From positions 239,842-303,841 of the forward strand of contig PDIP01000010.1 of NCBI GenBank assembly GCA_002811645.1: DNA of 64,000 nucleotides, given 5' to 3'. Positions 1-64,000 of this stretch are shown piece after piece (position 1 is the stretch's first letter; each line of letters starts with the position of its first letter). The notes beneath the pieces were generated by a model. The model was not told the origin of the DNA. It did not search any database and saw only the letters and a list, made by a program, of their open reading frames with translations. This DNA comes from Corallochytrium limacisporum Hawaii. Its lineage: Eukaryota; Protista; Pluriformea. The translations under genes were made by a program, and so were the position numbers.

Positions 1-189
1 AGAAAGCTAGGCAAGGGGGGTGGTCTCACCTGTCCCATTTGCAAGAGTGAGCCCACTAATGTATACTCAACGTGGTGCGGACACATATTCTGCTACGATT
101 GTATCTACAACATGGTCAAGATCAACAAGAAGTGCGCAATTTGTAGACAGAAAGTGACCATGAAACAGATTCATCCGTTGTACACATAG
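1..189 (+). CDS. 3' end of C3HC4 RING-finger protein (RNF4/Slx8-like C-terminus), partial
   Basis: Frame 1 reads CPIC...CGHIFCYDC...CAICRQKVTMKQIHPLYT, TAG at 187-189; the start lies outside the window. Confidence 0.85.
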   Translation, partial: RKLGKGGGLTCPICKSEPTNVYSTWCGHIFCYDCIYNMVKINKKCAICRQKVTMKQIHPLYT

Positions 190-297
190 GTAAGGCATGA
201 CTATCATCATCTATACATGACCATATAACATACTGTTTATCCATGAGAATTTATGCTCAAGCGCGCTGTACAATTAAAATTTGTGTGTAATCTACAT

Positions 298-783
298 CTA
301 TTTCACAGTGCGGAACTCCGATTCAATGTCGCTGATCATGGTCGGTTCATTATTCTTTTCGTCATATTCTGCCCAATCACCCTCAGTGAGGTCGACATCT
401 TCAAAAGGAGTACCGGTCTCAGCACCCTTGCACTTCCATCCATCGCGGACTTCGAATACCACCGGTTCAATGCCCCGGCAATCCATCACTAGAATGCAGG
501 CCGGAGATCCAGAGTGGTCCTCGGTGTATGGCTTGACGGTGTCGGGCAGAATGTCAATTGAAGATTGCCGGCTGCAAAGTTTGCATTTGTAGACAAAGTT
601 TGCCTCACCGCGGCTGCCAGGTAATTCAAAGGTCTCGGTCTTGTTAATTCCGACAAACTTTTCGCTTTCTTCCCCACAATTACCGCACTGTACCTTGAAC
701 ATATAGTTGAAGTCCTCGCCATCCGGCTGAAGATCTGTCACGTTGGTCAGAGTGGCGTTGAAGTACAAACCAACTTTCACCAT
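298..783 (-). CDS. CZIB: CXXC-motif zinc-binding protein (DUF866/C1orf123 family)
   Basis: 161 aa; FKVQCGNCGE, GSRGEANFVYKCKLCSR, DCRGIEPV, DLTEGDWAEYDEK. Confidence 0.92.
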   Translation of the reverse strand: MVKVGLYFNATLTNVTDLQPDGEDFNYMFKVQCGNCGEESEKFVGINKTETFELPGSRGEANFVYKCKLCSRQSSIDILPDTVKPYTEDHSGSPACILVMDCRGIEPVVFEVRDGWKCKGAETGTPFEDVDLTEGDWAEYDEKNNEPTMISDIESEFRTVK

Positions 784-1338
784 GACTCCGCGGTTACAAC
801 AATACAGACAGACACACGTTTAACATTCCTTGGTTTGCCGCCATGTTACTGGATTGGTGCAGATATGCACGACTGGAAATAGCTCTTGAATTACTTTGTA
901 TGCCCAGAGACTTGTTGGTCTGCAACAAGTGGCTGTTGAACGACTTAGCCCCTTCGATTGTGAAAGTCCCGTATATTGTACGCTTCGTGTCCATAGTCAA
1001 AAAATGGTCGGGGACGGGTTTTCGATAGTGGATGTGCCAGTGCGGGAGCCAGACACATAGACCCGCCTGCCTCCGCAATCAATAAGTTTTCTCGCTTCCT
1101 TACACCGCCTTCAAGCCCCCAGGGGCGTGCACGCGGGTCGTGTGGAATCTTAACTTGGGTCTCATTTGGGGATGATGCTACTTCGAATCTGTAGGTGAGT
1201 TTCCTTTGGTGCATGTTTATAAAATATGGAGACATCTTAGCACCATTACACAGAACCTCTTTTCATCCGCAGAAATTAATCCGGATAAAGCCTCTGTCAC
1301 TATGTAAGTCATCGCCCTTGGACACCAACGCGGCAGCA

Positions 1339-2601
1339 ATGGAAGATACAATGAAATCAGGAGTTCCTGCGTATAGAATATGTGTCGCACCCATGATGCG
1401 GGTCACGCACTCGCATTTCCGTCATGCCATGAGGCTGATCACGCACAGGACCCTTTTGTACACAGAGATGTATACATCGGCGGCCATTTTTCACAACCCA
1501 GCATTCAGAGAGGAGAAATTGGCATTTGACATCAAAACACAAAATCCGATTGCTTTGCAGCTCGGAGGAAGAGATCCGGAAGAGATGGCCATTGCTGCAA
1601 GCTACGCAGCGCCGTACGGATACGACGAGATCAATGTCAATGTCGGCTGTCCAAGCTCAAAGGTTGCAGGAGGGAAACAAGCGTTCGGTGCGGCACTAAT
1701 GCTTGAACCGGAATTGGTCAAAAACATTACCTACGAAATGTATCAAAAGGTCAGGCTCGCGGCACCCAGCACACCGGTGACGGTGAAATGTCGCATTGGG
1801 GTGGATCACCAGGACGACTACGAAACCATGCGAGAATTTGTTCGAACGGTAAGTAGCAACGGTGTCGTTAGTCACTTCCAAATCCATGCACGCAAAGCCT
1901 GGCTGAATGGTCTAAACACACGCAAGAACAGGACCGTGCCACCACTGAAGTATGACTATGTATATCGATTGATCGAAGACTTCCCCGACCTCAAATTTTC
2001 TATCAACGGTGGCATCACCACCAACACACAGATACAGAGCATGCTGGACCACGGCGTCGACGGCGTCATGATTGGGCGGGGAGCATGGAACAATCCTTGG
2101 ATGTTCTGGGATGTCGACCGGCGGTACTACGGCTGCAGCCGCAATCCTGCAGACTGTCCTGGCCAGGTCATCCGCGGATACCAAAAGTACCTAATCGATT
2201 TGATCGAGAAAACGAAGAACGAGCCTCAGGGCGACTGGGCAGAGGTCAATAAGGCCATTGGTACCTTCTGTATTCTGCTGACGGGGGTGCGTGGCTCCCG
2301 TCGGGCCAAGGCATTGTTACTGCAGCAGAGCACGCAGCAGCGGAGGAAAAATCCGGACCTCCTCATTGACAACGTTAAAGCCGCAGTGGAAGCCCTGACA
2401 GACTGGGACATTGAGAAGCCATTTCATCTACGACAATTGACTCGCCTGGATGGCGAGGAATCCACCAATCACAATGCCAACATTGCCGCTGATGACCAGG
2501 AGCAAGGGAACCACAGCAACTTCGGTGGCAGCGATCGCAGCGAGACCAGTGACCAGCCATTCGATGACGCAGAGGCGAACATTACTCGCCTGGCAGGCTG
2601 A
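1339..2601 (+). CDS. tRNA-dihydrouridine synthase, DusA-type
   Basis: VAPMM, PIALQLGG, GYDEINVNVGCPS, PVTVKCRIG, HARKAWLNGL, INGGI, GVMIGRGAWNNPW; start taken as the ATG at 1339 (MEDTM). Confidence 0.9.
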   Translation: MEDTMKSGVPAYRICVAPMMRVTHSHFRHAMRLITHRTLLYTEMYTSAAIFHNPAFREEKLAFDIKTQNPIALQLGGRDPEEMAIAASYAAPYGYDEINVNVGCPSSKVAGGKQAFGAALMLEPELVKNITYEMYQKVRLAAPSTPVTVKCRIGVDHQDDYETMREFVRTVSSNGVVSHFQIHARKAWLNGLNTRKNRTVPPLKYDYVYRLIEDFPDLKFSINGGITTNTQIQSMLDHGVDGVMIGRGAWNNPWMFWDVDRRYYGCSRNPADCPGQVIRGYQKYLIDLIEKTKNEPQGDWAEVNKAIGTFCILLTGVRGSRRAKALLLQQSTQQRRKNPDLLIDNVKAAVEALTDWDIEKPFHLRQLTRLDGEESTNHNANIAADDQEQGNHSNFGGSDRSETSDQPFDDAEANITRLAG

Positions 2602-4645
2602 CTAGTCTATTCCATGATTCCTTTGTGTCGATATTCTGCTTTTCATCATCTGCAAAGATTAGAAATGTTGCATCATTCTCGTCGAACCCCGACTTGTCCT
2701 CGTTGTCTGGTGCAAGTGACTTTCGGAAGAAGTCGTAACTCAGAGACGGCCTGTATGCTTTGAGCATGGCCCGTACACCGTGATCCCGGACTCTTACGCT
2801 AAAGTTCTTCATGATCACCACGTTCATGTTGGCCTTGTCCAAATCTGGATTATCACGCATCAAATTAAAGAATCCATAGTAGTTATCCGTCATGAGACAG
2901 TCCAACACCTTGAAAGCATGACGCACCTCCATAGACTGGGCAATGCTCGGTTGCATACGCTTACGGATCGACATAGCTTCAGCGTATTGCTTTGTATAGC
3001 AATGGTACAGCACGGAGTAACCGGTAAACTCTGCTTCATGCGGATGCACAGGTCTAGAGTCCTGCTGCGTGGTCGTGTTCTCAACTTGATCTTGAGCTCT
3101 AAGTTGAGCACCGGTACGGACAGATCCCTTTTTCTTCTTTTTCTTCGTCCTGCTTGATGCCGCTCTTGGTTTAATGTCCTCATCAGGCTTAACCACAGCG
3201 TAAAGGTGACGCAGCTGACTCAGGCACTGATGCAGTTCCTCCATGTCATGGTTCTCGAGGGATATCCGTGCGTTCTGCTCGTAGACGTAAATTGTAAATG
3301 AATGGCGAATGCACTGCACCGTAAGATCTTGTCGGATGCTCTTCAACTGCTCTCCAGTGTACTCGTAGCTCTTCTGCTCTTTGTATCGCTTCAAGTGGAA
3401 TTCCATTGCAGTTTTCAAAACTTCTTCACTACGCACGTCCTCTGGGTGCGGCGGTGCAGTCAAACGGAAGTATTTCTTCTCCAGGTTCTGTCCGGTACCA
3501 ACAATGGCCAGATTGCTCCAGTCAACTTCATCCATGCCACTGATATCCACCTTCTGTTCATGCGCCTGCGCAATCGCGAAATTTGGATGGGCAGTCATTA
3601 AATGCCCAGCAGACCGTCTGGGGGTGTCCGTTAATGACTTGGCGAAGCGATTTGCCCTGGCATTCTTTGTTTCATGGTCCTCCTGGAGCACACCGCTAGT
3701 GATGCTTGTAAGGGGTTCGTTGCTGATGGCTTGGCCACCCTTTGCTTTCTTAGGCTTTGGGGATTGCCGCGGTGTGGTAGTTGGCGAAGGTAGCGAATCC
3801 AACGGCAGGACTGTAACCTTTGGCTCCCTCTTTGAAATATGCTGCAAGGTGTCCAGGGTCCGCTGTTGGGGTAGGACTGATGTGGTCCCCGGCAATGATG
3901 AAGATGTCTTATTAAGGGTTCTTGTTGCACCGTTTTCAACCGTCTTGTCCTCGGGCGGTGGAGTCGCAAAGCGGCGCCTCTTACGTTTCTTTGTCGGTTG
4001 CTGCTGTGGCGTAGTGGTTGCTTCGTCCAGTGCGATACTGAGTCCTTGTGTAGTCCGTTTGTTCCGCAGAATCGGCGGCTCAAGATCCCAGTCCCTGGTC
4101 TGAATGTCCCCGCGAGCGTAAGCAGCTTCCAAGATTTGTTCAAGGGCCTTCTCAATTTCACTTTCTTTGCCCTGCGCCTTGGCAGCTTCAAAGGATCGTG
4201 CTACGTAGTTTTTCAAGGATTCTGGCCACCCATCTTCGGCATTGTCGTTTTCGCTCTTATTGATCTGGGCTTTTCCCTTGCTGTGTGCCGAAACGGATGA
4301 GCTGGTGGTGGTTGTCTTTTGACTTCCTGCTAGACCCTTTCGTCCAGCTGATTTCCGGTTGGTGGCAGCTACCGGGGACTGCGATAGAGTTGTTCTACGT
4401 CGTCCTGGCATGATACTCGAGTATGTTGGCGCCTGAACTGGAGAATCATTCTTCGCTGAGAAAGAAGACTGCAGAGACGCCTGCTGGCTGTGGGCAACCG
4501 ATGCTGGCCGCGCTGCGGTGGAGGCACCAGCCGCGTATGGATTCGCTGGTGGCCACATCCCTGTCTCCGCAGCGTATTTGGCCCTCCATTCATTGTATTC
4601 ACGCAGATATTTCGCCCACGCAGCAGCATTATCTTCCGTGCCCAT
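2582..4645 (-). CDS. LENG8: SAC3/GANP/THP3 domain protein (LENG8/Thp3-like)
   Basis: IVGTGQNLEKKYFRLTAPPHPEDVR, EQLKSIRQDLTVQ, VYEQNARISLE; also WPESLKNYVARSF; start taken as the ATG at 4645. Confidence 0.85.
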   Translation of the reverse strand: MGTEDNAAAWAKYLREYNEWRAKYAAETGMWPPANPYAAGASTAARPASVAHSQQASLQSSFSAKNDSPVQAPTYSSIMPGRRRTTLSQSPVAATNRKSAGRKGLAGSQKTTTTSSSVSAHSKGKAQINKSENDNAEDGWPESLKNYVARSFEAAKAQGKESEIEKALEQILEAAYARGDIQTRDWDLEPPILRNKRTTQGLSIALDEATTTPQQQPTKKRKRRRFATPPPEDKTVENGATRTLNKTSSSLPGTTSVLPQQRTLDTLQHISKREPKVTVLPLDSLPSPTTTPRQSPKPKKAKGGQAISNEPLTSITSGVLQEDHETKNARANRFAKSLTDTPRRSAGHLMTAHPNFAIAQAHEQKVDISGMDEVDWSNLAIVGTGQNLEKKYFRLTAPPHPEDVRSEEVLKTAMEFHLKRYKEQKSYEYTGEQLKSIRQDLTVQCIRHSFTIYVYEQNARISLENHDMEELHQCLSQLRHLYAVVKPDEDIKPRAASSRTKKKKKKGSVRTGAQLRAQDQVENTTTQQDSRPVHPHEAEFTGYSVLYHCYTKQYAEAMSIRKRMQPSIAQSMEVRHAFKVLDCLMTDNYYGFFNLMRDNPDLDKANMNVVIMKNFSVRVRDHGVRAMLKAYRPSLSYDFFRKSLAPDNEDKSGFDENDATFLIFADDEKQNIDTKESWNRLVSLPGE

Positions 4646-5148
4646 TGCTAATCTATAGTGGCACCGAGTGTTCGGTTGCTTTGACTCCTGTTGTCTACTA
4701 CTCCACCATTGTGGTCGCCCATTCGCGTAGTGTAATGCTATGTTCACATCGTCAAAACAGTGTGGTATACCCCAAAAAGGAACCACAACATATTTTACAT
4801 GGCTTCAAACTGAAGGTTCAGACTTCCACTGTCCAAGTACCACCAGTGTCGGGAAAGGCTTATAAACGACATGTCACCGAAATTGAATGCCGCACTCAGC
4901 CCACCCTCCTCCAGACCGTGCGGTGCCTGCTCCCGTCGTTTCCCTCCCCCCCGTCCCGACGGTACGCTTGGCAAAGGCGCCAGGCAAGGAGGCGCTCGCA
5001 CGAAGAGTTCGCTGTCAGTGGCTATTTGAGACGAAACGATGTACTCGAACTTCTTATGGTATGAGCAAAGTTGCCACAAGGTCGGCAATCAAGGCCAACA
5101 CTTTTTTCTTGTATTATAAAACAACAAGGTACACATGATCTTCGTCTG

Positions 5149-6102
5149 ATGCTTTCGCTCTTACGCACCTGTAAAACCGTCGCGCCAAGCAGTCATCATT
5201 TAGGTTGTGTTTGTGTGATGGGTCGTGTGTCAAAAGGCAAAGCCTCGTACTATGGCGTGCGAAAGGGTCGAAAACCAGGCATCTATCGTGTCTGGGCCGA
5301 TGCAGAAGCGCAAGTGAAGGGATTCACGGGAGCCGTGCACAAGAAATTCCCTAGCGAAGCGGAAGCACAGGCTTTTGTCTACGGACCAACTGGACAACAT
5401 GCGACACAGGCAATGAAGTCCGGCACCAAGCTTCCATCCACAAAATCAGCACGAGCAAAGCCCAAGCCTTTCAGTAGACAGAGCGGGAATTTAGAGGTTG
5501 ACTCGGTTTTGTCCAAGATCAAACTGATTCCCGACCAGGACAGCGACAGAGCCAAACCTGTCTACCTTCTTGGACGATACGTCGCGGGAAAGGGCAGCTT
5601 TTTAATCCACAAGGAAACCGACGCGGTTCACATTTGGACTGATGGTGCCAGCAGCAATAATCAATACCAGGATGATCGGAGAAGGGCTGGCTACGGTGTC
5701 TTCTGGAATGAGAACCATCCGTGGAACACCAGTGAGCGACTGGCTGGGCCATGGAAGGTCCAAACAAATCAGCGCGCCGAGCTGATGGCCGCCCTCGATG
5801 CCATCGAAAGGGCCTCTGAACTTGATCGGGACTTGGTTTTGGTCACGGACTCGAACTATGTCATCAAGGGCATGACGGGAGAATTCAAGAGCATCCTCAA
5901 CAGTGTCAGTGCAGAGCGACTGGCACGGTCGGATCAGAGAGTCGAGGCGGTGGTCAACGGTGATCTTTGGCTGCGCATGTTTGCGTTGCTCAAGTCATCA
6001 AAGCGACAGATCAGTGTACAGCACGTGAAGGGCCACAGTGGTGCCTTTGGCAACGTAGAAGCGGACGATTTGGCAGTGAAAGGAGCGGCGAAATCGCAGT
6101 GA
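5149..6102 (+). CDS. RNASEH1: Ribonuclease H1 (hybrid-binding domain plus RNase H domain)
   Basis: YYGVRKGRKPGIYRVW...FTGAVHKKF; WTDGASSNN, TNQRAELMA, TDSNYVI, HVKGHSGAFGNVEADDLA; in-frame ATGs at 5149 and 5218. Confidence 0.93.
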   Translation: MLSLLRTCKTVAPSSHHLGCVCVMGRVSKGKASYYGVRKGRKPGIYRVWADAEAQVKGFTGAVHKKFPSEAEAQAFVYGPTGQHATQAMKSGTKLPSTKSARAKPKPFSRQSGNLEVDSVLSKIKLIPDQDSDRAKPVYLLGRYVAGKGSFLIHKETDAVHIWTDGASSNNQYQDDRRRAGYGVFWNENHPWNTSERLAGPWKVQTNQRAELMAALDAIERASELDRDLVLVTDSNYVIKGMTGEFKSILNSVSAERLARSDQRVEAVVNGDLWLRMFALLKSSKRQISVQHVKGHSGAFGNVEADDLAVKGAAKSQ

Positions 6103-6235
6103 AGAACCTAAAGAAAGACAAACGTATAATAGTCACTACATAGTACCAGCAATGTCATTGTTTGAGAGAAATAGATACATTAGTGATCTGTATTTTAGTT
6201 GATTCTTTAACAATGCATTTTAACATCGGACATTC

Positions 6236-8311
6236 TCAGAGATCGGATTCACTCGTAGTGTGCACGCTTGTGGATGATGACTCCGCAGGATCTGCTGATA
6301 CTTCCTGTTCGTGGTTGTCAGACTGTGTCACTGCATCCGGCGATTGTGCCTGGTGTTGGAGGATTGCCGCGTCGGTGGCTGACGAAACACGGGTGGGCGA
6401 ATGCGATCCTTCCGACCTACGCAGATTGCGCCGGGTGGCCTCCAATTCACGTACAGAGATCCTTAAGTGATTATCCGGTGAAGGCTCTCCCGTGCTAGTG
6501 CTACCAGAGTTTCGGACATTTGGGGATGCCTCACGCCTGTCGACGGAAGAGGGTTGAGGTGGTGCGTCGAGCAACTCCTTGAGTTCCAAAGGAGTGGTGG
6601 GTTCGGGCGTGGATATCTCCGGGCGCATTCTCCGCGATTCTAGCATGTCCTTTGCCAAATGGTACAATTTAATTGCAATTAGGACGAGTCCCCGCCAGAG
6701 CAATCTTGCAACCAATTGGATGTACCTACGACCAGGACCGTAGCCATTCGCCAGGAGGGCAATGAAGGTGACGTTGAACACTAGTTTGGCAATCGGATTC
6801 TCCAAAATAGATAATCCGTAGTGTTCCTGGTTGAGGATCACCTGCTCCAAAGCATGAATACCAACCGCCCGTCCCAGCAGTGGCTGTGAGGTGGTTAGCA
6901 AGAGGAATGCACTAAGCACCACCAGTAGTCTGTCGAAGGAACGTTCGTCATGTTTCTTGAGCATCTTTTGGGTAATGTCCAATCGCCAGAAGCCGTACAA
7001 GGTAGCCAGAAGAATGTAGACCATCATGGTAACCTGTAATCCAACTGCAATTGGCGGAATGAAGCGCCAAATGACTAATTGACTCAAACCGGCGGCCTTC
7101 AATGCCTCATCCGCATACCGATCGAGCTGGCGTATGACCGGGTTCACAGCTCCCCAGAGCATGTGCAAGGCAAACAGGGTGACCGCAATATAGTTGAATA
7201 CAACGTGCATAGTGTGCACAGTCCTGGGGATACGGAAGGCAGGCATGCGTTCAAGTCCTGTGGCTTCTTGGGCGTTGTGCCGCATCTTACGGTATTCGTA
7301 GCTCTTCCGGAAGTCCTTACCCTGTAGCCTGCTAGAATACACGACCTTCACCTCGCCCTCGATTTCGTCAGCTTCATACCGGCCTTCCCCTTTGCTATCT
7401 TCTGGCACCATCATCAACATAGCAGGGTCTACTGCAACCTCATACTCCACACTGTATCGATTGGTAACACTGGGAAGGGTCCTGAAGCCGTCCGGAGCGC
7501 ACCACGCGAACATTGCAATACCCGCGAAACTGACCAGCAGTTGTAAAACCATAGGTACAGACTGCCAACTCAAACCGATGGTCCAGGTCGCGACTGCGGT
7601 AATTCCAAGAACTAGTGCAGCAATCTGAGCAATGACCACTATAGTTTCCAGCATGTACCCCCAGAACCCCTTTATGATAATCCCTTCCGCCTCGCGAATC
7701 AAGTACGCAAACGGCAACAGCGCAAACATACATATGTTGCTGCTGAGCAGTACTGCTTCCCAAACTCCAGAAATGAGATCAAAGGTCAGCCAATTGAGGT
7801 AATCCGACCCTTGGTTGTTGTGCAGAATGAAATAGCAGATGATTGTCATCGGTTGCAACACGGCCAGGAGAATGGATGTGGCTAGTGTATATGACGCAAT
7901 GATTCGTTGGATCATGCCAGTGATCCATCCATATTCGGTTGACCGATTTCGATCATGCAAGACACGCCGCAATGCTGCGTTTTCTTCCCGTGACTGTGAT
8001 CGTTTGTATTCGCTTATCGATGCTTCTCCTGTAGCCTGACTGCTTCTACGCCTTTGCTGAATCCGTTCAGTAAACACATTGTATTGCAGGACAATTAGAT
8101 AGGACACCAAGAAGAGGATTACGTAAAGCGTCCCCAGTACTGTCTTTTCACGCACGCCCTCATCAAATTCCTGGCCATCAACAATATCATCATTAGTGTC
8201 ATTTACTCCAGGTACACAGATGGATGACCCGTCGATATTGTTAAACTCGTCTGAGTTCCCGGCGCAAGATTGGCCTTCCTGTACCAAGTACGGCAATGCG
8301 AAGGAGCTCAT
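6236..8311 (-). CDS. LMBR1/LMBR1L-like multipass membrane protein
   Basis: 691 aa with many hydrophobic segments; YLNWLTFDLISGVW and SNICMFALLPFAYLIREAEG match LMBR1-family motifs. Confidence 0.75.
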   Translation of the reverse strand: MSSFALPYLVQEGQSCAGNSDEFNNIDGSSICVPGVNDTNDDIVDGQEFDEGVREKTVLGTLYVILFLVSYLIVLQYNVFTERIQQRRRSSQATGEASISEYKRSQSREENAALRRVLHDRNRSTEYGWITGMIQRIIASYTLATSILLAVLQPMTIICYFILHNNQGSDYLNWLTFDLISGVWEAVLLSSNICMFALLPFAYLIREAEGIIIKGFWGYMLETIVVIAQIAALVLGITAVATWTIGLSWQSVPMVLQLLVSFAGIAMFAWCAPDGFRTLPSVTNRYSVEYEVAVDPAMLMMVPEDSKGEGRYEADEIEGEVKVVYSSRLQGKDFRKSYEYRKMRHNAQEATGLERMPAFRIPRTVHTMHVVFNYIAVTLFALHMLWGAVNPVIRQLDRYADEALKAAGLSQLVIWRFIPPIAVGLQVTMMVYILLATLYGFWRLDITQKMLKKHDERSFDRLLVVLSAFLLLTTSQPLLGRAVGIHALEQVILNQEHYGLSILENPIAKLVFNVTFIALLANGYGPGRRYIQLVARLLWRGLVLIAIKLYHLAKDMLESRRMRPEISTPEPTTPLELKELLDAPPQPSSVDRREASPNVRNSGSTSTGEPSPDNHLRISVRELEATRRNLRRSEGSHSPTRVSSATDAAILQHQAQSPDAVTQSDNHEQEVSADPAESSSTSVHTTSESDL

Positions 8312-8711
8312 TGTGTTACAGTGTTGTTCATGTATTCAACTACATCGTACAACTTTTGCTTCTTACATTTTCTTAAACTGCCCAACGGCAGGCTTCAGGC
8401 TCTGAATCAGCTCATGGTGAAATCTCAAGTCGTTTCATGCACCAAACGATTTCGCAGTAACCCTTCCCAGACTCGCCGGTTTCTCCAATAGCAAGCCTTG
8501 CTCTATGGCTTCATCAATTACATTTATAAGATCTTCTCGTTAAAAAACCTTTTTTTTGTAAATTGAACCTTCACAAAGGTGATAAGTGCTGCCAAGAATC
8601 TGATGGTCTCTTGCGCTTTCTTTGTGCTCGTCCCGAGTTCGTTTGCTTGCTGTTCCCTTCCGGGACCCCGTCCCTTTGCGCATCACAGTCCCACAGGTCA
8701 ATACTCAATAT

Positions 8712-9064
8712 ATGAGTTTTTGCGCAACCCACGCGAGACAGGGCGAATTTGAACCGGGCGACGATACTCTTCGGAGTCTTCGGCAAGACGCGGACCCTGA
8801 GGCAGACTATCGTACCCATACCATAGGACTCGAAATCCAAAGCTTTCCAAAGAATATTTTCTTGTACCACGTACTCAGAATGGGTCCCGTCCTGCATCAG
8901 AAAGGGAAACCAGATTGAAAACTTCTCCATAAGAGTTACCTGGGACCTCTTCGTGCACACGTTCGCTTGAAGCCCCAGTTTTCATTAATTTCCCGCTTGA
9001 AAATCTGACACGAATCTTCAGTGTTCCCGAAAGTTTCCCCCGGTTTCCCATAGTAGACCTATGA
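8712..9064 (+). pseudogene. Decayed ARF-like GTPase, ARL6/BBS3-like
   Basis: GEFEPGDDTL has P-loop spacing without K/T; TIGLEIQSFPKNIFLYHVLRMG resembles ARL6 [23 protein letters not shown]; after frameshifts IRVTWDLF, EAPVFI and ENLTRIFSVPESFPRFPIV follow in ARL order. Confidence 0.55.
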
Positions 9065-9176
9065 GGTGTCCGGGGTCATAGTGTTTACTCCCATCATTTG
9101 TGAACAGCTGTCGGTGATGGGATCCCCTCTTGGTATATAATAGTCGTTTGCACTGGGGATGGGAAGGCTAGGGCCG

Positions 9177-9700
9177 ATGAGCCCCTCCCACCGCCTCCCC
9201 TTCCTTGCGGGGTTGGGGAGAGACCCGCTCCAGCAACAGTCGATGTGCGGCCCCTCCTCACTCCCAAAGCTGTCCCCCTCGTATCATAGACTCACTATGA
9301 AACACTGTTTCTGGTCGAGAAGCAGAAGACCGACAAAACTGGGGAAATGAAAGCCCACCACCACAGCGGGGGTTTGTCGTTTGGGTTTGCGTAGGACAGG
9401 GTTTTGGGCGGGAGTCCAAATTTGGGAGTCCAATTAGAATATCTGCCCTAGAACCGCCATAGTCAGGAAGAGTGGACGCACCGTTATCGTTCTACGCCTC
9501 GGTGGAGAGATGAGGGCGACGCGAAACTAGGCCCCCGGAAGCGCCTCACGATGATTCGGGAACAGAGGATTTCAAAGATAAACCGAAAGTATATTGAATT
9601 TACGCCAACTTTGCACGTTCGGACTCTGGTGAATGTCGCCCCGTTGTGGTACTTTCAGTATAGCCGGGACTGGCGAAAAGCCAGTTTTGCCTCGCCACCC
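9177..9700 (+). pseudogene. Decayed radial spoke head RSPH9-like gene
   Basis: N-terminal SSLPKL...CFWSR resembles TSLML...VLFWGR; C-terminal DKPK / LHVRTLV / AGTGEKPVLP resemble DIPK / VVLRSLL / VGTGEKNMDLP, in shifting frames with the middle missing. Confidence 0.5.
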
Positions 9701-10022
9701 AATTGTTGTGATGGGGGAGCGGATAGCCATAGTCACAGATTCCTTCATGAATGAGAAGGGCTGGATTTGGAGACCGGTGGTGACGACGAGGAAAACGATA
9801 GCGGGTTGATGGACTAAGCCACAGTCGCACAGTGTTGCGAACGTATTGAATGTGGTGTTGCTGATGTGAAAACGGGATTGCCCATTACATCTCATACCGA
9901 GACGGCCTCAATAAGCTAAATAGCATCTTCTGCTTAGGGGTTGGTTGGAAAGCTTGGTGATCAATCAGATTAGAAATAGAGGAGTTGCTTCTCAGGTGCA
10001 GTAGTTCCGCAAATAATCAACT

Positions 10023-12281
10023 ATGTCGGGGAGTCTGTACCAGTTGAGTAGAACCCTCCAGGGACATGAACAGGATGTCCGATGCTGCTGTGGTAGTACA
10101 AGTGGCGACGTTGCCACCGGTTCACGGGATCAGTCTGTTCGCCTCTGGACCGCAAGTGATGGCAAGGAAGTCCGCAAACTGTCGCATCACCAAGGATTTG
10201 TATACAGTGTCTCTACCAGCGGGCCCGCTGACGAATATCCAAGTGGTGTCCTACTCACTACAGGCCAGGACAAACTCGGATATGTCTTTGACCTCTTTCA
10301 GGCAGATGAGAACCCTTTATTCGTATTAATCGGACATTCGGAAGCAGTGTGCAGTAGCGATGTGTATGTGGATCAAGGAACGGGCCAGGTAATGAGCGCC
10401 ACAGGGTCGTGGGATTGTTCTGCCAAAGTGTGGGATGGAGCAACTTGTATCGCCACGTTTGCGCACCAACTCAGTGTCTGGGATGTTTGCTTGATTCCTG
10501 CCAAAGATCACCCGTCAGGCGAACTGACCCTGCTCACGGCCTGTGCGGACAAAATGATCCGACGTTTTAGTGTAAAGGGTCAAACTTGTGTCCAGACCTA
10601 TGCACAACATGATGATGCTGTCCGCGGGCTTGTGCATGTGCCTGGTCTTGGCTTTGCAAGCTGCTCCAACGACGCAAAGATTGTGCTCTGGGCCCATGAC
10701 GGTGCTATTCTTAAGGAGTTCCATGGTCATACATCGTTCATCTACTCGATTGATTTACTCCCCGATGGTTTGCGCCTGGTAAGCGGTGGCGAAGACCGGA
10801 CCATGCGCCTGTGGGACATTGAGAGTGGCAACTGTACTCAAATCGTTCACGTACCCGCCGTGTCCGTATGGTGCGTGAGCGCACTGAAGAACGGAGACAT
10901 TGTCCAGGGTAGCAGCGACGGATTGGCGCGCATCTTCACCCAGGAGGCCAATCGAATCGCCCCTGCAGCAGAGCGGGAGACCTACGAAGCGAGTCTGAAG
11001 GCGCAGGAAATGACTCACAACGAATTTAATGATATTGACTTCAATTCCCTGCCCGGATTCGAAGCACTGAGCAAACCAGGAGAACGTGAGGGCCAGACCA
11101 AACTGATCAAGCAAGACGACAAAGTGGTTGCCTACCAATGGCTGGCCAGCCAGAAGACGTGGCAGGAAATGGGTCAGGTAGTGGACAGTGTCGGACAAAA
11201 GAAAAAGCAGCTATACAACGGTAAAGAATACGACTACGTTTTTGATGTGGACATTGGCCAGGGCCGGTTCGCGAAACTACCTGTGAACTCTGGTGAGGAT
11301 CCCTACAAAGCTGCAGAACGTTTCATTAAGGAACAAGGGCTAACTGAGGCGTATCTAGAACAGATCGTTGAATTCGTTAAGGAGAACGCCAAGGCCGCTG
11401 GCGGAGGACCAACAATCACACAAACGACTGCCGGATCGACACAAGCAAACCATACACCGCTGCCTCCGAAGAAAGATGCCCCAATTCCCAACATGACCTT
11501 CGTCAAGTTCTCCAAGGCAAACTTTGACGGCCTACTGAGCAAGTACCAGGAGTTGGAAGCAGGACAGGGTCCCTCAGACGCAAGCAAGCTTGTGAACAAT
11601 CTGATGGAAAGCTTCAAGGCCAAGTCTGTGACGGAGCGAGACTTCAGGGAAGGGTTTAAGAATGGTGTCATCCCCGTTCTCAAGTCGTGGCCAACGGACA
11701 AGCTCTTCCCAGTGATTGATTTCTTGCGGATTGCTTTACTCGAGGATGGTCTTTGCCTGACTGTCGCTGCATGTTTGACGGAAGACATTCTCACCGATCT
11801 GACTTCAGCACACATGTGCGCATCTAGCCCGACACCGCTGTTGCTATGTTTGTTGCGCATGCTTTGCAATCTGTCGGGAGTTCCCTTCGGCCGTAACCAA
11901 CTGCTTAAGTGCGGGGATGCGATACTGCCGTCAGTGGTCAGTCTAAACGAGCAAGACAATCGGAATCTTGCTCTTTCCAAGGTATCGCTGCTGCTGAACT
12001 ACTCTATCATGATCTACCTCCGTGATTTGTCTGGTCCGGTGATCACTAAGGCATGTGAGGACATGGTTACGCAACTCGTCGATCACATCAACAGGAACAT
12101 TGACGAAGAGGTGACCTATCGTGCAATGGTGACACTTGGACACATTGTCTTGGTCAACAGACCCCTCGGTCGGGCTAGTCGTGAGCAGGCTGTGGTCACT
12201 GGGCTTCGCAAACTGCAAGAAAATGGTCCTGCCCGGCTTGCGGAGTGTGCCTTTGTATTGGAGAAAGCAGTCAACCAGTAG
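10023..12281 (+). CDS. PLAA: Phospholipase A2-activating protein/Doa1/Ufd3 (WD40-PFU-PUL)
   Basis: WD40 repeats (GHEQDVR, GHTSFIYS), PFU motif YNGKEYDYVFDVDI, PUL motif WPTDKLFPVIDFLR. Confidence 0.95.
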   Translation: MSGSLYQLSRTLQGHEQDVRCCCGSTSGDVATGSRDQSVRLWTASDGKEVRKLSHHQGFVYSVSTSGPADEYPSGVLLTTGQDKLGYVFDLFQADENPLFVLIGHSEAVCSSDVYVDQGTGQVMSATGSWDCSAKVWDGATCIATFAHQLSVWDVCLIPAKDHPSGELTLLTACADKMIRRFSVKGQTCVQTYAQHDDAVRGLVHVPGLGFASCSNDAKIVLWAHDGAILKEFHGHTSFIYSIDLLPDGLRLVSGGEDRTMRLWDIESGNCTQIVHVPAVSVWCVSALKNGDIVQGSSDGLARIFTQEANRIAPAAERETYEASLKAQEMTHNEFNDIDFNSLPGFEALSKPGEREGQTKLIKQDDKVVAYQWLASQKTWQEMGQVVDSVGQKKKQLYNGKEYDYVFDVDIGQGRFAKLPVNSGEDPYKAAERFIKEQGLTEAYLEQIVEFVKENAKAAGGGPTITQTTAGSTQANHTPLPPKKDAPIPNMTFVKFSKANFDGLLSKYQELEAGQGPSDASKLVNNLMESFKAKSVTERDFREGFKNGVIPVLKSWPTDKLFPVIDFLRIALLEDGLCLTVAACLTEDILTDLTSAHMCASSPTPLLLCLLRMLCNLSGVPFGRNQLLKCGDAILPSVVSLNEQDNRNLALSKVSLLLNYSIMIYLRDLSGPVITKACEDMVTQLVDHINRNIDEEVTYRAMVTLGHIVLVNRPLGRASREQAVVTGLRKLQENGPARLAECAFVLEKAVNQ

Positions 12282-12415
12282 ATTTCTGATACGTGGCGAA
12301 ACTCAGGTGATGTATTGACCCTGAAACTTAGTACATTAGGACGAGTGTGCATGAGCACCAGAAACAGATCTTTAGCAAATACAGCCCCACGTTCACATGT
12401 GAGAACACAGCATAT

Positions 12416-12671
12416 TTATTCAGTGACGTCAGGCGTGTGCGTCTCCTCTCCATCGTAGAATGCGTTGCCCGACTTGGTACAAATGTCCAGAAGATGTTGA
12501 TGCTCGGCCTTCAGGTCCTCGTTTCCCCGTTCAATCTCGCGAATCCTTCTGTCCATGCTGCACATACTTTCTTTAGAGTATGCCTTCACCTCTTGCTCAA
12601 AGTCAGTGCCTTGTGTGGTGACATCCATGTCCTGTAGGCTCACTTTAACTTCATGCACAATTGTGAACACC
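12416..12671 (-). pseudogene. Possible decayed IFT20-like gene
   Basis: GVH[+1 frameshift]IVHEVKVSLQDMDVTTQGTDFEQEVKAY aligns without gaps to IFT20 [31 protein letters not shown]; shortened downstream. Confidence 0.45.
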
Positions 12672-12729
12672 AATCGGCCGCCCACAATGGCGAGTGTTTG
12701 GCCAGCTAAGCAAAATTGCTGAAGACCAA

Positions 12730-12784
12730 CAAAAAAAAAAAAAGAAGAAGGAGAAGGTTAGAAAAAAAGAAAAAAAAGCAAAAA
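12730..12784 (-). terminator. Oligo-T tracts downstream of tRNA-Ser (Pol III terminator)
   Basis: Several runs of four or more T on the minus strand beginning about 27 nt after the tRNA 3' end. Confidence 0.6.
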
Positions 12785-12810
12785 GAGCAAGTACACACTG
12801 TACTAAGGGA

Positions 12811-12938
12811 CGACAGCTGTGGGGTTTGAACCCACGCGGGCAAAGCCCATTGGATGACCTTTTAGTATCGCACCAGGCCAAAGGCCAAAGTGTGACAAAA
12901 ATTCAAGTCCAACCCCTTAACCACTCGGGCAAGCTAAT
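12811..12938 (-). tRNA. tRNA-Ser(UGA) with 46-nt intron (12856-12901) and mispaired acceptor positions 1-2
   Basis: D arm CCCGAGTGGTTAAGGG, anticodon stem TTGGA/TCCAA with loop CT-TGA-A, long variable arm GGGCTTTGCCC, T arm GTGGG-TTCAAAC-CCCAC, G73 discriminator, downstream oligo-T. Confidence 0.9.
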
Positions 12939-13216
12939 ACCGAGGGGCGAAAAATTAATATATGAACTACTGATAGATAAAAATATTCGCGCATGGCCGT
13001 ATGAGTATCCCGCCCACGAGGGGTTTGTGTCGCCGCTGGGAGGGCAAGTCAGTTTGGGACAGCCAGCCGCAGGACGGTCCAAGGACTGTTTCCGCTGTCC
13101 GTACTTTTTGGAACGGGGTTCTGGTGCTTAAATGATTGCAACTGCAGTGTTCAAGGCATTAGAAAAGTACTTACCATACGTACATTGTGAGGATTGATCC
13201 GGTTTTTAGAAAAGCG

Positions 13217-13573
13217 ATGGCAGAACCAGGAGTACAGCGGGTGGTGCGCTTCCTATCCAAATCCATAGAAAGCAAACCTCAGCTTGAGGCTACTACAAAT
13301 CGACTTTTGGCTCTGTTCAGCTCAGCAGCTGGGAAAGATGAGGCAAGGGACAGTACATTAGAACATGATATGGTAGATTACCACAGGCATCTGAAGGGAA
13401 ATACAGAGCACGCCCGTCTCTTGCGAACGTACTACATGCAGGATCTGATGAGTGAGAAAGAACGCACCGAAAAGGCAGCCCAGCGCGTGGGTCTGAATTT
13501 GCCAGTGACTCCGAATCTTCCGTTTGACTACGATACATCAGATGCGTCGGGCGGAGAATCAAAGAAGGAATAA
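13217..13573 (+). CDS. FMC1-like mitochondrial ATP synthase assembly factor
   Basis: 118 aa; EHARLLRTYY and ERTEKAAQRVGLNLP match the FMC1 C-terminal motif. Confidence 0.65.
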   Translation: MAEPGVQRVVRFLSKSIESKPQLEATTNRLLALFSSAAGKDEARDSTLEHDMVDYHRHLKGNTEHARLLRTYYMQDLMSEKERTEKAAQRVGLNLPVTPNLPFDYDTSDASGGESKKE

Positions 13574-13659
13574 ATGATCATCAGGATAAGAATTAAAGAA
13601 CACGTACCTTTCAAACTAATAAACAAGACTGTAAAATTTTGTAATCATCAATATAATGT

Positions 13660-15024
13660 TCAGACACGCTGAACGTAGTTTGCAGGAAACAAGCCACGAT
13701 TACCATGCAGTTGACCTTCCCACCAATCATCGTTTGATGATCCCTGTCTAAGCACGTCGATGACATCGCCCGAGTTGAAGCTCAGCTGCCAGCTCTCTGT
13801 CGCCGTGTAATCGTAGTCTGCCCGCACCACGGCTACTACCGGAACGGAGTCGTTCGTAGACACGGCCCCTGCACTGTTGTAGCCGTAGTCATAGGGTGGT
13901 GGTGGATCGGCGTGCATCGTTCCCGTGCCCCAATTCGAGCCGCCGCCCGCAGAAGCCCCTGCCGCGGCCGTCTTCATGCCGCTCAGATCGACAGTTTTAT
14001 TCGATTGGCCCATGCGGGCAGCCATGGGGCTTCTTTGTCCAATATCTGTGTCATTAGAGAAGTAGGCCTTCTGTGCCGTAGGCTGCGGTGGTTCGACTGC
14101 TGCGGTTCCAGGCAGAGGCGAAGTCTCACGGCCCCGACGACCAAAAGAAACCGGGGCACCAATCGGACGACTTGCGCCCGAAGCGCTGTGAGGGCTTGTG
14201 TCCGTCCGGGAACTGCTACCGCCCATGTTCGGCGCAGGAGGCCGGCTCGGGGCAGCGCTACCGCTGGCATTTTTGTTTGTACTGGCTGCTGCTGCAGTAC
14301 CCGCAGCTGCCGACTCCGACCCACGACCAAAGCCCTTAAACTTCGTGCCAAGGTCGCTGGCCCCACGCTCAACCTGGTTCCGTGCCTGGTGCAGCTGGCC
14401 GGACATTGGAGCTAGGCGGTTTAGTTCGGCGTACAGCATGTCCAGCTCTTCGCACTTGGGTGGGACAACGTCACCGGTCAGAATTTCCTTGGCCCTGATG
14501 CCTTCCATGTTGTAAAAGTCCTTGTTGGCATCCTTCCGTTCCATAATACCACTGCCCTCCAAGCTCACACCGACGTACGCACCAGCACTCTTGCAGTACG
14601 TGAATACGGCAGCAGTAGAGCGAATAGCGGCATCTACTTCTCCGGTACGGCCATAGGGACCCGCCGCCGCACTGAGATTGCCACCGAGGGTAACGTTACC
14701 GCCCTTGGAGAAAGCTCCCACGGCCTTGTCATTCCGCAAAATGAAAACAAAGCTGCTAATCTGAGCACCGATTTCAAACCCGCCACCAATACCACCCATA
14801 CCAATAGCTGATGGTGCGGACCAGCCCTTCGAAGTCTTCGCAATGACTAAACCACTGCCACCACGGGCAGAAAGTAAGAAACCCGTCTTCAACACAGAGA
14901 GCACGGCTATGCCCCTACAGCCTTCAAAGGCTTTCTCTGGGATCAGATTCTCAAAGTCCCGAAGGATCTTTGAGCACTTTTTCGACTCCTTTCGGAGAGA
15001 ACCTGGCACAGGGTTTTGAACCAT
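13660..15024 (-). CDS. SH3YL1: SYLF/Ysc84 domain plus C-terminal SH3 protein
   Basis: KTGFLLSARGGSGLVIA, WSAPSAIG, GGNVTLGGNLSAAAGPYGR; SH3 ADYDY...LSFNSGD...WWEG...GLFPANYV. Confidence 0.93.
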   Translation of the reverse strand: MVQNPVPGSLRKESKKCSKILRDFENLIPEKAFEGCRGIAVLSVLKTGFLLSARGGSGLVIAKTSKGWSAPSAIGMGGIGGGFEIGAQISSFVFILRNDKAVGAFSKGGNVTLGGNLSAAAGPYGRTGEVDAAIRSTAAVFTYCKSAGAYVGVSLEGSGIMERKDANKDFYNMEGIRAKEILTGDVVPPKCEELDMLYAELNRLAPMSGQLHQARNQVERGASDLGTKFKGFGRGSESAAAGTAAAASTNKNASGSAAPSRPPAPNMGGSSSRTDTSPHSASGASRPIGAPVSFGRRGRETSPLPGTAAVEPPQPTAQKAYFSNDTDIGQRSPMAARMGQSNKTVDLSGMKTAAAGASAGGGSNWGTGTMHADPPPPYDYGYNSAGAVSTNDSVPVVAVVRADYDYTATESWQLSFNSGDVIDVLRQGSSNDDWWEGQLHGNRGLFPANYVQRV

Positions 15025-15493
15025 TGTGGTGTATTCCTATCCTACGCTTTCAAGTCTTCCCTGTTCCTAATTGTGCCCAACCAACCGGTTCTCGCTGTAA
15101 CACCCTTATACACTCTCACCGCAGCATAACTGCTGCAAACCTTTCTGGAAAGTCAATCTAGGTCGACCGTCTGAAGTAACTCAAACTGATGTTCGGTCGT
15201 CACACTAAGAAGAAAGGAATGTGGCCGAAGTGACGCACTCCCAAACCTTACCCATCTCAACACGTAAACTCGACGTCAGAACCACCTCTGCCCCAGAAGA
15301 CTAGGAAGAAAAAGGAAACTCCCAGTTGGTCAACTCCCCGGGCTATGGCGACGAAGACTGGTGCGGAGTCGGGCGCGGTAGGGGTGTGGGTGGGGTGAAG
15401 GGAGACATGGGTGTTGCGTTGTTTGGTGTCCTCTCCCCCCTCCCCCCACCCTCCTCCACAAAGGAGCGAATGAGAAGACAGACTGCGGCAGGG

Positions 15494-16047
15494 GGTTTCC
15501 ACAAGTGGTTTCGCCCAATGGACACACACATTTTTTACCCGCACACACTTCCCGGCGAGTGTCTCAACCCATCCATCGCCTTTCTATAAGCTGCAGTGGG
15601 TGGAGAGAATGAGGCTGGAATCCTTCCCCTCCAACCGCCAACCCCCGGGGAAAGGTTCCAACCGCGACCGTTGATGATATGTACGCCAGGAGCAGGGGGG
15701 AGGAGAGAAAAAAATTTTCCAGTGGCACAGACACACATTCCCTGTATCCAATTGGGTCACTGGGGCCTGCCTTATTTATTCCCCCTTATCAATCTACAAT
15801 TTCAGTAGTGAATGTGTGTTGATCCCCGCGGTGTCATAGTAGCGAACAGCGTTACGCCGTGGCGCATATGCGAAGATCACTGCGATGATATGGACAGAGC
15901 AGTAACTCACTGATCGCTCGATGAATGTTTCCAACGGCTTCCCAAGAAAATGCTACAGTGACTACGTTTCGTGCGCTCGAGGTTGCAGTTAACTTTTCCA
16001 AGCCAAACCCGTAGACAATTGACCGTTTCTCTTGCACTCATTGTCAT
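15494..16047 (-). pseudogene. Decayed B9-domain ciliary transition-zone gene (B9D2/B9D1-like)
   Basis: GKFFSLLPPAPGVHIINGRGW...GGWRGRIPASF resembles B9D2 [21 protein letters not shown]...GSWREQLARAF; upstream *HRGDQHTFTT resembles WSHPIDLHFAT; stops and frameshifts throughout. Confidence 0.65.
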
Positions 16048-16435
16048 GACGCCGCGAGTGATTTACGTATATATCGGGTTCTCCTCGCTCGCTTCATGGT
16101 CGTAATTGGAGAGCCGCAACCACTTTCAACCCCTGACCACCCCTTGGTAGCTTTGCTCGGCGACATAATGCAGCGCATTGCTATTTCGAACATATAGACA
16201 GAGGCGCTTTCCCAACCGTTGCAAATTAGTAGTGGTGGCAGTTGCTCTAGTATTGGATCCTCAATCCCATCATATGGTCATTAGGGGATAACTTCACCAA
16301 AACCTTGGTGGAAAGGGGGCCGATTTTTTGGAGGGAAAATTTTGAACAAGCAAAGCTCAGGTAGAGCAGCGGTGGCCGGTCGATGTTGCATTGTCTCCGT
16401 CTATTCCAACTTGTACTACTAGTAATAATGATATG

Positions 16436-17401
16436 TCAGGCATGTAACGTGATGTTGTCGACTTTTTTGTACTGTCGGACTAAACCCTCAGTGTGCTTGC
16501 GACTGTAGATATGTTCCAAGTAGCCATCGAAGTGTAGGTTACAGACCTCACAGAAGGACGAACGATATTTGATTCCTTGCATCTGCTTCATCTGCGGCTT
16601 TGTTTCCACCCTTGGGCGCCGGATACCTGGTTCAAGGAACGGACTAAGTCCTGGTCTAACTTCAAAGTGAATGCGGGACTCTGGTGTCTCTTTCCTGGCC
16701 AAAGCAGCGTATTGTCCAGAGATGTCTTCGAGTCTAAACGACTTCCCGCTAAGGTAGACCCTCTTTAGCTTCATCTTCTGTCCGTTCTGCTCTCGGACAT
16801 GCTGCATTTCATTTTCTGTAATATTTAGAGCCCTCCACACAGCAGAGATGGAGCTCAAACGGACGCCCATGCGACGCAGTACCGCCGGGAGTTTGCCCTT
16901 CTCGACGCTTCCGGGGACCGCGGGCGGGTTTGGACAAAAGGAACATTTTGCTGCCGGAATGAAGTAAATCCGTTTGTTCGCCTTTCTGCAATTCACCGGG
17001 CTGCTCTGGTCTTTTCTTTTCAGGAACAACCCGATTTCTTTCCAAATTGCAACGTTCTTACACTGCTCCAGACACCGAACAATTACCTGCATGTCTGATT
17101 TCACATGGTCGCACACCCCCGGTCCGTCACCAAGGATATATTCCTTGCGCATTGGTCCTTTGGAAATGCGACTGTTGATCTTGAGCATTTGGAGAATAGG
17201 GTCTACCACAAGAGATGGGGGTTCTTCCATAGGAAGGTCCACATTACTCGATACTGTGGCAAGCATTTCATAGACGTCCTCCTCGTCGAGCGATTCACCG
17301 CTGCTGATCTCGACCGGGTATAAGTCCACGTCATCATCACTTTGTGTTTCCAGGCAATTTTCTACTCCAATTTCTTGGAGAAATGCTACAGGACTCTCCA
17401 T
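16436..17401 (-). CDS. DBF4: DBF4-like Cdc7 regulatory subunit
   Basis: C-terminal zf-DBF FCEVCNLHFDGYLEHIYSRKH; motif-M-like YLSGKSFRLEDISGQY; motif-N-like RRMGVRL. Confidence 0.7.
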   Translation of the reverse strand: MESPVAFLQEIGVENCLETQSDDDVDLYPVEISSGESLDEEDVYEMLATVSSNVDLPMEEPPSLVVDPILQMLKINSRISKGPMRKEYILGDGPGVCDHVKSDMQVIVRCLEQCKNVAIWKEIGLFLKRKDQSSPVNCRKANKRIYFIPAAKCSFCPNPPAVPGSVEKGKLPAVLRRMGVRLSSISAVWRALNITENEMQHVREQNGQKMKLKRVYLSGKSFRLEDISGQYAALARKETPESRIHFEVRPGLSPFLEPGIRRPRVETKPQMKQMQGIKYRSSFCEVCNLHFDGYLEHIYSRKHTEGLVRQYKKVDNITLHA

Positions 17402-17867
17402 AATCTGGTTTTGTATCCGCCGTCCCGGACTTCTGTCCTTACTTAAAAGTATGCACGCATTTACAATGAAACGGACTGCAGAGTGACGGATCTCTTCACT
17501 GACGACCTAGCTTCCCATTCTTTCAACTGTGTACCACATAAGAATTGCATATTCTTTTCAACCCAAATCATTTCATATTGATCACGAAACGGACACAACC
17601 ACATAGCGTTTGAAATAGCATCCATTTCTCATTTAAAAAACAAACTCCGAGTTCTCCTTGGAGGGGGACAGGTTTGCGGCCGTTGAGACCGCGAGGGGAG
17701 GTGGGGACTTCGCGCCCAAAACTCGCCTTTTAAACTACGGAGTGAGGCACTCAGGGGTGGCCTTGCTGTTTTCTTTCAAGGGAAGTAATACAGCGGGAGG
17801 ATAGGCTTTTAATTATCGTTGCAGTCGAATTGTATAGCTTCAATATTCCTTTCAGGGCCTGAAGGGG

Positions 17868-18872
17868 CTACACCAGGCCACCTTGTGAGATCTTGGAAGT
17901 GTACATGTTGAGGGCACGGGTGAGTTCCTCGTTCTCCTTCTTCAGAACATTTAGACGTTTCTGCAGTTCCTTGGACTGCTGCTTGGTAAGGTCGTAGTCA
18001 CGGAGTAGAGTGGCATTACCGACCAGACCATGTCTTGACTTCAGGGCTGTGGTTGAGTTGCGGAGGCGGTCCCGAGAACACTTGACACTGTTGACGGAGT
18101 CCGCTCCTCCAGCAGTTGACCCTCTACCAGGTTTAACTGTCGTCCCTTAGTGTAATTGTCCTGTTTTACGTGATGAAGTTTCTCTTTGATGTGGGTCAGA
18201 ATCTGTACATTCTGATGGATCTTCTTGCGCAGCTTACTGAGCTCTTCGTTACGTTCCCCAATCTTTTCGTTGTAGGTTTGGTTCTCAATCTTGAGCTGTT
18301 CAAAGTCAATAAGATGCAGGCCTTGCTCATCTCCTCGCTTTGCTTCAATTGAGTCTCGTACTCGTTCAGCGCACTGGTTAGGATGGCGTGCTGCAGGCTC
18401 CATTCCTTGACGGCTACGGCCTTCTCGTACTCGGCCGCGTTCATGGCACAGACCACCTTTAGTCCAATTGGTTTTCCATTCGCACTGCTAACCGACATTG
18501 CGCCAAACTCCTTGAGCCGTTGCTTGTATTCCACCTGGAGTTCTGCTATCACCTCTTGGGCCTGGTTCATGTTGCTACTGAAGCGAGACTTCTCCTGGGC
18601 GAGATCCACTCCAACTGAAGGTCTCCCGGCAGTGAGACACACACGCACATTCTGGGTGCCACAGCAGCCTTTCCCTCTTTGATCAACCGACACCTTGGGT
18701 CTCGTCCCTACCAGCTGAGTGAAGACTTCGTGACCCCACCGAACAAGTCGTCATCACCCCGAGTACCCCGGATCCGTTCCTCCCTTACCACACTATCAAT
18801 TTGCTTCCCCGATCGTTTGACGGAATTGGGTGGAAACCTGCGCTCGTACCCCCGGGAGCGTACCGCAGACAT
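17868..18872 (-). pseudogene. CCDC96: Frameshifted CCDC96/CFAP184 (DUF4201) flagellar gene
   Basis: GKPI...ETQLKQSEEMS [1-nt deletion near 18324] GLHLIDFEQLKIENQTYNEKIGERNEELSKLRKK...VQILTHIKEKL...R [1-nt deletion near 18100] DSVNSVKCSRDRLR...GLVGNATLLRDYD; TAG at 17868-17870; similarity recognisable up to about 18620, 5' boundary uncertain. Confidence 0.88.
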
Positions 18873-19216
18873 GAATGCTGGCCCTCACACTCTCGCCCTC
18901 CAGGTGGATTAAAGTGGGCCGTATGTATAATTACGCGGTCCCGTTGACATTTGATATACGCTGGTTCACTTTGTATGGAAAGGGGAGAGTTTGTTGCAGT
19001 GGGCGTCCAGGGGGAGGGTTGGGCTTTGGCGCCGGTACTTTGGGAGTGATGCGCTGTTTCAGTTTGTGAACCAGGTATCTAATGTTCATGCTCAGTAATG
19101 TGGCGGACAAGAAGTGTTTGTTTGATGTATAGTAGTACAACTAGTTGATGTCCATAGCATGCCGTAATTGGAGAACAGACGATAGCACAAAGCAAAATTG
19201 AAGTGCGCAGATCACC

Positions 19217-19792
19217 ATGACCGATAAAGAGACCGCAATATCGTATTCTCCTAAACCTTTAAGGATAGCTGTTTTGGGTCCTGCGGGCGCTGGAAAGACA
19301 TCTCTTCTGACAAGGCTGATGGAAGACAAGTTTCTGGGTAAACCTGAACACACCATTGAAGACATCTTTGAGGTCAAGTATACGAAGGGCAATACAACGC
19401 ACATTGTTCTTTTTCTTGACACAATCGGATCCAATGTAGCAGAAGCAGCGCAAACCTCGTACATCATGAAGGCGCATGGAGTGCTCTTAGTATGTGACTC
19501 GACCACAGATGACATTGCACTCCTATCGTTACACAAGCGCATGGTTAAATTGAGAGGCTCCGACATCCCCTGCCTTACCTTAGCCACAAAGAGCGACTTA
19601 CCTGCTGGAGACGAGCACAAGAAACCAAGCATATCAGGGACACTGAGAGTCAGTGCAAAAGACAACACCTCAAAGGAAATCCTCGCTCTCATTGATCCCC
19701 TGCTGGGACAGGTGATAAAGCAAGAGTGCAAGAACGCTCAAGGTCATTCGGATAGCAAGACGAAGGTACGAAAGTTCTTCGGTAAGATATAG
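19217..19792 (+). CDS. Atypical Ras-family small GTPase without CAAX
   Basis: G1 GPAGAGKTS, G2 HTIED, G3 DTIG, G4 TKSD, G5 SAK; basic tail KTKVRKFFGKI. Confidence 0.8.
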   Translation: MTDKETAISYSPKPLRIAVLGPAGAGKTSLLTRLMEDKFLGKPEHTIEDIFEVKYTKGNTTHIVLFLDTIGSNVAEAAQTSYIMKAHGVLLVCDSTTDDIALLSLHKRMVKLRGSDIPCLTLATKSDLPAGDEHKKPSISGTLRVSAKDNTSKEILALIDPLLGQVIKQECKNAQGHSDSKTKVRKFFGKI

Positions 19793-20014
19793 TAAAACCA
19801 TGTACAACCTGCAACAGCAAAGTCAATTAATTCGGAAATTCTATTATGGACCTTCTTTAGATTTGTCAATATTCTTGCAGGTGGCAAAAGTACAACGCCA
19901 AAGCAGTCACCCGATCGCAAAAGCGCAAAGAGATGATGGTTTGGAATTCCGGTCACCTGTCGAGCGTGACACGTCGCTCCTTTCCACTGTTCGGATTCTT
20001 GCCAAAAGGTTTCT

Positions 20015-21004
20015 CTAATTCGAACTTGGGGAACCACTGCTCACGGATGACCGCCGAGGCCCACACTTGTACGCCCGAGCTTCTGCTGCCGCAAGATTTG
20101 GAATCTCAACCTCATCTACACCAACGAGGACTGTAGAACATAAAATGAAGTCGGGTTTGTTCGTGGCATGGTTGTAGAAAATGTCAGACAAGGTTTGCAG
20201 CCATGTGTACGACGAGTCAGTTCGCATGAAACGGTAACAAACGTCCGGCCGATCTCCTTCAACTGCCTTCTTGTGACTCTCCGCAATGTGCCCCAGATCC
20301 TCTGGATGGTAGAAGTTGTATCCGGAAAGATGCATAATATCATCTTCTGAGTAACCTAATATCCCTTCAACATTGGGAGAGTAATAGAGGAACAGGCCCT
20401 CAACACTGTGCATTGACATGAAAGCTGTGTTGCAATCCTCTGGCTTGGGGACCTCGTCCACATCTGAATATAGCAAGGTAGCATTATGCAGCTGACCCAC
20501 AGAGATGATCTTTTTCAAGGTTGGATGATATACGCTCACAGCACCAAAGAGTTTGAATCGGGCAGCTTTTCCTGTACGTAGACGTAGGCACCACTGGTGG
20601 GCACTCTTCGCGTGTGTCTGAGTCCTTCTGAAAATTCGCTTAACCTCATTGACCTCATACTTGGACTCAGCAAAGTCTTGCAGCTGTGCACCCAATACCC
20701 GATCTTGTGAATACGAAAGCTGCCGGGCTAAATCACCATGCGATTGTTCAATGGTGCCGTCCGGAGCACAGACGAGGATAATGTAGTGCTTGGCCAACTC
20801 CTCCACTGGCCGTGACTGCATCAAATATTCACGTAAAGTCGATACCCGAGTACTCTCTACATCCTCGTTGTCGATCTTAAAGCTCTCCAGCAGGGCTCCC
20901 AATTGGTCAATGCCATTTGTTTCTAGCGTACGAGGAACTCCGTTAGCAACTTTGGCTACAGGTCCATTCACCGGGCCTTCAGCGGCTCGTTTCACAGTAC
21001 TCAT
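20015..21004 (-). CDS. Tandem PAS-domain protein (PAS-B resembles bHLH-PAS/PER proteins), no DNA-binding domain
   Basis: FMSMHSVEGLFLYYSPNVEGILGY...GYNFYHPEDL...YRFMRTDSSYTWLQT...NHATNKPDFILC; degenerate first PAS (PDGTIE...LSYSQDRVLG). Confidence 0.8.
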   Translation of the reverse strand: MSTVKRAAEGPVNGPVAKVANGVPRTLETNGIDQLGALLESFKIDNEDVESTRVSTLREYLMQSRPVEELAKHYIILVCAPDGTIEQSHGDLARQLSYSQDRVLGAQLQDFAESKYEVNEVKRIFRRTQTHAKSAHQWCLRLRTGKAARFKLFGAVSVYHPTLKKIISVGQLHNATLLYSDVDEVPKPEDCNTAFMSMHSVEGLFLYYSPNVEGILGYSEDDIMHLSGYNFYHPEDLGHIAESHKKAVEGDRPDVCYRFMRTDSSYTWLQTLSDIFYNHATNKPDFILCSTVLVGVDEVEIPNLAAAEARAYKCGPRRSSVSSGSPSSN

Positions 21005-23892
21005 GTCTTCTGAAAGTCCTCTTTGTCTCCAGAATAGTAGATCGCTCGATAGACTTGTGTAAGATGAATCCCTTTGTCTTTCTACCTTTTTGTCTCACTC
21101 TCTGACGTACCTTCCTCGCTGATTCTTCTGGACATACAATATCAATGTTAGCGACCGCTTCAGGGATTCCAATTTCTCAGTGGTTGGCCTGAAACACCAT
21201 ATTCCGTTCATGAACCGACGACCAGTGACTAATGGATTGGTTGCCCAGACTTCAAACGAATTTCAGTGTGACTACGAGTAGCTCATGTGCGCATAGCTCA
21301 TTCACAAAGTGACTCGGCACCTGCGGTCAGACATGAAGGGGAGCGGCTCACGATGTTGTGAGGTTCTGGTGAACCTTCGCTGAAGGGATACCCGCCGTGT
21401 TTTGGCGGTTCGTGTGTGCGAACAAGTTTTCAGCCGCGATCATTGGCCGAAGGGTCGGTCAGTACCTAGATTGGAGTCTGATGTCCAGTTTGTGATCCAC
21501 CTCCACAGAAGCGCTTTATGATTCGGCCAAGTACGAACGCATAAAACGAACCCTTTCCCCCCTTCCACACCGTTAAACCCCCCCCCCCCTTACCTTGTTT
21601 TCTCCCCAACCGGCGTCAATCCTCCCCTTTTTCTTCCCGCTAATTCAGGAACGGACGGGCTAAACTTTCTTCTTGGCTGCCCCTACCTGGACGGAGGTGG
21701 AAAAAAAAATTGCGCCCCTCCCACCCCTCCCCTGTTTCTCGGGTGCGCGTGCGCCAAGAATCTCTCTTCGCGGCCGCAGCTGAGAGGTGCGCTTCTGGCA
21801 TCCCTGCCTGGGGTACAAAAGGTGCAGTGTCTGCCTCATCATCCGGAATCAGAGAGGTACGAACATTACTGGCGGCGCTGGTAGTGAGCGAGGGCGGAAG
21901 AATCAGTGTTTATTTCACTCGTTGTTGGTTGAATACTGCAAAGTAAAAGAAAAAACTGTTTTGGTCGAGTGGGTCACTTTCGTTCATCTCAAACTGTTCA
22001 AGACTGCGTGCTACCCTTGCCGTCCGTCTGTGTATCCTTTATAGATTTCTCTTTTGCAAGCACTCCGATCGCAAACCGATTATTTTCTGTGCCATGTCCT
22101 CAGTATCTATGGTGCGGTGGCCCAACACAACATTTCGTTCACCGCGGTCGCTGGCAACTGAAACCCCCCCAACCACGCAACCCAAACTGTCGCGTTTAGA
22201 ATGGGAAGGAGTTTGTTCGCTACCATCACCGGTGATCAGCAGTGCACACCAGGGCTATAAAATTCTGCGCAACAAATTCACCTGTATCACACCCACCTAG
22301 TAAGAGCAGAAACGAGGGGCTGCAGTGAACTCAAACCTTTTCGAGGAACATGGAAAGAACGCTCGGTTTCTTCCTCTGTACTTGCAGTACTGGGATCTCC
22401 ACTGCACTACTGGTCAGGTTGCTCGAGACTTATGGCTGAAGGGTGCAAGCCATGGGCTTCGGCGCTCATTAGCAGGCGAAGGAAACTTTGGCCCACCCCC
22501 CCCCCTCCTCTCCCCGCGCGCCCGTCCCCCCCCTTCTCCCCGGGGGCGGGGGTGGGGATGATTTGAGCTCGCGAGTTTTTGCAGACTGTCCGTTTTGAAC
22601 CGTTTCTTTTTGTCACACTCACAGAGCCAAACAAAAATTCTCTTGCACAACCGAAACAGCAAATTCCCAGTCGCTTTTCTAACTACCGTCGGTTTCACAC
22701 TGTCCGCGCTATGTTATGTGGCGCAGGTGTGCGGATTTCCCCCGCCCTTCCTTTCGGCCGGTAAGGTTCTTCTTTGTAGTGGACGTTTCAGACACATAAA
22801 CACCGAAGAAAACAAACGAAAGAGCATGTTCACAAAGAGCAGTAAACAGACCGACCCGATAACACCATGCACCGGCATTTCGTCAACACAGCGAAGCGAA
22901 AGGATCGGGGAAACTTTCTCTTTGTTTGTGCACATGCGCTCTCTCGTGGTTTGCCCGCCCGCTTAAGATCTTTGGTTTCGAATGTACTGTGTCTCTCCCC
23001 TCCCTTCTCGACCCTGAGTGTCAGTGAAAAGTACGGGCCAACGGGCCTTGCTCACTCCCCTGTCTCTCCACGCTGGCAAAGGGGGGGGGGAGGGGAGGCA
23101 GGGGCGGGGGCATATGTTTCCATGGGGGTAGGGGAATATTAAGAGGGGGGGGATGTATAGGAAATATTTGTCCCCCTCCCCCTTCCATTCACCCGGGTAC
23201 CGCCCTGTGCAGGGGGGGGGGGAAGTGGACAAAAGCTTTCAATTTCATTAGAGCACTGGCTCGCGATCCCCAACGACGACCTCAAGGTTCTATAGGAGAG
23301 CACAAATCACATTAGTTTCAGAACGCGGGCACGCGAATGTCCCTACGATTTCAGCATTGTCGGGGAAATAGAGAACAATATGCTTTGGATGCACGACAGG
23401 ATCATGAACAAAATGTGAGCGATCGGAGTCTGTAAGCTCTCGTCATATGCAAGTGGTTAAGTGTTTCTTAAGGCCCATGAAGAGAGTCAGTAACAAATCT
23501 GAGATCTTCCTTTAGGGGATGGACATCGATTTATCTTTAATAACAGTCGCCATTTTGAACATCCCTGCAAGAGAACGATGAGAAAGCGCCATGTCCCGTG
23601 GACACTGCGAGTGGGGCACACAGACTCACACATACCGCGCGAGAAAGAGAGACAGCAGGCAACGCGAACGGGCGACCGAATAGTGATGCTGTGCCCATCT
23701 CGTGCTATCCGTGCGCCTCCCATACCAGTTCTGGTCGTCAACCCATTTGATACGTGTTCAAATCAGAAGCCGCAGAGTAACGGGAATTAAGTGATAAAGA
23801 AGAATGAGAGCGACATGTAAAAGAAAGGGGATCCAGTTACCCCAGCAGCAGCAGCAGCAGCATACGATGCTGTCTTGCTGCGATGGCGTACC

Positions 23893-25050
23893 ATGCGGGG
23901 CCGGTTGTTCCATTTCCATTTCCCAGATGACAACGCCTTGATTAAATATGTCAATTCCAGCCCGATAAGCCTGCATCGGGAGGAGTTCTGTGACACAACA
24001 CCCAACAACACCAGACTGCCCATTGGGTAATGTCCCGTCGTCGTTTACGGAATGTCGTTTGTGCATGTGCGAGGATCCGTGCACGGTCCGTGCTTGGGGA
24101 GTAATCCTTCGAAGGAACGGGGCTCCCTGTAAATATTACGAAGACTCCCAAATTTCCTTCTCTTTGCGTCCCCCTTTCGGGGATCCGTTGGGGAATTCGC
24201 CGGGATGTTGCCGTTACAATGGGAGCGGTACACTTGCGCTGGGATTCTTTGGCGACGACGCCACATTGAACGGATCACATGCCAAAGCTGCGCATCTAAT
24301 TCAGGAGAGCAAAGAACAATTGTTTGGTGGTTCACCTACTGGTCACCTACTGGTGGAACACACAGGCAGACAGAAACCTAGGAGCGCACTGTCTTTAGAT
24401 GCGGGCAAGGCAGGCCTTTGGGGAGGACAAACCAAATTCCGCGGGTCGATCCAGTGGTTGGATCTTTGTATCTTTATGGCGGGACATGATCAGTAGACCA
24501 CCGGAGTCTCATAGAGGTTGGACCAATCCAAGAGCACTGTGAAACTGGTGGCTATAGGCAACTGATCAACTTGTCCGTACCATGCCCACTCGGGTCCCAT
24601 CCATCATCACCGCAGTCTCTCAATCCCCACCGCCACCTACCATGCACTGCCTGCACATCCTGGATTTGTGGTGATTACATCCCGACCAGGTCACCCTTAC
24701 CGGAAGAAGCATACCTTCTCCGCATTCCTATAGGAGAAACTCTGACGCACTGGATAATCAATCCAGTTCCCCGTCCACAAAAGAGAGCAGAGCTGGGGGC
24801 GCGCCCCTGTCGTTTTGTGTGCTGACCATGTGCACACAAGAACACATTGGAACACCAAAGGTAGCCCACCTTCACGTTAAAATCCCTCGGGATCTTGTGC
24901 TCAAGAGAATCACGTTCCTGTCAAAGACGACCGCCTTCCGTCTACACTGTGAGCATCTTCGGATCCCACAGGGTCTGCTTCGAGGTTGTGTTGTTTGTCT
25001 GGTGGAGAACAAGGCTCAGGAATTAATGCATGGTCATTTTGACCGATCAA
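23893..25050 (+). pseudogene. Decayed, truncated CFAP44/WDR52-like WD40 flagellar gene
   Basis: Collinear motifs HFPDDNAL, KYYE...SLRP, YNGSGTLA, DATL, KEQL...GHL, TGRQK, LWGGQTK, GSIQ...MAGHD, HSGPI, each matching the CFAP44 N-terminal propeller in order; 3' boundary uncertain. Confidence 0.65.
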
Positions 25051-25074
25051 ACACACTAATAGAAGCTGGCAGGA

Positions 25075-26465
25075 GTGGACATTCTACCCGTTGCGGAAAG
25101 AACCCGCTTCATTTGAGTGATGACTGTCTACCATATAGAACCCTGGTCTACGTCATTTCACAAGCCTTACGATTCAGCTGGCCCTTCATTTTCTTTGTCG
25201 GCCAATTGTTAATTGTTGCGCTTCGATGCTGGACAGCTACTGCATGTGGGCCGACAAAACACTTGGACTGGAGAGAGCGATAGACAAAGCCTGCGTATCA
25301 AAGTAACCACGCAGTCGCACCTCCAAATCAAATCCTCACCATCGAATATACAACCGTCCGCACATTGGGGCCCCTGGGGTCCCGGAGCCATCTCCCAATC
25401 ACTGCCCACAACTTCTTTATCCCCAACCCCAACTTCTCCCAGGCGGGGTGTCCCTAATCTCCCCAGGATGTTTCCCTCCCAACGACGAGCGAGGCGGGTT
25501 GGGAAATATGGGTCCCCTCTTCCCGCCTTGTCGTCGCCCTCTGCCAAACTGGGACAACCTGGTCTCCCCGCTCCCCCGTCCCCCGGCCGGGGGAGCGGGG
25601 GAACAAACCGCCGCAGGTGCGGCAAGTGTCCAAGTGGACAGTCTTGTCGCCAACAACAACATGCAGCCGGGTTTCACCAGACATCTGTATGGACAGAGAC
25701 ACCATCGAAGTCATCACCGTCTGTAGGAGAATGAAATGATCATCGTCTGAGCTAGCGATGTCCATCTACCGATCCATTCAAAAATTTATCGTCCACCATA
25801 CCGGGACTCACATCCCAGCAACAATGGCAACGTCTACGGAAAAGACATCATTCGGGGGCACCTCTGCCAAGCATCGTTAGATTATCCTCCACAAGAGGTG
25901 TTGATGGACCACTCCTGTGGGATGTCTAACGGACCACGAGATCTTCCTGTAGCAGATGCCAAATCGTTTTAGGTCAAACTCTCCCTCATCCGTGTCGCAT
26001 CTTCGTCGAGTAGGAAGGCAAGCAACTCCCGGCAGCATTGTCTTGCGCATGGCAGGCATCCTTCAGATGGGGAATAACATGCTTGAGGACTTCGATCCCC
26101 AAATTGGTTTGCGGATTAAAGCGGTGATGTCTCGTTCTGGTGACGATGTAATTGGGGTTCCCTCGGGGAGCAGGGAACGTCTCTCCTCGCCGAGGGAGGC
26201 AGCCGGGGAGAACGGAGAGACCGGGGGGGATTTGAGAAGGGGCCCATTTTCCCTTCATCCTCGACAAAAATATTAGACCCCCAATCACTATTCAATCCAT
26301 TAAATTGTGTTCATAGGGGATCAGGTTATGGTCTAAGTGTTTGGAGAGGGAGATGAAAAAAGGGGGAGGGGGCCCGAGTGCGAAGGTTTGCAATGGAGCA
26401 ACCGAAGAGGGGGGGGGTGGGGGCTACGGTGGTGGCGGCTCTGTTCGTCAACAACTTCCTTAGCG
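25075..26465 (-). pseudogene. BBS2: Decayed BBSome subunit BBS2
   Basis: Collinear motifs EVVDE, FGCSIAN, LNSD, RGPLDIP, VPPNDVFSVDV, VPVWWTINF, IQMSGE, GEDLIWRCD, KRNN, RVLYGR, VIT, broken by many stops, frameshifts and deletions. Confidence 0.72.
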
Positions 26466-26854
26466 TTTTGTTCGGTGTTCACCACCCCCCCCGTAGTACT
26501 CTGTCTACTCGAGTGGATGAGCGGGAAGGGGAATCGCAGGGATTCTGTTTAGCTGGCGGCGCAGGACTGACTCTCGACGCTTTTGCGCACGTCCGTTCCG
26601 ATCTTTTGCGTATCGTGCCGGCACACCCCTGTCTTGGTTCTTTACGTTTACCGACCAACCGTTGTGGATGTCACATGATGTAGACTGGGTCAAACATGTG
26701 ACCGTCAAGATGGTAACATTTGTGCTTATTGTGATGGATGGTAATGGTAGATCAGGCGAATGTTATGCCTCACAAGCACAGCACCGTTCTCCGGCTTAGT
26801 GCACTTCGGAAACAGTTTACAGCGTCAGGTCGTAACGGGACACAAAACAAAAAG

Positions 26855-27577
26855 ATGGCCACCTCGTTTGCAGGCCTAGGGCACCAGTACGCTCCCTTGG
26901 AGAGCAAGGATCAATTCATCGATGCAGGCATTCGCCGCTTTGTGGCCGCTTCTACCCTTGAAACTACCCTCGAGGCCCCCAAGCTGCGTCTTGAGACCCT
27001 GAAGTCTCTTGATCATGCATTCAAACCACCGCAGGTGTACATCTCCCTAGTTAAGGGTGCTGTGCTCGGGCCCCTGACCGCAGAAAAGCGGGAAAAGATC
27101 CCTGAGGCTTTTGCTGTCGTCGTCGCCAAGGACATCAGCTACAATACTACCAAGGCCATCTTTCAGCAATATGCCATAAATCACATGAAGCCGTTAATAG
27201 CAGAACGCCTGATGACCGACGTCAGCGCCGAAGCCATCCGTATCCTCGATAAGGATGGTGCCAGCTTTGCCGCCACGTACTACGCCATCTTCAAGGCCGG
27301 ATGCTACGCCGCCACCCTTACCCACGCCGCCATCTATGCCGTTGAACAGTTTGTAGAGATCGCTAAAGTCTACCTTGCACCCAAGGAGACTATCCCCACA
27401 AAGCCTGTGGATGCGAAGCGGAAAGCCTTTGTCGACGTCAGTGCTGAGCATATGTCCCGGTTCCTGGGGTCCGTGCTGCTGAGCGGCATCGGTGCGGCCT
27501 TGGGTACCATGATCTCCCCTGGACGCGGTACCTTTGTCGGTGCCTTGGTCGGTGACTCAATCCTGTATGTCTTTTGA
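26855..27577 (+). CDS. Hypothetical protein with C-terminal glycine-zipper-like hydrophobic hairpin
   Basis: 240-aa ORF with coding-like codon usage; ends LSGIGAALGTMISPGRGTFVGALVGDSILYVF. Confidence 0.75.
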   Translation: MATSFAGLGHQYAPLESKDQFIDAGIRRFVAASTLETTLEAPKLRLETLKSLDHAFKPPQVYISLVKGAVLGPLTAEKREKIPEAFAVVVAKDISYNTTKAIFQQYAINHMKPLIAERLMTDVSAEAIRILDKDGASFAATYYAIFKAGCYAATLTHAAIYAVEQFVEIAKVYLAPKETIPTKPVDAKRKAFVDVSAEHMSRFLGSVLLSGIGAALGTMISPGRGTFVGALVGDSILYVF

Positions 27578-28024
27578 ACGACAAACGCTTTCAGGAATCT
27601 CCCTGTTCCATGATGACCAGAGTTAAATACAAGAGTCATACGTAACTCGTCCTATAAAACACGTTCAATATGAAGGTTTGAAATTGGTTTATGATTAGGA
27701 AAAAATTTTCGATATGCAATGCAACTAAGTCATGATCAAAAGGGTTCCAAAGAGGTAAACCTGTTGTGCTAAATAGGATAGTCTCCTTCTTCCGCATAGG
27801 CTGTACCTTTGGGACCCTTTTGCTGTGATGAAATTATGCCGGGTGGTGATGAACCATTGCAGTGTGCGTTAAAAGGGGACAACGACAACGGCCAAACAGA
27901 TTGTGTTTGTGAAGTGATACTATGTTATGTTGATGATTGGTTGATGTTTCAAGTAAATAGGAAACAGGGGCATTATGTTTTGTTGTTCGTGGAACAAGGT
28001 TTAAAAACAAGCGGAAGACCCAAT

Positions 28025-28555
28025 TTACTTGTTCAGCAGGATACCATCGAACTTCTGCTGGAACCACTTCATGGTCTCCTCGGCGTCGATCTTATGGGAG
28101 GCACCAATCTTGCCAGACTTAATCTTCTTCTTGTTGACGCGGCCACCGCCACGGCGTCCCATAACTACGAAAAAGTCCATACCGTAGATACCGATGCTAG
28201 GATCGTACTTGATACCCAGATCAATGTGCTCCTGAATACCGAAACCGAAGTTACCAGTGCTGCTGAAGTTGGCGCGACGGAGTTCGTACTCCTTAACCTT
28301 CAATCCGCGCTCGATAATCTCAAGGGCCTTCTCGCCACGGACGGTAACGGAGACAGCGATCTTTTCGTTACGACGAATACCGAAAGAACGGATAGTGAAG
28401 CGGGCCTTAGAGCTCTTTGGGGTCTGACCAGTCAGCTGCTCCAACACCTTGGAGGCACGAGTCAGACGATCACCAGACTCACCAACACAGATGTTGACGA
28501 TGAGCTTGCGAACGACGAGCTCGCGCATAGGGTTTGCGCTCTTATCCTTAGTCAT
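28025..28555 (-). CDS. RPL11: 60S ribosomal protein L11 (uL5)
   Basis: [57 protein letters not shown]. Confidence 0.98.
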
Positions 28556-29843
28556 GATTATGCAATTATATCTCTACAATGATTCCCGAGTATAACCAGT
28601 CATAAGAGTATATGGTTATCTGACATTATATACCAAGTGATCGTCCTCAAGTAACTTAAACTTGTATTATAACTCATAGTATTACACCGTAAACGGTTTT
28701 CACAGCTGCGGTCTGTTCTGGTTCTTGTTGATACCACGGGGTCGTCTTAAAGCGCTCCAAGAGCCCCAATCGCACAGTACTGTCGAAGCAGCTACTATGC
28801 ACGGTGAACAGGTGCCAGCTGTTCGAGGTGCAACTAGGGCGCAGCAGAGCGAGGCCAAACTGCACTTTACTGTGAGAGTGTTGCAAACATGGGTGGTTAA
28901 GCCGGAGCCCATCCTAGTCTCGTCGACACGGGTTTCCCATCCCTGTGGGCCATTCACTACCAGAAACTGCCACCTTCTCGTGGACCCCCAATACATTCGA
29001 TATGACACGGTTAGCAAGACCGTGTATTTACTATACAGGAAGGTAAACTACAGAGATTAATACTAAATGTATTGCGAACCACCTCTTTTGAGAACCTTCG
29101 TTTCCGGAAAATAAACTCTCCTCTCTTTCTACCAAATTTTTCATTGCAATTTTTTGTTGAATATTTTATGTGTGTTTTCCCTCGATGGCCATATTTCTTG
29201 TGTGTGCTTTCTCAGCTCCGTCGTCCAAGTATCCCCACTACCGCAAACGCCAGGAACCCCCTGGTTCCCATAGCCAATGTACAGGATTCACTCTCTCTCT
29301 ATGATTACAAATATATCATCATATTCTAGACATATTTGTTGATTTAAAATATACCCAAGGGCAAGAACTGCTCATTACTGTACACGGAGTTTTTTGACCT
29401 GCGGGTTTTTGCATTCCTAAGGTAATATGGGTAATACGCGCAAGCCTTTCAAGTACCAACGCGCATGTGTCGGTAAGAGTTGCCCCCATGGTACTTTCCG
29501 AGGATGGCAGGTGAGAGGAACCACATGCAGTAAGACGCTACGGAGTTTGCAGTACCGGGAAACCATCATGGTTTGTGGACCTTGAAACCACAACGGAGAG
29601 AGAAGCGTCCAAGTCACTTCGGGATAACGCCACCATGCGCGGTTGTTGGGGGACAGACAGATGGACCGCACAGACAGACAGACAGAGAGTATCGCATGAC
29701 CTTTTGATCGAAAAGAAGAAGAAGCCACAGACACAATGCTCTCTGCGGGGTGCGCAACCGGAACCGGAGAGGATCATGAGAGGCACAACGCCGTCGTGCG
29801 TACGGCATAGTGAGTTGTTGGTATGCTCCTGCTCTCCCGGTGG

Positions 29844-29845
<2 letters not shown>

Positions 29846-29909
<64 letters not shown>
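29846..29909. repeat. (AG)n microsatellite, about 32 units, with degenerate AG-rich flank to about 29990
   Basis: Direct inspection. Confidence 0.95.
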
Positions 29910-29910
<1 letters not shown>

Positions 29911-31947
29911 CAGAGCGAGACAGAGAGAGAGATAGAGAGAAACAGTAAGAGAGAGGGGGATAGTGAGGGAGAGAGAGAAGGAGAGAGAGTGCAGTGAGAC
30001 GCATGTGTTGTGTATGCGCGCGCTCCGGGCACAAGAGTCTGCCCGCGCGTGCACGATGAAAGCTGCGAAGGTAGACCATAAAAACACCCATTGTTTGACG
30101 AAGAAAAAACAACAACACGCAAAACTATTAGAAAGGCGGGCATGAGAGCGTGAGTACGAACCGGGATGCCCAAGTAGTCCGATCCTCCTCCCCCCCACCC
30201 CCCCCCACTTCAATTGGAGGGGTCGCTCTTTGTGTGTGTATTTTTGATTTAGATACTTGTGTGTTGTCGTAATTGCCGGCAGTGTATTTCTGGTTTATCG
30301 CGCGATCATCACCAACAATCCCCGAACACCCACCCCCGTGTCCTCTCCCCTACGCTTCATAATATCACTCTCGCTCACACACTCACACGCTGCTCCCGGC
30401 TCACGCACGGAACTAACGAGGTTCTTCCAGCAGGTCTGCTGTCCTGCTATCCCTTTTGCACACACCCACGCCCGGCATCGCCGACATAACCTTGGAACCA
30501 ACCCGCCGATCCTCTCCCACCGGGACTAACGCCAACCGCACGAACCGGAGACACATCACCTTGATGCGCGATCGACACTGGGGCCCTCGGCTCACACTGA
30601 TGATAAGCCGTGCCCAAAAGAAGGCACATCAATATCCAAGTGTGGTGTGCGCGAGCAACCATGCCTTCACATGTCCGGACGGGAAACACAAGGTGGGCCT
30701 ATACTGTCCCGCCTGTACCTCATATCTGCCTCTGTGTAGCTTCTGCTGCAAGGTGTCTCTGTATTCCTGGGCCGTGGTTGGCTTTTTTTGGTCCGTGGCT
30801 GTCGTTGTTGTCTTGCGAAACCGAACTTCGAGCAGATTCGAGAACCGAAACCCAATCCAAGGTCAGTATTTTCCTTTAGTCGTGACGGTATGTGTAAGAT
30901 GGTCTGTTCTTGCACCGCGGCTCCGAAAATCCTTTTTCAATATTTTCTCCAAGCATCCCCAACCCAACCTCCCCCAATTCCTTTTCCCGTCCCATCCACG
31001 TCGTTTTAGAGTTATATACGTCGTCAGGGTCAAAAAGTTGGCAGTGGCTGTCGACCCCGGGGAAAAGCGGTAGTTGAGCGGGAGAAGAAAAAGGAGAAGG
31101 GAGAAAGGGGGAGAGAGAGAGAGCGAAAAGAAGGGAGGGGGTGGGGTGGGCTTCAAATCCATTTTTTTTCCCTTTCCGTTTGCTCGACATTTGTCGCTAC
31201 ATTCATAAACGATGGGCTGGCTAACCTTTGTCGAGGGGAAGAGGAGAAGAAGCAAAAGAAAAAGAGAGAGAGAGACAAAAGGGGGATTGGGAGTTTTTGG
31301 GCTCGCGAGACTGGGCGTTGCTTTTGCGCTTTAAAGTTGCCAACAGAACCCGGGCGTGCCCTTTCTTAGATTCCATTTTCTCTCCCGGGAGCTTTTGTAC
31401 CTGCGTCCCGCTGCTTGCGGGGAGAATGGTTGGTCCCTAGGTCTCACTATTTTCTTTATTTTGCGTGTGTAGTACTTTGGGGGGAGGGGGGGGGAACAAA
31501 AACACCGCCGCCGCCCCTCGCTCCCCTCTCTCCCTGTGTCTCGCCCGGGCTTTTCCTTCTCGCCGCCGCCGACGAATCGCGGTTGAGGGAGGGGAGATTG
31601 GCTTGGACGGCAGTGGCCAGTCAGCAAGAGTCGAGGAGTGAGTGTGTTTGGAACAATCATTTGGTTACAGTTAGAGTGGTACTTATAGAGGCATTGATGA
31701 TCTATCAAATGCGTACTTGAGGCCCAAGTTTCTGTCAATGGAAAGATCCAAGTTGTAGATAAATAAGGACCTGTAAGAACAGTAGAATGCCTAGCATCTC
31801 CTTGGTCCGTGTCAGTAGGACTCAACAGCGCAACTCAACGGTCTATGAGGGATGAGGCAATGTTTAGACGGCGCAGTGCGCACCACCTAACAAAGCATAT
31901 AACAGGTGTGCGCTAGGGATCCCTAGGGATAGAGGCAAGCGAAAACC

Positions 31948-34494
31948 ATGACGGACAGCGGGGAGGTCGTTTTGATCGCCGTGGTATGCGTCCTGTTCGT
32001 CCTCGTTGTGTTCCTCTGCCTGATTGGTGTGAGGAAGTTGATCAAACAGAACAGAGAACTAAGGGACCATCGCTTACGAGCGAGCAATTTGCGGGCCACC
32101 ATCGATCAATTTGACGACCATGGATTGGCGCCGGAAGTAAGCTACCAGGACTTGCTCAATGAAATCAAGGACATGGATGAACTTAAAGCTTTGGCCGTAA
32201 ACTTTTCAGAGCTGCAAGTCAGACGAGTATTAGGCCGAGGCACATTTGGAACCGTATATGAGGGAGCTCTGCGCGGGACGCGGGTGGCCATCAAGCGTCT
32301 GAGTGCCATGGTCAATGACCCGAAGGTGTTGATTAGTTTCCTTGACGAAGTTTTGACCTTGCAGGCGATCCGCCACCCAAACATTGTGCTTTTTATGGGC
32401 GCAACGTTTGACCCCCAAAATCTATGTATTATCACTGAACTATGCGAACTAGGCAATTTGCACGATCTGCTGGCCAGAGAGATGTCGATCAGTCGCAAGA
32501 GAGAAAAAGAAGCACGCAGACTCGCAGGCGCCATATCGGCCCATGCACGGCGAATACAGCCAGGTGGGGCCAGGAGCACGGAAGATCTGCTGGAAGCCGC
32601 CGGTAGCCATCGAAATGAGTCGCCCATGGGCTTGCCACCACCACTGATGGGAAAGCGAATGACGGACCCGGATCCCTTGGGCATCCACCGTAGGGATCTG
32701 GAATCGGCAGCGAGCAGTCCGCTGGCCATCGCAGACCATGAGGAAGAGGTCTTCCACGACGACTTTGAGTACTCGCAATGTTTGCTCACCGAGGTCCAAA
32801 GGCTCGACATTGCCCTCGACGTACTCACTGGCCTCTGCTTCCTGCACGAGAACGACCCACCGATCTGTCACGGCGACCTCAAGTCACCGAATATCCTCAT
32901 CGATTCCAGTCTACGGGCAAAGATTAGCGATCTCGGCCTCGCGACCCGCCTACCCAACATGGTGGGCAATCCAGCGAACACCGCAAATGTGCAATCTGCG
33001 TCTACGGGAGATGCCGGCGATGTCGCTGTCAATGGCGACGGGGTCGACTTTGACACCCACAGCGCACTCTCTCCAGGATCCATCAGCGGCGTGCCCAAGA
33101 CAAACCCTCGCCTAGATGCTTTGCGCATTCCATCATCTGGAAGCCGCTGCGGCGGCCGTAAGTCGTCGAGCGTTGGCAGCAGCGCTGGTGCGGAGCACGC
33201 CCAGGAACAATCGACAATGAGCGGTCTGAGCCAGATAACTTCCGTATCGACCGCACAAGCCATTCGCAGTGGGAAAAACGTGGCCTCAATGTTCTGGGCT
33301 GCTCCGGAGTTGCTTAAGGGCAGCCCGCCAAGCTCAGAAAGTGACATGTATGCCTTTGCGATTGTGCTGTGGGAAGTCATGAGTGGACATGAATTGTACG
33401 AAGGCAAGCATCCTCTGACAGTGGCTTACAACGTCGCGAAGCGGAGTTTGCGTCCCGCACTGCCCAAGTTCAAGCACCTCGCCACCACAACTGCACCGGA
33501 CCACCTGACCGTGCCGATGGAGCGCAGAGGGTCGACATCACCGGACAGTGGGAACGCCAGCACGGAGCTTAAGACTGCCAGTCCCCGTGATTTGGAAGAG
33601 GGCGAATATGGCGACAGCCACGGCCACGATCGCATCCATGACCACGACCACGACCGCGACCACAACAAATGGGCCAGTTCTGAAGATGAAGACGACAATG
33701 AAGACGACGAAGAGTTTGCTTGGTGCTCACCAGCGCTGAAGGGTATCATTGAACGTGCCTGGTGCCAGAACCCTTTCGATCGTCTCACTGCAGAGGAAGC
33801 GAAGCGCCAGCTCCTGGCGTACACCCTGAGTGCGACAATTCCGGACCCAACGATGCCCAGCCCAAGTCCGCAACCTGTGCCAGTCGGTAGTGAAGCACTG
33901 TCGGTGCCATCCTCAAAGCGACCGCCGCGCAGATCACCGCTCGCTAAGCCACTGCATGAGGGACAGCCCCATCCGCTACAACCACACGCACCGTCATCCC
34001 TGGCAGGACGATCTTCACTGGGAGTTGGGCAACATCAACAGTTTGTTCTCAACGGTCATGACGACATCAATTCGGAGGCGAGCGATGTGGGATCACCGCA
34101 CGTGCCGATCATTTCTACTGCTAGCGATATCCAAGGTGCAGGACAGGAGCATGGTGGAGACACTCCTCTGTCGAGCACTCCGCCGCAAAAGCAACAGCAC
34201 CAACACCACAGGCACAGCAAACGGACTTCACCCTTCCGGAGATCAGCAAATATCCGATCGGGCAGCGTGTCCCGTGCACAGCAGCGGCGTGACGGAAGCG
34301 TGGTGATGGTACCGATCCGGCAACGCAGTCGGCACATTGACGACCCGCTCAATACAGACAGCGACGCTGTGCCGCGACTAGGACACATGGACAGTGGTCA
34401 TTTCCCCACGACCTTCCCGATCCCGGACCATGCCAACCCTGCACATCGCGATATCAAACAACGCAAGCTGGGCAGGAATTTCAGCTTTGGATAG
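31948..34494 (+). CDS. Membrane-anchored TKL-group protein kinase with large inserts
   Basis: N-terminal TM helix; GRGTFG, VAIK, RHPNIVLFMGA, HGDLKSPNIL, DLG, WAAPE, SDMYAFAIVLWEV. Confidence 0.9.
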   Translation: MTDSGEVVLIAVVCVLFVLVVFLCLIGVRKLIKQNRELRDHRLRASNLRATIDQFDDHGLAPEVSYQDLLNEIKDMDELKALAVNFSELQVRRVLGRGTFGTVYEGALRGTRVAIKRLSAMVNDPKVLISFLDEVLTLQAIRHPNIVLFMGATFDPQNLCIITELCELGNLHDLLAREMSISRKREKEARRLAGAISAHARRIQPGGARSTEDLLEAAGSHRNESPMGLPPPLMGKRMTDPDPLGIHRRDLESAASSPLAIADHEEEVFHDDFEYSQCLLTEVQRLDIALDVLTGLCFLHENDPPICHGDLKSPNILIDSSLRAKISDLGLATRLPNMVGNPANTANVQSASTGDAGDVAVNGDGVDFDTHSALSPGSISGVPKTNPRLDALRIPSSGSRCGGRKSSSVGSSAGAEHAQEQSTMSGLSQITSVSTAQAIRSGKNVASMFWAAPELLKGSPPSSESDMYAFAIVLWEVMSGHELYEGKHPLTVAYNVAKRSLRPALPKFKHLATTTAPDHLTVPMERRGSTSPDSGNASTELKTASPRDLEEGEYGDSHGHDRIHDHDHDRDHNKWASSEDEDDNEDDEEFAWCSPALKGIIERAWCQNPFDRLTAEEAKRQLLAYTLSATIPDPTMPSPSPQPVPVGSEALSVPSSKRPPRRSPLAKPLHEGQPHPLQPHAPSSLAGRSSLGVGQHQQFVLNGHDDINSEASDVGSPHVPIISTASDIQGAGQEHGGDTPLSSTPPQKQQHQHHRHSKRTSPFRRSANIRSGSVSRAQQRRDGSVVMVPIRQRSRHIDDPLNTDSDAVPRLGHMDSGHFPTTFPIPDHANPAHRDIKQRKLGRNFSFG

Positions 34495-34708
34495 AGGATG
34501 AGTGGGGCACGATAGCGCCACATACTGGCCTGCTAACGCTGCACGGTGGTACCCTTGATATTGTCTTTGGTTTTCGGATGATGACAACCACTATGATGAT
34601 CATGAAAATATACGCGAAGATGACTATATACTGTTATTTGTAAACAACACAAAGGAATGGACAGCACTGACATTTTTTTACATTCTGTAGGAATCTCGCC
34701 CTGTGGAT

Positions 34709-36139
34709 TTACAATCGGTAACCCTGGAACGAAACACCTGTCAACGCATCCTCCGGTAGCGCCTGCAGCACGGCCATGCGACCGTCATTAAACTTGTAGT
34801 TGATGTTACCGTCTACGACTAGAACAGCCTCCCAGCTGCGGCTGCGTATCTTGATTTCCCGTGCAAAACCACGGTGACTGCCGACTGTGAAGATGCCGTT
34901 GCTGACGGGCTCCCTGACACAGTATTGCATTAGTGGTTCGTGAGCTTCAAAAATAATGTCTTGGTTGAACGCCCGCGTCACTCGATCAACGTTCTGGATG
35001 CCATCGTCCGCACCAGCCAGGCGCAGAACCCGCTGCACATCGTCCGGTTCAATCCGTGCGACATTGTAGAGCCAGGCCGTACTACCTGTGCCCGTCGAAA
35101 CCACAATGCCACTACTCTTTTGCTTATCGCTCTCATTGCCGTCCACGGTCAGCTCATAATACGATGACTTGGACGGATCCATTTCAGCGATGAAGATATC
35201 ATTTAGCGCCTTGACTGGTACCTCAAAAGGACTGGAATCACCGTCAATCAGCGTGACCCGAATGCGTTGTCGAGTCTTGAAATGAAACCGGCCCGAGTTG
35301 AGCATATCCAGGATTTCATGGTACTTGGTGCGGCCTCCGCTCACCGACCTGTGCACGCACAGGAACCCTTGGCTCCGATGCGGATCCGTGTTCACTCCGA
35401 CGAGTGGCAATTTGGGATCCTTAACCAGCGACGCCGCAGCTAGGAATGTACCATCACCGCCAGCACTGAACACACAGTCCACACCCTCCAGGTCCGCCTC
35501 TGTGTACTTTGATGCCCGCACCACGCGATAGTGAATGCGTTTGTGCCTCAGTGCGCCCGTGAGTTTGTCAAGGTTGCGTTTGTGCACATCGTAGCGATAG
35601 CGTAGACGGTAGAGATTGGATCCTCGTGCACGAAGTTCCTCTGCCAGTTCCACTTCACTCATACTCGAATTGCGCTCAAGTTCCGTTTCAAAGCGCGTGA
35701 CTTTACTCACCACGAGCACGTTCTTTAGATCTAATGGTTTTCCCGGTTTCAGCCCTTCTGTGGATTCCAAAGGCTGGGGAGATTCGTCATGGAATTCTTC
35801 ATGGTCCGATTCTTCACTCTCCGACGACTCGACTTCCTGGGGATCAATCTTACGCGCTTCTTTAAATATGTCCCGCAGGCGCATACCCCGGTCGCTGGTT
35901 GGGTCGAACTTGGAGCTGCCGCGAAATTCGTTGCTGCCCCAGACCACTCCAGTAACCTGGACCTGTTGTCTACTACTACTATGGAAACATTGTGTCTGCT
36001 GTGCATTCACTGCGGCTAGTGATACCTTCGCTGTCGGGTTGTAGAGACCGACCGCAGTGACACGCAGTGTTGTTGTTGCAGGCCTACTACCCGATGCCAA
36101 AAGCAACCGATAGGATGCCAGACCGTGCAACACACTCAT
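34709..36139 (-). CDS. NADK2: Mitochondrial NAD kinase NADK2-like
   Basis: SAGGDGTFL, GVNTDPHRSQGFLC, RQRIRVTL, ALNDIFIAE, QKSSGIVVSTGTGSTAW; presequence-like N-terminus. Confidence 0.9.
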   Translation of the reverse strand: MSVLHGLASYRLLLASGSRPATTTLRVTAVGLYNPTAKVSLAAVNAQQTQCFHSSSRQQVQVTGVVWGSNEFRGSSKFDPTSDRGMRLRDIFKEARKIDPQEVESSESEESDHEEFHDESPQPLESTEGLKPGKPLDLKNVLVVSKVTRFETELERNSSMSEVELAEELRARGSNLYRLRYRYDVHKRNLDKLTGALRHKRIHYRVVRASKYTEADLEGVDCVFSAGGDGTFLAAASLVKDPKLPLVGVNTDPHRSQGFLCVHRSVSGGRTKYHEILDMLNSGRFHFKTRQRIRVTLIDGDSSPFEVPVKALNDIFIAEMDPSKSSYYELTVDGNESDKQKSSGIVVSTGTGSTAWLYNVARIEPDDVQRVLRLAGADDGIQNVDRVTRAFNQDIIFEAHEPLMQYCVREPVSNGIFTVGSHRGFAREIKIRSRSWEAVLVVDGNINYKFNDGRMAVLQALPEDALTGVSFQGYRL

Positions 36140-36955
36140 TTGTTGGGAACTAAGAGAGATGAAAAAAACTGTAGATAAATCTTTACAGAGCTTCTTGTGA
36201 TTCTTCACAACAGACTAAGCTCTGTAAGCTGTCTCTAAGTATGTCGTTTTCTGTGCCTGGTTTCTCCTGATATTATCCCCCAGACATGTTTAGGTGCTTG
36301 AATTTATTCGTACCTATTCCCCCACTATCGCAAATGATGATACACAGCAGTTACTACCGATGCGAACTCTCTTCAATGGCCTACACCACTGGAACACGAT
36401 CATAGTGCAGGTCTTGGCATGCTCCAAATACCACTGACACGCCGCAAGTCCTGTCACGAAATACGAAGATTAAGTCCTAAGCAACAAACCAATCCACGAA
36501 CCCGACATTGAATTGCAAGCCTCAACAGAACACAAATCCAGGCCCACGACCAAGACACACATGCCCTGGAGATTGCAACCGACTCTTGCTTTGCCACCGC
36601 GTATTACACAACACTCGCCCAACGGGCGCTGCTCGCGTCCGACCCCAGGCGGAGATCCCTGCCGTGCAAATAAAAAAAGGCGAACGGACAGGCGATCCTT
36701 GCCCCCCCCTCCCCTCCTTTCCCCGTCTCCCCTTCTCCACTCCCTCTCTCGCCTTTCTAAATTTTTCCATCTGGGCTTTTATGGTCCCCTCCGCTGCCTT
36801 TTTTTTTTTGGCATGCAACGCGGTGTTTACCATTTTGTCACAATGGGCACACTCGTCCTCGGTACCCAACGAACCCGGCTTTGGCTTTTTTTGCCGTTTC
36901 TTTCCTTTGTGTCGAGGGTGAGCCTCTGTTGGGAGGGTTTTGGGGGGGGGGCAAT

Positions 36956-36986
36956 CACGCACGCACGCACGCACGCACGCACGCAC
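36956..36986. repeat. (GCAC)n tetranucleotide microsatellite
   Basis: cacgcacgcacgcacgcacgcacgcacgcac. Confidence 0.9.
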
Positions 36987-37364
36987 CGCCCCCAGCGGAG
37001 ATGACGGGCCTAACCCGGGACTTTTTCCATTGAACCCGGAAAATTTTGTTTCAGAAACTCTTTCCTTTTTTTTTCTTCTTTCTTTCTTACCTCTCTCGCT
37101 CTCTCTCTCTGTGTCCCACTCTCGCGCGCGCGTACTTTGTGTGATTTTCTCTCTCTCTCTCTCTCTTCATTTTTTCATTTTTATTTGGGAGGCGGGGGGA
37201 CTTTCTTCCTTTTTCCACCGCCGTTCGAATTCCTGGAGAGGTCTTCCCCCCCCCCCCCCGCTCCCCGCGGGCCGGGCCTCCTCGGCGGGAGAGGGACCGA
37301 CAGGGACACCGGAAACCGCCACGCCCCTCGCACGGCGGAAAACTGCTGCTTGGTCGCTCGAAAG

Positions 37365-37412
37365 GGAGAGAGAGAGAGAGAGACCGAGACCGAGACCGAG
37401 AGCGAGAGAGCG
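37365..37412. repeat. (GA)n plus (GAGACC)n compound repeat in a low-complexity region next to the gap
   Basis: Direct inspection; a (CTCTGC)n tract also lies at about 37665-37705. Confidence 0.8.
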
Positions 37413-37816
37413 AGTAAGGGAGAGCGGGCCGCCGACCGGACGTTAGGAAGAGATGCAGGCCTACGGAGAAGGCGGCGCGCGCCTTCACCCTCACGCCCCT
37501 TCCCTCCGCAACCGACCCTCACTTCACGGAAACTCTCGCGATCTCACTCTTTTCCTTTTCTTTTCTTTTTTCGTTTTCTTACTTTTTTGTTTTTGCTTTG
37601 CGGAGCACGCTTGCCTTGCAACAACCATCGGCCACCGGGCCTGGACACTCACGCACACACACTCTCTCTGCCTCTGCCTCTGCCTCTGCCTCGGCCTCGG
37701 CCTCTGTCTCTCTCCCGCTCCCTCTCTGTGACTGCCATCGCTGGTGAGGGTTGGGAGGGGAAGGGGGAAGGAGAGGAAGGGGGGGGAGGGAGGGGAGAGG
37801 AGGAGGCCAAGTGGGA

Positions 37817-38043
37817 NNNNNNNNNNNNNNNNNNNNNNNNNNNNNNNNNNNNNNNNNNNNNNNNNNNNNNNNNNNNNNNNNNNNNNNNNNNNNNNNNNNN
37901 NNNNNNNNNNNNNNNNNNNNNNNNNNNNNNNNNNNNNNNNNNNNNNNNNNNNNNNNNNNNNNNNNNNNNNNNNNNNNNNNNNNNNNNNNNNNNNNNNNNN
38001 NNNNNNNNNNNNNNNNNNNNNNNNNNNNNNNNNNNNNNNNNNN
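37817..38043. other. Assembly gap (227 N)
   Basis: Run of N flanked by G-rich sequence. Confidence 1.
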
Positions 38044-38500
38044 GGTGTTAGGGGGGAGGAGGGAGTGATACAGCGCCGGCGATTGGCTGTCTATTATTTA
38101 TACGGAATTTGTAATATCAGCGGAACGGCCGGCGTGATTAGCCGTAGTAAAACATGAAGAAAAACTTGATATACATATACGGAAAGTTTTATATATGGTT
38201 CATTTTACGCAGAGAATTTCCAAGGCCGTGAGCGGGAAAAGCCAGCGGGAAGACCCCCCGACCTTTCGAAGGTGCGGTGATGCGGACTCGTGCTTTTCGG
38301 ATAACTGTCTCTGTTACTCTCTCTCGCAGGCGCGCTCTCGCCATTGCGTACGATAACATTTGACAGGCTAGTTGAATGTTCGACATGTTCTCAGAGACAT
38401 TGTGTGATGGTTCGATGCCGATGATCCCAGTGCATGGGGAGAACGGGAGCAAATATTCCAGACATGATCGCACGTTTGCGGACGTGATACAGTTAGTAGT

Positions 38501-40867
38501 ATGATTGTCATTCGAAGGTCGCCGGCGCGCACAGTGGCACTCTTGTCGTGGGCGCTGCCAGCTGGCGCCCGGTACATTACAAGGTCGTCATGGCAAGGCG
38601 ATCGTACAGAGGGAACCACGACTAATAGCGGTGATGGTATGAACCAACGAACTTATGCACAGTCACCATCTGTGCCACCGTCCACTACTATTGACATGGC
38701 TAGCATACACCGCATGAGTAATCTGTGGGTTCCAACAGTTCTGGATGATCCCTCTCAGACAACAACAAATTGCCATCGTTTGCTCCTACAGTCAGGGGTC
38801 GTACACCAGAACGGGCAGGGACTGTTTTCCTTCCTCCCTGTGGGTTTGCGGATTATGACCAAGATCGAGCGAATTATTGATGAAGAACTAGGGAAACTTG
38901 GCTGCCAGAAATTGGCCATGCCATACATGAGCCCAGTGAGCCTGTGGGCATCAAGTGGTCGGAGCGAAAGCCTTGGCAAGGAGACCTTTCGCGTGCAGGA
39001 CCGTAAACACCAAACGTACATACTGAACCCAACTCATGAAGAGGTAGTCTGCGAATTGGTCAACAGCGGCTTAAAGAGCTACCGTCAGCTTCCCTTGCGT
39101 GTCTACCAGACTGGACGCAAGTACAGAGATGAAATGCGTGGTCGGGGTGGCATGCTGCGAGCGCGGGAGTTCCATATGAACGACCTCTACACCTTCGACG
39201 TCAGTCCTGAGGCAGCGGCAGAAACATACGGGGAAGTAATGCAGGCATACCATGCAATTTTCAGCCGTCTAGGTGTGGATCATCTGGTGGCGGAGGCCAG
39301 CAATGGTTCTATGGGTGGCAGAGGCAGTCACGAATTCCACATTGTCTCCGATGTCGGGGAGGACCATGTGTTGTGGTGCAACAAGTGCAATTATGCGGCC
39401 AACGTGGAGGTTGCGTCATCGATAGGACGGCTGGACATGACTCCTGGAGCTGCTGTGAAGGCAATGGAAGGCGTAGAAGGATTAGGCTCTTCGTCGTCGG
39501 CGATGACAGACGATGATGGCAGCACGGATGCCACGGAATTGCCTGTGACCTCGTCGGAGATCAAGGCCAAGGGAACGCAAGTTATGCAGCAGTACCACAA
39601 CAAGGAGCATGTCAGACCGACGGAATTAGGTGCACATCCTGATCATGCAACAAGTGGATCATCACAACAACCTACCGTCGATTTGGAGACTTTGGAACTG
39701 ACGGGCCCGATCTTGCACAAAATGAACGAGTATGTGTTCGGCAATCCTATGGTCCTTGCATCCGCACCCCTGGCTAAGGGATATCTTTACGTGGGCAGCC
39801 CCAAGAAGAAGACCAAGGCCGTAGATAGGGCTGTAAGCAAAGGTCGAGAGCCTGGAGTAGCTGTTCTGGCTGTGGTGGGACCGGACACGGTGGTTAATGT
39901 GACTAAATTGGAACAGCGATTCCCGGGCGTCGTGGATCTGAAGCCTATCAGGGCCTCTGATGTTCATGTACTTGAGGCACTGTTGAGCACGGTGAAGACA
40001 GAAAGTACACAGGATCAACAAAGGCAGCAGCAGGAGGGTACCAGCGTCAAGGCGAACGTCAGCGAGTCCACGAACAAAGCATTGCGCGAGGAATGCCTGC
40101 AAGCGCTGAAGAATCACTTCTTTGTTAACTTGTCACCACCGTCAAACACGGTGCCACCATCTGACAAAGCCATGGATATTCTTGGTAAGGTCTCCGCTAT
40201 GGACCGCAATGTGGTGGCCTCCTCCAACACCGACATTGCCACTGCAGCGTCTGGCGACCGCTGTGCTAGCTGCTGCGCTGGAACACTACAGGACGCTCAG
40301 TGCATTGAAGTGGGGCATACGTTTTACCTCGCTGATACCTACACGAACCCAATGAAGATCGTCTACCAAGACCAGAAGGGTAAATTAGCAACCCCAGTCA
40401 TGGGATGCTACGGCATAGGTGTAAGTCGACTCGTTGCCGCCGTAGCAGAGGTGAATCATGACGACCAGGGACTGATGTGGCCGGTGGCCATGGCACCGTA
40501 CACCGTCGCGGTGGTGCCACTGGGATCCAAGAAGAACGGAACGCTAGATCGGTTACGCGTTGGCGGGTTTGAGGTTGCATCCGAACTGCTGAGTAAGATT
40601 CCGACCCTGGCCGGCGAAGTGATCGTAGATGACCGTGATGCCACGCCGGGCTTCAAGTTGAAGGATGCGGCCCTAATGGGTCATCCTCTGGTCGTGGTTT
40701 TGGGCAATGACTTTTCCCACGAGAATCCAGCAGAGCGTAAGGTCGAGGTCCAGAATCGGCGCACGGGACAAGTCAGCCACCACCGTCTAGACACGCTACC
40801 GTCAGTGGTAGGGCATCTGCTAGCGGAGCAGGGTGTTTTGCAGACGGCATCGGCCATGGCATTGTAA
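38501..40867 (+). CDS. PARS2: Mitochondrial (bacterial-type) prolyl-tRNA synthetase
   Basis: LNPTHEEVV, SYRQLPLRVYQTGRKYRDEMRGRGGMLRAREFHMNDLYTFD, MGGRGSHEFH, IEVGHTFYL, MGCYGIGVSRL, DDRDATPGFKLKDA. Confidence 0.93.
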   Translation: MIVIRRSPARTVALLSWALPAGARYITRSSWQGDRTEGTTTNSGDGMNQRTYAQSPSVPPSTTIDMASIHRMSNLWVPTVLDDPSQTTTNCHRLLLQSGVVHQNGQGLFSFLPVGLRIMTKIERIIDEELGKLGCQKLAMPYMSPVSLWASSGRSESLGKETFRVQDRKHQTYILNPTHEEVVCELVNSGLKSYRQLPLRVYQTGRKYRDEMRGRGGMLRAREFHMNDLYTFDVSPEAAAETYGEVMQAYHAIFSRLGVDHLVAEASNGSMGGRGSHEFHIVSDVGEDHVLWCNKCNYAANVEVASSIGRLDMTPGAAVKAMEGVEGLGSSSSAMTDDDGSTDATELPVTSSEIKAKGTQVMQQYHNKEHVRPTELGAHPDHATSGSSQQPTVDLETLELTGPILHKMNEYVFGNPMVLASAPLAKGYLYVGSPKKKTKAVDRAVSKGREPGVAVLAVVGPDTVVNVTKLEQRFPGVVDLKPIRASDVHVLEALLSTVKTESTQDQQRQQQEGTSVKANVSESTNKALREECLQALKNHFFVNLSPPSNTVPPSDKAMDILGKVSAMDRNVVASSNTDIATAASGDRCASCCAGTLQDAQCIEVGHTFYLADTYTNPMKIVYQDQKGKLATPVMGCYGIGVSRLVAAVAEVNHDDQGLMWPVAMAPYTVAVVPLGSKKNGTLDRLRVGGFEVASELLSKIPTLAGEVIVDDRDATPGFKLKDAALMGHPLVVVLGNDFSHENPAERKVEVQNRRTGQVSHHRLDTLPSVVGHLLAEQGVLQTASAMAL

Positions 40868-40996
40868 GCCATAAGTCGCATGGGATCATATACATATGTA
40901 TATAAATGTATCATAGAATGTTATAGCTAGTCGGATCGTTGAGCAAGTTTGGTATTGACTGATAGGCCCTGCAATGGTGTTAGCCAGTGTCGTTCT

Positions 40997-42358
40997 TCAA
41001 ATGCCGGCAGGGATGACACCAGAGTCCCGGAGGCTTTGTAATTTAGCGGTATCATATCCGAGCAGTTCTCCAAGTACAGAGTCCGTGTGTTCACCCGCGG
41101 GCCCACCGGCAAAATTTGTGCGACCAGGGGTCGCCGTGAGCTTTGGGAGGATCGCGGGCAATGTGATCGGTACGTCCGGTCCGAGGTCCGAAGCTGTAGC
41201 GGTCTCAAACATTCCGCGGCTCTGGAACTGCTCGTCAGCGAGCATGTCCTTGGCATCGAGAATCGGACCTGCGGGCACAGAGACCGAGTCCAGCAGCGCC
41301 AATGCCTCAGCCCGAGTCATGGTTGCGGTCCACTCGCTAATCGTACCATCGAGCATTTCTTGCTGCTTCATCCGGCCACCGTTGTCCTGGAGCTCGGGAT
41401 CATTGGCCAAGTCCTCTCGTCCCATTAGGTTCATCAGTCGCTTGTAGATTGCATTTCCGTTTGCACCGATCACTATGTATGCATCCTTGCAAGGGTACGT
41501 GTTCGTGGGCACGATGCCCGTCACTGACGAGCCTGATGGCCCTCGCACGACTCCTGTCATGGCCGCCTCGGTAATCACTCCCTCCATCAAATTGAAAACC
41601 GATTCGTACAGTGCAACATCTACCACTTGATTCCTCGGTTTGGTGCCCCTGGCTTGCTGGCGAGCAAGCAGGGACAAGAGAACACCAATGACGCTGTGCA
41701 ACCCGCCGAGGGTGTCGCCAATCGACAGATTAGGTCGGACGGATGGGCGATCCGGGTACCCGTTGACATGACGAAATCCCCCGTACGCCTCGCAAACGCT
41801 TGCGTAGCCCGGAATCTTGGACCTCGGTCCAGTTTGGCCGTATCCAGAGACCCTACTGTAGATCAGGTCAGGGTTGATTGCATGCAGATCTTCCGGTCCG
41901 AGCCCCCATTCTTCCATCTTACCGGGTCTAAAGTTCTCAATCACTACATCGCATTTGGGAATCATTTCCCGAATGATGGAGGCTGCTTCCTCCTTGCGCA
42001 GATCGAGCCCGACAGACTTCTTGTTGCGACCGATGCTACGGTACCAGTATGACGTACCAGTCTCATCCATCAGACGCCAGGTGCGAATCTGATCGCCGCC
42101 TGGTGGTTCGACCTTGATTACCTCTGCTCCAAAGTAGGAGAGAACAGTGCCTCCAAACGGACCAGCAAGCAACTGGCCCATTTCTAAGACACGAATGCCA
42201 TCCAGCGGGGCCGGTTTGTTTTGTTGATCTTGCGGATTACTTTGTCGGCTATCAGTCGAAGGGTACGCGGTCGACATATGCCGAACAATGCTTGTACCAG
42301 CAGCAGCTCCTGCCACGGGGCGGTGAACCCTGAAAGCATGACGTACACTCATACTCAT
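40997..42358 (-). CDS. CoA-transferase family III (CaiB/BaiF; SUGCT-like), probably mitochondrial
   Basis: PLDGIRVLEMGQLLAGPF, GAEVIKVEPPGGD, RNKKSVGLDLR, DVVIENFRPG, SGYGQTGP. Confidence 0.93.
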   Translation of the reverse strand: MSMSVRHAFRVHRPVAGAAAGTSIVRHMSTAYPSTDSRQSNPQDQQNKPAPLDGIRVLEMGQLLAGPFGGTVLSYFGAEVIKVEPPGGDQIRTWRLMDETGTSYWYRSIGRNKKSVGLDLRKEEAASIIREMIPKCDVVIENFRPGKMEEWGLGPEDLHAINPDLIYSRVSGYGQTGPRSKIPGYASVCEAYGGFRHVNGYPDRPSVRPNLSIGDTLGGLHSVIGVLLSLLARQQARGTKPRNQVVDVALYESVFNLMEGVITEAAMTGVVRGPSGSSVTGIVPTNTYPCKDAYIVIGANGNAIYKRLMNLMGREDLANDPELQDNGGRMKQQEMLDGTISEWTATMTRAEALALLDSVSVPAGPILDAKDMLADEQFQSRGMFETATASDLGPDVPITLPAILPKLTATPGRTNFAGGPAGEHTDSVLGELLGYDTAKLQSLRDSGVIPAGI

Positions 42359-43408
42359 GGTCAATGATGATTTGCCCGCTCTTCTTTAAGTCAGAACAAT
42401 AGAAATTGTCCTATCTATGATCTGTTCTTTAAGCCGAGTCTCACCAGGGTTGGTTCCGAGGGATCCAAATACCCCTTAGAGCATTATAAGGAATACTCGC
42501 TCGACTGTATCAGCGATAGAACCTGAGTGAAATAGCTGGAGCATGGCAAAACACTTCAGCCAAAACCGTCAGCAATTTCACGTAAGGGTCAAGATGAGAG
42601 CAGGGAACATGGAAACTGTCCTATGTCTCACGATTGCCAGGTACACATCTTTTCCCGATCCACCTCTGAGTCCCCCAGCGGCGACACACTATCTCGCGAT
42701 CTCTTGACCCGTACGTCAGTCTGAGCTCAATTACACGACACTCGGCCAGTATGCAGCGGCGAGAACATCAAAGAACTCACACTTGGACCGACCTATGATT
42801 TCCTCCGAGTTTTTCCTTACCGTCCGTTGGGCTGACGGCTCTCCTTTCGGTTATGCGCGATTTCCTTCCCGCCCGCAATGAACTCACTCTGCGCAATCGG
42901 TCCAGGGTTGCTGACACAATGGCCCAGGAAGGCAGGAAAACACGGAGGAAAAGTAAAAAAAAAAAAAAAGAGGAAATGGTGGACAAGGAAGCGACAGTGA
43001 GCCAGGGGGCGGTGCTTATGCATAAATCCGCGGAGAAGGGGGGCGGGGGGAGAGGTGGTTCGATACCACTCTTGGCCGCCCCCAGAGAAAAGCCTTAATC
43101 CAAGGGGACGATAGCGTGTTCGGAAACTTACTGGACATAATAATGTACACACTTCCAAGAATCCCAAACGCGCACGGTCTCGTTTCTGGATTAGATCAGT
43201 GAAGGAATGTAAGTCTGCGACCACAGCAGGGTCAACAAACTGCGAGAGTCCCAGTGTCGAGTTGCGCACCTTATGAAAATACCTTGATTCTAACATTGAT
43301 AACAGTGAACAAAGAATTTCTATTTCTTGTTGCTGACGGCTCAATAATGGAAGGCGTGGTTGATTGCTCACACGCATACACCTCACAGAATCTTATGCAA
43401 TTCATTCA

Positions 43409-45868
43409 TTACTGTTGCTCCAACTGATCCTGCAACCGGATGTTCTGCAACAGCGTATCCTCCAAGATGCTCTGAAGCTTCTTGTTGACTTCAATGGCAA
43501 GCGGCAGTGACAGTCCAGTGTCGGGGTCCACCACTCCAGCTCCCATGTCCCCGTTGTTGGCCATTTCACTACTTGAGCCGCTCGGGCTGCCTCCACGGAA
43601 AAACATATTGCTAATGCCACCCATTAGAGAGTTGGCCGATTTGGCTTCGGCATGAGCAGCTGTCTTCTGCTGCCGCATTGCCGCCTTTCGTTTGATTTCG
43701 TCCATGCGAGACGGTCCCAGACTTCCGGTTTCCTCGCGGAGAATGTAGTCCATGAGCAGACGACTCTTGTTCTGCAGCTGCATGGTCAGATCGTCCACAT
43801 GTTCCCGATAGAATTTCACCATTTGGCGCAGTTTGGCTGGATCTGATGGCAACTTGGCGTGCTGCATGCTGCGAAGCTTGGCCGGATCGACTGGTCCCTT
43901 CAGCTTTAGGGTCGGGGATGGAGTCAGACCGCGGCTGTCATCACTTGCAGTGCCCGGAGGTACAGGAGCGCGGATGGTGGTCTGGCCCCCGGGTGCGGTT
44001 ACATTGCTCTCGACTTCAGCTTCCATGCTGTTCCTTTGTAGGGGTGTATCAGGCGGGGAGTCATTACCCATGGTGCTATCTACAGTCCGCACCGACAGAT
44101 TTGACGGACTGCGGCGGTGACCCTTATTGCCGCCAGTTCTATTGGTGGCAGCTGCAAGGTTCGCAGAGCCACCGCTGCTGCGCTTCTCATTACGTAGGAT
44201 TTCTTTCTTTAGATCCTTGACAATCTGCGCATGACGGCGTTCCATCGCGCGAATACTCGCGTGCTGCTTCTCAATAGTTGCTTTGTGTTCCTTGATCTTG
44301 GCTTCGAGGTCCTCATTGGTTGTTGACTTATCAGTAGCCCGGACCTCAGCTGTTTCGAGTTCATCGCGCAAATCTTTGAGCTGGTCCTGCAGCTCCTGCC
44401 GGGCGCGGGTGAGACTGGCAATTTCTCTTTCGCTCTTCATGGAGTCCATCCGTGCCTCACTAGCCTTCTTGCGCAACTCTGCAGATTCTGTTTCCGATCG
44501 TTGCAGTCGTTCCTGTAGTTCTGCTACCTCTGTCGCATGCCCTTGGTTGTCACGCTTACTTCGATGGAGTCGTTCCAGCTCCCGAACGGCCGCCACGACA
44601 TCCATAAGACCATTCTCGTCCGTGACATCATCGATGTTGGTCTTCGGGTACAGAGCAGTCAAAATAGATCGTTCACGCTGTCGGAAATCATTCAAGCGCT
44701 TTTTGGTACTGTTCACCTCGTTCACGGACTTCATCAGGGAGTCGTCTTTCTGTGCCAGTGTTTCCTTAAGATGATCCAGTTCCCGGGATAGCTCATTGCT
44801 CTCGGTGGCACTTTGGGTAGCTGCCTGCAGCTCCTTCTTTACCGCAAGGATTTCCTGGTCTTTTTTGTTTACACTGTTCTCAAAATCGAGAGCCTGTTCC
44901 TTGAAATCCTCAACCTGTTTGCGCCACCTGCCAATTTGGTTGTTCAAATTTTCGATTTCCTCGTTTTTTTCCTCCACTTCAGTCTGCAGGAATTCGTAGT
45001 CCTGACGACTTTCCTCCAATTCACTTCGCACCGTTTCAAGTTGTGTCTGGAGGCTGTTGATTTCATTTCGCTGGTGGCCAGAATCCTGGCTTTCCTTGTA
45101 CTGCAGGTCCCTGAGGGACTGCTGTGCCTCCCTCAAGGCATTTCTTAGCTCCCGTATCTCACCTTCGCGTTCCCTGACCTCCCCCGTGGATGACCTCTGT
45201 AATTCGATGAGTTCTCGCTTGAGTTTATTGCGCTCATCGATGATCTCTGTAATGTCCGCCACACTTCTCGTACCCTGATCACCATTTTGTTTGTCGACAG
45301 AGTCCGGAGTAATTGTTGAAGGAGTGCTTCCCAATCGCTTCAAAACATCGGATTTTTCTTTCTCTTCACGCAGTTCCGCGATTTTGCGTTGCAGGTCGTA
45401 TTCCAACTCATCATTCTTCGATTTGAGGTCCTTGATGCGGATCTTTAATTCTTCTTCCGATTTAACTAGCTTGGTACGTTCCTCTCCCATTAGTTGTACA
45501 GTGCTCTGTAGTCGATCTCGGTCCGCTTCCAGATCTCCTCGGATCCTTTGGACTTCTTTCGCCAAGAACTGGTTCTCTTCTGTTAGTTCATCGATCTTGG
45601 CTTGTAACTCTTTCGATCGTCCACCAACACCGAAACCAAACTTTTGGAACGTCGATGTGGGTGTAGAACCGCTGCGCGAGTGTCCCAGAGTCGGCGTCCC
45701 GGAGCCGGAGTCCCGCTTTGACTCCTCCAATTCTTTCTGCAATTTCTCTTTTTCCCGTTCCGCTTTGTGTCGCTCTTCTTCTAATTCATGCATACGTTTC
45801 TGTAGACGGGCAAACTCCTCCGGAGTGATTGCAGTGGCCGTGGCCTGCGACGCTTCGCCGTCTGACAT
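43409..45868 (-). CDS. GRIPAP1: GRIP1-associated protein 1 (GRASP-1)-like coiled-coil protein
   Basis: N-terminus ITPEEFARLQKRMHEL; C-terminus YILREETGSL and GLSLPLAIEVNKKLQSILEDTLLQNIRL match the GRIPAP1 termini; long coiled coil between. Confidence 0.8.
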   Translation of the reverse strand: MSDGEASQATATAITPEEFARLQKRMHELEEERHKAEREKEKLQKELEESKRDSGSGTPTLGHSRSGSTPTSTFQKFGFGVGGRSKELQAKIDELTEENQFLAKEVQRIRGDLEADRDRLQSTVQLMGEERTKLVKSEEELKIRIKDLKSKNDELEYDLQRKIAELREEKEKSDVLKRLGSTPSTITPDSVDKQNGDQGTRSVADITEIIDERNKLKRELIELQRSSTGEVREREGEIRELRNALREAQQSLRDLQYKESQDSGHQRNEINSLQTQLETVRSELEESRQDYEFLQTEVEEKNEEIENLNNQIGRWRKQVEDFKEQALDFENSVNKKDQEILAVKKELQAATQSATESNELSRELDHLKETLAQKDDSLMKSVNEVNSTKKRLNDFRQRERSILTALYPKTNIDDVTDENGLMDVVAAVRELERLHRSKRDNQGHATEVAELQERLQRSETESAELRKKASEARMDSMKSEREIASLTRARQELQDQLKDLRDELETAEVRATDKSTTNEDLEAKIKEHKATIEKQHASIRAMERRHAQIVKDLKKEILRNEKRSSGGSANLAAATNRTGGNKGHRRSPSNLSVRTVDSTMGNDSPPDTPLQRNSMEAEVESNVTAPGGQTTIRAPVPPGTASDDSRGLTPSPTLKLKGPVDPAKLRSMQHAKLPSDPAKLRQMVKFYREHVDDLTMQLQNKSRLLMDYILREETGSLGPSRMDEIKRKAAMRQQKTAAHAEAKSANSLMGGISNMFFRGGSPSGSSSEMANNGDMGAGVVDPDTGLSLPLAIEVNKKLQSILEDTLLQNIRLQDQLEQQ

Positions 45869-46109
45869 GACGGCTTAGATTTGAGCGTTTGCTTCTGCTT
45901 GGCTACGCAATGGTGTGAACCATACCATACACTGACTCCTTCCCTTGGAGTCTCCTAACAATACTCATGTCTGCGCCATGATGCTCTGCAGTTTCGCTCT
46001 GCAATATAGTTTTAATCGGATCAATCCTTACCTATCGAAAGTAAACCTTGCAAATTTATATCTTATACCATTGCAAACCCCGGTTTATCGGCTTAGAGCT
46101 GGCCAATAT

Positions 46110-46460
46110 TCTGTACTGTGGAAGCAAAGGAATGCCACTGAGTCGAACTCTCTCACCCTGTAGAGTTTGGCAACTGCCACATTTACGCAGTGTTCTACTC
46201 CGCGCTCTCTGAGGGTGCCCCGCCAGGCGAGTTTCCCGCAAGCCAAAGATAAAAGGCAAATGCAAAAACAAAGATGCCAACATGAGAAACACAAAGCGGT
46301 TTTCTTGCACCGGCAAACTCAAATTTTAGTTCCCGCAGGGCGTCGTGTTAAAACCGGTTTGTCCTATCAATTTCCAGCCGACCCGCTCCCCGTAACGATA
46401 CCAGCACACCGTCCAATAGGAAGCAGCAAGTGGCAGGGGAGGAGAAATATCTGGGAAACC
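46110..46460 (-). pseudogene. Possible decayed TMEM216/TMEM17-family (Transmemb_17) gene
   Basis: LPVQENRFVFLMLASLFL...GLRETRL then shifted GTLRERGVEHCVNVAV resembles LPYP...GIEVIRL...GNLCQRKMPLSISVAL. Confidence 0.35.
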
Positions 46461-46919
46461 GTAGGACGGGTGGCCCTCACGGTTTTGGGGCCAGGGAGTT
46501 TGGGCTCGGGAGGAGGTACCACCTAGGCGTAGCGGAGTCTCTTTTAAGTTCTCCTTGGATGGTTTCCCAGCCACTTCCCCTTTGATGGGAGAGGCTGAAT
46601 AGAATTTAGGCCCCCGTAATTTGCGGGTCGTTCTTTGTGCGGTACCCACCTACGCAGGCGCATGGGATGGAAGGGAAGAGTGGCCGGGTGATGGGTTGCT
46701 GGCGAACCCAAAATTGGGAGATGGGTCTGAACGGGACCCGCTTCGCACCACATGGTCCAGGTAAGCTAGATCAAGGCCGCTCCCTGTGATATGTAATTGA
46801 TATCGAAGAGGTTACTGCGCAAAAGTTCGCGAGAAGCCAAAAGTGTAGTAGAGATGTGCAGGTTGAGATGATTTGAAACCGTACCCAACTTCATAGATGT
46901 GCGCGTAGACTACCAAATT

Positions 46920-47786
46920 ATGGGAAAGAGTTCAAAGGACAAACGTGATATCTACTATCGCCTGGCTAAAGAAGAGGGCTATCGGGCTAGGTCAGCTTAT
47001 AAACTGCTGCATCTTGATGAAGAATTCCGGCTCTTCGATGATGGAATAGTACGAGTGGTGGATTTGTGTGCCGCGCCCGGGTCATGGAGCCAGGTACTGA
47101 CTCAGAAAGTCACACATCCAGACAAGAAAATTGTAGCAATTGACATTCAGGCGATGGCACCCATCCCTGGTGTGATTCAGATTCAGGGAGACATTACAGA
47201 GGAAAAGACGGCTAAGGAAGTCATCGAAAAGTTTGACGGCGGCAAGGCGGACATGGTTATATGTGATGGAGCTCCTGATGTCACGGGCCTGCATGATATT
47301 GATGAGTACATCCAAGCCCAATTGCTGCTGGCAGCACTCAATATCACTACGTCAGTGCTCAAGGAAGGAGGCATCTTCATAGCGAAAATTTTCCGTGGCA
47401 GGGATGTGGCGACCCTTTATGCACAGCTGGAATGCTTTTTTGACCATGTGATCAGTGCCAAACCGCGTAGCTCACGCAACAGCAGTATCGAAGCCTTTGT
47501 GGTGTGCCAGGGCTACCGTTGTCCCGAGGGTTACACTCCCCGCTTCGACCGACCCATGTCTATGGAGGGCTACAACGGCAAGAATGAAATGACTGGACGC
47601 GCACGAGCAATTGCCGAGTTTATGGCCTGCGGTGATATGTCCGGATTTGACGCCGATGCGAACTACCCACTCGACCTTGGAGACGGCCGCAAATACGAAC
47701 GGTTGCCGCCAACGCAAGCACCTATCAATCCGCCGTACCGAGAGTACATTGAAAAACGACTGAAGGGTGAAGGATGGGAACAGTAG
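46920..47786 (+). CDS. FTSJ1: tRNA (C32/G34) 2'-O-methyltransferase Trm7/FTSJ1
   Basis: [73 protein letters not shown]. Confidence 0.97.
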
Positions 47787-47895
47787 AGTATAAAGCACAC
47801 TGCACCTGGATAAAGAATGAACCATTCGAAGCATGCGAGTTGTAAATGTATAATACTAGTCTATTGTTACATGTCATTGGTTGCAGTAATTCCCT

Positions 47896-48363
47896 TTAAC
47901 TGCGGTCAATCTTCTTTTCAAAAACAAGGGCCTCGGACGGCTCAACCCGCTTGTAGTAGTTAGGAAGGGTACCACACTGTGTGAATCCCGCCTTTCCGTA
48001 GAACTTTATCGCAGCGTCATTACCCTTCTGCACCTGGCAGTAGACCCGAGTGACGCTCTTGTTGTTTTCCGCCTGCTCCATGATCCAGTCCAGCATCTTC
48101 TTTCCTACACCCAATTGCCGGTAGGGACCAAGGCAACCAAGAGTCATAATGCACAGGCCTTCATCCGTTGGTTTGGCCACGACACCTCCGACCACTATGT
48201 CCTGATAAAACGCGAGCCGGGAGTAAATCTCCTTGTTGTTCCAGGCATCCTTGTAGAAGGCTGGTCCGTACTTAACAGGATATACCGCAGTATTGAGTAG
48301 TCTCAACTGGTTCACATTGTGCTGTGTGACTTCGTCCAGCTCAATTCGAGCATTGGCCGCCAT
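47896..48363 (-). CDS. NAA50: N-alpha-acetyltransferase 50 (NatE)
   Basis: RIELDEVTQHNVNQLRLLNTAVYPVKY, IMTLGCLGPYRQLGVG, NYYKRVEP. Confidence 0.93.
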   Translation of the reverse strand: MAANARIELDEVTQHNVNQLRLLNTAVYPVKYGPAFYKDAWNNKEIYSRLAFYQDIVVGGVVAKPTDEGLCIMTLGCLGPYRQLGVGKKMLDWIMEQAENNKSVTRVYCQVQKGNDAAIKFYGKAGFTQCGTLPNYYKRVEPSEALVFEKKIDRS

Positions 48364-49244
48364 GACTGTGCCTGGCATGGGAGATGTATTATTTGCTGAA
48401 ATCCTTTCCTTCGATCGCCCGTGTCGTGAGACCCTTATCTTTACTCTACACACTCTGACCGCAAAATTTGGATCAAGATGGTACCGTATAAAATCATTGA
48501 CAGGTGCACAGTAAGTGACTGTATCAAATGTTCATCGGAAATAGCTGGCAGAGCCTGTGACTCCACCCAGACAAGTCGAAAACAGCCGCATTGCGCAGTT
48601 CCCGCTCAAAGCTCCTACTCTGCGGAAAAAGCACGCGATATTACCACTGATCCCCTAACATTCATCTGACGATGTTACGCGGTTTCCTCGGCACTTGTGC
48701 AGTACTGAAAGTACCGTATAGTCTGCAGAGAACGGGCGGCGGCCCAGCGTCCGGACACCGTTGGGGAGGGAGGTTTTTGGGCAGGTGTGAGAGACTAATG
48801 GAGCAGTCGGAGAACCCAAGACGTTGAGAACAGAAGAATGTTTTCTTCGAAAACTACAACAAAGTAATTGTGCCAATGTTCCGGAATGAAAACAATGAAA
48901 GGCACCCTTTACCCAGTGGGGGAGGGTAGGGGGAGGGCGCGCCAAGGAAAACGCAAGACAACGAGGCGTCCTCAAGACAGTTTCACTTGGAGAGACTATT
49001 CCGACCGAACGTACATTTGCGATTTATTTCAAAATTTGGACAACCATAAAGAGGAGAGTATAGCATATGTCATTTTGCTATGGTTTTATGTGCCTACTTT
49101 AGACGACAAAGATAAACTATGAATTGCACTTTAGCTGCGCGGAGCACCTGGTAACGATTTACGAACACACTTGGAATACAACACGAAGGACTGTGAAATT
49201 GTCGTCGGGTGATCAACATCTTTTCTTAATACTAGCCCATAGTC

Positions 49245-50450
49245 ATGGTGGCCGCAACAGCGACGGCGCCAGCGGTAGATCCGTCCAAGATGGACGCTGA
49301 GACAGAGGATCTCTACTCAGACTTCAAGAAGCTCCAGCGACAGCTTGAGTTTGTCGAAATCCAAGAAGAATATATTAAAGACGAACAGAAGAATCTACGT
49401 CGGGAATACCTGAGAGCTCAGGAGGAAGTCAAACGTATCCAATCCGTGCCCTTGGTAACAGGACAATTTCTGGAGGCGATCGAGCAGCATACTGGCATTG
49501 TGGGATCCACAACCGGCTCCAATTATTTTGTGCGTATCCTGAGCACTATTGATCGTGAACTGTTGAAACCCTCAGCATCCGTAGCGCTGCACAAGCACTC
49601 CAACGCACTAGTAGACGTTCTTCCACCGGAAGCTGATTCCAGCATCTCTTTGATGCAAGCCGGAGAGAAACCTGATGTCAGCTACGCAGACATTGGTGGC
49701 ATGGATATGCAGAAACAAGAAATGCGGGAGGCTGTAGAGCTACCTCTACAGCAGGGTGAGCTGTATAGTCAGATTGGTATTGATCCACCTCGTGGGGTGC
49801 TCATGTACGGTCCTCCGGGTACCGGTAAAACCATGTTGGCAAAGGCTGTGGCTCACCACACTACTGCTTCTTTCATCCGCGTTGTGGGTTCCGAGTTTGT
49901 GCAGAAGTACCTAGGTGAAGGCCCTCGCATGGTGCGTGATGTGTTCCGATTGGCCAAGGAGAATGCTCCCGCTATCATCTTCATCGATGAAATTGATGCC
50001 ATTGCTACCAAGCGTTTCGATGCCCAGACTGGTGCCGATCGTGAGGTCCAACGTATTCTCCTGGAGCTGCTGAACCAGATGGATGGGTTCGACCAAAACT
50101 CCACAGTGAAGGTCATCATGGCCACCAATCGTGCTGACACTCTTGACCCTGCTCTGCTGCGTCCTGGACGACTGGATCGCAAGATCGAGTTTCCCAATCC
50201 CGACCGCCGACAGAAGCGTCTGATTTTCAGCACCATCACACAGAAGATGAGCGTTAGCGATGAAGTGGACCTGGAGGATTACGTTAGCCGACCTGATAAG
50301 ATCAGTTGTGCCGACATTGCGGCCATTTGCCAGGAGGCTGGTATGCAAGCCGTGCGGAAGAACCGCTATGTCGTTCTTGCCAAAGATTTTGAAAAGGCCT
50401 ACAAGACAGTCGTGCGCAAGTCGGAAACCGACTTCGCCTTCTACAAGTAA
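49245..50450 (+). CDS. PSMC4: 26S proteasome AAA-ATPase Rpt3
   Basis: [54 protein letters not shown]-terminal FYK. Confidence 0.98.
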
Positions 50451-50579
50451 GTCATGAGAACGAGCATGTTTATTAAGGAAAGTACGGACAATAGCATTGA
50501 GCAATCGTTGCATCTAGATTTAAAATAGAAGCGCTAAAAGATATCATACACAGCTACTATGTTACATCTTTATTTATGT

Positions 50580-51293
50580 TCAGTAGGAGGCCTCAGCGTC
50601 ACCCTCATCCTCGTCGTCTCCGTAACCCTCTCCATTGTCGAAATATGACATTCCGTAATCTGTGGAGTCCTCAAGGTCTTCCTCGTCCGGCGACTCTTCC
50701 CCGTAGAGATCGTCTACACCATCCTGCGAGTTGCTGAGATCGTTGTCACCCCCTGCCGCCTTCCGGCGCTGTTCCTGCTCTTCCAAGCGCTGCAACTTCT
50801 CCGTGTTAAGTTTGCTGCGCTTAGAACTCGGTCTGCGGCCAGTCTGTCCCGCTGCCACACTGCGCTTCGCTAGTGTACCTCCCGAGAGAGTAACACCGTC
50901 CTTTAGTGCTGCCTGAATTGTTGGCGGTAAACGAGGGTTGTCCTCAGGGTCAAGCAATTCCCAAGGTACGCCTTGCTTTCTCAGCTTTTCATCAACCACT
51001 AGGAACGGAGCCTGGAATTCTTGCTTGTTTTCATCCTCCGTACCCTTGGGGGCAGCCTCAAGATCGTCATCAGCGTTACAAAATAATTCTGTAAGCTGAT
51101 CTTTGTACTGCCTCATTCTGTCATATTGGTTGACTTTCTCCTGGTCGTGGATCTCTGCCCGAGCCACTGTTGGTTTTGGGTACAAAGCAGGTGGTTTCAC
51201 CAATGGATCCCGACGGCCCACCCCTTCAGGCACGCTTAAATGAGCACCCACGGCACCCCGTCCACGACCACGACCACGACCACGTCCAGACAT
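50580..51293 (-). CDS. POLR3G: RNA polymerase III subunit RPC7/Rpc31-like
   Basis: N-terminal GRGRGRG, PPALYP, PWEL, acidic tail with DYGMSYFDNGEGY. Confidence 0.85.
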   Translation of the reverse strand: MSGRGRGRGRGRGAVGAHLSVPEGVGRRDPLVKPPALYPKPTVARAEIHDQEKVNQYDRMRQYKDQLTELFCNADDDLEAAPKGTEDENKQEFQAPFLVVDEKLRKQGVPWELLDPEDNPRLPPTIQAALKDGVTLSGGTLAKRSVAAGQTGRRPSSKRSKLNTEKLQRLEEQEQRRKAAGGDNDLSNSQDGVDDLYGEESPDEEDLEDSTDYGMSYFDNGEGYGDDEDEGDAEASY

Positions 51294-51703
51294 GTTATTG
51301 CGTTTTCATAAACGCATCAAAAGCATTCTTTTATCACATTGACGCCGAAAAGTGGTCACATAGTCGTCAGATGTTGCTTGTTTGGACCACTTTCGCATTC
51401 AGCCCCCAATTGTTACTTTATTAAAGATTGTTTCGTACCATATACATAAAAACCTGAACCATACTCGCCTACGACTAAGCTAGACGTACAAACATTCCGT
51501 CCACACGCACGACTTTCACATTAGTTGAGAAATGACCGACTCTCTCATCGTTTGTGCGACAATACTGGAGCGCCCTCAAGTCGCCGCGTGCTGTGCGGAA
51601 AGCGCTTCAGTGCGGGTCTCTCCTCCCCTCCTCGGCCTCAACACCACCCCCCGTGTCCGCTCGCGTGAAAAATGGAAGGGGGCCTAATTTCCAACCCCTC
51701 TTC

Positions 51704-51712
51704 GGCGCGAAA
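51704..51712 (-). promoter_or_regulatory. E2F-type site TTTCGCGCC upstream of the NEK2-like kinase
   Basis: Exact match to TTTSSCGC in the divergent POLR3G/NEK intergenic region. Confidence 0.4.
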
Positions 51713-52312
51713 GTTTTAGATTTGGTTTCTCTTGGATTGGCTCGTTTGTTGGTCGATTAGCGTGGAAGGCACAAGGGCGATCCTCTTCTGGGCCTCATCG
51801 GGTCCCAAGGGGTCCCCTTTTTTTGTGCGCGAAGAGGACTCGCAGTGGGGAGGCGGAGTTTGTGAGGGTGTGGAGAGTGTTTCCTTGGGGGCGCGAGTCC
51901 CGCCATTTTTCCTTGGCTGTGTGAAACTGGCGAGTCCGTGATCGCACCCGTTCAGTCCACCTTGTAGTACCGTGGTACGTATATTGACGACTCAACACAT
52001 CATTCCTGGCCATCCGAGTACGGGGTTTCTGGTTGTTTACAGTTGTAGTATTTGGTACTTAGTGGGATGGAGACTGTGCGAACCACAGAGACTTGGCTAC
52101 TTCGAAAAATACGACCTCTATTGGTACAGCGGTATAGTCCATCCTGGCATCAATTGAAAGCATCCAAGGTACGTCCGGCAATTTTGGGCTTGGCCACATT
52201 AAAAAGAACGACTTAATCCGCGACCTGGCCACACATTGAAAGAAGCACACCCGACTACACGAAGGGTGGGAACCAGATCGAAGAGTTGGAATTGATCAAG
52301 AAACAGACCACA

Positions 52313-54679
52313 ATGAATGAGTTGGGCAATACAAGTCTAACAGAATTTGGGACAACACCCGGAAAGAAGTCACTGCTCCGTCGCAAGCTGCGCATGGACG
52401 ATGAGAACGACTTGGAGTATCCTGTTGCACGTTCATGGACTCTGAGCATGTCAACGCTCAGTGGTCACTACGAAGACCACATCCCCAACATGGGTGAGAG
52501 CTCCTGGAGCGTGGACATGGACTCCTTGCGGACGGGGACTGAAGTAGTCGTCAGCAAACAAATGCAGAGAGGTACGCAGCCGGTGGAAAAACAGCTTGAC
52601 CCTGGAGCGCAGGCAATTCCCTTCACTTCGTCTGTCCTCAGTATGGGTGACAAGGAGACCACCAGGACAGTAGCAAAGCAGGCGCAGGTGAATTCTTACC
52701 AGCTGCCTAATTTCATCCATCTCAAGAACAAGGAACTGTCAGAAAAGATCACAGACTGCACTCCCCTGCAGCTTAGGTTTCGAGAAAGTCAGACGAACAC
52801 GTCCAGGAGGTCAGGAATGGTGCCCCGTGCCAGCGACGAATCTGACCCCAAGGTGAGTTTGGAAGTGCACGATCAGCGCATAGATGATTCACGTAGGGAG
52901 AAGGAAGACCCACCGGCCTTTGGGAAGCATATTCCTGAAGCCGTTACTCCAGTGTTAAAAGCAATGAATGCACACGACGATGTGCAACTTAGTGGGGATC
53001 GTTTGGGCGCGAACACTACGTCCATCAAAAGCAGCGCCTCACCTAAAAGCATCGATATTACCCCTACAGCACCCCCTGCAAGACTTGAGGACTATGAAGA
53101 GCTTGATGTCATTGGCAAAGGAACGTTTGGAAAGGTTTGTCGTATCCGGTGCAAGCATGATAATCAGATCTACGTATGGAAAGTTGTCCAGTATGGCAAG
53201 ATGAGTAGCTGGGAAAAGAAACTGTTGGTTAGTGAAGTTAATCTTATGCGAGAATTGGAAGATGAACACATTGTGAAATACTACGATCGAATCATTGACA
53301 AGAAGTCACAGATCTTGTACATTGTAATGGAGTACTGTGCTGGTGGAGACCTGAGCCAGCTAATCAAGCGCCATCGGTACAGTGGACGGCGAATCAGTGA
53401 GACCAAGATTTGGAGCATTCTGTATCAGATGCTCCTTGCCCTCCGTCGCATTCACAGTGGTACTGCAGGTTGTCCTGTGCTCCATCGTGATCTGAAACCA
53501 GCGAACATTTTCCTGGATGCCACGCATACAAAAGTTAAGGTTGGAGACTTTGGATTGGCGCGCAAACTGGAGCGTCAAGATCACGCACGCACCTTTGTTG
53601 GCACGCCGTACTACATGTCCCCCGAACAGGTACGAGAACAGGTCTACAATGCAAAAGCGGACGTCTGGTCACTGGGTTGTTTGATATACGAGCTGGCAGC
53701 TCTCAAACCGCCCTTCGACTCGCCTACGGGCACTGGCCTTCGTCTGCGGATACTGGACGGCAAGTACCCTCAGTTAAAGGGCTACTCCCGTGGTCTGCAG
53801 GAAATTGTGGGCTGTATGCTTCATGTGAGCAATCTACATCGCTATACAGTTGATGATCTCCTCAAACATCCTCAACTGATCAAAAACATGCGGTCCCTGA
53901 TGACGCCAGCTGGGGAAGTGGCTGCCTTGACGGAGCCTAAATCCCCTATCAAGCTGCAACAGCAGCCTCGGACAGCTCTGAACACCACGAACACTGCGGA
54001 ATCCAGCCCAATTATGGAGAATGCCACTCCTTTGCGCAGCAATCAGGACCAATGCAAGCCATCTAATGCTATTCTGGCCGCTATTGAAGTTAAGGATGAC
54101 AACCAGAGGGCTCGACAGGCGGCATTGGATGAGCGAGAGCGTGCTCTAGACCACCGAGAACGCCTCCTGCAGGCTCGGGAAGCTAACTTGGCACGACGGG
54201 AGCGCGACCTTGCTCGCCGACAGGAAGCGTTACAACAGAAACAGTCCGAACACTATCGTCAGCGCGTAGCTCTGCATAAAGAGAATGTGAAACCATTTTC
54301 TCACAGCCCGAGCACGCCAACATCCACAGAACCGGCCTACATGTGTCCGTCTTCTTATGCTATGGCGCCGCAGCTCAAACATAAGCCAGCTGTCGCAGTG
54401 CCTCGCCATAGGCCCAGTGGCGGAAGTGGAACCGGGGCACCACGGCGGAGTCCACTGACGCCGTCACAAAAAGACAATGTGCACTCACCGTCGTGCATCA
54501 CTGGAGCATCGTCCAGGACTCCGCCATCACTGTACACAAACAACACCCCTGAAACTTACAGTCCCCGTCTAGGTTCCGCAGGCTACGGTTACAACAGGAG
54601 AACGACTGCATCACGCACGGCCAAGCCGTGTCTCCGTGAAGTTGGGGGTATCAAATCAACGGCTGCCATTGGTGCCTGA
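52313..54679 (+). CDS. NIMA/NEK2-like serine/threonine kinase with long N-terminal extension
   Basis: EDYEELDVIGKGTFG, EKKLLVSEVNLMREL, IVKYYDRIID, HRDLKPANIFL, DFGLAR, TFVGTPYYMSPE; C-terminal coiled coil. Confidence 0.93.
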   Translation: MNELGNTSLTEFGTTPGKKSLLRRKLRMDDENDLEYPVARSWTLSMSTLSGHYEDHIPNMGESSWSVDMDSLRTGTEVVVSKQMQRGTQPVEKQLDPGAQAIPFTSSVLSMGDKETTRTVAKQAQVNSYQLPNFIHLKNKELSEKITDCTPLQLRFRESQTNTSRRSGMVPRASDESDPKVSLEVHDQRIDDSRREKEDPPAFGKHIPEAVTPVLKAMNAHDDVQLSGDRLGANTTSIKSSASPKSIDITPTAPPARLEDYEELDVIGKGTFGKVCRIRCKHDNQIYVWKVVQYGKMSSWEKKLLVSEVNLMRELEDEHIVKYYDRIIDKKSQILYIVMEYCAGGDLSQLIKRHRYSGRRISETKIWSILYQMLLALRRIHSGTAGCPVLHRDLKPANIFLDATHTKVKVGDFGLARKLERQDHARTFVGTPYYMSPEQVREQVYNAKADVWSLGCLIYELAALKPPFDSPTGTGLRLRILDGKYPQLKGYSRGLQEIVGCMLHVSNLHRYTVDDLLKHPQLIKNMRSLMTPAGEVAALTEPKSPIKLQQQPRTALNTTNTAESSPIMENATPLRSNQDQCKPSNAILAAIEVKDDNQRARQAALDERERALDHRERLLQAREANLARRERDLARRQEALQQKQSEHYRQRVALHKENVKPFSHSPSTPTSTEPAYMCPSSYAMAPQLKHKPAVAVPRHRPSGGSGTGAPRRSPLTPSQKDNVHSPSCITGASSRTPPSLYTNNTPETYSPRLGSAGYGYNRRTTASRTAKPCLREVGGIKSTAAIGA

Positions 54680-54842
54680 TAAGTAAGTCCTGGAATGTGA
54701 AATAAAGAAGAATTAACGGTATGGAAAATCCTTTTGAAGAAAGTTTTCTTCGTGTCTGTATTATTAATGATGATTATGATGTCGAATGTCATGGTATGGG
54801 CCACAGGGTATGATTTAGGATTGTGAAATGAAGAAGACTGCT

Positions 54843-55718
54843 TTAGTCTGCCTTCTTGGCCATCCTGGCCTTGGCTTTGGCCTCTGCCACGTCGTCAGGC
54901 ACAATGTCGTGGACGGAATTATTGAAAGAGGTTAAAAGAATGTGCCGCTTCTCCTGCACGCTTCCGCTCCAATGCTTGTCTGTACCATGCAGCTTGTCCA
55001 GTATGCCACTCGTACCGAAGTTCACATTGAACTTGAGGTGATGGTAGTCGTGAAATTCGTTGCTGGTAAGGAAGGGAAAATGATAGCCCGAGTGATGAAC
55101 GATGGTCACAAACACGGCCACATTTACCCACAGGACAGTAGTCATGTAGTGACTACCCATGATGATGGGTCCTCCGAGTACCGGTCCGAGATTGCTTACG
55201 ATGTGTTCAATTGGATGAGCATAGATGCAGACCATGCCAATCGGTGCAGTCCACTCATGATGGATCTTGTGTATGTGCTTATATAGGGGTCCGTAATGCG
55301 CCAGGCGATGTGTGTAGTAGAACCCGATCTCGTTGATGACAGCAAAGCCAAGGAAGTCTGTCAAAATATCCAACAAACCTGGCAGATCTTCACGGAAACG
55401 GACCCGATCCAGCATTCCTGTTACATAAATCATAGTGGCCACGAAAAGGGTTGTGACCCACTGGTTGAACAGCACCAGGCGCACGGCTTTCCAGAATTTG
55501 TCGCTATCCAGTGCCTGATAGACCCCTTGTTGCGTCTTGAACTTGGTAACAAAATCGGGTCGCTGGTATAACTCGGGAATGAGCAACAATCCTGAAACTA
55601 TCCAAAATAGAATGGTATTCGTAACCATCATAATGCCTGCAAACAGCTCAAAGTCCGTGTAGTCAGACACGAACGCATGATAAGATGCGTTCAGCGACGA
55701 ATACAGATCTTCCGACAT
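54843..55718 (-). CDS. FAXDC2: Fatty acid hydroxylase/sterol desaturase family, FAXDC2-like
   Basis: His boxes YYTHRLAH, HKIHHEWTAPI, HHSGYHFPF, FHDYHHLKFNVNFG. Confidence 0.88.
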   Translation of the reverse strand: MSEDLYSSLNASYHAFVSDYTDFELFAGIMMVTNTILFWIVSGLLLIPELYQRPDFVTKFKTQQGVYQALDSDKFWKAVRLVLFNQWVTTLFVATMIYVTGMLDRVRFREDLPGLLDILTDFLGFAVINEIGFYYTHRLAHYGPLYKHIHKIHHEWTAPIGMVCIYAHPIEHIVSNLGPVLGGPIIMGSHYMTTVLWVNVAVFVTIVHHSGYHFPFLTSNEFHDYHHLKFNVNFGTSGILDKLHGTDKHWSGSVQEKRHILLTSFNNSVHDIVPDDVAEAKAKARMAKKAD

Positions 55719-56396
55719 GATCTGAATTTTTTGGGAAACCTTTATCAACTTCTGTGCCTCAGGACAATCACAAACGATCTGTATGGCGCGAAAGCCTGTC
55801 ATGAACTACCTGACTGATCCTGAACCCCCCCCCTTCCCTCCTTACCAAGCCTACTAGCAGTGTACAAAAAAAGCCAAGGACAAGGGCCTCGTGTCCGTCT
55901 GTCCGCCCTCACTATAGTTCCGCTGGTGTGACTTTCGGTTGTCCGGGGTCGTTTGCTGATGGGTTTGGGGTGCAGATGAAGTACAGTTGCAATTGGCAAC
56001 AAAAAAAAGTGGTGCGGAAAAAATTGTCGTACTGCACCGTAGCCAGTGGATCCCGGCAAAAGACTTCTTCAGAATATACATAGGTGGTACATATTTTAAT
56101 TTGGTGTGTGAAGTACCGAAGGGAAATTGCATATAGCAGGAGAGGGCTTGAAACCGCCAAAAGGAAAGAAAAACACGGGGAATATTGCTTCATGACGCCA
56201 GACTTAAATATCCAATCAGGAGTCTATTTTCCACAGTCCGATCGGAGGCAGGGAAAGCGGGTCACGGATCACGGGTCGCGGGGGTGAGCGCGGGAAGGGA
56301 CGTAGCAGTGCGTACCACACCTTTATACAGAGCAAAGGAAGATCATCTCGAGGCCGCAGAATCGACGCAGTGGTCTGGTAAACGATGAAGATGCTT

Positions 56397-57494
56397 TTAA
56401 ACATCCCACTTCATCCCCTTGGACTTATCCGTAAACCTTAAATCGGCTGGATCCTCCACAGTGTCGGTTGCATGGTTCCATGTCAAATTGATGTTGAAAT
56501 GCTCCTCAAGGGCTGTGAGCAGGGAAGCTTCGGGGATGGCAACACTTTTTCTTTTCATGGGACTGGGGTGGTCCGGCTCTATATCCCTTCCAAAGTCTTT
56601 TTCGGGAAATATCTGTCTCAGATCCCGGAAGTGCACCCTCTTGATTTCAGTCACACTATTCTGCATCAGGACCAGAGTAGAAGCGTCCTCGGTCACGCGG
56701 CAGGCCAGTCTGGTGTTGGTAAAAAAGCACGAACTGTGTGTGCTGGTGTAGAGATTAGCAAAATCTATGTCGATAGCAAAAAGAGGGGTCTCTGGGTGGA
56801 AGATGTATTGATCTTTCCAACACTCCTCGTACCCAACCTCCTCAAGCCCTGGCTCACCTAGATTGGCCCATTCATCTGCATCCCAGCTCTGCAGTCGGAT
56901 GCCACCGGGTGCCTCATAGACGTGGCCATCCTGTATAAATCGAAATGCCCGGACGTTTCCAATGCACATCGGCGGTCCGATCGGATTCGGGCCCGTCGGG
57001 TCGAATTCTGCGAAAGGCACAGGTCCGGCCGGTGAAAACGCTCCAAATGCAACGTCGACTAAAAATCGCGAGCCATCTTCCAAATCAACCAGAATGATGA
57101 TGTGGGTGTGGGGCTGTGTCCGTCCTTTCCTAACCACTCGAGCTTTGCTGCAAGCTACGGAGAAACCAATCTCCTGCAATACCCAGGCAAGTAACTGATT
57201 CAGTTCAAAACAATATCCTCCACGTTTGTGCTCGATAACTTTCTTGACAATAGTATCCCGTTCGACCGAAATTCCACGACTCAGGGCAATGTCTAGTTGC
57301 TCAAATGGTAATTTCTGAACTGCGGCGGCCACGATTTGTTCTAAGAGTTTCAGAGTGGGAGTCAAGTTCTGCACCTCTAGGCCAATGCGCTCTAAAAATT
57401 GGACCACAATTGCCCGGGAGTCCTCGGTAGACTTGCACATTCCTACACGAGTTCCCGTTTTATATGATACAGTTTTCAGTTCCCTATTTTGCAT
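56397..57494 (-). CDS. Arylamine N-acetyltransferase family protein
   Basis: LPFEQL; catalytic triad in RGGYCFELN, HTHIII and LVDVAFG. Confidence 0.9.
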   Translation of the reverse strand: MQNRELKTVSYKTGTRVGMCKSTEDSRAIVVQFLERIGLEVQNLTPTLKLLEQIVAAAVQKLPFEQLDIALSRGISVERDTIVKKVIEHKRGGYCFELNQLLAWVLQEIGFSVACSKARVVRKGRTQPHTHIIILVDLEDGSRFLVDVAFGAFSPAGPVPFAEFDPTGPNPIGPPMCIGNVRAFRFIQDGHVYEAPGGIRLQSWDADEWANLGEPGLEEVGYEECWKDQYIFHPETPLFAIDIDFANLYTSTHSSCFFTNTRLACRVTEDASTLVLMQNSVTEIKRVHFRDLRQIFPEKDFGRDIEPDHPSPMKRKSVAIPEASLLTALEEHFNINLTWNHATDTVEDPADLRFTDKSKGMKWDV

Positions 57495-58885
57495 TGTCCA
57501 TTACTTCTTCGTTTGGTTGACTCGTCTTTCCTCCAAATACCTCCTTCTACTTTCGTCTAATTTGCTGACCTGAAATTGACTGCTTACCATAGATAGACCC
57601 ACGTGTCGCTTCCGCACTGGCAACAAAAGTCGACACCCCAGCTACCAACATACTGATCCATTGCAGTTTGCACTGGGTTGCCATTGGCTGCCGGCAGAAA
57701 ACTTAGTCTACAGATGGAGGGGAAGACCGACGCACCATGTTTCATTCCTCCTCTTAATCTTAGGGGTTGGCGAGGCGCCTTGCCGTTTTCGCTCATTTCT
57801 CAACCGCCATAAACATTGATAATCTCCGCCCTTTCGCACGTTTTCTACGTGTTCGGAGAACAGCTGGGCTTATCAATACTTGTCTCTGCAGAGTCCCGCC
57901 ATTCACACTGTCCAGCTCAGGGATGCGTGGCAAAACGTCCTCGAAATGCAGTGTAAAGCACAATTTGGGACATGGTTGCAAAACCAACTGCGCTCACTGG
58001 CGACAATTTCCGACGAACACTCTAGGAGCGCAGGTGGATGTGAAATGACTTCGCAGGGTAGACGGGGGTGGCGACTTTTGTCCGTTTGTCCTGTGTGGCA
58101 TGACAATCTAAAATTAGGGGTGCGTACGATACCATTTGCAGGTATGATCGCTATTCGCACCGCAGGAACCTCACGTACACCTGCTGCTCCGGTCTCTCAC
58201 TGGGCCTGCGGCGTTTCCCCTCACATTTGGGGCTATGTACACGTACGTCACCTGGACCGCACATCGATAGATTTGACAAAGGGAGTCAATTTTTCATATT
58301 TTACAACCCTCCGTATGATTCTGTAGGGGCCGAGATCCATTCGTCGCACCGTATGTTGAATATAAACTTGGATACGTAAGTCCTGCATGTTCAGGTGCAG
58401 ATGGAGTGGTTGCTCGATAAAAGTATACGCTATGCCGGCTGTCAAATTCGTTGAATTCCAGTAGATAATGTACCGAACAGTGCAGCATGACTGGAAGACA
58501 ATTTGGCGCGGAACGTTTTTGTTTTGCCGTTTCTTCATTTCTGCTGGTAGTTTCAATACCCCCGCCAGGGCTTTCGGCTTAGTCTAATCCATACTGTTTG
58601 GCTGCACCCGCCTTAATTATAAGATACCGGATGAAGCTTATGGATATTTTATTAGGATAGTTCCCGCTATTCAAAGATTCCGCATATTTAATCTGCATCC
58701 CAAGGTGACAGTGTTCCGGATGGGGCACTGGGTTCTCCACATCAATCGGTCTGTGTGAGCATCCCTTGAGTGGTGCAGGTATGGTCTGGGTCCAGCTACT
58801 TACTGTGGTTCGTTCTTGGCCCGTTATCGATCACACGATCTATCGGAACGCGTTCTTTAGCACTGTCTTTATTTGAAACAGAAGC

Positions 58886-59221
58886 ATGCCGGACCAGGGG
58901 CCTCTGAACAAGCGGGAATATGTCGCAGCCATTTGCCTGCAGGGCATCCTCACCAATGGCAAGTACCATTCAAACAGGAACGATGCTGCCGACTATGCTG
59001 TCAAGTTTGCGGATGCTCTTGTGAAGGCCATAGACATGGTTGAGGTGACTGAAGACACAGGACATCCTCTTTCAAAGCGCGAATACGTCGCTGCTCTTTG
59101 TCTTCAGGGAATCCTTGCTAATGGAAAATATCACTCCAACCGTGTCGACGCAGCTGACTATGCTATCAAATTCGGTGATGCTTTAATTGAGCAACTGCAG
59201 AAGCATAAGGTGGAAGCATAA
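58886..59221 (+). CDS. Small protein made of two near-identical ~45-aa helical repeats
   Basis: PLNKREYVAAICLQGILTNGKYHSNRNDAADYAVKFADAL versus PLSKREYVAALCLQGILANGKYHSNRVDAADYAIKFGDAL; DNA differences mostly synonymous. Confidence 0.9.
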   Translation: MPDQGPLNKREYVAAICLQGILTNGKYHSNRNDAADYAVKFADALVKAIDMVEVTEDTGHPLSKREYVAALCLQGILANGKYHSNRVDAADYAIKFGDALIEQLQKHKVEA

Positions 59222-59985
59222 GGTGGCTTCAATGCTATCACTGGGACCTATCCTGAGCGGATCTGCAGGAATGACCATAGAATAAGTGTACCATTACGTA
59301 CTACAGACCAATGCCATTGAGGTTAGCTGTCCGAGCCAGCATTAGCCCGCCATCAAAGAAAGATGACGATTTGTTTCGCTGTGCAAAATAAATGCCTGAA
59401 ATGGAGTAGGATGGTTCCTTCGGAATCATGGAATAGACAGCGGGACCTGGCGGAACAGCTCCCTTCACTCCCATTCTCATACTATTTGATTATAATCAAC
59501 TCGTTCAAATGCTTAGTTTCTTTGGGGTCTTCTCCACCGTCATATACTGTCCGGATGCATTCCGAGGTCATCAAAACGCGATCCAGAAACCAGACTGTTC
59601 TCAGCGGGCCGCCTCCAACAGGATTGTTCCGAGCACTAACTCCATGCTTGGTACTATTTAAACCGTTCATGTGGGATTCGGAATGTGCTGGTGGCTGACT
59701 TCGCCGACTCGCGATGCTGTTTTCGGCTGCGAGTAGCAACATAATTAAGTTCACACTCTAGATTTATTCATGTTCCAAAACGCTCCCCACACTTGTACTA
59801 TTTGCTGAGTCGCAGAGGCCACTGTTCAGCCACAGGTAAGTTGCCATGAGAGAGCGTTTCACATTTATTGCCGATGGCTGCACGGAGGACAGAAATCGAC
59901 AGCGAGAAGCATACAACGGGATTCGGTGAAAAGCAAACGGGGCGACAAGAGTTTTACCAAGAATATTTTTGCCTACCGTGCCTGT

Positions 59986-62088
59986 CTATGATTCGCCTGA
60001 ACTGGATGCCCATTCTTCCTGTTCCGCATTCCTTCGTACGTATGTGGGAAGGGCGTAATCAAGATCTTCGAGCACAGACTCCCGTCCCTGAATACCATCG
60101 TAGCACGCAAATACAACAGCGTCGTGCAAAGTCACGAACATGCAATTTACGTAATCGTCGTCGTCATAGAAGCCTCCACGGCGCAGCACATCACGGACAT
60201 TGGCCTTGCATACAGCGAGGTACAATGTGACATGACGCCTACGCAAGTTATCTTGTAGTTCAACCATCATCCTAACGCCGGCCGTATCAATGTCATTGAC
60301 AGGGTTACAGTCTAAGACGAAGGAATGGATGGGTCGTTCTGCCTGGTTAATGACGCGCATAATATGGTCAATCATGTACCGAGCATTGCTATAGTAGATG
60401 GAGCCGTTGAAGCGCATGATCACTACCCCCTTGACCTCAACTGCTTCAGTAACAAGACGAATGTCACGGTAGATATCAGTTCCTGGCATCCAACCCAACA
60501 CCTGAATCGACGGCCGAGACGTGCGCACAACAAGGACAGCCAAATTCGCGCCTAGAGCAATGACAATGCCCCAAGAAATGCTGAAAACGAGAGTACCGAA
60601 AAAGGAGATTATCCAGACATAGAAATCATCAATCTTGATGCGTGCGTAGATGTTGGCATCCTTGATCTGCAGGAATAGGCCACGTAGCGCGACGATAATC
60701 ACGCTACCCAAGATAGGGTTGGGAAGGTATCTGAAGGCTGGTGTGGCGACCAATAGGACACCCATAAGGATTCCACTCTGCAGCAGAGTTGCAACCTGAG
60801 TTCTCATATCTACAGCGTTGGCAACAGCGCTACGACTCAGACTGCCAGCAGGTGTGTAACATTGGAAAAATGAACCGAACAGTGTGGATGCACCGTAGGC
60901 GTACAGCTCCTGCGAAGCACTAATAGTATAGTCATGGTGCCTCGCAACCGTCTTAGCAATGGAGACGGATATGACGGACCCAACGACAGCTATGGGAATG
61001 GCATTCTCGATAAGAGTGCTGAGACCAGCGGAAAACTTTGGCATAGCAGGGTTAGGCAGACCAGCGGGCACATCGCCAAGCAGGCTCAGACCGATAGCCT
61101 CGCCCAGACCTCCAAGCCAGGTGATCAAAATGGCAACTCCACATACTATCAATTCACCAGGAATGGGCATTGCAAGTTTTTCTTTGTACCTGGTGTTGAT
61201 CTCACGAACTGTCAGGAGAAGGAACACACCAAGTGTGCCACACACAAAGTCAACGGGATTCCAATTCGGAAGTTCCTTAAGGTACCAAGCCCACTGGTGG
61301 AAGATCGACCCCGCTCCTTCGTAGACTGGTGCCTTAATTCCCGTAAATTGCTTAATCTGACTAGTCGCAATGTGGAAGGCGGCAGCACAGGTGTACCCGG
61401 ACAGTAGAGCCTCACTCAGAAACCTTGCAACCACACTCAGCCTCAGAAAACCCATAAGTATCTGCAGGAGACCCACTATGAAGCAAATCGCAATCGAAGA
61501 TTCAATGAATTCGGGTTTGATATTGGTAGATGACCCATCAATGCTACCTTCACCGACGATGGAGGTCACCGCCTCTCGAGACATGAGCGAAAGTAGCGCA
61601 AACGTGCCAAAGCTCATTTGGCGCGAGGTTCCCAGGAATGCATACAGAATGGCAGGGAAGATAGAAGTGTAGAGACCGTACTGGGGTGGTAGTCCCGCAA
61701 GGATCCCGTAACTGATGCCCTGAGGTATGTTAAGGACAGCAATGGTAGGTGATGCAATCAGGTCTGATAGAAAGGAATCCCTGTCATAACCGGGCGCCCA
61801 GGACAAGACTGGAAATCGCTTCCGAGCCAACTGCTTCCACCCCGCCTTCGTTGCAGGGCAACACTGTAGACTCCTTAGTGCCCTCTTCATGTGTTCCCAC
61901 ACTGTTCTATCCTCATACGAAACTTCGTATGTGTTCCAGAAGTGAGCCTCTGAAACCGGAGACCGACCATAATCAAGCGGGGGCACCAGGGGCTGTCTCT
62001 CCGCTACACTTTCTCGCGTTGCCAACTCATGTTCTTCCCCGGACTGTTGCACTGACATACGAGTTGAATTTGTGTGCTGTGAACTCAT
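59986..62088 (-). CDS. SLC26/SulP anion transporter with STAS domain
   Basis: IPQGISYGILAGLPPQYGLYTS, FLGTSRQMSFG, GSLSRSAV; STAS domain with IDTAG. Confidence 0.95.
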   Translation of the reverse strand: MSSQHTNSTRMSVQQSGEEHELATRESVAERQPLVPPLDYGRSPVSEAHFWNTYEVSYEDRTVWEHMKRALRSLQCCPATKAGWKQLARKRFPVLSWAPGYDRDSFLSDLIASPTIAVLNIPQGISYGILAGLPPQYGLYTSIFPAILYAFLGTSRQMSFGTFALLSLMSREAVTSIVGEGSIDGSSTNIKPEFIESSIAICFIVGLLQILMGFLRLSVVARFLSEALLSGYTCAAAFHIATSQIKQFTGIKAPVYEGAGSIFHQWAWYLKELPNWNPVDFVCGTLGVFLLLTVREINTRYKEKLAMPIPGELIVCGVAILITWLGGLGEAIGLSLLGDVPAGLPNPAMPKFSAGLSTLIENAIPIAVVGSVISVSIAKTVARHHDYTISASQELYAYGASTLFGSFFQCYTPAGSLSRSAVANAVDMRTQVATLLQSGILMGVLLVATPAFRYLPNPILGSVIIVALRGLFLQIKDANIYARIKIDDFYVWIISFFGTLVFSISWGIVIALGANLAVLVVRTSRPSIQVLGWMPGTDIYRDIRLVTEAVEVKGVVIMRFNGSIYYSNARYMIDHIMRVINQAERPIHSFVLDCNPVNDIDTAGVRMMVELQDNLRRRHVTLYLAVCKANVRDVLRRGGFYDDDDYVNCMFVTLHDAVVFACYDGIQGRESVLEDLDYALPTYVRRNAEQEEWASSSGES

Positions 62089-64000
62089 ACTCTATCTATC
62101 AAAAACGCCTGCCGTGAGGGCAGAATAAATGTGATTTGGGGCTCACAGTACCTAGACGAGCATGTCGCAATGGAGAACTATACAAATATATCTAAACGAT
62201 CGCTATCGATCAATGATTGGTTCGAGCTGCAACTGATGTTCATTTTCCTACCTTCGCGCACCCCAGACTAACCACACTGCACCATTTTACGTCTGTCACA
62301 GCTCGCATGGGACCCAGAAAACTTTACCGGATTGTTTGCTACGATGCGATTTGCAACACTCTGTTGATCTATGTCCCCACAAGATAACCCTACCGCTCAC
62401 TCTCACAGGTCCCGTAAGTCAGTCCAAAGTTCTAACTCCTCTCCCCACGTCCACCGCGGCGGAGCGAGAGAGGGAGTGGTATTGAATGTACGTCGGCCCC
62501 TCGCCCGGTGTCATCATATTTTCGCGCCCTTGCCCATTTTCTTCGTTTTCTTTCCAATTTCTCTCATAGTTTAGGAATGTTCATGCTGTCAGGAACAAAA
62601 CGTAAGGTAAAACGAGTGCCACTGAAATGTGCAGGAGGACGGGGGCTGGGAGTGAAATTAGTTGGTGTGTTGGTATAACTATACCACACACGTACCACTC
62701 GGTGGTACTGTGGCAATGAGTTTTTGAGGAACCCGTTGAAACGTGTGACATCGGGCCCCTCTCCTTCCGGCTTACGGAACTCTTGAGACCCCCTCTTCCC
62801 CTGTTTTGAGTGGGGTGGTGCGCACACATAGTCCCATTGGCCACAAGGTGCGGCTGTCCTCCTCTCCCGCCGGAAATCCTCAATTCGATGCAGTGGAGAC
62901 TTTCGCATGCGAGTCCCAGAAAAAATCGCGTAGGCAACGAAAACGAAAGATGGACATAAGTACATAACACACGCAGGCTGCAGAGAATTTTGCAACCGGC
63001 ATCCGAATGTGTTACTTTTGACCACTGAATCAATTTCCACTCGGCTTTGCATCGTTTTGTAACACGGTGGTAGGTGGCTTCGCCTGTGAGCCATTCCGGG
63101 GCGGGAAACCGGAGATCATATTTTAACAGGGAACTCAATGTTAATACGAGAATGCGTTAGGCGACTGGAATGACAACCCCAGTGTTCACTCGGCCATTAT
63201 ACGCTTGTTATTGATGTCATGCGCTGGTTGACCGATTGCCTCCTGTTCATGCAATCGCGAAATGGCTGCCAGTAGCAGGCCATGTGGAGCGCGTGTTCGG
63301 TCGTACGGTGTCGAATGACCCGTGCAATCTGCGGGTACCCCACGAGCTTTAAACCATGCAGTGCAGTATCCGCAGTGGCACTCTTGCCACGTACCTCGGT
63401 GTGGGAGTACTAGTGAGCCAGCACAGTCAAACTAAGAACCCCAGATGTTTGTGCATATTCTTGAACTACTTGTAATGTACGTGGTACAGGAATAGCTTCG
63501 ATGATAAGGACGATTTCTGAGGTATGGTCGTACCACGTCATAATCGCCAATACCATCCATCAAACGCTCCGGACTTTTTCGCATTCTAGCTTGGCCATGA
63601 TACAGTGAGGAAGTGGTGCCGCCTGTCAAGTACCACGCGAAGCGGTTATTGAAATCTCATACTGCGATCATTTGGGGATGGATTATGGGAAAACAAGCAC
63701 ACACAACGCGCTACGAGTGAATGCGTATACCCACTGATTCTATGAAACTGTTGTATATGACTGCTGCATGTGAACCTACACGAAATGACGAAAGGGGTAG
63801 ATGATCTTGTTCGTCAAGTACATTCGTATAGACCTTCTTATGACTCTAAGTGATTTCGCACATAACGGAAACTATTGAAATGCGAGGAGATAAGTCCATA
63901 GGCAAAAATGTACTATCCTCTGAGTTGAATGTATACTCCGTATCCAACCAAAATTTTCGTTCGAAAATATATACCGGATCGTGATTTATATGATTATTTA

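Follow-up and report, generated by a model that had tools for sequence, protein, structure and literature searches.

Broken ciliary genes in Corallochytrium limacisporum, among them a CCDC96-family pseudogene, point to a probable recent loss of the flagellum

The window analyzed here, a stretch of 64,000 nucleotides from contig PDIP01000010.1 of Corallochytrium limacisporum Hawaii, carries housekeeping genes and spacers in which a first-pass annotation had recognized eight decayed ciliary genes by eye. The housekeeping genes next to these places are open frames, in agreement with the description of them as intact. Among the eight claimed relics (Table 1), the CCDC96-family gene is the only one that was borne out. 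Those assigned to BBS2, ARL6, and B9 failed direct tests, the TMEM216-like one is borderline at best, and those assigned to IFT20, RSPH9, and CFAP44 are unproven. Pfam scans of approximately 50 stop-free spacer pieces returned CCDC96 as the sole match, PDB searches with six spacer pieces returned none of the claimed families (a CFAP263 match was at chance level only; E value, 0.28), and a tblastn comparison of 894 control ORFs with the spacers, forward and reversed, gave 0 matches. The relic places were searched as separate pieces.

Table 1. Places in the window assigned to ciliary genes, with their present status
Feature	Position	Strand	Evidence
Claimed ARL6 relic, not supported	8712..9064	+	Generic ARF profile; organism's own ARL6
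Claimed RSPH9 relic, unproven	9177..9700	+	Periodicity z 2.1; PDB blank
70-aa coiled-coil-like ORF, assigned to IFT20 in the first pass	12416..12628	-	Open frame up to 12757; EukProt-listed
Claimed B9-domain relic, not supported	15494..16047	.	PF07162; organism's own B9 genes; periodicity
Broken CCDC96-family gene (PF13870), C-terminal ~240 codons	17877..18597	-	Pfam; frameshift-aware alignment; periodicity z 9.1
Claimed CFAP44 relic, unproven	23893..25050	+	Periodicity z 1.8; no database match
Claimed BBS2 relic, at the level of shuffled sequence	25075..26465	-	Profile and shuffle scores; periodicity z 0.0
Claimed TMEM216-like relic, borderline at best	46110..46460	-	Shuffles; Pfam; Atlas; periodicity z -0.3

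In the assembly at least, the CCDC96-family locus is a single-copy pseudogene with light damage. The domain PF13870 (CCDC113/CCDC96) was found above the cut-off in two minus-strand frames, at 18134-18361 and 17910-18101, with E values of 1.4e-18 and 1.3e-8, and these two matches are the only ones in the whole assembly, making this the only copy. A frameshift-aware aligner matched the locus to homologues with 42% identity over 236 to 266 aa, the N-terminal part being not alignable, and 1027 relatives of the sequence were found among 1.8 billion representatives. The reading frame is broken by one missing base near 18326 and another near 18102 (both -1 shifts), with no in-frame stops. With positions 18274-18314 left out, the flanking parts reach scores of 116 and 352, compared with means of 30 to 32 for shuffled sequence. 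Introns were ruled out as the cause of the frame breaks, since one-base deficits leave no extra sequence to splice, and no slippery heptamer lies beside either frameshift. The name CCDC96 rather than CCDC113 is our presumption; PF13870 covers both, and the homologues are unnamed. In a unitary pseudogene, the sole copy of a gene has been disabled where it stands, and no functional paralogue exists. The CCDC96 locus resembles such pseudogenes in being single copy and disabled in place, with homology, disabling lesions, and no intact copy found in the (incomplete) assembly. Corallochytrium differs from the ordinary case in that a whole organelle's gene set is hit and one transport module is apparently spared.

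The 3-periodic coding signal served as an identity-free test, and its z values, uncorrected for 18 tests, were 9.1 at the CCDC96-family locus and 2.3 to 4.9 in four relics that were verified elsewhere, on other contigs. Control spacers gave values of ~0, and the ARL6, B9, BBS2, and TMEM216 places ranged from -2.3 to 0.6 on both strands. A gene-like signal was present at 12416-12671(-), covering the ORF assigned to IFT20 (z 4.2), and the values at the RSPH9 (2.1) and CFAP44 (1.8) places were both obtained on the claimed plus strand.

The BBS2 relic proposed in the first pass does not rise above the level of shuffled sequence. Full-length BBS2 references were recovered from metagenomes by a degenerate pattern, with all BBS2 domains confirmed, and a profile was built from 338 pieces. 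Over the window in six frames, the best domain reached 1.9 bits, compared with 4.3 bits in reversed DNA. At the claimed place the score was 55.5 versus 45.6 ± 6.6 for shuffles, a decay-calibrated test gave 61.4 versus 53.9 ± 8.2, and no collinear match to the N, Mid, GAE, platform, or hairpin domains was found. A held-out BBS2 gene decayed in silico scored >1000 at 5% substitution and 163 to 250 at 30%, reaching noise near 40%, which indicates that the profile detects simulated relics up to ~30% decay. A GAE-like stretch at 26191-25951 is the best match for one BBS2 reference (51 versus 41 to 45 in controls).

The place assigned to ARL6/BBS3 has no ARF-fold support: its best result against a generic ARF profile was at the level of 4/100 shuffles, and it bears no similarity to the organism's own ARL6, the relic of which sits on another contig (C243). 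The supposed B9 relic matched neither PF07162 nor the B9D1 and B9D2 relics found on two further contigs (C282 and C70), B9D1 and B9D2 being the family members compared. A B9-like trace at 42400-42800(-), at 1/60 shuffles, was rejected as expected by chance among the ~36 tests of this series. The TMEM216-like place reached 1/60 shuffles at lenient penalties only, among ~36 tests, and both Pfam (PF09799) and the Atlas were blank there; it may hold an old TMEM17 trace, and an intact member of the TMEM216 family was found on contig C259. Apart from the CCDC96-family gene and perhaps the IFT20 place, the claimed relics most likely reflect resemblances picked out by eye in normal spacer sequence, and the high false rate of such calls in this window calls for caution.

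The ORF assigned to IFT20 is listed as a protein in EukProt. Searches of Pfam (including PF14931), the PDB (including solved IFT20 chains), a 5.8-billion set, and the Atlas found neither IFT20 nor any homologue of this ORF, a word-index search with the IFT20 pieces gave no match, and no IFT20 was found elsewhere in the genome. The ORF can be threaded on what we take to be the IFT20 sequence if two in-frame deletions and the loss of the tail are allowed. Judged by sequence, it could be a small gene still in use or an IFT20 damaged by deletions, the two being almost evenly balanced. At the RSPH9 place, a stretch near 9590-9690 resembles what we presume to be the C-terminal motif of RSPH9, a resemblance that is suggestive only. 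Pieces of the CFAP44 place had no match in Pfam, PDB, or word-index searches. The profiles PF04712 (RSPH9) and PF25828 (CFAP44) matched nowhere in the whole genome, and these absences are uninformative. Degenerate patterns drawn from the motifs that we assume for ARL6, IFT20, RSPH9, and CFAP44 yielded no reference sequence from viral and prokaryotic collections.

Genome-wide searches covered approximately a dozen families; the assembly searched comprises 286 contigs with 24,109,830 bases, and the lesions described are those of its sequence. Neither BBS2 nor IFT20 was detected anywhere in it. The C. limacisporum genome is 24.1 Mb, and absences from it are soft because the assembly is ~83% complete by BUSCO (PMC5560861). 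Several ciliary genes are broken: ARL6 on contig C243 has lost its P-loop-to-switch region (a deletion of ~40 codons) and its frame is disrupted, ARL13B is interrupted by in-frame TAA and TGA stops, the B9D1 relic carries one stop, and the B9D2 relic carries two stops and a frame change. The two stops in B9D2 are TAG codons, each at a presumed Trp position. The Arf model matched 45 times in the genome, the eight best matches being intact non-ciliary genes, and the interruptions of ARF6 are GT-AG introns. A six-frame search of the assembly found no axonemal dynein heavy chain; the dynein heavy-chain AAA_6 domain has one match genome-wide, in a 4907-aa open frame that we read as cytoplasmic dynein, with no second or broken one. 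Other genes are intact, including an IFT140-like gene with an open frame of 1240 aa (E value of 5.5e-11 to human IFT140), IFT144/WDR19 with one of 1858 aa (E value of 8.8e-97), a 141-aa TMEM216-family gene on contig C259, and five tubulin genes. The IFT140-like and IFT144 results came with no IFT172 match. The first-pass statement that no intact cilium gene is present thus holds within the window and fails genome-wide on the IFT140-like, IFT144, and TMEM216-family genes. Centrioles of C. limacisporum have been seen by TEM (PMC11153136).

Collectively, these observations make it likely that C. limacisporum lost its flagellum recently and that the window holds one pseudogene of the lost toolkit, perhaps with a second, IFT20-like one. 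The window contributes one good fossil to this genome-level result. The first-pass annotation had also proposed a recent loss; that proposal is retained on the basis of the one window gene plus the genes on other contigs, and its list of relics is not. The loss appears recent because the readable relics carry few lesions. Once a flagellated stage was no longer made, genes of the axoneme, IFT-B, the BBSome, and part of the transition zone would have become neutral and drifted. Axoneme-only genes would either have acquired from one to a few lesions (stops, frameshifts, deletions) or been deleted outright, the latter consistent with the compact genome, and any gene with another role, as for centriole components and apparently for IFT-A, would have been kept. 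We infer the neutrality, the recency, the organelle loss, and the continued function of the intact genes. The open frames of the centriole genes, of at least two IFT-A subunits, and of one TMEM216-family gene suggest jobs outside the cilium. It is plausible, though short of probable, that the axoneme, IFT-B, and BBSome were just dismantled while the IFT-A subunits and the TMEM216-family protein are selected for a cilium-independent job, e.g., in a vesicle coat or at the centriole.

A staggered loss, in which the other claimed relics are real, much older, and decayed past detection within an ancestral ciliary cluster, is unlikely. Such a history would accommodate the weak periodicity of the RSPH9 and CFAP44 places on the claimed strand (z ~2), the GAE-like stretch in the BBS2 place, and the failure to find BBS2, IFT20, RSPH9, and CFAP44 elsewhere in the genome. 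However, BBS2 would need ~40% neutral decay to escape the profile, whereas BBS3/ARL6 of the same module has barely decayed. Other contigs already carry ARL6, B9D1, B9D2, and TMEM216, so that extra copies would have to be assumed. The same proteins could also be fitted by eye to different window places and strands.

A loss confined to the sequenced culture or population, with flagellated wild relatives, is less probable still. The decay is very light and strain-level loss has a precedent in Emiliania huxleyi (PMC4438323), but the life of a culture is far too short for so many independent fixed lesions and losses of whole genes, and near identity of the Hawaii and India strains has been described (10.1101/2020.11.12.379420). 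Two samples from 2015 also have similar word shares, 0.38 and 0.33. The most improbable account, to which we give very little credence, is that a cryptic flagellated stage is real, as predicted in published work, with the breaks being assembly errors or repaired by RNA editing or frameshifting in a rare stage: both CCDC96 lesions are -1, the lesions are known from the assembly alone, and the B9D2 stops are both TAG at presumed Trp positions, but there is no axonemal dynein heavy chain to edit, ARL6 has its large deletion and ARL13B its TAA and TGA stops, slippery sites are lacking, and the control GTPases and window housekeeping genes are unbroken. As general ways of restoring the frames, introns, slippery sites, and uniform editing were all discarded. 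Recoding is unlikely because the motors are absent and the lesions are of several kinds (frameshifts, a large deletion, and each of the three stop codons).

A cryptic flagellated stage of C. limacisporum, a free-living unicellular relative of animals, was reportedly predicted by Torruella et al. in 2015. The prediction, made from gene content, is still repeated in the literature, as in the citing passages of PMC7147346 and PMC12731214, and reconstructions of the animal ancestor draw on it. The present analysis likewise detects ciliary homologues in this organism, but those tested are mostly broken or absent, which indicates loss and not a hidden stage; the genome evidence argues against the published cryptic flagellated stage. 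The same finding supports the earlier warning that homology surveys could mistake relics for such a stage. If the toolkit has been pseudogenized, the case for a cryptic stage fails, and genes scored as present by homology must also be checked for intact frames. Which ciliary parts have other jobs would be revealed by the spared IFT-A genes and by the order in which genes were lost.

Flagellar pseudogene "fossils" have been described in Emiliania huxleyi CCMP1516 and EH2, and the two systems are alike in that flagellar genes are broken or deleted, no complete axonemal dynein is present, and recent loss is read from remnants (PMC4438323). In E. huxleyi, the loss occurs at the level of strains, sister strains being intact, and extends even to the cytoplasmic-type dynein (PMC4438323), whereas Corallochytrium is an opisthokont that retains centrioles and IFT-A genes along with one intact dynein, and no intact relative strain of it is known. 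A literature search found no published account of flagellar gene fossils in Corallochytrium. C. limacisporum can be transfected, and the preprint describing this does not mention a flagellum (10.1101/2020.11.12.379420).

The number of relics had also been taken as a hint of ancestral clustering. Under a binomial model in which we assume that 3 to 5% of genes are ciliary, eight relics in ~30 loci would give p values of 2e-6 to 8e-5. One or two relics among the same ~30 loci are ordinary (p values of 0.2 to 0.8), and the hint falls because only one or two of the claimed relics hold.

The window also contains an assembly gap, a run of N at 37817-38043 within purine-rich simple sequence, which none of the claimed relics spans. 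This gap separates the TMEM216 place from the other claimed places, their adjacency across it being the assembly's only, and is flanked by what we take to be an NAD-kinase-like gene and a tRNA-synthetase-like gene.

The B9D2 relic on another contig of the genome carries two stops, both TAG, at positions where we take Trp to be the expected residue, and because the change of frame comes downstream of these stops, editing alone would not restore the gene. Within the window, a weak B9-like trace was recovered against both B9D1 and B9D2 (1/60 shuffles), and it coincides with the place where the first-pass annotation had put a CFAP126-like sequence.

Among the Arf matches of the genome, ARL3 was not seen. 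The small-GTPase match is perhaps another ciliary GTPase relic. The ARF6-like gene is broken up by at least three GT-AG introns, whereas the genes of the window appear intronless. The IFT140-like gene has an open frame yet is highly divergent (E 5.5e-11), in contrast to IFT144, which is well conserved in a frame of 1858 aa that exceeds the usual length.

Locations of features in the window and in the C. limacisporum assembly (G000; C, contig; z, strength of the 3-periodic coding signal)
Feature	Location	Strand	Observation
tRNA-like, UGA anticodon	window 12811-12938	-	Rfam match, 30.9 bits
Spacer 5' of PAS gene	window 21005-23890		long; purine tracts and microsatellites abundant
Spacer 5' of membrane kinase gene	window 28560-31947		long; purine tracts and microsatellites abundant
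B9-like trace	window 42400-42800	-	
111-aa protein	window 58886-59221	+	EukProt-listed; coding-like, z 5.3
IFT140-like gene (L137)	G000:C25:22844-26647		
ARF6-like gene (L124)	G000:C47:57777-61109		
B9D2 relic (L010)	G000:C70		
Small-GTPase match	G000:C179:28131-28322	-	genome search; one TAA stop

The tRNA-like sequence has a 48-nt insert 3' of its anticodon and mismatched outer acceptor pairs, and ARAGORN made no call for it; it may be an intron-bearing tRNA, an edited tRNA, or a pseudogene. Coding signal was absent from the parts of the two spacers submitted to the periodicity test. The 111-aa protein, for which the Pfam search returned no family above the cut-off, is built from two near-identical halves.

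Follow-up and report, generated by a model that had tools for sequence, protein, structure and literature searches.

A nuclear tRNA-Ser(UGA) gene of Corallochytrium limacisporum mispaired only at acceptor positions 1–3, a putative substrate for 5′ editing

Introduction

Why would a nuclear tRNA gene be paired throughout except at the first three positions of its acceptor stem? The question is raised by a tRNA-Ser(UGA) gene of Corallochytrium limacisporum in a 64,000-nucleotide stretch of contig PDIP01000010.1, the whole of which was analysed and is called the window here. Mismatches confined to the first three pairs are described for mitochondrial 5′ editing in Acanthamoeba, Dictyostelium and chytrids (PMC4284800). 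All reports of such editing concern organellar tRNAs. The reviews treat as open questions both the lack of it in nuclear tRNAs and the substrates of cytosolic Thg1-like proteins (TLPs), and one review, as of 2014, presents nuclear tRNA 5′ editing beyond the G-1 addition to tRNA-His as not known (PMC4284800). Our searches of the open-access literature since 2014, main texts only, turned up no nuclear tRNA that is said to be edited in this way. Searches for work on Thg1 or TLPs in holozoans and on the tRNAs of the Corallochytrium lineage yielded nothing usable, and the word "editing" is absent from the Sphaerothecum mitochondrial paper.

The mispairing described here is a real and unusual anomaly, and the editing pathway that might correct it is putative. 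If editing does occur, this close relative of animals supplies a concrete nuclear substrate for 3′–5′ refill; should the gene prove to be a damaged spare, there would be nothing out of the ordinary in it.

Structure of the gene

The gene lies at 12811..12938 on the minus strand and has 128 nt, of which 82 belong to the mature tRNA and 46 to an intron. It matches Rfam RF00005 with 30.9 bits (cut-off 29), is split into two exons and an intron, and is the only tRNA match in the 64-kb window even at a lax E-value. Default ARAGORN did not call it at 12938-12811, and a low-threshold ARAGORN run on the window returned noise.

Exon 1 (12902..12938, 37 nt), read from the sequence and the Rfam alignment, holds the acceptor 5′ strand, the D arm with the A box (about 12931-12921, with a C10-G25 pair), the UGA anticodon and A37. 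Exon 2 (12811..12855, 45 nt), read from the sequence, a B-box scan and comparator genes, holds the anticodon 3′ strand, a 4-bp variable arm, the T arm with the B box (12832-12823), the acceptor 3′ strand and G73. The intron (12856..12901) interrupts the gene at 37/38, folds as a long hairpin and opens with a run of five Ts (T5); an intronless foreign Ser(UGA) contig aligned to the gene skips exactly these 46 nt. The third-last base of the intron, a G, could pair with C32, under what we take to be the pairing rule for that position.

Acceptor positions 1–3 (12936..12938) read A-U-U and face C72, U71 and G70. The acceptor pairs run, in order, A-C, U-U, U-G, A-U, G-C, C-G and U-A, followed by G73, and the Rfam match independently marks pairs 1-72 and 2-71 as non-standard; the mispairing that a sequence-only reading of the window had pointed out is thus confirmed. 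The remaining 21 stem pairs are all Watson-Crick, four of them in the acceptor and 17 in the D (3 bp), anticodon (5 bp), variable (4 bp) and T (5 bp) arms. Among the features of a functional tRNA-Ser, the gene has G73, a long variable arm, A and B boxes and paired D, anticodon and T arms; it lacks a seven-pair acceptor stem with G1-C72.

Other identities and arrangements were considered. tRNA-Sec and tRNA-Leu are ruled out by the UGA anticodon, A37 and G73. Reading of the sequence for a shifted acceptor register, or for an upstream GAC joined through an extra intron, found no fitting sequence, and a scan of the 64-kb window led us to reject a second gene copy or att-like fragment inside it.

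Genomic context

All described cases of 5′ editing are organellar, and on this point the gene differs from them: the proteasome, PLAA and SH3YL1 genes of its surroundings, together with the 37/38 intron, identify the locus as nuclear. The window is gene-dense and almost without spliceosomal introns; the value given for Corallochytrium is 0.0 introns per CDS kb (PMC5560861). The tRNA gene sits between the converging ends of two intronless genes, a PLAA/Doa1-like gene (10017..12281, plus strand; WD40, PFU and PUL domains by Pfam; RNA-type contig reaching to 12390) and an SH3YL1/Ysc84-like gene (13660..15036, minus strand; assigned by Pfam and homologues; RNA-type contigs at 13243-13606 and 13742-14500). 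Most homologues of the SH3YL1-like protein come from animals and are about 50% identical to it. The best single-domain matches of the proteasome subunit include Capsaspora and the EukProt entries Opistho-1 (89%), Sdes and Nk52, which we take to be unicellular holozoans. Pfam found no Thg1-like protein among the 22 window ORFs.

Several other features of the window were recorded. A low-depth RNA-type contig of the X4 set (depth 5.4) covers 12458-12716, a stretch downstream of the PLAA end as well as of the tRNA terminator. At 2582-2601 the 3′ ends of two stop-to-stop frames, those of a Dus gene (plus strand) and a SAC3/GANP gene (minus strand), share 20 bases. A class II aminoacyl-tRNA synthetase is encoded at 38468-40867, its 179-position core profile spread over about 490 residues by large insertions, and an assembly gap of 227 N occupies 37817-38043.

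Recurrence of the A-U-U triplet

We examined the triplet in other contig sets. X1 and X2 are two DNA runs from one sample, possibly the window's own source, and show 0 differences from the window over 12787-13050. X7 is a seawater metagenome from another study; its 235-nt contig covers 12826-13059 with 0 substitutions and extends beyond positions 1–3 by >100 nt on either side. The same A-U-U in X1, X2 and X7 means that the triplet is neither an assembly error, which can be ruled out, nor private to one culture. Over 2,273 nt the RNA-type contigs of X4 depart from the window at 5 letters and by 1 indel; judged by this divergence, X7 is evidently a very close strain, so its sharing of the triplet covers a short divergence only and says nothing on long-term conservation.

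Comparison genes and folding

Comparators came from 45 viral and metagenome loci selected with D-arm and anticodon patterns, and most are genes of giant viruses. In 32/32 distinct comparator Ser(UGA) genes all seven acceptor pairs are Watson-Crick or G-U, and none has an acceptor mismatch. Columns were compared over the 31 comparators of 82 nt (2/33 having been dropped for length), and G1, C72 and G73 are invariant among all 31. The GTC-G 3′ end of our gene is shared by 20 of the 31, and the 5′ start facing it is GAC in 15 and GGC in 5. From the columns conserved in at least 90% of the comparators, of which the D-arm and anticodon ones were preselected by the search patterns, the gene departs at 4/51: A1 and three T-stem letters. 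The latter three sit in Watson-Crick pairs, which leaves A1 as the only uncompensated departure, and we read the compensated pairs in the tRNA body as a sign of long structural selection.

Folding was predicted for two forms of the mature tRNA. The encoded form is predicted to misfold, with acceptor pair probabilities of 0–0.25. With positions 1–3 rebuilt from the 3′ strand, a cloverleaf is predicted with acceptor pair probabilities of 0.82–1.0, and the energy goes from -25.9 to -33.1 kcal/mol. It is this pattern of mismatches that gives editing its weight: three independent changes would fall on exactly these paired positions in about 1 in 17,000 cases, as against about 1 in 80 for a single multi-base event falling at positions 1–3, and the single event needs an unseen divergent working copy.

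A pattern scan of viral contigs found 0 close relatives of the locus. The same scan of metagenome contigs found 11 loci, all fully paired Ser or Leu genes of other organisms, with no close relative among them. One contig, L039, carries a eukaryotic tRNA-Leu(UAA) at 1221-1304 in a ten-gene cluster, whose D arm, anticodon stem and T stem are common with the window Ser(UGA), an example of the likeness of Ser and Leu tRNAs. The giant-virus contig L058 carries 18 eukaryote-type tRNA genes in 15 kb (3521-18639).

Search for an intact copy

The gene region was compared at 80% likeness with the whole of X1 and of X2, which comprise 26.8 and 37.9 million letters; this comparison may omit some contigs without notice and works on contigs in which alleles are collapsed. 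Each gave one contig, of 9,853 and 9,688 nt respectively, unbroken across the gene. A second locus sharing at least 31 letters would normally break de Bruijn contigs. No paralogue contig was found in X1 or X2 at 80% likeness; Ser(AGA), Ser(GCU) and any Ser(CGA) were likewise undetected there, and a working copy, if divergent, may therefore have escaped detection. Genes for Ser(AGA) and Ser(GCU) must exist in the genome.

As a positive control, the same comparison drew from X5 a giant-virus-like Ser(UGA) about 79% identical to ours, sharing at most 15 exact letters with it and having ends that match L017; short, divergent tRNA pieces are thus detectable. X9 had no contig matching the region, and X5 and X10 gave only unrelated tRNA pieces on the gene. 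In simulation, a parent gene shared a 15-mer in 99.9, 99, 88, 63 and 18% of trials at 2, 5, 10, 15 and 25% divergence, and parents within 2% shared a 31-mer in 86–96%.

Of the 830 Ser codons in 19 window ORFs, 121 are UCA, a codon whose use requires a working Ser(UGA) tRNA. From this normal UCA use, the unbroken single contigs and the lack of a paralogue in X1 and X2, a young copy of an intact gene and a near-identical intact parent both appear unlikely, and the gene is probably single-copy. A young pseudogene or paralogue with a replaced 5′ flank had been one of the two explanations offered from the sequence, and a fully paired Ser(UGA) copy had been named as what to look for. The first is weakened by the lack of a second copy in X1 and X2 and by the AT-rich upstream segment described below; as to the second, a near-identical copy is absent from X1 and X2, and a divergent one falls within the detection limits given above.

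Transcription signals

Neither of the two RNA-type contig sets, X3 and X4, has a contig over the tRNA gene, a result that carries no weight as to its expression. Upstream of the gene, from -53 to -12, lies an AT-rich segment (12950..12991, minus strand; 79% AT) with TATA-like words, the likely Pol III upstream flank. By AT content it ranks among the top 0.3% of the 28,588 windows of 42 nt that lie outside ORFs (average 50% AT), the edges of the segment having been chosen by eye. That it is kept in place speaks against a 5′ flank replaced as a whole and is still compatible with the alteration of a few boundary bases.

The intron carries a signal of another kind. Its first five bases are T5 (12901-12897), and in X7 the run is T6, with an extra A behind 12896; this rests on one contig of depth 2.3 and is possibly erroneous. 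The intron T5 could stop Pol III. T4 is enough as a Pol III stop in human, while T5 is minimal in budding yeast, where read-through of T5 is backed by longer runs (PMC3141230), and the commonest terminator of S. pombe is reported as 5T (PMC4982682). By chance, about 6% of 46-nt non-coding stretches here contain T5. As an observation in itself, the intron T5/T6 is relevant to how few Ts suffice to stop Pol III in the Corallochytrium lineage.

The 3′ trailer (12731..12810, minus strand), the likely terminator, consists of a 6-bp hairpin followed by T5, T8, T7 and T13 starting at 12784, 12777, 12768 and 12743. The hairpin (12804-12790) is perfect over its 6 bp and stands between G73 and the first T run. 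That first T5 begins 27 nt after G73, and the stacked T5-T8-T7 would fit an organism with a leaky T5. The sequence-only reading had held the other arms, the A and B boxes, the intron position and the terminator to be intact; the 21 Watson-Crick pairs, the boxes and the 37/38 intron bear this out, whereas the intron T5 had been overlooked.

Between the leader and the 5′ strand of the D arm (12921-12948) about 10 pairs can form, at -11 kcal/mol. This was noticed post hoc and is equalled by 132/5,000 random and 203/5,000 shuffled leaders (p about 0.03–0.04). An origin of the 5′ end by fold-back was rejected on that weak, post hoc value and because the centre misfits a perfect palindrome.

Candidate explanations

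We give a probability of roughly 0.4 to a working gene whose A1-U3 are removed and refilled to GAC by templated 3′–5′ synthesis, the agent being a putative Thg1-like polymerase. Two features of an editing substrate are present: genomic mismatches limited to acceptor pairs 1–3, and a standard 3′ strand able to template a normal 5′ end, as shown by the 20 of 31 comparators and the cloverleaf of the rebuilt form. In the pathway that we envisage, Pol III would transcribe the gene from its A and B boxes, reading through the intron T5, and the transcript would be spliced at 37/38. A1-U3 could be removed by a nuclease or by an RNase P cut at +4, or could be avoided by a start at +4, which, more speculatively, would be set by the TATA-like word at -24. 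A Thg1-like 3′–5′ polymerase would then refill positions 1–3 to GAC on the 3′ strand as template, and the product would be serylated through G73 and the long variable arm, which are the elements of eukaryotic serine identity (PMC9976931). Cytosolic TLPs that repair 5′-truncated tRNA in vitro do exist, DdiTLP4 being the reported example (PMC5041481).

A wider proposal is put forward tentatively: a holozoan would edit the 5′ ends of nuclear-encoded tRNA, its sole tRNA-Ser(UGA) being made with A-U-U, which a 3′–5′ polymerase of the cytosol or nucleus would replace by G-A-C. It would be the first nuclear tRNA dependent on such editing, and other tRNA genes may be equally relaxed at positions 1–3.

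Nearly as likely as editing is that the gene is a recently damaged spare, in which G1-A2-C3 was lost at the 5′ boundary through a small deletion or a single change of several bases, while a divergent Ser(UGA) gene does the work elsewhere and the intron T run drifts without selection. The T5 of the intron, T6 in X7, speaks for such a spare, as does the first downstream T5 at 27 nt, compared with such a run within 15 nt in >97% of yeast tRNA genes (PMC3141230). tRNA genes, like the sequences that flank them, are reported to carry a heavy load of mutations, with many damaged alleles (PMC13010820). The working copy that this explanation calls for could have escaped us, given that detection falls to 63–18% at 15–25% divergence and that the other Ser isoacceptors went undetected in X1 and X2 as well, and one event (about 1 in 80 places) accounts for the clustering. 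Against it stand the lack of a near-identical copy or contig break in X1 or X2, the 21 stem pairs free of further defect, the AT-rich upstream flank that has been kept, the same triplet in a wild strain (X7), and the fact that chance alone puts T5 in some 6% of such stretches. The low prior of editing and the intron T run keep the damaged-spare explanation close to the editing one.

Much less probable is use of the tRNA as encoded: its acceptor stem of 4 bp and U3-G70, frayed at the end, would still be processed, and a SerRS that reads G73 and the long variable arm, not pairs 1–3, would charge it. Both of these identity elements are present (PMC9976931) and the gene is apparently single-copy, but an acceptor mismatch occurs in 0/32 comparators, the encoded form is predicted to misfold, and yeast tRNAs with unstable acceptor stems are described as decay substrates (PMC10275265).

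We regard as improbable a heterozygous locus in which a defective AUU allele stands beside an intact GAC allele collapsed by the assemblers. Contigs do drop variants, X4 at about 0.2% difference from the window could be a second haplotype, and we found no published ploidy for the organism in the literature; nevertheless, X1, X2 and the independent X7 all have the triplet of the window. Least probable of all is a non-coding Pol III element (a boundary between convergent genes, as the position might suggest, or the source of a short RNA that stops at the intron T5), since such roles would not keep all tRNA stems paired, or a 5′ end made by fold-back rearrangement, to which the leader/D-arm pairing lends itself but as a weak hairpin noticed post hoc.

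Editing, which the sequence-only reading had offered as its other explanation, has thus gained from the lack of a second copy in X1 and X2, the recurrence of the triplet in X7 and the AT-rich upstream segment, has lost by the intron T5/T6, and remains putative.

Comparison with known systems

Damaged nuclear tRNA alleles that arise by transcription-associated mutagenesis are common, and two of the three changes from GAC in our gene (G>A and C>T) are of the types typical of them; they are described in multi-copy families, whereas no near-identical sibling of our gene was found in X1 or X2 and the changes are limited to three adjacent bases (PMC13010820). The G-1 addition by Thg1 to cytosolic tRNA-His is given as the only known 3′–5′ addition on a nuclear-encoded tRNA (PMC4284800). 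It differs from the proposed refill in that a single non-templated base is added to one tRNA, from which no encoded base is taken away.

The cytosolic DdiTLP4 of Dictyostelium is a 3′–5′ polymerase that repairs 5′-truncated RNAs, tRNA among them in vitro, and is the kind of enzyme that the Ser(UGA) gene would need; its reported substrates are, however, 5S rRNA and Class I RNA, and the account does not give a mispaired nuclear tRNA gene as a known target (PMC5041481). Reviews of 2019 and 2023 still describe editing for mitochondria only and call the role of TLP4 unknown (PMC6471195, PMC10275265).

The closest likeness is to the mitochondrial 5′ editing of Acanthamoeba castellanii, Dictyostelium discoideum (by DdiTLP3), Physarum and chytrid fungi. 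That editing serves most of the tRNA set of a mitochondrion, whereas here one gene is known, from DNA alone, and it is nuclear, with A and B boxes and a eukaryotic intron. The mismatches are found in both at 1-72, 2-71 and 3-70 only, including a pair of the G-U type, opposite a standard 3′ strand on which the 5′ end could be rebuilt (PMC4284800, PMC5041481).
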